A stretch of 64,000 nt of DNA from Stegostoma tigrinum (lineage: Eukaryota): assembly GCF_030684315.1 (NCBI RefSeq), contig NC_081356.1, forward strand, positions 79,468,835-79,532,834, read 5' to 3'. Shown one piece after another: positions 1 through 64,000 of this stretch. The notes beneath the pieces were generated by a model that saw nothing but the letters and a program-made list of their open reading frames with translations, was not told where the DNA came from and did no database searches. Made by a program: the position numbers and the translations under genes. How positions within the stretch are numbered: position 1 is the stretch's first letter; every line of letters begins with the position of its first letter.

Positions 1-429
1 GTGGTGTAAATTCTACCTAGCTCTAAACTTATTGTCTTCCCGGTCTGTTTATGTGTATTTATTTCACCTCCTGCAAAGGAGCCATTGGGAAATTGTATAC
101 CAAAAACAAAATGTAGTATTCTTCAATCATGTGCAATGGAGTAAGATTTGTTTTCAAAATTCAGTACAAGTTGCATTGTGTAACAATCCCCAAAAGATTC
201 TCCTTTGTTAATCAACTGGATTCCACTCGTCTGCTTGCATTTTTTATCTCTCCATTCTTGGCTAAAAGATCATCTGCAGTGGCTTCTCTTCCTGTTCCTG
301 TACCTGTACCATTACTTCTGAAGTTCCCCAAAGAACTCACCTTAACTCCTCCTCCTATTTCTCATTCACCTATTATGCCTAGATTAAAACAATTTAAAAT
401 ACGACCTGGGATTGAATCCAGATGGTATG

Positions 430-920
430 AAGTTAAATACACTGGAGGTCCAAAGAGACTCTGGGAGGAGAGGTGGGGTTCAGTTGCATAGATCTCTAAA
501 ATGTCATGAACAGGTGCAGAAAGTAATTGAGAATGTTAATGAAATGCTGGCCTTTATGTTGAGAGGATGGGAGCACAAGAATGCAGAAGTCATGCTGCAG
601 TTATACAAAGCCCAGATTAGACTCCACTCAGAGTATTGTGAGCAGATCTGGGCACGACACCTTAGGAAGGATATATTGGCCTTTGGAGTGTAAAATATAT
701 TTACAAGAATGATCCTGGACTTCATTGGTTATACAAATTATGTCTGTTTTCTCTCAAATTTAGAAGGTCAAGGGGTGATCTGATTGAAGTCTGAAAAAAA
801 GGGCTGATCATCTGGGATCGAGTTGAAGCTAATTGTTTTCACTCAGATGGTCGTGTATCTTTGAAATTCTCTATCCCAGGGAATTTTTTTTATGACTGAA
901 AATACTTACGGCTGAGATTT
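430..920 (+). mobile_element. Decayed CR1-type LINE, 3' RT region
   Basis: ORF 412..693 contains MLAFMLRG.EHKNAEVMLQLYKAQIRLHSEYCEQIW, the CR1 ORF2 C-terminal LYK.LVRPHLEYC.QFW motif. Confidence 0.8.
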
Positions 921-1494
921 CAGGCTTGATTAGTACCGTCCCTGTGCCAGGAATGTTTTCAGTAAGGGGTGGAGAGGGCTCAAAAAATATGTTGAATGGC
1001 CAGCCCACTGTCTTGCTGCCCTGACTGATTCCTTGTAACGCTGAGGAAGAGCAAGTTGCCCACTAGGACGCTACCTCTAGGCCCTAAACAGCCCAAAGTA
1101 AGAGGCAATTAAAGGCTTCAATCTACTTCCAGTGCCCCACAATGCTTGGTGCTGTTGGGTCAGAGGAATAAAGCTATTTCGAAAATTGTTTAATTAAAAA
1201 AGTGGGACAGAAGGAGGGCACAAAAATTGGGGGGTGCCCTCTGGACACCAAGAGAATCCGCCATTTATTCATGCGCTGACCTCCCTCACTGCCTCTTTAC
1301 CCAACCCATCCTGCTCAAAGTCTGGGACTTGGCTCACTCCAGTTGCTGTTGTACATCTTTGCAGAGATGCTACTTACTTTGTCGGACTCGAATGGTTAGA
1401 TCAGTGAGACAGCACGTTTCTACTGAGCTGAGTTTGAAATAAAATACTTAAATGCCATCACAGGAAAGGCATGAGTTGATTGGTACTAAAATAA

Positions 1495-1668
1495 ATGCAA
1501 AGAACTGCAGATGCTGGAAATCTGAAACAGAAGCAGAGTATTGGAGAAACATGTCAGTTCTTCTTGCCAGATCTGCTAAGGAGTCACTGGTCTTGAAACA
1601 TTTGCTGTTTTTCTCTTTACAGATGCTGCCAGATATGTTGGGTTTCTCCAGCACTCTGTATATTTCAT
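1495..1668. mobile_element. Old PLE-derived short element (family B), partly inverted
   Basis: aagaactgcagatgctggaaatctgaaac tail plus inverted cagatgctgccaga..ctccagcact arm; degenerate ..gaaacatt core. Confidence 0.55.
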
Positions 1669-1914
1669 GAGTTGATTGGTGCTGAGCTGTTTGGGAATGT
1701 GTTTCAACTCAAGTAGCGCTCTCTTCAAACAGAAAGTAAGAATTTATAGGCCCAGGATAAAGGAAAATAGGTAGGTCATACCGGAGTGCACAGAGATCCC
1801 CCTCGCTAACTGGTTTTCTCTTCTGGGTATTGTGAGAGTGATGGCTTCTTAAAACAATGCAGCAAAAGCCAAGCAGATAGCACCATGGAAGGCTTAACCA
1901 CATAGGATGAAGGA

Positions 1915-2440
1915 AGAAGAGTGGATTGGTAGTACTTATAGAGGATTCTTTAGTTAGAGAAACAGACAGGTATTTCTGCAGCCATCAATGTGGCTCCAGG
2001 ATTGTTTGTTGCCTCCCTTGTGCTAGGGTTAAGGATATTAAGAAACCGCTGCAGGACATTCTCCCGTGGGAGGGCAAACAGCAAGACGTCATGGTCCGTA
2101 TTAGTACTAACTTCACAGGTGGGAATGGGACATGATACTGAAATCTGAATTTAGATAATTGAGCATAAAATTAGGAAGCAGGACCTCCAAAAGTAGTAAC
2201 GTCCCAATTACTAGTGCTGCTACTTGCATGTGAGCACAGAAATAGGAAGATAAAGAGGAATATATGGCTGGTACTAGATGGAATTGATGGGTTAGATTGC
2301 TGGGACACTGCCTGGCTCTGGAGGAAGGTTAAAGCTGTACAAGCTGGCTTGGTTGTATCTTTCTGAAGAGAGGCAGGACTGAATTCCCAGCAGTGCTTTT
2401 TGCTTGTGCTGCTGGAAAAATTTAAACTAAACCTTTGGGA
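1915..2440 (+). mobile_element. CR1 ORF1 SGNH-esterase remnant
   Basis: ORF 1926..2135 VVLIEDSLVRETDRYFC...VCCLPCARVKDI...VMVRISTN resembles the GDS.VR / CCLPGARV / VVHIGTND blocks of CR1 esterases. Confidence 0.8.
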
Positions 2441-2687
2441 TTTGAGAACAAGGAGACAATATTAGAAAGTAATGTCAGGGTGCACAAAATGCTGGGTGAG
2501 ACAGATAGCACTAAAACGGGGAATAGTAAGTTAATAGGTGGAGTTGGGTATTAAATTTTTCTGGGTGACAAAAGGGATTAAGTTAAAGAAGAAAAACTCA
2601 GATTGTGATAGGTGTCAGGTAGTAATTACAATTACGAACCAAGCAGAAGATATAAGGTCTAGAAGGAACCTGAAGGAGTACATAAAA

Positions 2688-3021
2688 GTGGCTCAGTGGT
2701 TAAAACTGCTGCCTCGCAGTACCACGGACCCAGTTTGATTCCACCCTCAGGCAACTATCTGCATGGCATTTGCACGTTCTCCCCATGTCTGTGTGGGTTT
2801 CCTCTGGGTGCTCTGGTTTCCTCCCACAGTCTAAAAGATGTGCAGGCTAGGTGGATTGACCATGCTAAATTGCCCGAAGTGTTCAGGGGTGTAGGTGGGT
2901 TAGCCATGGGAAATGCAGGATTACAAGGAAATGGGGATTGGGTCCGGGCAGGATGCTCTTCAGAGGATCAGTGTGGGCCTGTTGGGCAGGATGGCCTTTT
3001 TCTACGCTGTAGGGTTTCTAT
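2688..3021 (+). mobile_element. HE1-like tRNA-derived V-SINE
   Basis: A box gtggctcagtggtt, B-box-like gtttgattcc, V-domain ttctccccatgtctgtgtgggtttcctctgggtgctctggtttcctcccacagtc. Confidence 0.85.
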
Positions 3022-3527
3022 AGAAAAGGGAGTATGACAGGATACTGGCAGCTAACATCGAAGAAAATTTCAAAGTTTGTAGATCTCTCAACATTGGGAA
3101 AATTATAAACTGTGATCATGACAGACTAGAACTTCAAATGGACTCTGTCAGGTTGGAGGAGTAGGCAGCTAGGTGGCAGGTTAAGTTCATTGTTGAGAAG
3201 TGTGAGGTACAAAGAATATAGGGAGGTAGCATGAAATAAAGGCTCCTGTTGTAAAGTATAGGTAGAATCATAAAGACCATTTGGTACAGAAGAAGCCTCT
3301 CAAACAACGGAATCTGTACCAATGAAAAAAAATCTCAAACCTACTCTCTCTCCACTTTCTAGCACTTGGTCCATAGCCTTGAATGTTACATCTTTTCAAG
3401 TGTTCATCCAAGCACATTTTAGAGGTGAGAGATAATGGGAACTGCAGATGCTGGAGAATCCAAGATAATAAAATGTCAGGCTGGATGAACACAGCAGGCC
3501 AAGCAGCATCTCACGAGCACAAAAGCT

Positions 3528-3555
3528 GACGTTTCGGGCCTAGACCCTTCATCAG
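3528..3555 (-). ncRNA. Minimal hammerhead ribozyme core (PLE type)
   Basis: Minus strand reads CUGAUGA A GGGU CUAG GCCC GAAAC GUC. Confidence 0.75.
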
Positions 3556-3673
3556 AGAGGGGGACGGGGTGAGGGTTCTGGAATAAATAGGGAGAGAGGG
3601 GGAGGCGGACCGAAGATGGTCCGCCTCACCCTCTCTCCCTATTTATTCCCGAACCCTCACCCCATCCCCCTCT

Positions 3674-3701
3674 CTGATGAAGGGTCTAGGCCCGAAACGT
3701 C
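3674..3701 (+). ncRNA. Minimal hammerhead ribozyme core (PLE type), sense to host pre-mRNA
   Basis: ctgatga a gggt ctag gccc gaaac gtc: all core positions, 4-bp stem II, palindromic ACGU helix III. Confidence 0.75.
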
Positions 3702-4479
3702 AGCTTTTGTGCTCGTGAGATGCTGCTTGGCCTGCTGTGTTCATCCAGCCTCACATTTTATCATCTTACATTTTAGAGGTCATGAGTTTCCTGATTCAAC
3801 TTCCTTTCCATTCTTGTTACAAACCACCTTCTGGAAAAAATGTTTTCCTCAAATCCCCTCTCTACCTTCTGGCTTTCACTTTAAAATTGTGCCCCCTTGT
3901 TATTGACCCTTTGTCTAAGGGGAACAGCTAAATTCCTGAGCCATCCAGCCTCCCTTCATGGCAAAACTGCTCCATTCCAGGCAACAAGAATCTGTAGATA
4001 AGCATCCCAATATCCCTCTGTTCCTCTAAGCTTCCTGGTGTCCTGTTATTCATTGGGTACTCCCTTGTGTTGATACTACTTCCATTTCATACTTATCCAT
4101 ATTAAATTCCGTCTGCCATTGATGTACTCATTTGACCAATCTGTCTATACGCTTCTGTAACCCAAGACTTCCTTCCTCACTGTCAACCACTGCCCAATCT
4201 TGATGTTATCTACAAACTCTCTTATTATCCCTCCAATGTCTTTTCTATATCAATTTATATCATCATGAACAATAAAGGGATCGAGCACTGATATGCCAGC
4301 TTTGAGACACAAACAACCTTCCACCATCCTCTGTCTCCTACCAATAAGCCAATTTTGGATCCACCATGCCAAGTTACCCTGGATCACATGTGCTTTTACC
4401 TCTATCAGTCACCTAGGTGAGGCCTTTTAAAGGCTTTGCTGAGTCAGAGAAAGCAGTTATTAAAACACTATTCTGTAAC

Positions 4480-5290
4480 TTAAACAGGGGCATTGTGTAT
4501 CAGTGATAATGGGAACAGCAGATGCTGGAGAATCCAAGATAATAAAATGTGGAGCTGGATGAACACAGCAGGCCCAGCAGCATCTCAGGAGCACAAAAGC
4601 TGACGTTTCGGGTCTAGACCCTTCATCAGAGGAATCATCTGATGAAGGGTCTAGGCCTGAAACGTTAGCTTTTGTGCTCCTGAGATGCTACTTGGCCTGC
4701 TGTGTTCATCCAGCTCCATACGTTGCATTGTGTATCAGAACAGGTATGTTCTGCTGAACTCGTATAGGACCCTAGTTAAACCTCAGTTGGAATACTGTGT
4801 ACTGTTTTGGGCATCATACTTTAAGAAGGATATGAATGCATTGGAGAAAGTGTGGAAGAAGATTACAGGAATTGTTCAGGGATGAGAAACTTCAGTTTTG
4901 AAAATAGATTGTTGAAGTTGGGGTTGTTTTCCTTGAAGAGATTGCTGCAGAGAGATTGCATGGAAGGTTTCAAAATCATGAAGCGTCTGGGCAAAGTAGA
5001 TAGGGAAGGATCGGGAACTAGATGACACTGATTTTAAAGTAGCAAATGCAAGGTGAGAAAACCTTTTTCACACAGTGAGTATCTAGGGTTGGAATGCATG
5101 GCCTGCAAATGAGGGAGAGGCAGGTTCAATTGAGACATTAGATGATTGTTTAAGTTTAACAAAGTGAAGGATTATGGGGAAAAGGCAGCCAAATGCCTTT
5201 CAAAAGATAATGGCAAAGTGCTCGGAATGCTGAAGCAAACATGAAGGACTGAATGGCCTCCTCTGCATCACAGTAATTCTGTGATCCTGA
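4480..5290 (+). mobile_element. CR1-type LINE 3' fragment hosting a PLE insertion
   Basis: LLNSYRTLVKPQLEYCVLFWASYFKKDMNALEKV; 3' end gactgaatggcctcctctgc...taattctgtgat. Confidence 0.8.
4504..4724. mobile_element. PLE family A fold-back copy
   Basis: Inverted arms turning just past the hammerhead (cores 4602-4629 minus, 4639-4666 plus); 14-bp TSD gcattgtgtatcag (4490-4503, 4725-4738). Confidence 0.9.
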
Positions 5291-6048
5291 GATGTTTATA
5301 GTCCCAGCAGTATCCATGCATGACTGTTCTGGTGCTGCTGGTGAATGAGATTGACCAGCAATTCTCAAGGGAGAGACTTGCTGTTTCTGAAGTGTAGACC
5401 TCAGACTTTTAGCCTGGCGATACTGCCCTCAGTGGAGTATTGCTGGGGATGGAGGAAGGTGGGGCATCTTTTTGAAAATTTGGTCTACTTGGAACACCCT
5501 CAAAAACCCTACAAATGTTGATATTGCTCAATGATCCACTCTTGCTATGTCTAATATTGTGAATAATTTTCATTTTGCTGGCAACGGATCTCGTTTCCTT
5601 CCTGCTATTCAAATACTGTTAACTGACATGATGTAATCTACTCATGGGAGTACATAGTAAGCATACAAGTTATGGAGTTTTCTGCTGGATAGCACGCTCA
5701 TGGAAACAACAAGCTGATAATAACAGATTTATTCTGTTGTTGTTTTATATTCAATTTGTCCTGCCCGGCATCTCATATCCTAAGTTTCAACTCATTGAGA
5801 TGAGTTAGTTGTAAACTTGTGTTATCTTTAGTGGAAGAACATACATGATAAAGTCATACAACACAACATTATGAGTGTGTTTGGGGACAAATTTCTGAAC
5901 TCCAACAAAATTGACTTGTATGTATAAATGTTGACAGGAAAAGCAACTAAAAATGATAACAGTTCAACAACCACCCCAAACAGGAGGATATACAGGTGAT
6001 TTGAAGATTTTAAAATAATACCTATAAATACCTCTATTTGAATTCCAG

Positions 6049-6137
6049 GGTGAAAACCAGACAGAGTATTTTTTAGGATTAACACCAGTTGGGGTTGTTG
6101 TCTACAAGAACAAAATACAAGTTGGAAAGTATTTCTG
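6049..6137 (+). CDS. EPB41L4A: EPB41L4A internal coding exon (FERM C-lobe)
   Basis: ccag| acceptor, |gtaggt donor; encodes [29 protein letters not shown](W), close to recalled human [30 protein letters not shown]; phase 0 to 2. Confidence 0.96.
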
Positions 6138-6227
6138 GTAGGTAACCTTTTAAATGTACTCTGATTTTGACTTTCATGCTTCATTTGTTTTAATTTGAAC
6201 TTAAAAAGGTTCTCTGTTTGGTAACAG

Positions 6228-6291
6228 GCCACGAATAACCAAGGTGAACTTCAGAGAAACCCAGTTTGAACTAAGAGTACTAGGCAAAGAT
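6228..6291 (+). CDS. EPB41L4A: EPB41L4A coding exon (FERM C-lobe)
   Basis: aacag| ... |gtaagt after a 90-nt intron; (W)PRITKVNFRETQFELRVLGKD; phase 2 to 0. Confidence 0.96.
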
Positions 6292-7868
6292 GTAAGTACT
6301 ATAGCAGCATGATAGTTTTCCATTTTCCTTGACATCAATCCATTAGGCGGCTCTTCAAAAGATTATTTGTAAATTAGTTCCTGTGCTGAGTAGCCTTTGG
6401 GCCACAGATTACAGATACTTTCAATTCGACCTGACATGAACACTTTCAGAAGGTGGCAACAGGATGGATAAGTTCAACAGCTTCAGTGAACAGTGAGTTT
6501 GGAGCAGCCAAACAGCTGAACGTAGCTGAAGTGCATTGGTTTGCTGTTAACAGCTGTACACCAGCCACTCGACAGCCCGCATATTTAGCATTGCACTGGA
6601 GGGGCAAGGGCTTGCCAACATTTGTATTAGTTTCCACCGTAGATGTACTTTTGATGGACTGAGCCCTAACTTTTTACCCCATGCACATTTCAAAGTTATA
6701 GATATCAGCAATCATGAAAACAGAGCCCATGGCCTTTTGCTCACTTGGCAAGCTTGACGCTGAAATAAACTGCCATGTTTATCCTGATCAGATGATTGTT
6801 CACTTTATATGATGCAAATTTGCAAGTGAGTCAAAGGGCATTGTTTCAAACTTAAAGTATCTCAAATTACCCTGCAAGGAAACTTACCTCTAAAGTGAGA
6901 ACGCTAGGTTAAGCAAGTTGTTTCATGCTGCTGCTATGAATTGGCTATGAGAGTGAAACTATCCACTGACCAGTTGCAGCTATTGGTCCAAGAAGACATT
7001 CTGCCCACCCCACAATTGAGCAGCATTGTGTGAGAATGTCAGTGCCTATGCTATGCCGGCTACGTAGGCTGTAGGTCAGTGATTGGTCATTTGAATCAAA
7101 CATGTTCCTTTTTGGTTATTCCTAATAGCAGACCATACCCAACCAGCCATTGCTTGCAAAGCCCAAAACAAAGTATTTTCTATTAGCTTTGAGTTGAGTA
7201 GATAAAATGTCATGTATGAAGTTGATGGAAGTAACAACCATTCACATACAGAGACCCATTCTCTGCAAACAAAAGAATGTATTCAGGCCTTGTGTCTTTT
7301 TAAAATTAGCTGGACCTTGGTTAAGCTGAAGTTTTCTCTTACTATCACCATGGTAACACCTCAGATTCAAACTCAAAGACTGGAAATCTTGTGCAAAAAT
7401 AGGTGGCAGTTCAGAAGACTACACAGAATATAAAAGGAATTGCTAAAATTTTAAGGAGAGAAAATTTGAGACCAAAGGAAAGACAGCAAAAAGTATAAAG
7501 ACAGATCAGAAAAGATTTTTAGGGTATGCAAAAAGAAACAGTTTAAAAAGTAAGTTTTACTCCTCTAGAAAATGAGTCTGGGGATCTCGTAATGAAGGAT
7601 GACAAGATGGCAGATGAATTGAATGGATTTTTTTTGTTGATCTTCACTAGAGTACGCAAGTAGCATCCTGGAAATAGCTGTAAATTAGGAATTGAAAGGG
7701 AGGGAGGAACTCACAAAAATTATAACTACAATGGAAGTGGTTCTGAGTAAATTGTTGGAACTGCATGTTGTAGGTCTCCAGGTCCTTATCCTAGGCTCTT
7801 ATTAGAAGTTGCCAGTGAAATAGTTGGTGTTGGTTTTGGTTTTCCACAACTCATTAGATTTGTGAAAG

Positions 7869-7900
7869 AGATAGTAAGAACTGCCGACGCTAGAGAATCT
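7869..7900 (-). mobile_element. 32-bp PLE 3'-tail micro-insertion
   Basis: agatagtaagaactgccgacgctagagaatct between perfect 12-bp duplications gatttgtgaaag (7857-7868, 7901-7912). Confidence 0.8.
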
Positions 7901-8232
7901 GATTTGTGAAAGGTTCTTTTAAGCTGGAAAATAGTTAATGTAACTCCTTTATCCAAAAAAGGAGGGAGACAAAGCAGGAAACTGTAGACCAGTTAGCCTA
8001 ACCTGTCATAGGGATGATATTAGAAGTTTTAAGTTAAGACAATGTAACTTTGCACTTGGATAAGTTTAGGTAATTGGGCAGAGACAGTATGGTTTTGTCA
8101 AGGGAGAATCATGTTTAACTAACTTATTGGAATATTTTGGAAAAGCTATTTGTATTGTGTAGATAAAGGGGAACCAGTGGGTGTATTGTACTTGGGTATG
8201 CAGAAGGCAAGTAAGTACCACATCATTATATA

Positions 8233-8950
8233 CTTGTGGAAAATGGAAGCTCATAGAATCATACAGTACTGAAGAGGCACTTTGGCCCACTGAGTCTGTG
8301 CTGTCAAAATACACTAAATCTACACTAATCCCACTTTCTAGTACTTGGTCCAGAGCCTTGAATGTTATGATACTTCAAGTGTTCATCCAACAACTTTGTA
8401 AAAGGTAAGGTTATCCATCTCAACAACCCTCCCTCAAAGCATATTCCAGATTCCTACCACCCTCTGGGTGAAAACATTTTTCCTCAAGTCCCCTCTAAAC
8501 CTCCCGCCTTTCATCTTAAGTGTGCCCCCTTGCTATTGACCCTTCAATTAAGGGCAACAGTTGCTTTATATCTGCCTTGTCCATGCCTCCCATAATCTTA
8601 CATACCTCTATCAGATAACCCCCCACCCCAACCTTCTCAACAGCAAAGAAAACAACCTGAGCCTATCTAGCCTCCCTTCGCAGATAAGGTGTTCCACCCC
8701 AGGCAACATCCTGGTGAATTCCATTTGCACCCACTCCAGAGCAATTGCATCCTTCCTATAGTGTGTAACGACCTGAACAATGTACAGTATTCCCATTCAG
8801 TCCTAACCGATGCTCTGTACAACTGCAACATGAACTTCCTGCCCTTTATAATCTATCCTTTGACTAATAAAGGCAAGTGTCCTGTATGCCTTCATAACTA
8901 CCATGTTAGGAATCTATGGGCAAGCACCTCAAGTGCTTCCTGATGTCCTG
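8233..8950 (-). mobile_element. CR1 3' fragment nested in opposite orientation
   Basis: Minus ORF 8611..8796 RKDAIALEWVQMEFTRMLPG...RLDRLRLFSL; tail catagaatcatacag at left end. Confidence 0.8.
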
Positions 8951-9560
8951 CCAGCATCACCTCACACTTATGGTGTAGTGGGTAACATACTTGTGTGGAG
9001 AAAAGATTGGCTTGCTAACAGGAAGCAGAAAGTAGGAATAAATAGGTCCTTTTAAGGCTAGCAGGATGTCATGAGTGGTGTCTCACATGTATTGGTGCTG
9101 AGGCCTTGGCTCTTTGCAATTTATTAAAATGACTTGGATGAAGGGGCTGAAAATATAGTAGTTAAACTTATTGATGACAGGTAGCTAGGGAAGTGAGCTG
9201 TGGTGATGACATAAGGAGCGACAAAGGGAGATGCACAAGTTAAATGAGTAGGCAAGTATTTGGCAAATGGATTAATATGTGCAAAGTGTAAAATTGTCCT
9301 AGGCCTCTATCCTCTGGAGTTTAGAATAGTCAGAGGTGACTGAATTGAAACACAAGATCCTGAATGGATTTTGCAGGGTCGTTGTTGGAAGGATATTTCC
9401 TCTTCTGGGAGAATCGAGAACTAGGGGTCACCTATTTAAAACACAGATGAGGAAACTTCTTTGATAATGGGAACTGCAGATGCTGGAGAATTCCAAGATA
9501 ATAAAATGTGAGGCTGGATGAACACAGCAGGCCAAGCAGCATCTCAGGAGCACAAAAGCT

Positions 9561-9588
9561 GACGTTTCGGGCCTAGACCCTTCATCAG
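9561..9588 (-). ncRNA. Minimal hammerhead core downstream of the GIY-YIG ORF, same strand
   Basis: CUGAUGA A GGGU CUAG GCCC GAAAC GUC, ~225 nt 3' of the ORF stop. Confidence 0.78.
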
Positions 9589-9812
9589 AGAGGGGGATGG
9601 GGAGAGGGAACTGGAATAAATAGGGAGAGAGGGGGAGGCGGACCGAAGATGGAGAGTAAAGAAGATAGGTGGAGAGAGTATAGGTGGGGATGTAGGGAGG
9701 GGATAGGTCATTCCAGGGAAGACGGACAGGTCAAGGAGGTGGGATGAGGTTAGTAGGTGGATGGGGGTGCGGCTTGGGGTGGGAGGAAGGGATGGGTGAG
9801 AGGAAGAACCGG

Positions 9813-10324
9813 TTAGGGAGGCAGAGACAGGTTGGACTGGTTTTGGGATGCAGTGGGTGGGGGGGAAGAGCTGGGCTGGTTGTGTGGTGCAGTGGGGGGA
9901 GGGGATGAACTGGGCTGGTTTAGGGATGCAGTTGGGGAAGGGGAGATCTTGAAACTGGTGAAGTCCACATTGATACCATTAGGCTGCAGAGTTCCCAAGT
10001 GGAATATGAGTTGCTGTTCCTGCAACCTTCGGGTGGCATCATTGTGGCACTGCAGGAGGCCCATGATGGACATGTCATCTAAAGAATGGGAGGGGGAGTG
10101 GAAATGGTTTGCGACTGGGAAGTGCAGTTGTTTGTTGCGAACTGAGCAGAGGTGTTCTGCAAAGCGGTCTCCAAGCCTCCGCTTGGTTTCCCCAATGTAG
10201 AGGAAACCACACCGGGTACAGTGGATGCAGTATACCACATTGGCAGATGTGCAGGTGAACCTCTGCTTAATGTGGAATGTCATCATGGGGCCTGGGATAG
10301 GGGTGAGGGAGGAGGTGTGGGGGC
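9813..10324 (-). pseudogene. Truncated but open PLE GIY-YIG endonuclease frame
   Basis: FTCTSANVVYCIHCTRCGFLYIGETKRRLGDRFAEH...VANHF...EQQLIFHLGTLQPNGIN: VVY/YIG motifs with conserved R, H, E, N; no RT and no native start. Confidence 0.88.
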
Positions 10325-11299
10325 AATGGTATCAATGTGGACTTCACCACCAGTTTCAAGATCTCCCCTTCCCCAACTGCATCCCGAAACCAGCCCAGTT
10401 CGTCCCCTCCCCCCACTGCACCACACAACCAGCCCAGCTCTTCCCCCCCCCACCCACTGCATCCCAACACCAGTCCAACCTGTCTCTGCCTCCCTAACCG
10501 GTTCTTCCTCTCACCCATCCCTTCCTCCCACCCCAAGCCGCACCCCCATCCACCTACTAACCTCATCCCACCTCCTTGACCTGTCCGTCTTCCCTGGAAT
10601 GACCTATCCCCTCCCTACATCCCCACCTATACTCTCTCCACCTATCTTCTTTACTCTCCATCTTCGGTCCGCCTCCCCCTCTCTCCCTATTTATTCCAGT
10701 TCCCTCTCCCCATCCCCCTCTCTGATGAAGGGTCTAGGCCCAAAACGTCAGCTTTTGTGCTCCTGAGATGCTGCTTGGCCTGCTGTGTTCATCCAGCCTC
10801 ACATTTTATTATCTGAGGAAACTTCTTTACTCTGGGCGGTTAGTGTGTTTGGAATTTCCTTCCTCAAAAGGCTATGGGTGCTGAATCTTTAAACATTTTT
10901 AAGGCCAATTTAGACAGATTCTTGATTGCCAAGTGGATGAAAGATTATCAGGGGTATGCAGGAATGTAGAAAATAGAATGATTTTTAAAATTTTACATAT
11001 AGAATCAGTCAGTCATGTTTAGAAGCTTAAATGATTCTTGTGATGAATTCATAAAAATATATTGGCATATTATTTTTGGTGTATGAATTTAATGGTCTGT
11101 TTCTCTGCATGACTGAAAGTAAAGGATAACCCTGACGATGTTGTTACAATGTTTACTTTTCATGCGAAAAGAACAATTTAATGAAATCGGACGAGGCATT
11201 TCTCAATCAGCAAAGTCATAAGAGCCCAGTGTTGGATTAGGTATATGGGCATGGATACAGAATTGGCTCATGGGCAAGAAACAACAAGTGGGGATAAGG

Positions 11300-11500
11300 A
11301 GATAGTAGGAACCACTGATGCTGGAGTCTGAAATAAGTGTGGAGCTGGAAGGACGCAGCATGCCAGGCAGCATCAGAGGAGCAGGAAAGTTGACATTTTG
11401 GGTTTTTTTCTGAAGAAGGGTCCTGACCTGAAACGTCAGCTTTCCTGCTCCTCTGATGCTGCCTGGCCTGCCGTGTTCCTCCAGCTCCACACTGGTATCG
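11300..11500. mobile_element. PLE family A variant fold-back copy
   Basis: Inverted arms; plus-strand core ctgaaga a gggt cctg acct gaaac gtc (11410-11437); 13-bp TSD agtggggataagg (11287-11299, 11501-11513). Confidence 0.88.
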
Positions 11501-11776
11501 AGTGGGGATAAGGGTTTTTTTCACGTTGACCTATAACCAATGGGAATCCACAGGGATTGCTGCTGGGACTGCAACTGTTTATAATTTATATTGATGATTT
11601 GGGGAAAGGAAATGAATACATTGTAGCCAAATTTGCCGATGATATGGATAAGCAGGTTGAGAGAAGAATATAAACAGTTTGAGAGATTTGATAGGTTAAG
11701 TAAGTGGGCAAAAAGTTATCAGATGGAATATAGAATGATAAAAGGCAAAATTGTTCAATTTTGAAGAGTTCATTTT

Positions 11777-12028
11777 GGGTGGCACAGTGGCTCACTGGTT
11801 AGGGAACTCTCATTTCCTTCCACAGTCCAAAGCTGTGCAGGTTAGGTAGCTTGGCCTTGTTAAATTGCCCTTGGTGTCTATGAATGTGCAAGCTAAGTGT
11901 GTTAGCCGTAGTAAAAATGTAAGGTGACGGGAATAGGGTTGGGAGCTGGGTCTGGGTGAGATGCTCTTTAGAGGTCACTACAGACTCAATGACTGAAAAG
12001 CTTCTTTCTACACAGTAGGAATTCCATG
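11777..12028 (+). mobile_element. HE1-like SINE with internal deletion
   Basis: gggtggcacagtggctcactggttag head; cacagtccaaag...aaattgccc body. Confidence 0.75.
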
Positions 12029-12364
12029 AGAACAAAAGAACAGTATTGCTTACATGGCAGTTAGCTGCAACTCTAAAGTTATAACACAAAACATAAAAAG
12101 CTAGCAGATACAGCAGTGACCAGGAAGGCTAATGGAATGTAAGCTCTTATTTCAAGGGGTTGCAGTATAAGAGTAGGGAAGTCTTCCTGCAACTGTACAA
12201 GGTGCTGGTGAGACCACATCTGGAGTACTTTGAGCAGTTTTGGTTGCTTTATTTAAGAAAAGATACTATTTCATTGTGGAAGCTCAAAGAAGGTTCACTC
12301 GGATGATCCCCGGAATGGGTGGATTGTTTTATGAGCAAAGGCTAAACAGATTGTGCAAGAATGC

Positions 12365-12585
12365 CATTCTCCCTGTATCTGCGTGGGTTTCCTCTGGGTG
12401 CTCCGGTTTCCTCCCACAGTCCAAAGATGTGTGAGCTAGGTGGATTGGCCATATTGTTCAGGGATGTGAAGGTTAGGTGGGTCATAGGTGAATGGGTTTG
12501 GGTGGGTGCTGTGAGGGTCGGTGTGGGCGTTTTGAGCCGAAGAGCCTGCTTCCACACCGTAGGATTCTATGATCCTATGATTCTA
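12365..12585 (+). mobile_element. HE1-like SINE, 5'-truncated
   Basis: V-domain cattctccctgtatctgcgtgggtttcctctgggtgctccggtttcctcccacagtcc; ttctatga tail repeats. Confidence 0.8.
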
Positions 12586-12710
12586 CTCAGTAGAATTTGT
12601 AAGAATGAGAGATGATCCACGTGAAACATATAGGATTCAAAAAGGGACTAGACAGGGTAAATTCTGAGAGGATGTCTCTTCTCATAGAGTCTGGGACCAG
12701 AGGGCTTTGA

Positions 12711-13012
12711 GGTTAGCACTGCTGTCTCACAGCGCCAGGGACCCAGGTTCAATTGCACCTTTGGGCGACTGTGTGGAGTTTACACATTTTCTGTGTGGGT
12801 TTCTGCCGGGTGCTCCAGTTTCCTCCCACGTGGAAAGAGTTATGTGGATTAGCCACGCTAAATTGCCCATAGTGTCCTTGCATTGGACATGGGTAATGCA
12901 GGATTACAGGTAAAGGGTACGGAATGGCTCTAGGTGGGATACTCATCAGAGGGGCGGTGTGGACTTGTGGGCCAAATGGCCTGTTTCCACAATGTAGGGA
13001 TTCTATTATTCT
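12711..13012 (+). mobile_element. HE1-like SINE
   Basis: ggttagcactgctgtctcacagcgccagggacccaggttcaatt head, V-domain, gggccaaatggcctgtttcc tail. Confidence 0.82.
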
Positions 13013-14094
13013 CAGCCTAATGGGATACCAGTTTAAAACTGGGAGAAGGAGGAATTTATTCTCTCATAGGGTTGAGAATCTTGGACCTCCTTGTGACAGA
13101 GATACGGGGCAGATTCTTGTACACTTAAGGCTGAGAGATTCTTGAACTGTAGCAGAATCCAGGGTTACGGGGAAAAGGCAGGAAAATGGACTTAAGAATT
13201 GTCAGAGCAGGCTTGAGGGGCCAAACAGCCTACTCATGTTCCTATTACTACTTGTTATATGGCCTTAATTGCTCTGAAATCTGGCCACCTTCTCTGGGAT
13301 TGCACCCACCCTTCAAACTAAAGAACTCCCTCCCATTTAGGGATGTGATCACCCTCTTCTCCGTTGCTGGGATCAAGGATCAAACAACTGCCAATTCTTT
13401 TCCTCTAGTTATGACTTACTTCATGGTGCACCCTGCTTGACTGGAATCCAATTTCTGGGTGGGATCCTGTCAAACATAAATGCACACTGTTAAACTCCAC
13501 AATAAACATGAATACTCAAGACTTCCAGTTGAAACTCTACACTGTCCCCTTGGAAACCTGCCACTGCCAATGTTGGGTCACTGATCACAACGTGTAAATT
13601 AAAGGATCTGCCCTCTAAACAAATTACTGTGGAATAAATATCAATCAGGGGCTCAATTTCAGATGGGAGGATATTCTTTGAACTGTGAACAGGAGAGCTT
13701 GAGAGTGCGCTCAGCCTCCACCGCATTGACGTAAAACAATACAATAGGCAATACAGCTCTCGGAATTTAATTAAACTAAGCTCATTGTGATCAACATTGA
13801 ATGGAGGTAATCTCAGTGCTATGAATGTGGGGCTTTACTAGGCAATTATGTTTTAAATATCTCCTTTAAGTTAAAGTTGAATAGCATGATTGAGTGGGGA
13901 TGTGGTGGCGAGATTCAATCCTCCCTGGATTCCGGCCCAACTGATTCTGTTGTCATGGCCAAAGATACCCAAATCAGAAAAGGCAATTAACTGTTCTCAT
14001 ACCTTGACACAAAAAAAGTTTGCTGTTTGGGGATGGATACTGATACAGATACATCTCCCCATGGGGTAAGACAGTGCGTGTGTGCGTACTGCAA

Positions 14095-14263
14095 GAACTG
14101 TGTTGCTGTAAATCAGGAACAAAAACAGTTGCTGGAAAAGCTCAGCAGGGCTGGCAGCATCTGTGAAGAAAAAAGAGCTAATGTTTGACCTAAAACATTA
14201 AGCCTGTTTTTATTCACAGATGCCTCCAGACCTGCTGAGCTTTTCTAGCAACTTAGTTTTTGT
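14095..14263. mobile_element. PLE family B fold-back copy (old)
   Basis: gttgctggaaaagctcagcagggctggcagcatctgtgaa ... ttcacagatgcctccagacctgctgagcttttctagcaac inverted arms. Confidence 0.7.
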
Positions 14264-14402
14264 GGGTGCTGGTAAGAATTGGTTCTGTTTTCAAAGAGAA
14301 GGGAGAGGACTGACAGAACACTTAGAGTTTTAACGGGTGTGGGGAGTGATTTTTGTGGAGCCCGCAAGAGCAGGAAAAGTGGTTATTTATGGAATAAATC
14401 CA

Positions 14403-14613
14403 CAGAGGCTGTTATCCTGTCACCAACGCACCATTATTTACATGTAGAGAATCCTTGACACTGATCCAGCTCCCTCAGAGCCAGCTGTCAGAGTGAACAG
14501 GATGTCTGACACTCCCGTTCTTATCTGTCAGCCAGGGCTCCATGATTAGGGCTGTAAATCAGGTCAAATCAGGGAACTCATATTCAATGAGATCCACCTG
14601 ACTGACATTACAA
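14403..14613 (-). repeat. Second copy of solo-LTR-like repeat
   Basis: Aligns by eye with 29522-29736 (tatttacatgtagaga.tccttgac; aatcagggaactcatattcaatgagat). Confidence 0.65.
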
Positions 14614-14724
14614 TTTATTTCGGTAGAATGTGAAATCTAGCTTTCTCAATAGAAGTTTGCGATGCAGAGGCAAAACCACTAACATCAAGTCTCCCATTTG
14701 GAATATATTTGCATGTCATGAATA

Positions 14725-16500
14725 ATAAGACCAGAAGATACAGGAGTAGTATTCAGCCACTGAGCCCTTTGGGTCTGCTACACCATTTGATCGTGCCTCA
14801 TGTGTTTCCCTACCCCATTCTCCTGCCTTCTCCCTGTAACCTTTGATCCCTTTACTAATCAAGAACCTATCTGTCTGCCTTAAATATACTCAATGACTTG
14901 GCCTCCACAGCTCTCTGCAGCAATGAGTTCCACAGATTCACTGTTCTGTGACTGCAGAAATTCATCTCAGTTCTAAAGGGTCACCCCTTCACTCCGAGGC
15001 TGAGCCTGCAGGACTTAGTCTCCCCTACTATTGGAAACATCTTCTCCATGTCAACTCTATCTAGGTCTCTCACTATCCTGTAAGTTTCAATGAGACCTTC
15101 TCTAAACTCTATTGAGTAGAGACCCAGAGTCCTCAACCACTCCTCACATGACAAAATTTTCATTCCCGGGATCATTCTTGTGAACTTCCTCTGGATCCCC
15201 TCCAATGCGAGCACATCCTTCCTTTGATATGGAACCCAAAACTGCTCTCGGTAATCTAAATGCGGTCTGACCAGAGCCTTATACATCTTCAGCACTTCAT
15301 CCCTGAGCTTGTACTCCATCCCTCTCGAAACGACTGCAAGCATTGCATTTGTTTTCTTAACTGCCAGCTGAACCTGCATGTAAACCTAACAGACTCCAGA
15401 ATTAGGACTCCTGAGTCTTTGTGCTTTACATTTCCCCATTTAGAAAATAGTCTGTCTTAGCTCTTCCTACCAAAGTGCATAACTTTACACTTTCAATATT
15501 GTATTCAATTTGCCACTTTCTTGCACACTCTTGTGGTCTCTCCAAGACCTCCTCCAGCCTCCATGCGTCTTCAACACTACCTGTCCCTCCACCTATCTTT
15601 GTGTCATCTGCAAATTTAACAATAGCCTTAATCCTTTTGTCCAGATTATTAATGTTATAATGTGAATAGTAGTGGTCCCAGCACTGGCCATTATGGAACT
15701 CCACTAATCACTGGCTACCATCCTGAAAAAAGTCCCTTTATCTCCATTCTCTGTCTTCTGCCATTTAGCCAATTCTCTACCCATGCTAGTACCTTTGCCC
15801 TAATACCGTGGGCTGTTATTTAGCAGCCTCCGGTGCAGCACATTGTCAAAGGCCTTCTGAAAATCCGGATAGATCACATCCACTGGTTGTCCTTTGTCTG
15901 ACTTGCTCATTACCTCCTCAAAGAATTCTAACAGATGTGTCACACATCACCACCTCTTCACAAAGCTATGCTGACTTAGCCTTATTTATCATTCACTTCC
16001 AAGTACTCCGCAATCTCGTTTTTAACAAAGTATCTAAAATCTTAGCAATGACTAAGGTCGAGCTAGCTGGCCTATAATTTCCTGTTTCTGCCACCCTCCT
16101 TGGTAAACGTAGTGTTATTTAATTTCCAGTGCTCTGGAACTCTCCCAGACTCCTGTGATTCCTGAAATATCACCTCCAATGCCTCCACAATCCCTTCAGA
16201 ACTCTGGGGGTGTAGTCCATCTGGGTTGGGTGATTTATCCACCTTTAGACATTTCATCTTTCCCAGCGCCTTCTCCTTCGTGATGGCCACTGCACTTAGC
16301 TCTGCCTCCTGACTCTGAAGTTCTGGTATGCTGCTGGTATCTTCCATGTAAGCACTGATACAAAGTACCTATTCAGTTCCTCTGACACTTTTGTTCCCCA
16401 TTACTATCCCAATCTCATTCCAGTGGTCTCATGTCCACTCTTGTGTCTCTGACCTTTTACATGTCTTTTAAAAAAAATCTCTTGCAATCTTCTTTTGTAT
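14725..16500 (-). mobile_element. CR1 LINE ORF2 RT, frameshifted
   Basis: Minus ORFs: LKVDKSPNPDGLHP, KFADDTKIGG, MYKALVRPHLDYREQFW, IQRKFTRMIPGM. Confidence 0.9.
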
Positions 16501-18741
16501 ACTACTAGCTAGCTGACCCTTGGTATAAAACTTTTGTGCAGTTACGTCTTAAAAATTGAGAGAACATCAGCAGTACACAAGAATCCCATAGCTCCCAGTT
16601 TCCAATTGTTTATGCATGGTTTGCTGCAGTCTTGTACACTTGTGTTTTAAGGTCAGTAGCTTTCCTTACTTAAATTTTGGCACAAGTGAGGGGAGCAGGA
16701 GAATGGCAGCGTGCAAGAAGCCTCAGGACTAGCAGGGTTAGTGTGTGCGTCAGTGGTGAGGGAAGTAGGGGTTGTAGATTGTGTCAGAATGGAGCAGGGG
16801 CCTAAGGAAAGACTGGCAGCCGCATTGGATGTATGGAAGAATGAAAATGGAAAGGGCCTGACTTCCTTGATATTTTTTGGGTCAGTGATTGGTGGAAACC
16901 GTCAGTCAAGGTAAGAAACTTTAAGAACTAAAGGGTGACCTCAGTACTGTCCAAATGTGTGCCCATTTCAGGATGTTGACCAAGTCCTCTCAGATCACCT
17001 ACAGTTTTTCAATTGTCCCTGCTTAAAGTGATTTTGGACAATATCCTTTCCACTGCAAAGATGAGAGACCAGCTAGGTTTGCAAGTTCAGCCATGTCCCA
17101 CAAATTATGCTAGTATATTTAGCTCTTTAACTAAACTAGCCTCAATAAATAATGTTGATGCTCATGCAAACAAAAGTGAAGTCAATAATAAGTGCCACTG
17201 TTGTGCTTTGAAATCTTAATGAAAATGAAGTTGGGCAGGTAAGTTTTTTTTGATTTGGATGCAGAACAGGAGGCTCTTTTATAGCCTGCTGCACTGTCAT
17301 CAAACAGCAGGTTCCACCTGTGGAATTCCACGTGTTTCCTCTGCACACTGCTAGAATTTTAAATTTAACTTGTAATCTGATGAGAAATGGCAGAAAGCAA
17401 GAGAGCAAATATGATTTTCAATTTAACCGCCAGGAATAACATACAACTGATAGCATTTCCTCTGGGCAGCTGGCGAGATGGGCCTTGCTGGTGAAAGTTA
17501 ATTTTACAATACTCGGACTGAGTGGAATAACCTTCAAAGGGCACTGGAAGATTTAACTTGCTGTGGCAGAGAGAAATGAGCCTGCTGCAAGGCTTGGGAG
17601 TAACTGGGGGCTGATTCGTTAATGCTATATATCTATCAGAAATGTGGCGTAAAGTAAAAATATTTTGCGTGGCATATTTGAACTGTTATTGATTCAAAAG
17701 TACTTTTTAATTGGTATGATCTGTTAAGTTATGAGTCTGTGTCGATTTAATTTGCTGTTACAGTAAAATTTAAAACAGTTATTTCCAACGGTTATTTGGA
17801 AATGCACCATTTTTTTTGGAAAATGTTTTCTCAGTTCTGCATTTCTAAGGTGAGATTCTGCTCAGATGTCCATCAGTGAAATGGGGAGCTGTACCTCCAT
17901 TCTGATCCTTTATTTGTTGTATAACTGTTCAAAGAAGGCAAAAACAGCCCCGTTCATAGTTCTGAAATTGAAAGTTTCTGACAGCATTTTCTCAGCTGCT
18001 GAGATGAGTGATATTAGGGTGCTGGGAGGGTAGGTGAACATAAGCTTCAGAGATGGACTGGAGTACCCAGCATCTCACATTTTTCTTTAATTATTCACAC
18101 TGTTCATGACCTGGTAACCATGATGTGAATAAACTGGCTTCCAAGGGCCAAATCTTTTGCAGACTTGGACCAACTCCAGAGATCTCTTAAAAATTCTGGA
18201 AAGGATCCAAATGCAGATACACTCCATGCATTTCCATAAGCCACCATTTTTTACAGGCAGGAGAAAGGGGCAGGCATAAATCACACAGGGAGGAAACACC
18301 AATGCAATGACCAATGTCACTAAAATCAGATGTTGGGTACTGCTGTTCATTCTGAAGCTTATTTTCCATTAAAATATATTTAGAATCATCTGGAGGAGTT
18401 TTTTCACAATTATTGGTTAAGGCAGTCAAGCTACACAAAGCCGCATTGTTTAAGTGTCACGAGTTGACAACGATATTTTATTTTTCACATCATTTCAAGT
18501 TGCAGTTGACTCTCCCACCAAGGTTTCTAATTAAAATACCTGTAATGGGATTGGGTATCGGCCTTTGTTTGAGAGCCACATTTTTCATTGAGTTTTGCAA
18601 ATTGAATTTCACTGCGCTTTCAGCAAATGAAATCAATCCTTTATCTGTTCTGTGACTTGGTACATAAAGAGGAATTCTTATTCAGGACAACAATATTAAA
18701 GTTGAATGATTTCAGACTTACAGCTGACTAGATTATGTTGG

Positions 18742-18957
18742 AGATAACAAGGCATAGAGCTGGGTGAACACAGCAGGCCAAGCAACATCGTAGGAGTAGG
18801 AAAGCTGATGTTTCAGGCCTAGACCCTTCATCTGATGAAGGGTCTAGGCCCGAAACGTCAGCTTTCCTGCTCCTAAGATGCTGCTTGGCCTGCTGTGTTC
18901 ATCCAGCTCTATGCCTTGTTATCTTGGATTCTCCAGCATCTGCAGTTCCCATTATCT
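18742..18957. mobile_element. PLE family A fold-back copy centred on the hammerhead
   Basis: cccttcatc-t-gatgaaggg axis; 14-bp TSD ctagattat(g/a)ttgg (18728-18741, 18958-18971). Confidence 0.9.
18832..18859 (+). ncRNA. Minimal hammerhead core, sense to host pre-mRNA
   Basis: ctgatga a gggt ctag gccc gaaac gtc. Confidence 0.75.
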
Positions 18958-19899
18958 CTAGATTATATTGGCAACATTAGTTTTTATTAAATATTAACAA
19001 TGTTTGCCTTTGGTTTCTTGTATATTATGCATGTACTTTTGTTTCCATTTTGTTTGTGCTTTATTTGCCTTTGAATGTGACTTTTGGCCACCTTGCTTTC
19101 TTCTATCTACCCCTTTTTTACCAAATCAGCTAAAGGGTTATTGATAATAGGTGAATGTAATTGTACGAGGAAAAGCATTTTTGGCAACATTAAAAATCAG
19201 AGGATCATCAAGACTATGCTGAGCCATTGAAAGATGATCAACGGCATGTTAGTAAATATTAATCAGTTTTCAGTAACATTGTTAAAATCAAAATTGCTGA
19301 GGATAGTGAATTAGATGCCTAAAATACCATGAATAGATCTGGCCCAAGTCACATCATCATGAAGGATCCTACAGAAGTGCAACAACATTGGGTTTGGATG
19401 GGATGCTCCAACGGGCGGTGTGGACTTGTTGGGCCAAAGGGCGTGATTCCACACTGTAGGGAATCTAATCTAATATGTAATCCTCTTGCTCATATCTTTT
19501 AATAAAGATTAGGTTCGGAAGTGTTTCTTCACATTGCGATCATATTAATGGTTCCAACATTTAAAATGTTTGAAAAATAGAACCAGATAGCTATAGATCC
19601 ATTACCTTGATTTTATTAGATGTTGGTGTTAAGAAGTGTAAGTATTGGTGATCTCTATGACCATTTAGAATAGCATTAATGAATACCTAATAGTAATTTG
19701 CTGTGAAATTTAAGTTAGTTTGAGCCCATCTTTAGGTGATCTTCACTACAATACATCTTTCTTGTGAGTCATTAGCCATTTTCTTAATCTGCCATTGTTT
19801 CCCAACTATCTTTTCTACTATTTTTCCTTTCCCAGTCTACTCCTTTCCAGCTAACTCTGCCCTCTCATTTCTTTGTGTTTGCCCCTATTTAGGTTTAGC

Positions 19900-21830
19900 A
19901 CAGCATTTCTGATCCAAGTTTCTCTCTCTCAAACTGAATGCTAAATTCTACTGGTCACTATTTTCTAAGGGATTTTTTTAGCTGAGATCATCTATTAAAC
20001 CTGCATCATTGCACATTTCCAGACACACAATAACCTGACTTCTTGTTGGATCCACACGTATTGTTCTAGGAAATTGTTCTGAATACATACTATGAATTTT
20101 TCCTCGTTGCTATCTCTGCAAATTTGATTTTTCCCATGATTCCCAAACTCAGTCATGATTAAAAGGCTGCTATTTTTAAATACTGTCTTATATCCTCATT
20201 GTAACAAAGTTACCCCACCACCCTTTCTTTCCTGTTTGTCCTTCCAAAATGTCTCCTATCTCTGAATACTTAGTTCCCAGCTTTGTTCACCTCGTTACTT
20301 GTCTCTGTAGGGTTATAAGACAAAATCCATTCACCTTGAATTGTGCTGTTAAATCATTGTCTGAATGCTACACACATTTTAAGTAAAGAGCCATTAATTT
20401 TGCCTTTTTACCATTTTATTCCCTTTTGACCCTATTCACTTCTGTTTTTCTGTATTTACATACTTTGTCCCACTCTAAGTGTCATTATCAAAATCGCTGC
20501 ACTGCAATGCTGCCATGTTCTCTGGCTTTGTACACGTATATTAGCCCTCTCCCAAACTGAACCCCAATTAGTTTTGAGCCTTCTCCAAAGCCCTAGTTAT
20601 TTGATTTGCCAGGACACTGGTCCCTGTACTGTTCAAGTGAAGCCTGTCACACCAGAACAGTTCCTTTCTACCCAGTATTAGTGACAGTGCTCTGTGAGCT
20701 GAAACCTATTCTACCCACACCAGTCTTTAATCATTAATTTCACTCCTTGGTTCTATTTACTCTATGCCAGTTGCCTGTAGGTCAGGTAGTAATCCAGAAA
20801 TTATTATCTTGGCGTTTCTCCTTTCTAATTTAGCTCCTAAAAGTTCAGAACCTATTTTCTAGCTTTACTAATATCAATGGTATTGTAGATGACTATAAGA
20901 CCATAAACAGTTGAAACAGGAATTGGCTATTTCCCTCCTCAAGCTGCTCCTCCATTCAATAGAATCAGGACTATCCTGGTCACTTTTCTGCCCTTTCCCC
21001 AAAATCCTTGATTCCTGTACTGGTCAAGAATCTATCTATCTCCGCCTTAAATATGCACAAGGACTCTGAGTCCCCACAGCACCGTGTGGCAAGGAGTTCC
21101 AAAGACACTCAACGCTCAGAGAGAATAAATTCTGAATCATTTCAGTCTTAAATTGGTATCCTTTATTTTGAGACTATTCCCTTTGGTCCTAAATTCTCCC
21201 ATGAGAGGCAACGTGCTCTCAGTATTTACACTGGAAAGTCCTTTAAGAATCCTACTTCAATGAGACCATCTTTCATTCCTCTAAGTTCCACTAAGTGGAG
21301 TCCCAACCTGTTTGCCTTTGATGATAAGACAATCCTTCCATACCGGGCGTAATCCTAGTGAAAACCTTTTCAGAACTGCATCCAGTGAATTAATATCTTT
21401 CCTTAAATGAGGGAACAAAAAACGCTCATAGTACTCTAGGTATACTCTCACTAGCATCTTGTATAGTTACAGTGACCCCCTTGAAATAAGGGCCAAAATT
21501 CCATTGCCCTTCCTGATTACCTGCTTTACCTGTGTGCTAGCATTCTGTTTTGTGCACAAGTACCCCCAAGTCTTTGTGTCTGCAGTTTTTTCCATTTAAA
21601 TAATATTGTTCTTTTGCGCTTCCTTCCAAAATGAACAATTTCATATTTTTCCCACATCATACTTCATTTACCCGCTTAGTTAACCAATCACTGGTTAATC
21701 TGTAACTGTTGCTATATCTTTTGCAACTTGCCTTTCCTCCTATTTTTGATGGTACGTCTGCTTCCTTCCTCCAAGTCATTAATATACGTAGTAAACAGTC
21801 GCAGTCCCAACACCGATCCCTGTGGAAGGC
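19900..21830 (-). mobile_element. Decayed CR1 pieces (esterase/endonuclease ~19900-20900; RT 3' part ~20900-21830)
   Basis: Resembles 14725-15700 (aagaatctatctatctccgccttaaat; ccttgaaataagggccaaaattcca) and CR1 ORF1/APE reverse-strand motifs. Confidence 0.65.
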
Positions 21831-22394
21831 AAGGACTGCATTGTCAGTGGTTTTTAAAGTAGTCATGGTTATAAACATTTTAACATCCATCTCCTTTAAG
21901 GCTGGAGAGAACTTATTTGTATATCTCACTGTTTGACATTCATTATTTTGCATTAGGGAGGCCTCTCCTTGTCTGGCAGAAGCAGATGGAGTGAGCTCAT
22001 GGCTTTGCTCAAGGCAAAGGTCTCCCCTGTATCATAGATATTGTCTACAGTGCCATTTGTCAACTCTGTCCTATATTGGAACCAAAAGGGATTTTACTCC
22101 CTCAGTGTTCAGCTGATATGTGAACATGAGCAATGAATTATTAAGGACAATGCCAAGAATCCTGATGAAAATCAAGATGTTTTCATTTCTGCGGCATTCC
22201 TTTATGTAAGCTGCATTTGAGTGGTCATGACAAACAAAACCTCCAGAATGATGAGCTGTCCACTGAGGAATTGGCTAATAATTTGCAGTATTTACAAAAT
22301 CTCTCAATCGTGTGGTATCATCCCCTACCACCAACTAAATGACAACGAGCTGAGGAGTTTATTTAAAAACTTCATTCAACGTGTGCATCAACAG

Positions 22395-22665
22395 CTGGGC
22401 TAGCATTTATTATCCATCCCTATTTGCCCTGGGGAGGTTAAGAATCAACCACGTGGATGAAGGTCTGGAGTGATGTGTAGGCCAGAGCAAGTAGGGACTC
22501 TAGTTTTCCTCCCCTAAAGGTTATCATTAAACCAGATCAGTTTTTCCCCAATATGGTCGCCATTAGACTTTTTATTGAATTCAAATTCCACCATCTGTGA
22601 TGGCAGGATTTGAACCCAATTTCCTGAGTTTCTAAATCAATAGCCCAGTAATAATACCACTAGAA
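22395..22665 (-). mobile_element. Deu-domain (SacSINE1-like) SINE
   Basis: Reverse complement of 24271 family: ttgaattcaaattccaccatctg...ggatttgaaccc. Confidence 0.7.
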
Positions 22666-23269
22666 CATTGCCTAGTGAGCACAGAGAGGAGGGTGATATA
22701 GGAGGTATTCCAAACAGCCCCTTTCAGGCTGGGCTGTTTATAAAGGACACATTTGAGTATGATACCAATAAGTGCCGCCCACCTTGCCGAGCAATTGTCC
22801 AAAATGCAAAAATTAACCCAACACAAAATTGACATTCCAAACCAAATTTATAAATGGAAGTGTTACTTTTTTAAAGAAAATTTAACCATTCACATTTCGG
22901 CATTCTGCTAATGCTTGTTTCCCTTTGCCTGTCCGAGCACTGCTGCGTAGTGCTACTCCAGTACTTGCAGCACGTTTTATGGGAAGCTGGTTATAGTGTG
23001 CAGCCATGTTTCTGTAGTAGCAATGGATCTCAACCATGTATCTCTATTTATACTTTTTGATCATCTCTCTTGTTCTGCATGCTACATGTATTCAGGTGCA
23101 GTGCCTTAAATTTTGACTTTGAGATCAATTCACTTCAGAAGCATACTCAATGCTCAGTTAAGTTTCTCTTGTCCGTAACACTTAAAAGATGCTCTGAGGT
23201 GTAGACTCATTGACTAGTAATTTTTGTGGCAACTGTGAACTTCATGAAAATACACCCCACATTTCAGGT

Positions 23270-23800
23270 TAAAAATATATTCTTCAGCTGCTTCGTAACA
23301 TCTTTGACCCTGGCACCAGGGAGTCATTTTGCCATTTGGGAGTCATGTTAATGGCCATTGAAATGCTTGCTTGTTCCCATAACTACTGAATCTTCCATCA
23401 TTATTGCTTTCCCACTTTTTTTATCCCCACTCCCCTGTTTTAAAGCTGTTCCACCTGTGATACCACAAACTTGGTCCTTGCTGCACTGCTACACTGCCCT
23501 CACCTGTATCCAGAATGGAAGATCAATTAGCGAGCCATGCTTTTTTGGGCGGATGCCTGCATGATCTGCCAATTTCTCTTGGACTATCTGACGGTTAGCC
23601 ATTCCCTGTCTACCTGCATGTTCCTAAGGTTGACCACCTCCATAAATGTGCTATTCATGTAGCTCTCTGCTAAACCCATTCAAAAACAGTGACTATGGCC
23701 TCTGTATCTTGCTGCACAGATGGTTGGCTGAGGCATGCGAAGTGCAAGTGTCTTCCGTATGATGGACACTGTGCCTGGCCAATTTTCCCTGTCATACCTA
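23270..23800 (-). mobile_element. CR1 ORF1 remnant
   Basis: tttgaccctggcaccagggag reads LPGARVK on minus strand. Confidence 0.55.
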
Positions 23801-24270
23801 AAACGTCACTTCTGAATGATTTATTGTAAAGTGGAGTTTAAAGATTAGAAAGCAGAATTGCTCCCCCCAACTCACCAATCATGTCATTCTCCAGTACCCA
23901 TAAACTGGATAGTTGAGGATAAGAGTGAAAACCAACAATTTTTTTTGAAGAGGAGCACCTCACTCCCCATCTTGGCTCAATCCCTCTAATCACCAAATTC
24001 TCAAAACTCTGTTCAAGCTATACTCGGTACTAGGTTGACTGAGCTACTGTACTTATTTAGCTAAAGAGCAAGCTGACTCCATTTTCAGAAAATCACTGCA
24101 AAACTAAGCTCCTTAATTAATGCACTGTGGCTGTCCCATAGTGTTTGTATATCTCTCTGATTTAAATCCCTAAATATAAAGTGTAACTTACAATTAAATC
24201 ATAACTGTTGCATTTTAAAAACAATAAATTTATAAAGGGGCTCAGATTCTATTAATTCACCAATTTCAAA

Positions 24271-24614
24271 GGGGAGGCAATGGTTTGGTGGTATTATTGC
24301 TGGACTGTTAATCCAGAAACCCAGGTAATGTTTTGGGGACTTGGGTTTGAATCCCATGACAGCAGATGGTAGAATTTGAATTCAATAAAAATCCAGAATT
24401 AAGAGTCTAATGATGACGATAAAACCATTGTCCGTTGTCAGAAAAAGCCATCTGGTTCACTAATGCCCTTTTAAGGAAGGAACCTGCCCCCCTCACCTGG
24501 TCTGGCCAACACGTGACTCCAGACCCACAGCAATGTGATCAACTCTGAACTGGCAATTAGGAATGTGCAATAAATTCTGGCCTAGCCAATGACGCCATTG
24601 TGAATGAATAAAAA
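24271..24614 (+). mobile_element. Near full-length Deu-domain (SacSINE1-like) SINE
   Basis: tRNA-like head with gggtttgaatccc B box; ccatctggttcactaatgcccttttaaggaaggaacctgcc central domain; caataaattctggcctagcc...gaatgaataaaaa tail. Confidence 0.8.
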
Positions 24615-26798
24615 CCGTGTTGGTCCCTCTTATTCATACTGTAGTGGATAGTTGTAAATGCAGTAGGTAGACAGGTAAGGATGAGGTCTACTAAGTTTTT
24701 TTTTCTTTTGTTAATTTCTTCATTTGATGCAGGCCCATTCTATCAACCGTCTTTTAAGACCCAGCTAGCTTGGTACTACATATTGAGGCCCCACACCCAG
24801 AGTATAGCTTTGCCACCCAAGTGCCTCTTTCAAATGTTATTCAAGATTGAGGAGTACTAAATTATCAGCTGGGGTAAGAGGTGCAGTAAGTGATAATCAG
24901 CAGGCAGTTTCCTTGCCATGTCGACGTGATACAATGAGACTTCATTGTGTTGAGAGTAAATGTTCTGGATTCCCATTGAACACCCATCCACTGTTTACCA
25001 CCATGTTCCCACATCTGATGGGTCTGTTTTGCCAATTGGGCAGGGCATACCTAGGGCTGATTATGGCTGTACCTGTGATGTCAATAATACCAGGGTTTGT
25101 GAGGAGAAATTACACAACCCAGTTCTATTCCCAAAATTTCAGAGATAATTTTCTAGATTTTATGGTAGACAAATATTATTTTCACTATGTATGGGAGCCT
25201 ATTATTGGGGGCATTTTCAAAAAATTGAACTATGAATTAATTTATAGTTTCATTTCTGAAATAAAATTCAGAAATATACTTACATGAAGAGTGATAGAAA
25301 TTTCTTCCACAATAATAATTGACAAAATGGTTAACTAACTTTCTTCACACCTGCTGCCAGACCTGTTGAGTTTGTGTTTATTTCAGATTTCCAGCATCCT
25401 CAGAATGTTGCTTTTATTTCAGGTTCACCTAAGTTCAATACCTGTTAGCCCTACCTTCCTACTCAGTTCTGTCTGCTTAGAATCCATTGGCTTGAAAAGC
25501 GTATTGAGGTTTACAGAAAAATAAATCAAATTAAGCATTCTAAAATTTTGCTTTCAAATTCCAGTTGGAGAGAATATTTGATTTTTAAATGGTGGAATTG
25601 AGGAAATGCATTGACTGAAATCTCAAATCCATGGCTCATAGCTAATGTAAAATTAAAGTAGCATGTTAGAGAAATTGAGAATTCATTCAGAAAATGATCA
25701 GGTAGGCAGGTATTCTTGACTTTGTTGTAGTTAGGTTATTAATGTACAAAATACATTTGATCCATGGTAATGATTTTGAATGTTGTCTCTGTGCTTGGCA
25801 TTAATGTGTAAAGTGCTTAGCCTGCTGCCTGGCAAGCTAATACACCACCTTTATAGTGATCCATAGGCTCTGGATTAGCTGAAGTAAATTAAGTTCATAA
25901 TCTCTTATTTGGTATAAAATATGTTGGAAGCTTAGAGCATGGAACAACTCAAACCAAAGTTTAATAACCTTTTACAGCCACAAATTTACTTAATCTCATT
26001 TTTTTATGAAAGGATTTAATATTAAAATGTTACCAAATTAGTTTTTCAGTGTTGCGAAGCAGATTTTTTTACTGAGGGATGAACTCTCAAAACTCTTTGT
26101 TCTATCTAGAATTGATCGGAGCATATTATAGAGTGTAAGTGAGTCAAATAATTGTCTGGTAAAGCTGATATTTGGGTTTTGTAACAGGTTTTTGGCTTTG
26201 TTTAATAACTATAACATCATTGTGGATTTATTAAATCATTCACTCTTAATGTCATCATTGGCATTTAACATCCTGGCACTCCTGTTTCACATCAAATCTG
26301 TCAGACATATCTTAGCTATATTTATAGCAGTTTGTCACGGATAAATGTGTGCAATGATCTACATCTAGTGTGCGAGTAAATTTCCTGGTCAAAATACACA
26401 AGTCTAATCTTACATAATGCAGCTCTTCATTATGTTGTGCAGGTTTCCATTAGCCCCATTGCTGGTCTGCTGCATTTCCACTAGATCTACAAGCCATCAA
26501 CAATTCCCAGCTGATCCATCTAATGTTTTTCAATGATAAAACTATACTAGGTCCCATCAGCAGAAGTGTGGCAGTTTAGAAACACCCAGAACATCACGAA
26601 GAATCTGAACAGGATACAATTTCCAGATGAGGCTGTAACTCATGAAGATCTTTGCCCAAACACATTCAGCTAGCCTTCTCTTTTATATTTTATTGACTTG
26701 ATCTGTGTCATCACTATTTTCTATTTTTATTTTATACACTCTTCAATTTCACCGAGACAAAATGATATTAAAAAAATAACATTTAACTTGGCAGCTTA

Positions 26799-28155
26799 GC
26801 CTGAATTCTTGCTCTGGGCCAGATTCACAGAGTTGTAACAATACCCAGCTTTGAAAACCCAACTCATGAAATAATGACACAGAACCGGATGGGGAGGTGA
26901 TTATGAGAATCATGTATTCAGCCTTTGGAAGGAGCTCAAAGGCAGCCACAGAGGCTACTGGATGTAGATGTGGGCTGTCAAAATGGCCTGTGTGCTCTGG
27001 CACTTTAAAAGAAAAGCAATAAAACAAAATATCTTTTTGGGTGCCTTTACCCTTCACACTCTGTCACTTTCCCATACTCATTCTCAATGCCACAGTCATA
27101 CAAACTCATGCCACTTCATCTAATTCATGGTCGCTCATCCTTGTACCTTAACCTATAATGTCACCCAACCTCTCATGGTGCCTCATATTCTCCGTGCCAC
27201 CCTATGGCCTCCTACCCACTCCCATAATTTATAGTTTCTAAGGTAACTCATACCAACATATGCACCCCATTCCTCACACTTTGCCCTTATAATTTCCATG
27301 TCAACTAATCTAATACCACCACAGGCAGACCTCAGGATCCATGGCAAGATTAAATAAAGATCTTAAGTGTATATTGATGAACTCACAATTTTTAAAAAAC
27401 ACACATTGCTTAAGATCCTAACAACGACATTTAACTCTTGTAATCCCTGATAGTAATAAGTATTTGTATTCATAATACCCATTTAAGTACTTTATAAGCA
27501 CTTGGAGCTATCAATCAAACTGTAAACTGACAGGACCCCCACCATGATAATAGCTTGTGAAGTTAGCCATGCAGTACTAATCTGACAATAATAGGCTTAT
27601 GTCAACAGACAGAATAGGATAGCAGGTACAGAGCTTTTTTTGATCTCTACAGATACTTTTTGTTTTCAAATTTTTAGAGGCTGCAAAATGCCTTAAATAT
27701 CTTGCATCTTTACAGCTCCCTTTGGTAGCTCCTTTTCACAGTTTCAGTTCATTTACTGCACATCTTACACACATTAACATCTACTTTTAGTGACTGTAAA
27801 GGTTACTTGACCGCTCCCAGAGCTGTCCTTGGATCATATCCAAAGGATATCTTACATCCCTGAAGGAATAACTAGCTTTCCAAGGAACTCTAATATGTTC
27901 TGACCGCTTTCCTGCGATTCTAAAGAAATCATATTTTGGAAATTCTGCATAAAAAAAACTTCTGGTCTGTGTGAAGACAGCTTCGCTTTAACTTATGCAG
28001 TTGCCTCCATGATCAGCAAATGTGCAAAACGCAAGCCACTCTCATTCCTGTAACACCTTGTATTAATGGGGAAGGCTGTGTTAAGGGGCAGGACATCCAG
28101 ATTTGGGCTTCCAGTGCCAATTCCAGACAGCTTCTGTCTGTGCAAAAATTAAGCC
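26799..28155. mobile_element. Putative non-autonomous PIF/Harbinger-type DNA transposon
   Basis: 14-bp imperfect TIRs gcctgaattcttgc / gcaaaaattaagcc (11/14 match) flanked by TTA both sides; interior resembles 62030-62410. Confidence 0.45.
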
Positions 28156-28365
28156 TTACTGCCTACAATTTTTAGTAACTGAATGAACTCATGACAACAA
28201 TTATAACAACTTGCATTAATATAACATCTTAATGTGATAAATCTTCCCCAATGATACTTGGTAAGAGTAATTATTAAAACAAATTTTGACAACAGGCCAA
28301 GCAACATATGTTAGGATAAGTTATTAAGAGTATGTTAGGTAAAGAGTCAAGTTAGGTAAAGGGGA

Positions 28366-29088
28366 AGCACAGTGAGATCTAGGTGTTCTTGTACATCAGT
28401 CAATGAAAGAAAGCATGCACGTACAGCAGGTAGTGAAGAAAGCTAATAGCATGCTGGCCTTCATAACAAGAGGGATTGAGTATAGGAGCAAAGAGGTCCT
28501 TTTGCAGCTGTACAGGGCCCTGGTGAGACCGCACCTGGAGTAGTATGTGCAGTTTTGGTCTCCAAATTTGAGGAAGGACATTCTTTCTATTGAGGAAGTG
28601 CAGCGTAGGTTCACAAGGTCAATTTCCAGAATGGCAGGACTATCATATGTTGAAAGATTGGAGCGACTGGGCTTGTATACACTGGAGTTTAGAAGGATGA
28701 GAGGGGATCTGATTGAGGCGTATAAGATTATTAAAGGATTGGACACTCTGGAAGCAGGAAGAGTGTTTCCGCTGACGGGTGAGTCCAGAACCAGAGGACA
28801 CAGTTTAAAAATAAGGGGTAGGCCATTTAGAACAGAGTTGAGGAAAAACTTCTTCACCCAGAGAGTGGTGGATATATGGAATGCTCTGCTCCAGAAGGCA
28901 GTGGAGGCCAACTCTCTGGATACTTTCAAGAAAGAGATGGATAGAGCTCTTAAACATAGTGGAATCAAGGGTTATGGGGATAAGGCAGGGACAGGATACT
29001 GATTGTGGATGATCAGCCATGATCATAATGAATGGCGATGCTGGCTTGAAGGACCGAATGGCCTACTCCAGCACCTATTGTCTATGTT
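28366..29088 (+). mobile_element. Young 5'-truncated CR1 LINE
   Basis: Nearly intact ORF2 C-terminus (one stop near 28541; ORF 28547..29002 QFWSPNLRKDI...RRFTR...FFTQRVV.IWNAL) plus 3' UTR gaatggcctactccagcacctattgtctatg. Confidence 0.93.
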
Positions 29089-29493
29089 GTAAGGAATACA
29101 GTGGTTTAAAAGGCAGAGGTTTTGCAGGACATTCTGCAGCGTTTGGCCTGGAATTTGAACACACTCCTCAGAATTGTTAGGTCTTACACTAGCAGTTTGA
29201 AAGAAGTGGGAAGATCAGAATAATTGTACTGCTATCGCAATTGATGAAAGCCATATATCTTCTCTCACGTAGGGCAATAATCACAAGTTGAGGCAATTAT
29301 TCTTAGTGTCCTTCCTTAAGACATGAACATGTAGAATTCCACAAATTTATTATTTAGCTCACTTGATGATCAGGATTAAAAGTGCTCAAAGTCATTGACA
29401 TTGATCTGATGGAACACAAATAAGTTGCTCTTAATTCATGTTATTGATATGATTTGACAAAAATCAGACCAAACCATTCTCTCCCTTCACGCT

Positions 29494-29744
29494 TGTGAGA
29501 ATTAGAACAGAAATAACTCTACAGAGGCTGGTATCCCATCACCAACTCATCCTTTATTTACATGTAGAGAGTCCTTGACGCTGATCTATCTCCCTCCAGA
29601 GCCAGTTCCCAGAATGAGCAGATGTCTGACATTTCTGTTCTTATCTGTCAGTTTCAGCTCCCTGATTGGGCCAGATTAACAGCCTCAATCAGGGAACTCA
29701 TATTCAATGAGATTCACCTGGCTGACCTTGTTACAATCACCACA
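29494..29744 (-). mobile_element. Solo-LTR-like repeat
   Basis: TGT...ACA termini, minus-strand AATAAA near 29552, second copy at ~14403; no TSD found. Confidence 0.55.
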
Positions 29745-32549
29745 AGATCATTAGCAGTTGCCTGCACCCAAATAGTGATCGTTGACATTTAGGATATTTG
29801 CCAAACCAGAGACTTTGTTTCCATACCTCATCTAATTTTCTCTCATTCATTGTGACTGAGTCAGTTTTTTTGAAACACTCAATATGACTGCCTAAGAGAC
29901 TTGAAAAAGTTAAGCAAGCAGCACCAAAAGACTAGATAGGAGGACTAGTAGAAATGTTGGATGTCTAGTTTGTAGATCGTCCAAGTGTAGATTCAAATTA
30001 TTGGGTTGCAGAAGTGTATTTGAAGCAAATTTGGCAGTTGGTGTAAGGAATTTGGAAGCAGATTGGTAAATGGGGAAGAAAGTACTGAGGACATATTGAG
30101 TGGATTTCTCTTCCTAACAACACTCTGGGTCTACCTACACCGTATAGTCTGGCAGTTCAAAAGGTGGCTTACCACCATCTTAAGGGAAATTAAGAATGGG
30201 CAATAAATGCTGTCCATGTTAGTGACATTACTATCCCATGACAAAAATAAAGGCTCAGAAGTTTTAGGGGCAAAACAATGTGAGTTCCTGCCTTCCACTG
30301 CAACCAACCACTTTTCAAGAGTATTTTATTCCCAAGATTCTAAAAGTGCTTATTATTATGCTACCTCAGGATATATATACACGTTATAGCTGTACATCAC
30401 GAGTTCACCTCTAATTCTTGAAATTAAATCTATTAATTGAGAAAAATATTTATTCACTATTAACTCAGAAGACTGTATGCTCAATAAAAGTACTATTAAA
30501 TAGTTGGTTTTAAAAAACTGTTAGGAGCGAGTAAAGCTTCAAATGAAAACTGCTTTTGTGTTGACCAAAAATGTTAATTAGGAGTGTTGATTTATAGTAT
30601 AGAACCTGTGCATGCCCTGAGCCATTAACTCTCTTATATTGTTCTTTGACTTTGGATTTTCATGACAACCAATTGATTAGAATGATAAGACAGCAATAGG
30701 AACTTTAATTAATCTTCTAATAAAGTTCATAAAATGTCACAAGTCAGATAAAGACTTCGTTTCCATGAAGCCATTGTGTATGTGTGATTAATTAGTATTC
30801 TGTCAGTAATCAACTTGAAAACCCCACAGGCATTACAACATTATCACGTTTGAGTTATGATTTCAGCAAAACTTTGTTGTTACAACATTCACTGAACCTG
30901 AAAGACAGGAAGCTGTAATGTTTAAATATTAATGCTAGTTTATGGGAATATGGTCATTGTATTGTTTAATTCATAAGAACCACATATACACATTACAGAA
31001 CACATATTAAAATTAAGTGCAGTAATTTCAGGAGATAACTGAGGAGTCAAGCAAAATAATTGTAAGACATAGTAAATGCTTGATGTTCACAGCAGATCCT
31101 TTTTGATCTGAAGAGAAAGGATATGTTAATTTTACCAAATCACATTAATGGAATGATGAGTTTCAAATAAAGTCTTTATATAAAAATTATGAATGCATGC
31201 CACTCATAAAAACAAAGTACCCCTGATAAATTTAATTTAACACATGGAATGTCAGAATGAGTGACCCTGGCAAAAGCGAGCTTTAATTCTTGAACGTATC
31301 TTTCAATCCAGAACAGTGATCACATTTTTCACTGAGCTGCAAATTATTACCCAGAAGCAGCTTTGTTTTCAGACCAGCCACTGTAGCGAAACCTTGATTG
31401 TACAAAATTCTCCTTTATTTGATATCAGCAAAGTGCGACAGCACTCATCTATCATGCTGTGATCTAAAATAATAGTTCACTTCGCTATCTTGAAAATTCC
31501 ATTTTCTGGCTCAAGGTTACAGTGTTGGAATTTTAAGTATTCTAAACATGTAAGGTTTTTTTGTTAAATGCACTGAAGCCTTGAGTTTATTTGGGTTCTA
31601 TGCTTGTTCAGAGTTCATCATCAACTACATTTTATTTTATTAAAATAGTAGAAATGTGGCAAGTTTAGCTGAACTGTTCACATCCAATTTCATATTAAGT
31701 AATCGTCGTGATCATGTGTCCAATTTTGGGAACATCTTTGTTCACCCCACAGATCGGGGATATTTGAACACTCATGAATGGGTAGGTTGGAGCTGGTGGA
31801 CAGTAACACTCTGAAATTTTCAGACCAAGCCCCAATCAATTCTGGGTTGAATGCAGACATGTCAGATTGGGTGACTAATGCATCCTTAGGAAGTCACCAG
31901 AGTAACTGCATGTTTCTAGTTTAACCAAATTTTCAATGCAACTTAAGGAAATCAGGATTCCAAGGTCTCCAGAAACCTGTCAGGCAAAATGAGAGAGATA
32001 TGAATCCATGACACATTTCACAGCTTGTGAACAAGATGAATGGGAGTATTTTTCCAGACCCAATAAACTTCCATTGTGACATCTAAGTTTCATTTCCAAT
32101 GTCTGATTCCTATCACAGTTTTCCACTTTATCTCTCACACCACACAAAAATTTCCTTCTCCCCCTGTCAGATGGTCAAGTTGACAGACAATCAAGCAGGA
32201 AGTATATGAAAAAAAATGAAATTGATCTTGCCATTAGGTTTGGCAGGATCTGTAGAATCTCTTCTGGGAATAAAGATCAGTGCACTCACCCCTCTGTGAT
32301 CTCTCTCTTCCTCTACTAATGAGCTTTCCTCCAGCTTTGCTCAGCCTGTTCAAGAGCTTGGCCACCCCCCCCCCCCAAAGCCAGCTCAGCCAATGAATCA
32401 AATAGAAAACATTTAATATTTTAATTCATTTATGTCTGAACATTTTGTTTATGTTATGGAGATGTGTTTCTTCTCTTTTCTGGATTTGCATGGTAATTAT
32501 GAAACACCAAGGTAAAATAGATTTCATCTTCTTTGTTCTTTTATTGTAG

Positions 32550-32641
32550 TGTACTGAAACATCGTACTTCTTTGAGGTTCCCAATAAAGCAGCCTGTAAG
32601 CATCTATGGAGATGCTGTGTGGAATATCATACATTTTTCAG
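32550..32641 (+). CDS. EPB41L4A: EPB41L4A coding exon (end of FERM C-lobe)
   Basis: pyrimidine tract + tag|, |gtatgt; [30 protein letters not shown](R), typical FERM ACKHLW..CVE.H.FFR motif; follows a ~26 kb intron. Confidence 0.96.
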
Positions 32642-34865
32642 GTATGTACCATTATATTCCATTACTACTAATTGTGAACAACAAACAGAACACTAAAAGA
32701 ATATCCCTCTAGCAATTAATGATACGCTAGTAGATGTTTATTTGCACCTAAATTATGATCTTGTTTAAGGTAAATTTAGGAAAGGACTCAGTTTGCTGGT
32801 AAAAGGTTTATGTGCTCTACGCAAGTGAAATATAGTTTTATGGTAGTCAGTTGGATGCAAAGACTACAATTAGACATGCAGTTTCAGACTTTTATATTTT
32901 ATCCAAGTCATCTATCTGTGTAATGAGAGGCGTTTGGGAAGTGTAATATTGCTTTATTTGCCTTTCCTCCATCATTTAATTCACTGGTAGTTAGGAGATT
33001 ACATCTTGCAAAATATGTCAGAATATTAATTGGTGCTGTCTTTGCTCAATAAAAATGCAAGCTCCCTGAGGACATTACATCAGTGCAGTAGCATTTGGAT
33101 ACTGCACTGTAATTGTAGCAGCAGTATTTAACATGAACCTGAGCATCAAAGTGTTGTGCCTGGTCTCTGTCATTGTCGCAGCATTGATAGGGTGCAATTG
33201 CATATGTGCAGCCTGCATTATCTGTTTGGACACTGCAGAAACATGCCCGTAAATGCTGTTGCTCAGTTCAGCTCAATGCTCAAAACCCTGCACTGGCATT
33301 CAAAATTGGTCTTTAAAAGCATTTTTATGAACTAGAATAATAAAGCACCTACCCATCTGGATTCATGATTCAATGGGATCAATCTTTTTAATTAAGTATC
33401 CCTTAAATATGGAAAGTGAATAAAGATTGGATAAATACAACTAAAGAATTCTAACTCCTTAACACCTGGCTAAATGTGTTTCATACACATTGTGCTCCTT
33501 TAATATTTCAAGCTTTCAATTAAAAATAGTTATTATTACTTCAAGTGCTTAGAAAACCCTGAGCCCAAAAATTGATGTATTCTGCTTTAATCTTGCATCC
33601 TGCTTCAGTTCCTGAAGTCACGGGTGTTTACATATGGTGGGCAGTCACCTTCACAGAGTTGCAACTCGGGCATTTTAAAGGTGGTGTTGGCAGAGGAAAT
33701 TTGTGCTTAAAGCCAGTCATAATTGAACCGAGGTAACGGGGGCAGATGGAAATATTTCCTGAGTAACCAGTAGTTTAGCTAGTTTGAGGAAGCTAGCCTT
33801 TAACATTGAGTGGAGTTTTTCTCCAATAGAAAAATGCTTTGTGCAGATTAATCAAAGCATTTCATATTTTGTCTTTATCTGCAAAAAGGGTGAATGTGAG
33901 AAATACACAAATGCACTAGTTCAGGAACATGAAATGCAAGAGGAGCAGCATGCAGATCGTGAAGAAACACTCACGACCATCAGTTCAGACACCAGCACTG
34001 TGCAAACTTTACAGAACAGTGTTGAAGCAGGATCTACACAGTGAGCCCCAGAGCATGAATAACCTACAGGAAGGGCAGGAGTAAAGATAGTACAGGTGCC
34101 AGTCCCTCAGGGGGCAGGGTTGTACTTGTGTTCTCCTGCAGCGAAGTCCAATGAGGACTTTGGGGCAGTTTAGAGGTAAAGGCAGATAAACTTCAAAATG
34201 AATTGTTTGGTGCATTGGCAGGCCTGCCAGAAATCCTGTTGTTACTGAGGATAGAGATGTTTGGCAGCAATTTGGCTCAGTGCTTTAAGTTCCACCTTTC
34301 CAAGGTGGAAGTGGTGACCAGAACAGACGAAGCTGACCAACCCATTATGCAGCATCTGATGGGCGATGCAGCTCAAGCCCAAGCTGCTGAGTGCTGCAGT
34401 AGAAGCTCCGACTAACACCAAAGTTTCTCATCACATTGTCCTGAAAGGTCAGGCTGTGGTCATCACAGCATGGTGCTACAAATCCTGGACTTTATTATAT
34501 TTCAAACTATTTCTGACAATTCAAGGCAAAACTAAGTAGTTTGAGTGTAGGTTTTGGGAGTGTGATTTCTTACAAAATCTTCCCAAATATAAGCTTAAGT
34601 GAGCTTATTCCCTTTGGGAAATGAGTCAGGTCAAAACTTTTAAAGTAAGGTGCAAGTTCTAACATCAGTATGCAAAAGAGGAGGCAGTTGGCCTTGCTAT
34701 GGCCAGACACACTCAGGCAATCACACAGAGTTTTAGTAAAGAAGACCCAAAACAGATGCTGCTTTGCCAAGCAAAGAAAAGAGACTCATTTTGGGCTAAC
34801 CACCAAACAGGGTGCTGGTGAGAATTGATTCCCTCTTCAAAGAAACAAAACTCATCAAGAGCAGA

Positions 34866-35052
34866 GATAATAAAATGTGAGGCTGGATGAACACAGCAGG
34901 CCCAGCAGCATCACAGGAGCACAAAAGCTGACGTTTCGGTTCTAGACCCTTCATCAGCTTTTGTGCTCCTGTGATGCTGCTGGGCCTGCTGTGTTCATCC
35001 AGCCTCACATTTTATTATCTTGGATTCTCCAGCATCTGCAGTTCCCATTATC
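34866..35052. mobile_element. PLE family A fold-back copy
   Basis: Inverted arms; minus-strand core 34930-34957; perfect 16-bp TSD actcatcaagagcaga (34850-34865, 35053-35068). Confidence 0.92.
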
Positions 35053-36610
35053 ACTCATCAAGAGCAGAAGTCGTCTTCTGAAAGTCCATTCGATTATGCT
35101 TAGAAGGTCAATTGAAAGGTGTTTGTTGAAATGATATTATAAGATTCAGTCTGTTGGTGCAGAGACAAGAGATCCTGTTAAAGCTGGAAGGAGATTGTAC
35201 TTCTAACACAAGTCTACATTTCTGAGTATGTAGAGTAATGTATATACATGGTATGGATTTTCTGTTCTGTTAAGAAATTAATGTGAAATACATATTTTAC
35301 AGGTTAGTGCAGCAGTTGCTGACTAAGGTTTAGCTTATTTTTTTTTGGTTGGTTGTAACAATGAAAATCTTAAATAATGACTTTATTTTTGTGTGAAACT
35401 GAGCGTCCACTCATCAGCCATCAGGGCCAGTATTGCATAGGAGCAAAAGGCCAAACAAAAGCACCTGCTACATGGATACTAGCGTCATTTGTATGTTTGA
35501 TTTGTTGCCATTGTGTCGAATACTGAATAGTTTGTCCAGACCATGTCGCTAGTGCCCAAGTTACTGACTTCCACTGCATGTTATTCACATGGACCATGCC
35601 AGAGTAGGTGCATGTGACCGCTCCTCCAATTTTGGATCAAAACAGAACTCAGCACTGACACTGTGGGCACTATGGAGCCCAGTTTTACAGACACTGAGCA
35701 GAACTCAGTGGTGGTGACAATGAATCTCATACTCTCCAGTTAGAGAACCTGCAGGATGTCTGTGTCACCTTTCCACAGGGAGCTCAGCACTACTTCTAGA
35801 CAGCCCAGCACTTACCTGGACAGCGCCAGGGCTTCTACTTGCTTAAAGCATGATTCCAGCAGGAATCCTACCCCCAGAAACTACTGACTAATCCGGGAAG
35901 AGCTGCTCTGTGCTCTCATCAGCATCTCCAGGAGCAGTAGCTACTACCCACTGTGGGGAGGTGAGGTGGAGTGGGGTTCACAGGGTCAGGGAATCACCAG
36001 CAAAGGTTGTTCCTTCACCTGTCAACTCAACACCCACTTTCAGTGTTTGCAATTGGTTTCTGCTTTCCATCACCTTTCCTGTTCTCGACTTCATTGCAAT
36101 TCAAGGGAGGTAGAATATGATGTGATCTAAGCCCTGCACCCTCCCAGCCTAATGCAAGAATAATCCTGCATCCACAACACCCCAACCCCATCATCTTTGA
36201 ACTCCTGATGGGGATCTTGCAGATATTCAATCCAGCTCTGTACCAAGATGGAAATTGCATTGAGAAATATTCTGATTCATTTTTAAATTTATTTCAGCCT
36301 TTAGTTCTTCAATATTTTTTCTCCCATTCTCCTTTTTCTGCTGAGGCCATTATATATTCTGGAATGCAACTATATAAGCTTGAGGCCGTTTGTTCAAGCA
36401 ATAAGGCACTCATTATTGAATTTCTGGGTCACTCAGTAACTGAGCTTGATCCTGTCCTTGCTTTGTCTCCTTCCTCTCTGTACAGCAAATGAAAAATAGA
36501 TGTTGTGAAACTGCATCTTATTAAGTATTATGTTCATTTTTCACTGCAGGGGCATTATAATTGATCAATTCTATGTCTCTAAGTAAAATCCTTCCATTTT
36601 ATTGAATCAG

Positions 36611-36694
36611 ATTACCCGAATCCGAAGAGTATTCAAATTCTATGTCACGAAAACTTAGCAAGTTGGGGTCTCTAGGGTACAGACATCGATACAG
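36611..36694 (+). CDS. EPB41L4A: EPB41L4A coding exon (FERM-adjacent region)
   Basis: cag| ... |gtaatc; (R)LPESEEYSNSMSRKLSKLGSLGYRHRY(S); phase 2 to 2. Confidence 0.93.
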
Positions 36695-37182
36695 GTAATC
36701 AGATTTCTCTAAACAATTGCTTTAGCTTAAGGGGAGGAAATTGTACACAGCAATTCTTTTTGTGAAGTAATCTTTTTTAAAGAAGATGGAAAGTAACTAA
36801 TGCTTCAGTAAATTTGCACAGTGTAAGCATTGTGGTATTTTTGCTTAACAGCCATGCAAGAATTTTCGGATTTCTCATTCAAACTGGGAAAACATTAAAT
36901 GTCGACCTATTCTACTGCATTGATAATGATTGGTTCAGTTCATTTCAATGAATATTGATTCAAGTAATCATAGAACATCTTTCTTTATAGTCATGTCCTG
37001 TCTAATAAATAGCTGATCCCTCTGAATCCATTTTAGATAAGTTACAATTTCACAATGCCTTATTAACCAAGCTAAATTTAACAACATCTTTCATAAAGTT
37101 GATCTTTGTTGAGCATAATAAATCCACAGAAGCTTTGGACAAAGCCAACACTCAAATATATAATTATCAGCCTTATCAAAGT

Positions 37183-37443
37183 GGGAGGCGATGACCTAGT
37201 AGTACTATCACTGCACTATTAATCCAGAGATCCAGATAGCATTCTATGGACCTAGGTTCAAATTCCGCTATCTGCCTTGGCTGAATTTGAATTCAGTAAA
37301 TATCTAGAATTAAGAATCTGATGATGACCATGAATCCATTGCCAATTGTCAGGAAAAACCCATCTGCTTGACTAATGTCCTTTAGGGAAGGAAACTGCCA
37401 TCCTTACCTGCTCTGGCCGACATGTGACTCCAAGCACACAGTA
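37183..37443 (+). mobile_element. Deu-domain SINE
   Basis: Collinear with 24271 copy; cccatctgcttgactaatgtcctttagggaaggaaactgcc. Confidence 0.8.
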
Positions 37444-37464
37444 ATATCTGCACCATAACATAAG

Positions 37465-37985
37465 ACTGTAAGATACAGGAACAGAATTAGGCCATTTGGC
37501 CCATCAGATCTGCTCCAGCATTTGGTCATGGCTGATATGTTTCTCAACCCCATTCTCCTGCAAACTCCCCATAACTCTTCACCCCTTACGAATCAATTTA
37601 TCTATCTCTGCCTAAATTACACTCAATGACTTGGCCTCCAAGACAGCCGACTGCAGCAATGAGTTCCGCAGATTCACTGACCAGTGGCTGTAGAAATTCC
37701 TGCTCATCTCCGTTCTAAAGAGTCACCCCTTCACTCTGAGGCTGTGCCATCAGGTTCTGGTCTCTCCTATTGGTGGAGCCATCTTCTCTTACATCCACTT
37801 TATCCAAGTCTCTCAGTATTCTGTAAGTTTCAATGAGATCTTCCTCATTCTTCTAAACTCCATCGGAGACAGACCCAAAGTCCTGAACTGCTCCTCAAAT
37901 GACAAGCCCTTCATCCTCAGAATCATTCTTATAAAACCCCCTTTGGAACCCCTCCAATGCCAGTACATCCTTCCTTAGACTCAGA
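37465..37985 (-). mobile_element. CR1 3' fragment
   Basis: Highly similar to 14730-15230. Confidence 0.82.
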
Positions 37986-38245
37986 GCCGGTATGTCTGTT
38001 TCCAACTCCTACTCCTCAAACTGCAGAGTAAATTCTGCCATATTATGGTCACTGACCCTTGCGCTTCCATCACCTCAAGGTCTCTAATAAGATTGGACCT
38101 CGTTGTCATGTTGACATGTCCGATATGATGAGACTTTAAAATAAAATTGAACTTTCAGTTGATAGCTAAAAGGAGAATCTAAAATGTTTGCTAAACAAAA
38201 AAAATTGCAGGAGCTGGAAATCAGAGATACATTTTGATCTGAGTC

Positions 38246-38546
38246 AATTTATTGCCCAACCCTAATTGTCCTGAGGGCAGTTAAGACTCGACCACATTGC
38301 TGGGGATCTGAGATCACATGTCAGGAAAGGACAACAGTTTCTTCCCCTAAAGGGCATTAGTGAACCAGATGGGTTTTTCCCCTGATAATCGTCAATTGAT
38401 TCATAGTCTTCATTTGATTCTTCATTCCAAATTAACATTAAATTCAAATTCCACCATCTGCCATGATGGGATTTGAACCCAAGTCCCTACGACATCACCT
38501 GGGTCTCTGCGTTAACAGCCTCGTGTTAATACCAGAAGGCCATCCC
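38246..38546 (-). mobile_element. Deu-domain SINE
   Basis: ccctaaagggcattagtgaaccagatggg; aattcaaattccaccatctgccatgatgggatttgaaccc. Confidence 0.8.
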
Positions 38547-39245
38547 TGATGCCAGCAGACATCCTCAATTTTTCCAGTTATTTCCCTTTGCAACCCTAAG
38601 ATCTTTACTCCCACAAGCCAAAAAAGCCGTTGGCTCACTAATATTTTTGGTAGGCAGCTTATGCTTTAAACTATAAAACTGAATTTATTTTAGTTTTAAC
38701 ACAGCCAAAAAGCCTACTCACTGAAATATGTAATATTGTCCCTTAATTAGACATTCAGAATTCCCAGAAGCAATCTGAAAATGATTATTAGCTCCTGAGG
38801 GTTTGCCTTTGTTCTTTCTCATTCCTAGAAGTGCCTGAACTTTCCTTCGTTATCAGACATTTTTCCTGGTGTTTCGCTCTGAGGCAAGCGAGGTGAATCT
38901 TACTGCTTGATTTCTAATCCCCAGAAATTTGATCATTCCAATTTGAGCGTGTTCTTTACCATATTCCCGCACGGTGATCCTTAGAGACGTTTGGCTTTTA
39001 GCTCTCTCCTCTGCATCCTGACAGACAACGTGTCTCTGAGTCACAGGTACAATCCTAGCCACTTGTCACAGAATCCTAGAATTCCTACGGTGCAGTAAAT
39101 TCCTAGAATCATGTTTGGGACCATTCTCACTTTGGTGATATAAGCAGTTTACTAATTTCATTAATTCACTTATTGCATATTTCTGTAAGTGTAGTCATGC
39201 ATGCAATAAAATTTAAGTAATAAAACATAAATTATTTTTGAGCAG

Positions 39246-39370
39246 CGGTAAGACTGCATTTCAACTAAACCCCCGAGACCAATCCATAGAGCTTCCACGG
39301 CCTGATCAGAATGTGAAAAGAACTCGCAGCAAAACGTACCCTAAACGAACAATTCATTCTCCGCAGTCAG
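39246..39370 (+). CDS. EPB41L4A: EPB41L4A coding exon (FERM-adjacent region)
   Basis: cag| ... |gtaagt; (S)GKTAFQLNPRDQSIELPRPDQNVKRTRSKTYPKRTIHSPQS; LPRPDQNV.R.RSKTYPKR matches recalled human protein; phase 2 to 1. Confidence 0.94.
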
Positions 39371-39954
39371 GTAAGTGACTTAGTCATAATCCAGTGACTA
39401 CAGCTGGAGCATATTTCAGCTCCTATTCACTGGCTATCAGAATTGTTTAAAGCTTTGTGATGTTTAGTTTCAGCGTACTCTAAATATACAAAACGGCTTC
39501 TCCACCATCCTGTCCTACCTTATCTGCAGGTAGCCAGAATATATTGTTCAAATCATTATAGGTGGACTGTCAGGTTTAAATTTCTGAATGATTGTGTGGT
39601 TTTTGGAACATGCTGCACTGTACACTAGGTCACATACAAAATATTTGAGACGTTACACTGTGACAACATAATAGTCTCTCTTTTGTGCTATTTACTGAAA
39701 CAAAATTGAAATAAATCCTCAAATTTTTGCTCCCAGTGCAGAAATTTACCTTCTGGGAAAATATTTTAGCAATTTATTTGTGTGTCTCCTTCAATTTTGA
39801 GTCTTAAAAAAAATTAATGGATGTAAATTCATGAGGGCATGTCCCTGTATTGCTGGCATGAAAGTTGGTAGGTGATTTATAATGCATGACAAAAAGCAAC
39901 CACTGCACGATAGGGAATGTAACACTTGTCTAACAGGAATCCATATAATGATGA

Positions 39955-40690
39955 AGGAATCATACAATGTAGAAGAGGCCCTTTGACCCATCATGTCTGT
40001 CCTGCCAAAGCTGCACTAAATCTACACTAGCCCCACATCCAAGCACTAGACCCATAGCCTTGAACATGATGACATTTCAAATGCTCAACCAAGTACTTTT
40101 CAGAGGTGATGACGTTCCCCACCTCTGTTACCATCCCACTTCAGATTCCCACCACCCACTGGGTGAAAGCATATTTTCGTAAATCCCGTCTAATCCCTCT
40201 ACCTTTTATCTAAAAATTATGCTCCCTTGTTACTAACCCTTCAACTAAGGTGAACAGCTGCTCTCTGTTCATTCTGTCCAGGCCCTGATAATATTACACA
40301 CCTCTGTCAGGCCCCCACACCCCATCTCCATAAACCTCTCTTAAGGACACCATCCCAGCTTATCCAGAGATAGTAAGATCCAGACTCTCTTTATTGCTTA
40401 ACTGCTGTAGTCCAGCCGTAGACAACTCCATTGTCAATCTACCCTTATAACTATTGGCTCTGTTGTCAATCAGAAATCTATGTAAGTTTCCTCTGCGTCT
40501 GCTCCAATGCAATCACATTCTTCCTATTATGTGGTGACCGGAACTGCTGACAGTACTCCAGCTGTGACCTAACCAAAATCCTTTCCAGCTCCAGCATGAC
40601 CTCCTTGCTTTAACAATCTGTGCCTCAACTGATAAAACCAAGCATCCATGATGTCTTCCTAACTACTCTATTGAATTATCCTTTGAACTT
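39955..40690 (-). mobile_element. CR1 3' fragment
   Basis: Collinear with 8233-8950 (cactaaatctacacta, ccatagccttgaa, gggtgaaa..atttt). Confidence 0.75.
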
Positions 40691-40708
40691 TGAATTTGCT
40701 ACAGCTCA

Positions 40709-40821
40709 GAGATAATGGGAACTGCAGATGTTGGAGAATCCGAGATAACAAAGTGTGGAGCTGGATGAACATAGCAGGCCAAGCAGCATCTTAGGAGCAC
40801 AAAAGCTGATGTTTCAGGCCT
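40709..40821 (-). mobile_element. PLE family A tail, truncated inside the hammerhead
   Basis: gagataatgggaactgcagatg...gctgatgtttcaggcct; no inverted arm, no clear TSD. Confidence 0.85.
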
Positions 40822-41269
40822 TTCAGGGATCTTTCTGTTTCTCTGAGCTTCTGAAATGATATTTAAAGAGCTGAGTAGCAATGTAGAAGTTTAATAGTTT
40901 ATCTGGGCTTAAATAACGGATTAGTTTGCTTCCACAAAATAGTGTGATCGGAACACAGCTAGAATTAATAGCTGCAGCCTAGTTTTCTTTCTTGCATTGA
41001 TGTTCATGAGCATTTTCACCCTGTTGCTTTGACAAAGGCTTGCTCTCTTAATAATTAGGATATTCATTTAAGCCTTGAGGGAAAAATAAAATGGAACGTG
41101 TGACAGACAGCAGTTTTTTTTTAGGAATTTCTTAGGATGGTTTTATAATGTTGGCCACCCAACAACTGCACATACAAATTTCTCAGTCAAAGCTGCAGTG
41201 TTACATATTTGATCATTCTGGGTAGTCAGTATTTGCATCAGACTGTATTATTAGCCAGTTACCTGTGAC

Positions 41270-41985
41270 AGCCTGCTCCATCAATCGGTAAGATCATGAC
41301 AGATCTGACTGTGTCCTCAACTCCAAGGTCTATCTACCCTTAATGGCTCTGTTGCCAATCAGAAGTCTATTTAAGTGAACCATAAAAATATTCAATGACC
41401 CTGTCTCTACTGCTCTGTGGAGAAGGCTCAGAGAAAAGAAATGCTCCTCAGCTTCACCTCACTCGGAGAGCACTTAATTTAAAACTATGTCCCTCGTTCT
41501 ACTATCTCCAACAAGGAGATCCTGTTACCATCACTCTGTCCCTTCTCGATCTTGTGAACTTCAAAAAGATCATCTCTAATTCTTCTAAACTTCAATGAAT
41601 ATAGGCCCAACTTTTCCTCATAAGACAATGCCTTTCTGCCAGTAATGATCCAAGTGAATCTTCTCTGCACTGCTTTTAATGCTATTATATCCTTTCTCAA
41701 ATTTTTTAAGAAAAGAAACGGTACATAATACCTAAGATGTGGACTCACCATTACCCGAGATGACTGAAGCAAGTTACTCTTACTGATTTTCTCCATTCCC
41801 TCCCAATAAACAACAACATTCAATTTGGCTCCTTCATGACTCACTGAAACAAATGTTATATAATTCAGACAACAGAATGCTCAGTAGCCTCTGTGTCCCA
41901 GAGCTATACTCTCTCAGTCCAGTTGAATAATATGTTGCTTTTCTATTCTTCATGTCAAAATGATTGAATACATATTTTTCCATAC
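41270..41985 (-). mobile_element. Decayed CR1 3' fragment
   Basis: Minus ORF 41485..41844 LRKDIIALKAVQRRFT..LSYEEKLGLYSLKFRRIRDDL. Confidence 0.8.
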
Positions 41986-42963
41986 CAGAATAGTCACAAT
42001 TTTGTTAATGAATGATAATATTCTTTGTTGGCCATGGCTATGTTGATCAGATGTGTGCATTTTTGTTTTGTTTTTTTTGCGGGGAGAAAAAGTTTAGAAA
42101 AACACATTTGCACATGATGTCGTAGATGGCTTGCTGTAGTAATGTGAACTATACTATAGCTTGTTTCCACCTTTTATTGATGACAACCAATGAACACATT
42201 GCATTAAGCAACATTGCTGTTTTAAAAATTAGAGTTCTCTCTCTCAAATCAAAAACGAGGACTCCTTTTCTCTTGAGAATCAGTGGAATCTCTTCTCCAT
42301 AGAGCAGTGGATGCTGGTGGATGAATGTATTCAAGACCTGAATTAGATAGCAAATGTAAAGGCGTGGAGGCTAAGGGTTATGGGGTGGGGGAAGGGTCAT
42401 GCAGTGAAGCAGAATTATTATCACATTCAGATCAGCCATAACATTATCGAATAGAAAAATGATTTGAAGGATCAAATGCTCTAAACACTGTACTAAGTGC
42501 CATGTTCATACTTAATTCCTGCTTGATTATTAGAAAGATCACAGAAGAGAACTAATCTGATATGTATTCTTTGAATGTTTTTAGAGACAAAGAAACAAAA
42601 TTAACAGTTCCATTTTCACTTAGTTTTAGCCATATCAGTACCATTTAGTGTTTACAGTGCCACTTTAAAATTTTTTGTGGGTCGCACTAGCCAGTGGGAA
42701 ATAACCTAGGCAGAGATTTATACATACCTTTCCCACGAGGTGAAGGTTTGAACTCACTTAATGGAAAGTAGAACACACCCATGTCTCAATTTATGTTTGT
42801 TTTCTGACCTTTTTTTTTCTTGTTTGAGACTTTGTGAAACAAATCAATTGATTCAAAATGAACTGATCGTTAAGCAATTTCACGATTAGCCATTTTAACC
42901 ATTTCTTAAATATTAAACATTTAGCACTTGTATAAGTCTTGACTTGTGACATTGTTACCATAG

Positions 42964-43054
42964 GACCTAACAGTGTCAGTCGCAGTCATATCAAAACAGA
43001 CCGTACGGAATATGATGGCACCACCAAGATTCTTGCACCTTCACCAGTGAAAAG
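42964..43054 (+). CDS. EPB41L4A: EPB41L4A coding exon
   Basis: catag| ... |gtaaac; (G)PNSVSRSHIKTDRTEYDGTTKILAPSPVK(S), cf. human EGTIKIIAPSPVKS; phase 1 to 2. Confidence 0.9.
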
Positions 43055-45127
43055 GTAAACCTGTCTTCTACTCCAAGATTATTGGATAAATCTGTATAAC
43101 AGCACATATTCCGCAACTACAATTCTCAAACATCCAAATCCAAAATCCAAAATTCAGATTCGGATTGAAATACTGAATTAACATTCTCTTTGCTTTTCAA
43201 TTTAGCATTGACATTTCTCAAATGTTGCATTCCTAACTTTTTTTCAGGTTTCTTCAGGGGTTATCTCGAATGTAAACAAAATAAAGCTGTACCAGCTTTA
43301 AGGGTGTTACTCACCGCTCCCATGTTCGAGTGGATAAACACTGAAAGATCTAAATTTTCCAAGTGGAAATCTATATACTGCAGAAATTACTCTCATAAGT
43401 TGTGGTTGTATTCCTGAAAAGCCCAGAAAATGAAACGATTTTAAGTGAACCACAAGTTCCCATAGAAAGCAATGTTCAAGTCAGCATTAGGTTCATTCGA
43501 CCAATTTCAAACCTGGAAAGAAAAACAATGCACAACCCTGTGTATTCCTAAGTGAAATAACTGCAAAAGAAAGTACATCAGTATCTATCAAAGAAATGTA
43601 ATACAGAACATCCTGACCCCAGTACAATACAGTGTTGAAATAATTTATGGAAATATTCTGAACTATCTTTTTGGATTGAATAGCGTCCATCTAGTGGTGG
43701 AGGTTAGTCAGTGCAGGAAGTTCCTAAGTTCATGCACTGACCAACCTCTACCCATAGATGGGGCCGTTTAGTATGAGTTCAGAACAACAGCGGAAGGAAA
43801 TAGTTTTAATGATGAAAAGAGTAGTGTAAGGAAAAATGAATGTAGAGGGAGACAATGAAGGCTAGTAGGGAAGAAGTAAAGCTAGATGGCTGAGTAAGTG
43901 ACAATGAATTTTGGTTCAAGTGGCAATTCTGCCACTTCAAAGGGGGCTGGAGGTGGTTTAACTAAAGTGTACTGCAACAAATAAACATTTCAGAATGAGA
44001 GGTGAATGGGAAAGGATGAAAGTAGGGATCAAAAGGCTGTCCTGTAGTGAGACCAGCAGCAGTCTGACATTATGGACTGTATCGTAATTCAAATGCAGGA
44101 CAAGAAGCTGATTGAGTAGAACTAGTGAATATTTTTAGTTTTTAAAGTAAAAGTAAAGTCTTTAGTTTGTGCTTCGGTCTCTGGGGTTTTTCCCTTTTTC
44201 TTTTAAAAATAGCCAGTTAAGTAGAAGATGGACATTGGTCTCTTTTAAAAATTGTTATGGTGGAGTATAAAGAGCAAGGAATCTTGAGTAATTAATTTAT
44301 AAGTCAAATCGGAATGATAGTGGTGGCATGCTGGTGATATATTGTTGCTGTAGCATGTGGAAGCTGCTGGAGACCAGTGTGATTCAGAGCAAATATATCT
44401 GTCATAAGTGTTACAGTTCAAGGAACTTTTGATTCAAGATGAAGGTTGAGCTATAGACGATCATATCAGGGAGGAAATATATCAGAAATATTACCTGGAC
44501 ACTTTGCTCTAGTGTGCAGTTATAACCCTCACACTTTGGAGTTCAAATTTGATCTGTGATCAGGGACAAGAGGGTGTGACTACAAATGAGGCAGCTATAG
44601 AGACCAAGAGATTGTGTTTGACCAGTCTCTCTCCTGCAATTATCCAACAGTTATGAGGTTTGTGCAAGCTGTGCAGGTGAGAGCAAGGACCGCAGGGAGG
44701 CTGAGCAATCTGTCAACAGCATCTTGGTACAGGGACTCATTCACACAACAGAAGGCAATAGGAATAAAGTTGTGGTAGGGACAGTAGAATTAGGGGAATA
44801 CTTACAGTTCTGTGCAGCCGACAGTGGAAGTTCCAAAGTGTGAGTTATTTGCCTGATGTCAGGGTTAAGGACACCACATCAGGGCTGGAGAACAACCTGG
44901 AGGGGGTGGAAGTAATAATGATATTAATAGGACAAGAAAAGAAGTTCTGCTAAACAATTTGAACATTCGGACCTAAATTAGGTAGCCAAGACTCAAAGGT
45001 AATAATGTCTGGATTACTACCTGAGCCACAGGCAAACTGACATAGGGTCAATATAATCAGGGAATTAAAGGCTGCCCCAAGGATTGGGGTGGATGGAATG
45101 ATGTTCAGTTCATGGGGTGCTACCAGC

Positions 45128-45226
45128 AGCAAAACAAGGTGCTGGAGAAACTCAACAGGCCTGGCAGCATCTGTGCAGAAAAAAGTAACAGTAACGTTCC
45201 AAGTTCAGTAAACTTTGTCTGAACTG
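45128..45226 (-). mobile_element. PLE family B fragment
   Basis: gctggagaaactcaacaggcctggcagcatctgtg...taacgttcc, similar to 14095 left arm. Confidence 0.55.
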
Positions 45227-47258
45227 GCATAGAAAGGACCTACTCAGGTAGGATGGGCTTTGTTTTAACCATGGCAGGGCCAGTACCCAACTGAATCAAA
45301 TAACTAGGGCTGCAGAGAGGCTTTAAATTAATTGGGGGTGGTGGGGCTGATGGGGGAGATTTTGGAAGAGTGGAAATATAGGTTTGCAAATCAAGAGGAT
45401 ATGGCAGAATTATAGGGCAGTTATCAGATGATTACCCAGGGGTGGGACAGGAAATGACAGAGATAGAAATGTAGAAAAGAGCAGTACATAGAGTCAAGGG
45501 CTGGAAAAACAGTTAGATGCCAATATTAATGTCTCTTTCCTTAATGTACGTATTGTTTAGAAGAACATTAAATTAATGGCACAAATAGAGGTCAATAGTT
45601 ATGATCTTACAACCATTACAGAGACATGGTTGCAAAGAGATCAAAGCTTGGAACTAAACATTCCAGGGTATGTAACTCCTTGAAAGGACAAGCAAAGAGT
45701 GGAGGGGTGGCTTTGTAAGTACAGGGTGGAATAGCTACAATAACAAGAGATGGTCTTAGTTCTGAAGGTGTAGAATCCATTTGGGTGGAAGTAAAAAGTA
45801 ACAAGGGGTAGAAGACACTGGCAGGAACATTCTCTCAGTCCTCTAACAGTAACTATACAGTGGGACAGAATAAATTAGGAAATGATGTGAATATGTAAAA
45901 AAGCATCGCATTAATCATTGACTTTAATCTTCATGTAGATTAGAAAAGTCAGATTGGCTTGAGGGAGAATTAATAGCATGTATTCAAGACAGTTTCCTAG
46001 AACAATGTAATGGATTCAACCAGGAATCAGGCTATTTTAGATTTGCTGGTATGTAATACTCAGAGTAAAAGTTTCCCAAGAAAACAGCAACTATAGTATG
46101 GTAGAATTTAGTATTCAGTTTGAGAAGGAGAAACTTGATTCAGAAACAACTGTACTGAAATACAATAAACGTAATTACTAGATAATGAGGGCAGAGCTGG
46201 AAGGAGTAAAATGACAATGGAGTTTAGCAGCAAAAGCATTTGAGGACCAACGGCAGACGTTTAAGAAAATAGTTTATGGCTCACAACAAAGATATATATT
46301 CCAGTGAGAAAGAAGGTTTCTAGAAAGGGGATAAGCCAAGCATGGTTAATGAGGGACGTTAAAGATTGAGGGGGCAAAAAACACACTGTAGCAAAGCTAA
46401 GTGGTAAGCCAAAGGATTGAAGAAGTTTTCTTTTAAATGAACAAATGATGACCAAAAAATAATCAGAGGGAGAATACAAAATTTGAGAGCAAGCTTGTAA
46501 ATAATAGCAAGACAATCAGTAAGAGCTTCTTTAAACACTTAAGAGATGACAGAGGCTGAAGTGAATACAGGTGTCTAGGAGAATCTTACTGAGAAAACAG
46601 TATGGGACATCACGAAATGGCAGATGATTTGAATAAATACTTTACAACAGTTTTCACAATAGGAAAAATGAATAACATTCCAAAATTACTGAATGATAAA
46701 GAGCAAAAATAGGGTGGGGAAATACATAGAATGATCATCATTAGGGAAAAAGCGTTAGCCAAGCTATAGGCTAAAACCTATGTTCCCTGGATCTAAGGGA
46801 ATGCACTCTTGGATATTGAAGGAAGTAGCTACTGAGATGGTGGATGCTCTGGTAGTAATTTCCCAAAAACCTTTGATTTTGGAAAACTACCAGTGTAACA
46901 CTTTATTAAAAAAGGGAAGGAGACAATATCCAGATAATTATGGACTTTATTTGTTTTTGGGAAAATGTTAGTGTCTACTTGAATGGGTGTCATAGTGGAG
47001 CATTTAGAAGTACTGAATATGAACAAACAAAGCCAGCATGGCCGCATGATGGTGTTATCATGCCTGATAACATTACTAGAATATTTTGAGGAATTAACAA
47101 GCCGGATGGATATAGTTGAGACAATACATGTAATATGTTTGAATTACAGAAGTAATTTGATAAGGTACCACATATTAGGTTACTTAATAAGATTAGAGCC
47201 CATAGTGTTGGAGGTAGTTTGGATAGATGATCGGCTAACGAATGGCGGAGAGAGCAAG

Positions 47259-47395
47259 GTTCTGAGGAAGGGTCACAGCGCCTGAAACTTTAACTCTGAT
47301 TTTTCTTCACAGATGCTGTCAGACCTGCTGAACTTTTCCAGCAACTTCTGTTTTTGTTCCTGTTTTATGGTATCCGCAGTTCTTTACGCTTTTAA
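47259..47395 (+). mobile_element. PLE family B copy starting at a degenerate hammerhead
   Basis: gtt-ctgagga agggtcacagcgcct gaaac ttta, then ttcacagatgctgtcagacctgctgaacttttccagcaac and ccgcagttct tail. Confidence 0.7.
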
Positions 47396-47414
47396 TGACA
47401 GATAAAGATTTGGT

Positions 47415-47709
47415 ATTAGATTAGATTCCCTACAATGTGGAAACAGGCCCTTTGACCCAACAAGTCCACTCAGACCCATCCTCCCATAACCCACACACCC
47501 CTGAATACTATGGGCAATTTAGCATGGCCGATCCACCTAGCCTGCACATCTTTGGACTGTGGGAGGAAACCGGAGCACCCAGAGAAAACCCATGCAGACA
47601 TGAGGAGAATTTGCAAACTCCACACAGACAGTTACCAGAGGCTGGCATTGAACCCAGGTCCCTGACACTGTGAGGCTGCAGTGCTAGCCACTGAGCCACC
47701 GTGCCGCCC
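47415..47709 (-). mobile_element. Well-preserved HE1-like V-SINE
   Basis: Minus strand GGGCGGCACGGTGGCTCAGTGGCTAGCACTGCAGCCTCACAG head, V-domain, (TCTAA)n tail. Confidence 0.88.
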
Positions 47710-49622
47710 ATGGGGGTATATTTTCAGTATAGTAACTTGGAACTAGTGTAGTGCCACAGGGATCAGTGCTGGGACCACATTCTCAATATATATTGATGAC
47801 TTGAGTGAAGAAAGTGAATGTATTGTACCCAATTAATGGATGAAATGAAGATAGGTGGGAGCACTAGTGGTGAGAATGACACCAGGGATATAGACAGATT
47901 AACTGAATTGGCAAAAACTTGGTAGATAGTATACAATATGGGAAAATGTGAAGTTATGCACTTTGGCAGGAAGAATAGAGGAGCTGAATATTATTTAAAT
48001 AGAAGACTGCAGAACGCTACACTACATAGGGAATTGATAGTCCCATGTAAATCACAAAAAGCTAGTTAGCACAAAGGTTCAGCAGATAATAGGGAAGGCA
48101 AGTGGGATGTTGGCTTTTATTTCAAAGAGGATGGAGTGTAAAAATTGGGAACTTTTTCAAAAACTATACAAGGCTCTAATTTGACCATACCTAGAATACT
48201 GCAAAAAGTTTTGGCCCTCTTATCTGAGGGAAGATATACTATCATTGGAGGCAGTCCAGACGATATTCACTAGGTTATAGATTTATAGAGTCATACAGCA
48301 CAGAAACAGACCCTTCAGTCCAATATGTTCATGCCAACCAGACATCCCAATCTGACCTAGTCCCATTTGCTGGCATTTGGCCATCCTCTCCTAAACCCTT
48401 ACTATTCATATACCCAAGATGCCTTTTAAATGTTACATTCTTAGGAGACTTGACAGGGTAGGTGCTGAGAGGTTGTTACCTCTTATGGGAAAGTTTAAGA
48501 TCAGAGGGCATTATCTTAGAGTAAGGGATCATCAAGTTAGGACAGAGATGACGAGGAATTTCTTCTCTGAGGACATTGAATCTCTGAAATTCTTTACCAC
48601 AGAGGCTTGAGGTTGTGTTGTTAAGGTTGAGACAGACAAATTTTTAATCTGTAAGGTAATCAAGGAATATGGGAGTTGAGGCTTATTAGATCAGCCATGA
48701 TCTCTTTGAGTATTGCAGTGGATATTAACCAGTGACAAGGAGTTTCCAAAGTGGACAATCATTTTTGTTAGTGAGTGATTAGTGAATGGCCTACATTTTA
48801 TTGTCATAGGTGGGGTTGGGGCAAGCTGGAATGAAGGGCTGGGACAAAGACAGAGGGATGCACTGCCAGGTGAAAGGAGGAAGCAAGGATAGTGCCCTGG
48901 CATTGTCTCCATCCCTGAATCAAGCACCTACCTGCCTGCCACCCCTGCCAGAACATGCCCACCCTGACCCAAGCAACGTAAAGCAAATCACAGCACTCCC
49001 ATCCCTTCAAACTGACAACAGCAGTCCCACCCTCTGACCTAAGCACAGTAGGTTCACCCCCAAAATGTCGGCAGGCACGTGTCCCTGACCCAAACGCACA
49101 AGGTGCCATCCTTTTCAATTTGAGCGCAGCAGTGCCACCCCCTCCCAATCCAGGCACAGCAACCCAACATCCTGCACCCCACTAGCCAAGCCCAGCAGCC
49201 TGGATCTGATCACTGTTGTCATTGGTTATTGGACCTTTATGTCCTTCTGTAACCCTCTCCTTTCTGGAATCAATGAAATTACACAATATTTCTCCTTGGT
49301 GTAAAGCAGATTGAAGGGAACATTAAAAGTGGAATGCAACATGAGTGTAGATTTATATAAGGTAGAGAAAAGCACTTCCTCTGCCTAATGGTACTCAGAC
49401 AAGAAGAGATAAGTTTAAGGTTTGGGCATGAGGGAATGTAAGGAAGAGCTTTACCTAGTAATGACCCTGAACACACTGCCCATGAATCTGCTGATACTGA
49501 GATGATCCGCAATTTTAAAGAAAAAATGGATGGTCTTTGAAAGAAGTAGACTTGCAGGATAGCAGGGGAAAATTCAATTTCTGTATGGATGGTCAGAATA
49601 GAGTCAGCAGGCTGTATGGCAT

Positions 49623-49753
49623 GAGATAGTAGGAACTGCCGATGCTGGAGAATCTGAGATAACACGGTGTGAAGCTGGATGAACACAGCAGGCCAAGCAG
49701 CATCAGAGAAGCAGGAAAGCTTGATGTTTTGGGTCGGGACCCTTCATCAGAAA
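49623..49753 (-). mobile_element. PLE family A variant tail ending just beyond the hammerhead
   Basis: gagatagtaggaactgccgatgctgg...gggtcgggacccttcatcagaaaa; short flanking atggcat duplication. Confidence 0.85.
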
Positions 49754-51284
49754 AGAATGGCATCCTTTGTTGACATAAATGACCGTGATTTTTCACATTA
49801 GTGTTATTGGAAATGGATTGATGTTTGTCTTATTGTAAATCTGTCATTACAAGTTGTGAACATCCCTTTCATTCCAAGACCTTCCCAGCCAATGTGCTAG
49901 CACACTGTCTGTAATTATGGCCGTCTCAATACTAATAAAATATATATAGCTTGTAATGTTATTAAAATAAATAAATGTGAGATAATTAATATGAATGAAA
50001 ATATATAGTCAGTAATATTATGAAATACATGAATATTAGATAAATAAGAACATAATCCAAATTCTTTAGTGCTGGTCGTCTTTGTTTCATTCCATCGTAA
50101 CAGCCATTTTAGATTATATGTTGGGCCAAAGTCAAGAAGATGCGTCAAATCTTTAAAAGTATTACCGATGTAACAGATAACCAAGTGAGCTTTAGCATAA
50201 ACATTTGACTGTTACATGAGCAAGTAGGCAAGTACCATTTAATTCGTATTGGGATGGTTGGGGTGGTTCTTAATCCCATAATCTATGACTCAGAGGTGAG
50301 TATGCCATCACTGCACATAGGCCAATAGTAGTATGTGCAGTTACTTTTAAATATCTTATTTCAATGCTGAACTCAAGGCACAGTTGCACCCACAACTTAC
50401 CCTTATTTAGTGAATAGATTTTATATCTCTTCATGTGGCTTGAACCATTTTTCAAGACCATCAATTATTGCCGGAATCAAGTTTTTGAAGCGAGCAGACA
50501 GACTGCTGGATCAGACGATTCATTTGATGCTGAAAGGAAGGAAGGAAATACCTAACGATTGCTGTACATTGCTTTGAATATTCTCCAAGCATCTCTCACT
50601 GCAATGTGAGTGGTAGTCAGCCTGGGCCAGACTGTTACCACTCCTGGCTGAAGGATGATGCTGCATGGAAGCGAATAGACAATGTATGGGATAATAATGG
50701 TATTTAAACAGAATCCAGATTAAATTTAACAATTAAGGATACAAATTATTCCAAGTTTCTACATGCAAACTTGCCCTCAGTACAATCTAGTAAATTAAAT
50801 TTGCTGTGATAATGAAAGAATAAAGCTGCAACAATACAAATACAGTATCAGAAGATATGTTATTACTTTCAGTAGCTGCAGAACATCAATCAATGTGAAT
50901 CTCTGAGCACATGACTCAGCTGGAAGTGCCACGATTAGTCATTTACAATAGGAATGACTTGGAGTCCAGTCTTCCTATTTGATGGAGTTTAAATATGGTG
51001 GTTACAGAATAAATGATGGTTACAGAATAACCTGAATGATCACATGCGTTGTTTTGGTTTTATTTTTCTGTAAACAGGCTAGTGAACTCAACAGAGTGAG
51101 ACAAAGGCTTTACGTTGCCTATAAGTTGATGTCCTGTGGCATTGCACACGCAGTCATCTGAAGTGTAGCCTTCAAATAAAACAGGGTTAGGTAAGAAGAA
51201 AAAAATGACCCAGGGTGCACAGGAGCAGGACATTAAAAAAAAATTCTCAGCGAGTTTATGGCAGAAAGATCAGCATTTTTCTTT

Positions 51285-51600
51285 AATCTCTCAAAAGTGC
51301 GTTATCACCCATCCACTGTGTTCCTCACTATTATGAAATCTTCAAATCTTAACACATTGGATATAAATGCATCTTACAAAGATATTGAAGTGTGTTTATT
51401 GCAGGATGACAAGCCATTATGGTTGGTTCTTGCAACAGCTTAGACAAAATACTCCAACACTGGGACAGGAACCTTTGCTCTACTTTTCAGAATAAGAGAG
51501 CTAGATATGTTCTTATCTGGCAAGTATTTCAAAGTTCGTATCAACCACCAACCATTAGAAATAATCTCTCATAAACTTCTCAGAAGTGTGCCTCACAATG
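51285..51600 (+). mobile_element. Ancient Ty3/Gypsy pol (RNase H) remnant
   Basis: LDINASYKDIEVCLLQDDKPL (cf. DAS..G.GA.L.Q...P) then FLSGKYFKVRINHQPLE (cf. L.G..F...TDHKPL). Confidence 0.6.
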
Positions 51601-53721
51601 CCAATGATTTTATATGCGGATGCAAGGCTTCAATGTAGTAACATAATACCAATCATTTTCCTAAATGACTACTACCGATGCTCATAGGCAACTTCCAAAC
51701 CTTACCAAGAACAACGAGGTTCTTACAAGTGGATATTATTGATTTTTGTGTCCAAAGATTGTCTTAAAATGATTGTCTTAATATCAATCTCAGTTACTGC
51801 AAGGCAAAGCAACTTCAGCAAAGCTATGTCAGTTGACAACTAGCTACAAAAGCCGAAAAAGATCTTCAATCAGTGGGTGGACTAAATTCTTCCAACATGT
51901 CCCAAAGCAAGGATGTTCTTTCTGGTCATTCAGAGAGGAATTTAGACTCTCTCGTAATGTGACCTTAAAAACCAAAAACAAGTGATAGTTCCACAAGCTC
52001 TGTGTGAAGACATGCTAAACGACCTGGTACAGGGAAAACTAGGAGTTTGGTGCCTGAACATGTTTTTGGCTCAGCACAAATAAAGACATTAATCCACTCC
52101 CACTAATCAAGTTATGTTAAACATATCAATTCCATCGACGTCAAAAATACTGTTTCTCCTTGCACACAAGATTCCTTTTGAGTCATGGTACAAGATTGAT
52201 TGAATTCCAGTGACGCTATTACGTTCTTGTAACCAAGCACTTCATTAACTACCAATTTAGTTGACACATTGAACACCGTATAAAACAGAAATTATAGACT
52301 GGTTAGGCTGATATCGGCAGCAGGGGAAGTGCTGGTGCCACTATATTTATTTAATTGTAGAGCACTTGGAGAACAGTGATAGGACTGGGCAGAGTCAGCA
52401 CAGATTGAAAAAAAGAGAAATCATATTGACATATCTACTGGAATTCTTTGCAGATGTGACTATTAAGTTGATGAGGGAGAGACAGTAGATATGTTCCATT
52501 AAGTGTATGGAGAGAAAGTGGGAACAGGTTATTGAATTGGGTGATCAGCCATGACCATCTTGAAGTTTAAAGCAGGCTTGATGGGCTGAGTGGCCTACAC
52601 CCACTCATATTTCCTATTTTTCTTTGTTTCTATGACCTAAATTTGGCTGAAAGATGGACAGAATTGGCGACTCGGCAATCCTGATTGTATAGTATCAGAC
52701 AAGACAGAGAGGAATATAGAAATGGAAGACGGGGTGGTCATAATATTGATCAAAGAAAGCTTGTAATCCAATCTGATGAATGGCTTGTTGACCTCTATGA
52801 ACCTTTCCCATCTCAAAGTCCATCTTCATAGCAACAAAAATCACATAGTATTCTACCGGAATACAAGACCTAACTAACTATCCTTTAGACTCTGAACCCT
52901 TATCTCTTAAAACTCAATTGACAGTTAAAGTATAACTATTTACAAAGCTTGATATTCTTACCACCTTCCTGCGACTTTAAAGAATAATGATCCATTATTG
53001 GCCTGCTGTGTTCATCCAGCTCTACAACTTGATATCACACTTCCTCACCATCTTCCTTTCTCCATTTTACCCTGAATTGAAAGCATAGTTCCAAAAAAAT
53101 CATCTTATAAAATCTTATGATTGTAACATTAGTTTCTGCTCGATAAGATGTGGTGAACGAAAATGTAGTGCTTCACTTCCTGTGACCCACAACTTTTAGA
53201 CTCTATTCATACAGATGAGTACTGAACAATTCTAATAAAATTATCCAAGTCCAATCGTATATATTTTGTTGAATGAAACTGGTTAAAATATTTAGTAAGC
53301 CTGGCGTTAAGGTTACATTGATCCTTGCAGCCTGTTAAAGGTACGTACCATTCTTTGCTGCCTTACAATATTTCTTGTCCTGTGAGTGATTCTGTAAGTG
53401 CTTTATTGATTGCCTGTCTAGATCAGTGCTGTTATGTACAAGCTCCTATGTTGAGTTAAAATGCAGTTTATTTGACCACCGTCACCAGAAGCAGTGCTCA
53501 TATGCACAATGGGAGAATGTGGCTGTACCACAATGTCACTCATCCAAAAAAAATACAAAAATTGATGGAGTAGTACCAAAGAGAACCTATATCCTGAAAT
53601 AATTTTGATATTACGCTTTCTTTAAATAGCCTGAAACTAAAATGTGATCTGTGCTAATGTTGACCTTTGACCCTTGTCCTTTCCTCTTAAGACTGAACAG
53701 CATTAAATAAGAACAGAATTA

Positions 53722-54225
53722 AAACAACAACTAGCATTTATATAGCGCCTCTAAGATTGTAAAACATCCACAGTTAATCACAAGTGTATTATCAAAAACA
53801 TTGACACCAATTCACTTGAGTTATTAGGGCAGATGAGAGACAGATTTTAAGGATAAGGAAAAAGAAAGACAGAAGTGGAGAGGTTGAATGAGGTAACTCT
53901 TGTCCTTAAGACCCAAGCAGCTAAGATTGCCAATTGTGGACCAGCTAAAATTAGGGATACCCAAGAGGCTGAAATTTGAAGAGATGAGAGACATCTGTGA
54001 ATTATAGGATTGAGGCAATTACACAAATAGAGATAAACAAGGGCATGAAGGATTTGAAAACAAGCATGAGAATTTTTAAATTGGGCTGTTGCCAGACTGG
54101 AGGGAGTATAGCGAGTGAGCAGGATCTGGCGTGAGTTAATATTCAGGCAGCAGATCTTTGGATGAATTTATGTTTGCAAAGGATAGAAGGTCAGAAGCTG
54201 GTCAAGACACCATTGGAATAGTCAA
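53722..54225 (-). mobile_element. L2-like LINE 3' end
   Basis: acaacaactagcatttatatagcgcct is the reverse complement of an aggcgctatataaatgc..gttgttgt tail; similar tail near 28203. Confidence 0.5.
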
Positions 54226-54426
54226 AGTATTAACCTATATTTATATAGTGTTTTTTTTAAAGCACATTACAGCTAATCAAGTGCTTTTGAAGGGAAGCAG
54301 CTGTTATGATGTGAAAAAGCATCAGCCAAATTATGCGCAGCAAAGTGCCACAAACAGTATTGTGATTATTACAGATAATCTGTTTTGGTGATATTGGTTT
54401 ATGCAAACTTAACATTGGTCAGATCA

Positions 54427-54930
54427 GTTTGTAGATTTTTTCGCCAGGCTGGTGTGTTTGATTGCAGACCTTTCGTCGCCCTGCTGAGTAACATTGTCAG
54501 TGCGCCTCCAGTGAAGCAATGGTGTTCTGTCCTGCTTGCAATTTATATGGCTTGGTTTGCTGGGGTGGCTGGTATTCCTTCCAGTTTTGTCTCTCAGTGG
54601 TTTGTATATCGGGTCCAGTTCAATGTGTTTGTTGATGGAGCTCTGGTTGGAATGTCAGGCTTCCAGGAATTCCCTGGCATGTGTCTTCAACAAATATACT
54701 GAACTGGACCCAATATACAAACCACTGAAAAACAAAACTGGAAGTAATGCCAACCACTCCAGCAATCAAAGGATATAAATAACAACCGGAATAGAACACT
54801 AAAACCTGGCCGGAGGCGCACTGACGATGTTACCTAGCAGGATGACGAAATGTCTGCAATCAAACGCACAAGCTCAGCGAGGAGGTCTATAATCTCATCC
54901 ACAACCCGAACTACAAATCTCCTCAAAAAC
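54427..54930. mobile_element. Second PLE lineage (family C, Poseidon-like) fold-back copy
   Basis: Arms ~54446-54634 and ~54687-54878 inverted; minus strand encodes HAREFLEA*HSNQSSINKHIELDPIYKPL (GIY-YIG C-terminus); 8-bp TSD tcagatca (54419-54426, 54931-54938). Confidence 0.82.
54821..54854 (+). ncRNA. Degenerate hammerhead core of PLE family C
   Basis: gca-ctgacga t gttacc tagca ggatgac gaaat gtc-tgc; gca/tgc can form helix I; mirror copy at 54467-54500 on minus. Confidence 0.62.
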
Positions 54931-55268
54931 TCAGATCACTAGGGCTGCGATTGCCTGAATGGGTTAATCCTCATTCAGAAGCCTCCGTAACAGATTCTTT
55001 GTCATACAATATAAATGGGGCCCATGTCAAAATGAAGGCTGTCCTCTGGTGATATCTCTATTGAAGTAAGAATCAAAGGTGCAGAAGCTCAGTCAGCAAC
55101 TGTGCATTTGTGTGACTATGATTTTTATTTTTGTACTTTACATATTATAATAGAGCATAACAAATGTAAAGTAGAGGTCCTGTGAGGAGTATTATTTTAT
55201 ATACTGTATATTTTATCACTGTGGAATTTAATTATTTTGAAAATTGAGACTTGTCATCGTCTTCTTAG

Positions 55269-55349
55269 CTCCAAGATAACCAAACAGGATAGTAGTCCAA
55301 ACACACAAACTAAATCTGGTGCACCATGGAAAGAAAATGGACCCCAAAG
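55269..55349 (+). CDS. EPB41L4A: EPB41L4A coding exon
   Basis: cttcttag| ... |gtagga; (S)SKITKQDSSPNTQTKSGAPWKENGPQ(S), cf. human KSHAPWEENGPQS. Confidence 0.9.
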
Positions 55350-55471
55350 GTAGGAACTAGCATTAGAAATCAAATCATATCTTCTCTCTCCATTGAAATT
55401 ACCAGTTGTTCTTTTAAATAGTCACCAGGTGACTAAAATGATTTGAAAACTCTACTTCTGATACTGTGTGA

Positions 55472-55895
55472 TAATAAAATGTGAGGCTGGATGAACACAG
55501 CAGGCCCAGCAGCATCTCAAGAGCACAAAAGCTGACGTTTCGGGCCAAGACCCTTCATCAGAGAGGGGGATGAGGTGAGGGTTCTGGAATAAATAGGGAG
55601 AGGGGGAGGTGGACCGAAGATGGAGAGAAAAGAAGATAGGTGGGGAGGAGAGTATAGGTGGGGAGGTAGGAAGGGGATAGGTCAGTCCAGGGAAGACGGA
55701 CAGGTCAAGGAGGTGGGATGAGGTTAGTAGGTAGGGAATGGAGGTGCGGCTTGGGGTGGGAGGAAGGGATGGGTGAGAGGAAGAACAGGTTAGGGAGGCA
55801 GAGACAGGCTGGACTGGTTTTGGGATGCAGTGGGTGGAGGGGAAGAGCTGGGCTGGTTGTGGGGTGCAGTGGGGGGAGGGGATGAACTGGGCTGG
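55472..55895 (-). mobile_element. PLE family A copy ~120 nt downstream of a coding exon
   Basis: Collinear with 9497-9920; core 55534-55561; 10-bp TSD tactgtgtga (55462-55471, 55896-55905). Confidence 0.92.
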
Positions 55896-56169
55896 TACTG
55901 TGTGACCTTGGATTGCATTTGGCACAACAGCAGTTTCTTGTTTCAAATTTTCATGACAAGTGCCTTCTTTCAGAGGAATAACATTGAACTCTTGTACACG
56001 TACTTTTCAATTCAGATCAGTTTTATAGACCAACCTAGGGACAAATTTCAACCAAAACAAGGGAGAAGGTGGGTTGGGGGTTGGAGGCAGTGGATGGGAG
56101 AGGGGTGTGGGCGAGGGTTTATACTCATTGGATTTCTGGTTTCAACCCAGTCACTCTTGACTTTAATGG

Positions 56170-56830
56170 AAGTTGGAAGGTGATTGGGTGCCCAAGCTGT
56201 CAGAAAGAGGCACATTGGTACTTGGCAAATGATGGTGAGGTTGCAAGCTTTATTGTCTGCCAACTTATTGAATTTTTCTGATGTTGGCCTGCTTTTGTCA
56301 GCCTTGAGAAATGTGGGAGCTAGACCGAGGTGGATGTCTGGAAGATACTTGGCGTCAGTACCCTTAGACCTCCCTGCTAGATTCAGCATCGGCCTGAGGA
56401 AGTTCTGTGGTCGTATATCCTAACCCTTATGAAGATTCCCACAGACCCTTTTCCATCCTCTTGCCAAAGCCTCTGATTATACCCAGCGGCCTCTGAGTTC
56501 TTCCCATTGAGGCCCTTGACCATTTCCAAGTCTCTGATTTCTATCAAGGGCTTTGAATCCCATCCAAGAGTTTCTTCCTTCTTCCCACAAAGCATCCAAC
56601 ATTTTCTCTCAATCTCAGATGCCATTTGAGGCCTCTACACTTCCCCACCTCATGGCTACCATCTCATCAGTTCAATAAAATAATGATTCTGAAAGTGTTA
56701 ATGTTGGAAATGGCATTCAGCTCCATCCAGGTTGATGATGTCCTAAAAATTATGGTAGTAAAAGGCAAAACATTTCAGCATCTCCATAGATGACAGACCT
56801 GTTACCCTTGGTGCCCATCATAGTCCTTAA
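56170..56830 (-). mobile_element. Very old non-CR1 LINE RT remnant (I/Nimb/Ingi-like?)
   Basis: Minus strand: degenerate YADD equivalent VIYGDA (~56790) and LAGRSKG.D motif (cf. LAG..WGA) in ORF 56048..56389. Confidence 0.35.
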
Positions 56831-57056
56831 CAATTTCTAACCTACGAATGCAAATTGTTTTCATGCAATTAACTACATCGTACTTAAAACAAAAGCTTCT
56901 TCTCACTGAGGACCTCATTAGTTGTGGTGCAGTCGTACTGTTCCTATCACTGGATTGGGAAGCCTGGGTTCAATCTAAGTTCCTCCAGCGGTGCGTAACA
57001 GTATCTCTGAACAGGCTGAATTAAAAAAATATAAAAACCAAGCACTCACTAATGGT

Positions 57057-57142
57057 AATAAAATGTGAGGCTGGATGAACACAGCAGGCCAAGCAGCATC
57101 TCAGGAGCACAAAAGCTGACGTTTCGGGCCGAGACCCTTTAT
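57057..57142 (-). mobile_element. 86-bp PLE family A copy ending at the hammerhead
   Basis: 14-bp TSD cactcactaatggt (57043-57056, 57143-57156). Confidence 0.9.
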
Positions 57143-57623
57143 CACTCACTAATGGTTTTCCCCTGCCACTGTAAACCAAGTAGGTCCTTAGACTCAGGCA
57201 AAGAAAGAACAGGTGGCACCAATCTTCCCATACACAAGCTGGTGCTGGTTAGCATCACAACACATACAACATAATCTACCCCCAACATCCAAGCTGTAAC
57301 ACCCAACCCTAAGATCAGCCCATGCCCCCAGTGCTGATGTGCCTGCCCTCATAATTACATAGCTGTTTTACCTCCACAACCGGTAGAGGGCATCTCGAGG
57401 TAGAGTTTCAGCACAACTTTCTGATTCACTGACTCCAGATTGAACTTGCAAGTAAAAATCTAGCTCATTGTGGCTTTTTCTCCCCACTGCCAACAAAACA
57501 AAAAATACTCCTTTGAACCCAGAAAAACATCAGCATGCAAACTGCCAGAGATGCTAAAATACTGAATGCACCTCTCAATATTATCTTTAATTATCTAATC
57601 ACATACTGAATTTCTTTTTCCAG

Positions 57624-57737
57624 TGGATTATACATTTCTCCAAGTGAACGCAACAAATCTCCAAAATTCCCTCATCCTAAACGACGGACTCCTTCTGGAG
57701 GAAGTGATAACGAGTCAGGTCAGCCTGGGAGGCGAAG
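57624..57737 (+). CDS. EPB41L4A: EPB41L4A coding exon
   Basis: tttctttttccag| ... |gtaaga; (S)[37 protein letters not shown](R), cf. human GLYNSPSDRTKSPKFP. Confidence 0.93.
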
Positions 57738-58326
57738 GTAAGATTTTGTTATATTTTTTAAAAGCAGTAGATTCTGTTGCGGTTTTGACCAAAGCCTGAC
57801 TTCCCTGAACCATTCCCATTCCCTGTTTAGACACATCCAGACTTCATGTCAACTGAAATCATCTCACCTGTTGTACTCCTGGGTCAGGTCAAGAACAAGC
57901 TGCTTCTCCCCAATGCCCATCTGATATGTAGCGCTGTACTCAAAAACAGCACAAGAAAGTAGTGTTAATAATGTATTTCAGAAAATAAATGCAACCTCAA
58001 GAAGGTGGCCCGGGTTAGCTTGTGAATCTGGTGGTGTTCTTATATTTAGAAGCACAGAATGAGAAAAACGGCTTGGATCGGATAATATTACACTCTGTTT
58101 CTATTAAGGGTCATGGTGAGCAGCTGCTTTCTAAAAATTAGTTTAGTCACATTGACACTAACAGTAGTTTGGGAACAGTCGCACTTCTGACTCCATGTTT
58201 TCTCTCTGAAGAGAAAAAGGGAATAAATTACAGAAAAGGGAGGAAACAAAAAAACCTTCTTGGGGAAAACGATGTTTTAAAACGTTTACTATGTTTGTCC
58301 GATAATTACATATTTACAAAATCATA

Positions 58327-58852
58327 GATAATGGGAACTGCAGATGCTGGAGATTCCAAGATAATAAAATGTGAGGCTGGATGAACACAGCAGGCCAAGC
58401 AGCATCTCAGGAGCACAAAAGCTGACGTTTCGGGCCTAGACCCTTCATCAGAGAGGGGGATGGGGGGAGGGAACTGGAATAAATAGGGAGAGAGGGGGAG
58501 GCGGACCGAAGATGGAGAGTAAAGAAGATAGGTGGAGAGGGTGTAGGTGGGGAGGTAGGGAGGGGATAGGTCAGTCCAGGGAAGACGGACAGGTCAAGGA
58601 GGTGGGATGAGGTTAGTAGGTAGCTGGGGGTGCGGCTTGGGGTGGGAGGAAGGGATGGGTGAGAGGAAGAACCGGTTAGGGAGGCAGAGACAGGTTGGAC
58701 TGGTTTTGGGATGCAGTGGGTGGGGGGGAAGAGCTGGGCTGGTTGTGTGGTGCAGTGGGGGGAGGGGATGAACTGGGCTGGTTGAGGGATGCAGTGGGGG
58801 AAGGGGAGATTTTGAAACTGGTGAAGTCCACATTGATACCATATGGCTGCAG
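58327..58852 (-). mobile_element. 5'-truncated PLE family A copy without inverted arm
   Basis: Near identical to 9463-9989; core 58424-58451; 15-bp TSD atttacaaaatcata (58312-58326, 58853-58867). Confidence 0.93.
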
Positions 58853-59259
58853 ATTTACAAAATCATAACGTTTGAGTGTTAACCATGACAGCCCCAGGAA
58901 TTTTGCATGCCATTCATTATGCAGCTTCCTTCTTCCTTGTGTGCAGATTGAACTACGGGTTAAAACTTGGCAACGATCACAGAAATATGGCTCTAGGTAA
59001 CACTACACCGGCTCAATGAATAAGTACAAAATTAATGACCGTTCTTAGAAATATTGAATCGAAATGAGACTATTATACGGTGCTGTTCTTTCTCAGTTTC
59101 GTAGTTCGCAGTGTGAAATTGTTCTATTTGGGGACTGCAAGCATTTCATGTTACAGGGTAATTAGAACAACTTTACAAACATTTCTTGTGCCTTGCTGTT
59201 GAAACCCGAATGAGCAAGTGTTGATGACAATGAAATAGACAAATATGGTGGTCCAATGT

Positions 59260-59590
59260 TTTTAATTCTATATTTGGGATGTGGACATGCTCCCAAGCCC
59301 AGCATTTAATTGGCTTCCCTATATGGCTTTGAACTGAATACTTGTACCTTGCCAGGCCATTTCATTGGGACCAGGTAAAGCCTGCAGATTACCTTCTCTA
59401 AAGGGCATGAGTAAACCAGATGGGTTTTTACAACAGTTTATAGTTTCGTGGTCATTATTATTGAGACAGGATTTATTAACTGAATGTTAATTCTACCAGC
59501 AGCCATTGGTGGGATTTGGATCCACATCTCCTAAGTGTTAGCCTGAACCTTTAGATTGCTATTCCTGTGTCATTAACATAAGCCACCATC
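59260..59590 (-). mobile_element. Deu-domain SINE, decayed
   Basis: ctaaagggcatgagtaaaccagatgggttttt; gtgggatttgga. Confidence 0.62.
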
Positions 59591-60388
59591 TGGCCACTAT
59601 TATTGCTATCATTATTGGTGATTATTCTAGCAGGCAAGGTTGTGACTTCAAGTTCTACTGTGGCATCCTGAACTTTAAGTCTTATTGTTTGTGGAGTTGG
59701 TATGAGGAAGATAATGATGAAAGCTATCATTCTGTTTTAAAACCACAAGTGTTTTACTAATATCATTCAAAGAAGGCAATCGACTGTATTGTTTGGCCTA
59801 TTTGTGACTTGGGTATCTTAACTGCAATATGCTGCTGCTCCCCTTATTTTATGAGAACCTGTCTTTCAATAGAGCCACAAGAAATAATTAAAGCTCATAA
59901 AATAGGTGATGGTTGATGGAGTTAGGCTCTGCATAGAGTCTGAATCAAGGGGTCTGGTGGAAAAATCATTTAAAAAATGGCTTTCAACATTTTGAAGACT
60001 CAGGCCCATAGCTGATCCATTTCTGCCAAACCTAACACAGCAAGACGTTCTTTGTACCTCCCTGTAAAGGAACAATTCAGCTTCTTTGGCCCTATTATTT
60101 CCACATAATACAGCAAGTCTTTCCACGTTAAGTATTGATCCAATTCTCATTTAAATTTTAATACTGAACCTACATCAACCATACTTTTCAGGCAGTGCAA
60201 TCCAGATTATAACAACTCAATGTGTATATTTTTAAAGAAAAATTCTCATGACACCTCTGGTTCTTTTACAATTACATTAAATCTTTATCCTTGGACTACT
60301 GGTCTTTTTAGCATGGGAAAGAGTTCCTGTTTATTTACTCTGTTAGAAACCCTTCATTTTGAACATCAGTATTGAATCTCCTTTCATT

Positions 60389-60722
60389 GATAACAGTGTG
60401 GAGCTGGAGGAGGACAGCAGGCCAGGCAGCATCAGAGGAGCAGGAATATTGATATTTTGGGTCGGGGCCCTTCTTCAGAAATGGGGGAGGGGGAAGGGAG
60501 CTCAGAAATAAATAGAGAGACCTCCAACCTATCCACTCCTCTCATTGCCTGTAACTTCCCACTGGCACTCATCTATCACCATCCCCCCTACCTTCCCCAG
60601 CCCCACTCCTCCTCTCTCTCTTTCAACTTTCCTGCTTCTCTGATGCTGCCTGGCCAGCTGTGTTCCTCCACTTCTCACTGTGTTATCTCTGACTCCAGCA
60701 TCAGCAGTTCTTACTATCTCTG
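60389..60722. mobile_element. PLE family A variant fold-back copy inside a CR1 remnant
   Basis: Inverted arms gataacagtgtggagctgg... / ...cactgtgttatc plus cagcagttcttactatctc tail; flanking tgaatctccttt duplication (60373-60384, 60725-60736). Confidence 0.8.
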
Positions 60723-60925
60723 AGTGAATCTCCTTTTTAAACTTCTCTGTTTTAAGACCAACGATCCTAGTTTTACCAGTCCAGATTTCTGTATGCGTAA
60801 ACCCTAATTAGAGATGCTTGTTTGTCCCCTTGAAGGTAAATTCTTGCTCATTGTAGATGTTCAATGTATCCCTGTGGTAGGGAAAAAAAGATGTAATTTG
60901 ATTTCAACTTTTTTGACCCAACCAG

Positions 60926-60976
60926 GAAGAACCAAAACAATGGAGAGAATACAGATTCAAAACAACAAAAGAGAAG
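60926..60976 (+). CDS. EPB41L4A: EPB41L4A short coding exon
   Basis: accag| ... |gtatgt; (R)KNQNNGENTDSKQQKR(R), positional equivalent of human KAHNSGEDSDLKQRR; keeps frame. Confidence 0.82.
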
Positions 60977-61559
60977 GTATGTTCTTTTAAAAAGTGGCAA
61001 ATGTGCACTTAAGTACCAGAAAATGTAACAGTGCAATTTTGTTCCTAGTTATTTGGGCGATTGTTTATTTGTGTATGGTAATATTTTCTACACAAATCTG
61101 GAATTGTTGATATACTTTGCACATCAAGTTATGTAAGCTACTTTGGTGGGCTAAAGTTATGAAGTTTTGACCTTTGGTTTAAATCATTAAGATCTTAATT
61201 TTTCAGCAAACGAGTTTTGAAAGATGATCTTTAAAGTTATTCCTTTATAATGAATTATCAAAATAGTGCAATCTGTTTCTTGTTTTGTGACTCTAATATT
61301 TTAGAATTAGATTTAGACACCTTTCCTTGTCGTATACACCAAGCCCAGATAACACATTCTGAATTTAAAATGCCCCTTCAAGGGAGGAGAAAATATCATA
61401 GCCTAAAATCGGTAGAAATCCTGAAGATGCATGAACCTAAACTAATAGAATGAATATGAAAAGGGAAAATAATCTGAGCTATTTATTCTGTTGATCAGAC
61501 CTTTATGATTTAAAGCAAATGATCGATTTCATTTGTAGAACCAACTGATTTCACTCCAA

Positions 61560-62500
61560 ATAGGATGTGTTTACCTGTTCAAGGCAGAAATGGGAGTCGG
61601 GAAGTATCCTGGCTCAGTGCGCCTGCCTCAGAAGCATGAACCTCCAGACTTTCATCCTGGAGGGTGGGTGGCTAGGTGAATAAAACCTGCAGTCAGTCCC
61701 ATCAATGCTAGGCATTTGGAGGTGGCACCAAGTTGAACCAGTATAAAGGCCTGCCATGGATCCGTGGGGCTTTGTACCAGTGATTTTTTTAAATCAATAT
61801 TGAGCACTGTAGTCCTTTTATACTGACATTCACTTACCACCTCCCCATTTCCATGTCCCATTCAGGTCAAACCATTCACCCCAACATTCAGCCAATGCCC
61901 CCTCCCCTAACCTCCTGAGCAAACCTATGTCTCTCCGTGACCCTTTATAATCTCTGTAAAGTTAATGTAAACATATACCCCAGCTGCCATCCTTTATCCT
62001 TATACCCTCCATGCCAACACCTGAAATATCCCCCATAGACAGACTTCAGGAGGCATACTGAGATGAAATGAATTAATATTCTACGCACATATCACAGACT
62101 TCGCTGTATATAGACATTTTCATTTATGAAAGCCCATTCAATAATTTAAAGTCCTGCAATCACCAAATCCCTTGTGCAGACATTTATATTCATAACCCAT
62201 ATCAATTATTGCTAATCCTTTTAATTCATACTTGGAGCTGTTAATCAAACTAAGAACTTGGAGTTCCTCCTTACTGAGGTAAAAAAAAGCCAGACAACAC
62301 TAATCCTGTAATGATAACCCTAGTCAAGAACCATTTTTGAAACTTCTAGAACTAGTTCTTCTTCATGGAGACACAGGCAGACTGTTTTGTTTCAAAATTT
62401 AAAGGGCAGGGATTTTAATGTCTTTGCAGCATGACAGTTCTGTATACCTTATCAGTGTTTGAACAGCATTAGCATCTCCATGAAATTGTGGACTATGCAC
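61560..62500 (+). repeat. Diverged second copy of the 26799-28155 repeat
   Basis: Shared blocks cagac.tcagga, attt.tattcataa, cttggagct.t.aatcaaact, tgtttcaaa.tttta.agg. Confidence 0.55.
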
Positions 62501-63396
62501 TGCAGATTGAGTGTATTCTTGAAGTGGTAATTATGGTCGTCTTGACATATGCATCATGTGTAGATGGATAGATTCTTGATGAACTAGGAAGTGAAAGATT
62601 ATTGGTGGTAGGTGGCTATGTGGAGTAATTAGATCAACTGTGATCGTCATGAATGGTAGAACAGGTTTGAACTGCTGAATGGCCAACTTTTTTTGTAAGA
62701 ATTCTTTCTGTATCTAAAATATGTTGGTCAGTGAAGCAATGTTGTTGTTGTTCACAATAGCTATAACTGGCCACAGATTTTCTGCATGCTCTTGAGCTAT
62801 TCCGAGATACAACTTCCAGCATTACACTTTTATACAAGCAAATGTGGCAAGCAACACTACGTCCCTTCAAAAATCTGTATAATGTCATTTTTAAAAACTG
62901 AATGAGAGGAAGAGAAACATTTGGAGAGATAATAAACAAAAAGTATAAGTAAAAAAAGACTTCTATCTTTAAAATTTTCAAAAATTATTGAATTCTGCAG
63001 GAATGAGAATCTGTTTTAAAAAGCTAACATTTATGTATCTATGAGGTAGTTTGACCATAATTAAGATCTGGCACTGCATTAAAAGTGCACTTGCATTTGA
63101 ATACACCAGCTCTACCTTTTTTATACAGTGGCTTCAATGCAGAGTCTGTTTGCAGGCCTATATTGTCGTACAGCATATGGAGGAACAGGGCAAATCAGGC
63201 TACAAGTGCTGGATTCCCATCTTTGACCGCACATGTTGAACCTGGAAGTCGTCCGATTACTCCACAATTACAGTAGTGCTGAAAGTGTCACTAACGCTCC
63301 TAACATAAATCTGAGCCAATGTTATTGTAACTTAAATTTCTGAATGCTAATCCAGCTAAATCCTATGAGGTAATATTTGTTTTCTTTCTGTCAAAG

Positions 63397-63474
63397 GTCC
63401 CGGTCCCGTGGAAATACCAGTGGCAGTGGTAGTGAGTCTGAAAATTCCAGTAGAGACCGTAAAAGACGTAACAG
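63397..63474 (+). CDS. EPB41L4A: EPB41L4A coding exon (Ser/Arg-rich); gene continues past the window
   Basis: tttctttctgtcaaag| ... |gtattc; (R)SRSRGNTSGSGSESENSSRDRKRRN(R), cf. human SRSRCNTSSGSESENSNRE. Confidence 0.93.
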
Positions 63475-63714
63475 GTATTCACATAATGAGTTACATAATG
63501 GGTCTTGTGTTATTGAAGAGAGTTTCCCACTTGAGGCATGCATTGGAAACTCGCCAGTCTGTGAATGGCTCACTAGACGGAGGCTGGAGCTGGATAAAGT
63601 ATAACGTAGGCATTATAGCATGAGTATTTTTTTAAAATAAACTTTTCAAACTTTGTTTAAATGAAAGAAACAAGAGGAAATATTTCTAGTGTACTGTACC
63701 ATCAGTGTCAAGCC

Positions 63715-63901
63715 TAGGTCTATGGTAGCAAACTCACTGCTGAGTTAGAGGGTCACAGGTTCAATCCCCATGCTAGAAGCTGGGCTGTTTGTCAAATTTC
63801 AGACTACAAGTAGTGAATCCACTTCAAAAATAATTAATTACTTGTGAAACCATTTGAGACGGCTGAGGGTGTAAGAACTGCTACATAATAACTTCTTTCT
63901 T
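63715..63901 (+). mobile_element. Decayed tRNA-derived SINE with L2-like tail
   Basis: caggttcaatcccc B box; cacttcaaaaataattaattacttgtgaaaccatttgagac...gctacataa tail. Confidence 0.5.
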
Positions 63902-64000
63902 TATTGGTATAAATGAGGGATTAGGAACAGAATCTAATTTGGCTGAAGAAACAGTAGGAGACACCAGGCAGTGTCACATCTCTAACCAACTTATAAACTA

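Follow-up and report, generated by a model that had tools for sequence, protein, structure and literature searches.

The hammerhead-bearing repeats in our window (the whole 64-kb stretch of shark DNA analysed here) are the pseudo-LTR (pLTR) ends of one autonomous Penelope-like element (PLE), and what is new about this element is that it is a very abundant member of a known PLE type. To our minds, the likely explanation overall is that the repeats are 5'-truncated copies of this element, with the short ones stemming from run-off on uncleaved RNA. This departs from the original prediction, which had seen non-autonomous pieces where we see the pLTR end of the autonomous element, copied with 5' truncation or as run-off; one window copy (9462..10331) continues directly into the GIY-YIG domain.

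The autonomous parent element

The Penelope-like identity foreseen for the repeats agrees with an ORF that combines RT, a CX4CxxC linker and GIY-YIG, and with the presence of a pLTR, a tail, inverted arms and target duplications (TSDs). Full-length copies, one of which (L110) begins at -4, run in the order pLTR, motif, tail, ATG (+166; element positions are counted from C3 of CUGAUGA as 0), RT, CX4CxxC, GIY-YIG, 3' UTR and motif. Genomic copies hold frames that stay open for 945 and 873 aa, in which Pfam finds GIY-YIG in both and RVT_1 in one only (L032), with scores under the curated cut-offs. The protein of L031 carries ADKG, FLRYIDD, CNRRKCYTC and VVYCIHCTRCGFLYIGET, the third of these (residue 740) being a linker of the CX2-5CxxC type placed before GIY-YIG. 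Among 7,991 candidates scored, 771 are homologues at E<=1e-50; most of the 120 matches listed carry the domains PF00078/PF28514/PF26215, and the nearest named protein (95%) is from zebra shark. A sense motif lies upstream of the ORF in 11 of the 30 loci picked by the 5' part of the ORF, ten times at -594..-612. Recent activity, also predicted, is evident from arms of one insertion that differ at as few as 3/745 and 0/257 sites and from tandem copies that are open from the ATG in 5/5 cases checked (for 715 codons, as far as the retrieved sequence reaches).

By its linker, a feature Nematis has too, the element would be of Neptune type. Neptune EN+ PLEs, in the available part of Craig et al. 2021 (PMC8557442), likewise have a single ORF with RT, C-terminal GIY-YIG and CX2-5CxxC linker, a partial-tandem pLTR with hammerhead motif, an inverted 5'-truncated copy and a 30-40-bp tail at one end; compared with what is described there, the shark element sets itself apart by its abundance (about 690,000 arms). 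The accessible text of a 2026 preprint (bioRxiv 10.64898/2026.07.22.740005) gives Neptune and Poseidon only for the vertebrates it covers. We found no published description of this shark family in the portions of the literature at hand, and Repbase/Dfam may catalogue it; in the main text published on the zebra shark genome, the words 'penelope' and 'ribozyme' both occur 0 times.

Occurrence and abundance of the hammerhead motif

An exact search of the window for CTGA[AT]GAAGGGT-N4-[AG]CC[CT]GAAACGTC returned eight matches, at precisely the eight places originally predicted. The min-HHR anatomy is there as well (core, unpaired base before helix II, G10.1-C11.1 and palindromic helix III, which is indeed ACGU only), and the expected loops occur, CUAG, CUUG and CCUG among the eight exact copies and CUCG (57053-57144) and CCCG (60388-60520) in mutated ones. 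The metazoan min-HHRs of Cervera and de la Pena 2014 (PMC4209133, available part) share the core boxes, the unpaired pre-helix-II base, G10.1-C11.1 and a palindromic 15.2-16.2, and are likewise found as dispersed truncated copies and as opposite-strand pairs 100-700 bp apart. Judged against the same pages, helix I of the shark motif has 2 bp versus 4-5 bp in Schistosoma and 2 bp in D. virilis, and helix II has 4 bp versus the 7-8 bp described for min-HHRs. Sharks were not found among the hosts given there, and one further supplement may list some.

Genome-wide (3.2 Gb), the exact pattern matches 127,105 times versus 0 for the reversed pattern used as control, which excludes chance as the source of the motif and upholds the very high copy number that had been predicted; about 4,000 copies in coelacanth and 9,000 in Xenopus are given in the part of PMC4209133 available to us. 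A relaxed min-HHR descriptor gave 94 hits in 1.264 Mb versus 0 in reversed sequence. Random sampling found 38 exact motifs in 1 Mb (~40 per Mb), about a third of the density in the window (8 in 64 kb), and at >=90% identity the element makes up 3.3% of a 1-Mb sample. Extrapolating from a 1.4-Mb sample of evenly spaced genomic stretches, we arrive at about 690,000 arms in the genome, about 260,000 of them young. An Rfam scan of the window yielded 38 matches at E<=1, with hammerhead families absent; these matches are microRNA-like because the inverted arms form hairpins, they lie under the gathering scores and we rejected them as real families.

Copies in the window

Family A contributes 20 arms in 13 insertions, close to the number predicted: seven head-to-head pairs and six solos, one solo being a 23-bp match, with TSDs of 9-16 bp in 10 of the 13. 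The pair at 3428..3767 (13-bp TSD) joins a tailed (-) arm at 3428-3619 (-64..+127) to a (+) arm at 3618-3767 (-56..+93), with exact min-HHR motifs at 3528..3555 (-) and 3674..3701 (+). Arms starting at -2/-1 form the pair at 4497..4725 (14-bp TSD), in which one motif is exact (4602-4629, (-)) and its partner mutated. The longest window copy (9462..10331, (-)) comprises the GIY-YIG end of the ORF, the 3' UTR, the motif (9561-9588) and the tail. Its open frame of 172 aa (9813..10331, (-)) carries the C-terminal GIY-YIG (Pfam PF01541, 22.9 bits at a cut-off of 22.6), and 150/150 scored genomic matches to this frame are at 96-100% identity. On the same strand lie a TATA-like box, TATTTATT (9615..9622, -34 from C3), as putative promoter, and the optional tail of ~34 nt (9462..9496), which sits between two 3' ends, +92 and +126. 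An inverted, 5'-truncated and untailed (+) arm at 10325..10817 (-391..+92, motif with G12>A) completes this insertion (9462-10817), which has a 15-bp TSD.

An older subfamily is represented by the pair at 11299..11499 (motif 11410-11437(+) with N7=A and loop CCUG; 13-bp TSD). In the pair at 18741..18959 (9-bp TSD) both arms align from -1 and the motif is at 18832-18859(+), and at 34862..35058 (16-bp TSD) arms of 0..+92 and +26..+130 are joined at a short shared word. The seventh pair (60388..60724, 12-bp TSD) is old, with about 75% identity. As for the solos, those at 55467..55896 ((-), -331..+91, motif 55534-55561 with loop CUUG; 10-bp TSD) and 58321..58856 ((-), tailed, about -401..+130, motif 58424-58451; 15-bp TSD) are long, and that at 57053..57144 ((-), +1..+89; 14-bp TSD) belongs to the run-off class. 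The arm at 40700..40821 ((-), +14..+129) gave no TSD when one was looked for, an older arm at 49623..49757 ((-), -1..+125) has a 7-bp candidate TSD, and a small decayed fragment at 52998..53039 (+) matches at +53..+75. Besides family A, the window holds a copy of the related family B (47259..47384, (+), aligning from -3, with a mutated min-HHR-like motif at 47262) and an inverted pair of the unrelated family C (54422..54899, min-HHR motif at 54821(+), helix I of 3 bp, GCA/UGC, and helix II of 6 bp).

5' ends and a proposed RNA start

Of the young arms in the 1.4-Mb sample that reach +1, 31/67 end within 9 nt (-7..+1), and only 5/36 arms end in the next 92 nt past this pile-up (p about 1e-20 versus the +31..+60 end rate). 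Genome-wide, the base-composition-normalised junction count at -2 is about 12,700. The pile-up lies ~30 nt downstream of the TATA-like box, and family B shows it too (34/46 arms); the two family B copies checked carry TATAAA, at -33 and -30. From these sequence relations we favour, with some reserve, an RNA that starts at the hammerhead edge as the explanation of the pile-up. The TATA-like box at -34 would set this start, 1-6 nt before the motif, and reverse transcription would run off the 5' end of the uncleaved RNA; priming in the 5' pLTR may thus give run-off copies of 90-135 nt, and priming in the 3' pLTR longer ones. That ends pile up at the motif edge and are few at the cleavage site makes uncleaved RNA the likely template.

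As a TATA match the box TATTTATT is weak, and the Penelope element of D. virilis has an internal promoter without TATA (PMC2377424, available part). A cap-derived extra G is clear in 1/10 solo run-off copies with TSD; a final G occurs in 53/100 of the -2 junctions among the matches listed (hand count), many of these being palindromic centres. Alignment ends of older subfamilies may be pulled towards -1 because their upstream sequence differs from the reference. Reading -7..+1 as a splice acceptor was rejected, since the upstream flanks are either unique or made of inverted element and an exon common to them was not seen. Run-off copies or PLE start sites of this kind were not found in the literature as far as it was available, and the main text on the anole element PAc (PMC11167929) does not describe a genomic 5' end pile-up at the hammerhead 5' edge.

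Predicted cleavage site and possible ribozyme activity

Ends at GUC^AGC, which the original prediction had called for, are few among genomic copies and do not clearly exceed controls: they amount to at most about 1.6%, no more than at the matched control +14. Normalised junction counts genome-wide are 2,950 at the cleavage site (+28) and, at six control positions, 1,080 (+27), 1,030 (+29), 1,100 (+30), 2,850 (+14), 750 (+43) and 1,460 (+44); we inspected 30 loci at +28 and 10 each at +27, +29 and +30. Helix I has 2 bp, U-A and C-G (U-G in the older subfamily), with U x C at the third position; a longer helix I was searched for in arm variants and folds and not found. Its pair probability is 0.0 in 5/5 windows folded, and a rival hairpin is predicted at -11.4 versus -3.6 kcal/mol for the hammerhead-like form, a 7.8 kcal/mol gap in energies that leave out tertiary contacts and protein. 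Going by these folds, self-cleavage in this element is probably rare: the motif would fold mostly into the rival hairpin and cleave seldom, perhaps only as a protein-assisted dimer.

Could the ribozyme be active in vivo all the same, so that a minor class of copies (up to about 1-1.6%) records GUC^AGC-cleaved RNA copied to its new end? We regard this as doubtful. The +28 count is about 2.7-2.9x that of its three neighbours and above that of AG-matched +44, 25/30 inspected +28 loci are true junctions, and 6/25 of these jump to a downstream sense element versus 1/~21 in controls; the excess and the sense jumps make some cleaved template possible. Three solo copies have a TSD abutting AGC (L196, L208, L210), and the core is invariant in families A, B and C while the helices differ yet pair. 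However, AG-matched +14 equals +28, about a third of 100 +28 prefixes listed (CAA, CAG, CCA) fit shared-word joins to the opposite arm (hand count), the +26..+30 rate in the 1.4-Mb sample (3/91) is that of +31..+60, and solo copies are similar at +28 (5/30 loci) and +29 (4/10 loci). In-vivo cleavage of this extent is compatible with run-off on uncleaved RNA. For anole PAc, unprocessed RNA serves as the main substrate, RNA-seq reads that stop at the cleavage site are absent and insertion in vitro does not need the ribozyme (PMC11167929); ribozyme cleavage of templates in vivo is shown for no metazoan PLE in the literature cited here.

Tails and head-to-head pairs

Copies fall into two 3' end classes (+86-100 and +122-140), with 54 short and 47 long ends among 114 young arms of the 1.4-Mb sample. 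One tailed and one untailed arm make up 21/24 sample pairs, and 24/24 give a best TSD match of 6-17 bp, of which matches of 6-7 bp are near chance. Head-to-head arms have source-specific variants in common, differing at 30/580 diagnostic sites (5.2%) versus 31.8% when shuffled (91 pairs). Comparable to the anole element in vitro, the element protein may nick both target strands and prime internally at two 3' sites, and the two cDNAs would then join head to head via short shared words. PAc (Poseidon) is primed internally at two sites, which bound its tail as they would here, and cutting and extension take place on both strands (Frangieh et al. 2024, PMC11167929), whereas its ORF starts inside the hammerhead and the shark ATG lies past the tail.

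Pairs might instead arise from fold-back self-priming of one cDNA, as proposed earlier for rotifer elements (PMC3846280, available part), which we hold to be rather unlikely. Rare variants common to both arms and the often palindromic junctions would fit such an origin, yet the untailed arm extends >=10 nt further 5' than the tailed one in 4/24 sample pairs, and by over 600 nt in L257 and L267, so that neither arm lies within its partner; one-sided loss of the palindrome centre could still account for the longer untailed arms.

Sequence variation and selection

The prediction that stem II is kept by selection holds only between source lineages and families; among genomic copies we see neutral decay. 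C11.1>T (which gives a G-U pair) occurs in 10/89 and G12>A in 15/89 young arms, versus 42/151 and 36/154 older ones, both changes reflecting decay of the same CpG. Selection on the core at the level of copies is thereby ruled out, as catalytic G12 decays along with the 'kept' stem base. Inserted copies decay neutrally, and selection on source elements probably keeps the motif. Between lineages, N7, loop 2, 10.4-11.4 (U-G/U-A) and 2.2-1.2 (U-G/C-G) vary. Families A, B and C have a common core, with N7 varying and helix I as CU/AG, AGUU/AACU, UCA/UGA or GCA/UGC; since the descriptor itself requires the core, its conservation across families is partly by construction.

Other possible origins of the short copies

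A stall of reverse transcription or a recombination hot spot at a purine-poor tract or hairpin is, in our view, an improbable cause of the 5' pile-up. A stable hairpin covers 0..+29, a long pyrimidine tract lies upstream and palindromic junctions are common (GAG joined to CTCTGATG in 22/100 matches listed, hand count). But at a hairpin the enzyme would halt on reaching the 3' base (+30) and not once the hairpin is copied, the end rate falls about 30-fold beyond -7, at least ten solo copies with plain TSD flanks begin there too, and family B has the same pile-up at a similar TATAAA distance in different upstream sequence.

That the short pieces are a separate, self-amplifying and transcribed non-autonomous family (SINE- or retrozyme-like) is highly improbable: young arms are mostly short (78/114 begin at -7 or later) and retrozymes are proposed as pLTR-derived (bioRxiv 10.64898/2026.07.22.740005, accessible text), but adjacent head-to-tail arms number 0/114 young arms in the 1.4-Mb sample, a tandem array of the unit is absent from the window, 5' ends are ragged and grade into longer copies, short and long arms of one insertion have variants in common, and the TATA-like box, lying upstream, is missing from run-off copies. 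Non-LTR retrozymes, in the parts of PMC7229834 and the same preprint at hand, likewise have type I motifs, a weak helix III and a pLTR link, and the axolotl total of 126,247 motifs is near the shark's, in a genome about 9x larger (28.2 vs 3.2 Gb). As described there, retrozymes are tandem arrays yielding circular RNA, whereas shark copies are solo or head-to-head.

Implications

PLE replication and the role of the hammerhead are standing questions, and a family this rich in young insertions (hundreds of thousands) allows both to be tested within a single genome by counting where junctions fall. The ~40 exact motifs per Mb exceed the vertebrate figures in the available parts of the papers cited, and motif counts in such genomes represent dead copies of few source elements, not working ribozymes. 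If the proposed start site is true, it would explain the origin of many short hammerhead-bearing copies, and helix I would be so short because the RNA begins there. Taken jointly, and this we put forward as unlikely to hold in full, RNA may start in helix I ~30 nt past TATA in two families, priming in the 5' pLTR may leave integrated 90-135-nt run-off cDNAs like strong-stop DNA, a dimeric enzyme may use the two tail sites to prime both target strands, and the GUC^A spike may stand for ~1% of templates cleaved in vivo. Were this so, the replication cycle of Penelope could be read from the shark genome as from a fossil record.

Family A is an abundant Penelope-like element

The hammerhead motif that the original prediction assigned to a Penelope-like element (PLE) is real and its coordinates are right: eight exact matches lie in the window, within 13 insertions comprising 20 arms (aligned element copies), and genome-wide pattern matching (3.2 Gb) gave 127,105 exact motifs versus 0 for the reversed pattern. 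The 22-mer downstream of the motif occurs 186,685 times. Evenly spaced 10-kb stretches (1.4 Mb) contained 301 family A arms, 114 of them young (at least 90% identity and away from stretch edges), which extrapolates to ~690,000 arms in the genome, ~260,000 of them young. An Rfam search of the window matched no hammerhead family. Family A is real, very abundant, recently active and of a known kind, PLE identity, tail, inverted arms and minimal hammerhead ribozymes (min-HHR) all being described in PMC11167929 and the accessible parts of PMC4209133, PMC8557442 and PMC3846280. Its motif count equals that of the axolotl (126,247 motifs; PMC7229834 and bioRxiv 10.64898/2026.07.22.740005, as far as accessible) in a genome ~9 times smaller, and the accessible part of the latter source has one chondrichthyan with retrozymes and PLEs. 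Among the papers listed by literature searches, none described family A or run-off copies at a hammerhead edge; family A may be catalogued in Repbase or Dfam.

A GIY-YIG domain is encoded by window 9813-10331(-) and continues into the 3' UTR and then the motif at 9588. As a query against the genome, this stretch gave 150 scored matches (96-100% identity), the longest open frame among them being 945 aa. The frame at L031, a locus outside the window, carries ADKG, FLRYIDD, a CX4CxxC linker and GIY-YIG, and Pfam scored RVT_1 and GIY-YIG, albeit weakly, in long family A frames; such linkers mark Neptune and Nematis elements (Craig 2021, PMC8557442, accessible part). Among named proteins, those of Stegostoma tigrinum (95%) and Chiloscyllium punctatum (72-76%) come closest, which makes a carpet shark the likely host. 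At 11 of 30 loci, picked by the 5' part of the ORF, a sense motif lies upstream of it; tandem loci read pseudo-LTR, motif, tail, ATG (+166/167, with C3 of CUGAUGA as 0), and five of five tandem copies checked are open across all 715 codons examined. This arrangement is the partial-tandem layout of PLEs.

A 39-bp tandem unit (~3 copies) sits at the ORF end (window 9833-9944, 10364-10477, 55808-55896, 58696-58807). Since the public predicted protein P0006 matches window 9547-10322(-) through 3' UTR and motif, gene annotation has made the repeat an 'uncharacterized protein'. In L109, a full-length tandem copy, the tail region holds an unrelated AT-rich segment of ~350 bp along with a short duplication of tail sequence.

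Other repeats

In the 1.4-Mb sample, 71 arms belong to family B, an older relative (window 47259-47384, 14088-14274, 45121-45209) whose motif has a 4-bp helix I (AGUU/AACU) and a GUU triplet. Family C, a second PLE family unrelated to A (window 54422-54899; loci L055, L081, L132), has a better formed min-HHR, with a 3-bp helix I covarying from UCA/UGA to GCA/UGC and a 6-bp helix II, and a frame (AREFLEA*HSNQSSINKHIELDPIYKPL) that we take to resemble a Poseidon-type GIY-YIG end. In three family C arms (L161:6266-6324, L162:8684-8742, L087:5132-5187) the start lies between +17 and +21 and a similar stretch (TTTTTCAAATAAAA) precedes it; this stretch may represent a target common to all three, a product of splicing or an inverted arm that extends further.

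Decayed LINE-like 3' fragments (window 14725-15385, 28396-29088, 37460-37979, 41485-41880) gave no significant Pfam match, and their frames presumably resemble CR1-type RT C-termini. A further interspersed repeat (window 2688-3021, 12366-13012, 47414-47699), SINE-like by size and spread, we assume to resemble shark tRNA-derived SINEs.

Head-to-head pairs and 3' ends

Young arms fall into two 3'-end groups, +86-100 (54/114) and +122-140 (47/114), with 13 elsewhere; the gap between them is the tail of 30-40 bp already described for PLEs, and Frangieh 2024 (PMC11167929) linked this tail to two internal priming sites. Adjacent head-to-head pairs contain 48 of the 114 young arms of the 1.4-Mb sample, where 21 of the 24 pairs consist of a tailed and an untailed arm and TSD-like matches span 6-17 bp. 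Both arms of a pair have source-specific variants in common: among 91 pairs, drawn from all loci rather than the even sample only, paired arms differ at 5.2% of diagnostic sites versus 31.8% when shuffled. There are 4/24 pairs in which neither arm is contained in its partner, and this speaks for two priming events rather than fold-back; although a one-sided deletion could mimic such pairs, fold-back seems to our minds a rather unlikely origin.

Motif fold and selection

The family A motif has a min-HHR core, an unpaired A, a 4-bp helix II, the ACGU palindrome and a helix I of only 2 bp. Computed folding prefers a rival hairpin (CUGAUG/CGUCAG, -11.4 kcal/mol) that buries the core over the hammerhead-like form (-3.6 kcal/mol), and in dimers the latter reaches -5.5 versus -38.0 for the best fold. 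This is no proof of a dead ribozyme, since a helix I of 2 bp is already known from D. virilis (PMC4209133, accessible part) and cleavage of the anole motif requires protein (Frangieh 2024, PMC11167929).

Inserted copies decay freely, young arms showing G12>A (15/89), C11.1>T (10/89) and G16.2>A (11/91). Hence the G-U stem variant, originally read as suggesting selection on structure, is CpG decay, the CpG of C11.1>T also giving the core change G12>A. Between subfamilies, common non-CpG variants affect N7, loop 2, 11.4 (U-G or U-A) and 2.2 (U-G or C-G) and spare the core bases, and the core is kept in families B and C, whose paired helices are unrelated; it follows that selection acts on source elements.

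5' ends and cleavage

In the 1.4-Mb sample, 31 of 67 young arms reaching +1 end at -7..+1, and 5 of the remaining 36 within the next 92 nt. Older family A arms pile up likewise (56/119), at a point where alignment to the young reference can break, as do family B arms (34/46) despite a different upstream sequence. Family A has TATTTATT at -34, two family B copies have TATAAA at -33 and -30, and L110, a full-length copy, starts at -4. The simplest reading of these ends would be that transcription starts just before helix I and that the enzyme copies through the uncut motif up to the RNA's 5' end; short copies thus likely originate as run-off from the start site.

Cleavage is predicted between +27 and +28. 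Junctions (three non-consensus bases plus anchor) were counted genome-wide, with raw values of 5,659 (-2), 1,126 (+14), 190 (+27), 827 (+28), 407 (+29), 492 (+30), 335 (+43) and 410 (+44). Normalised for base composition, +28 reaches 2,950 (1.6% of 186,685), equal to +14 (2,850), ~2.7-2.9x its neighbours, 2x +44 and about a quarter of what -2 alone gives (12,700), ratios that are rough as anchors differ among -2, +14, +43, +44 and the remaining positions. On inspection, 25/30 junctions were true at +28, 10/10 at +29, 5/10 at +30 and ~6/10 at +27. Cleaved templates are a small minority at most. At six loci (L185, L186, L197, L199, L200, L203) sense sequence from downstream of the motif is joined straight to +28, in many cases with a single A added, a pattern suggestive of a template jump from the end of an RNA.

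What family A adds to the known PLE picture is a likely origin of short copies, as run-off from a start site, together with an upper bound on cleaved templates.
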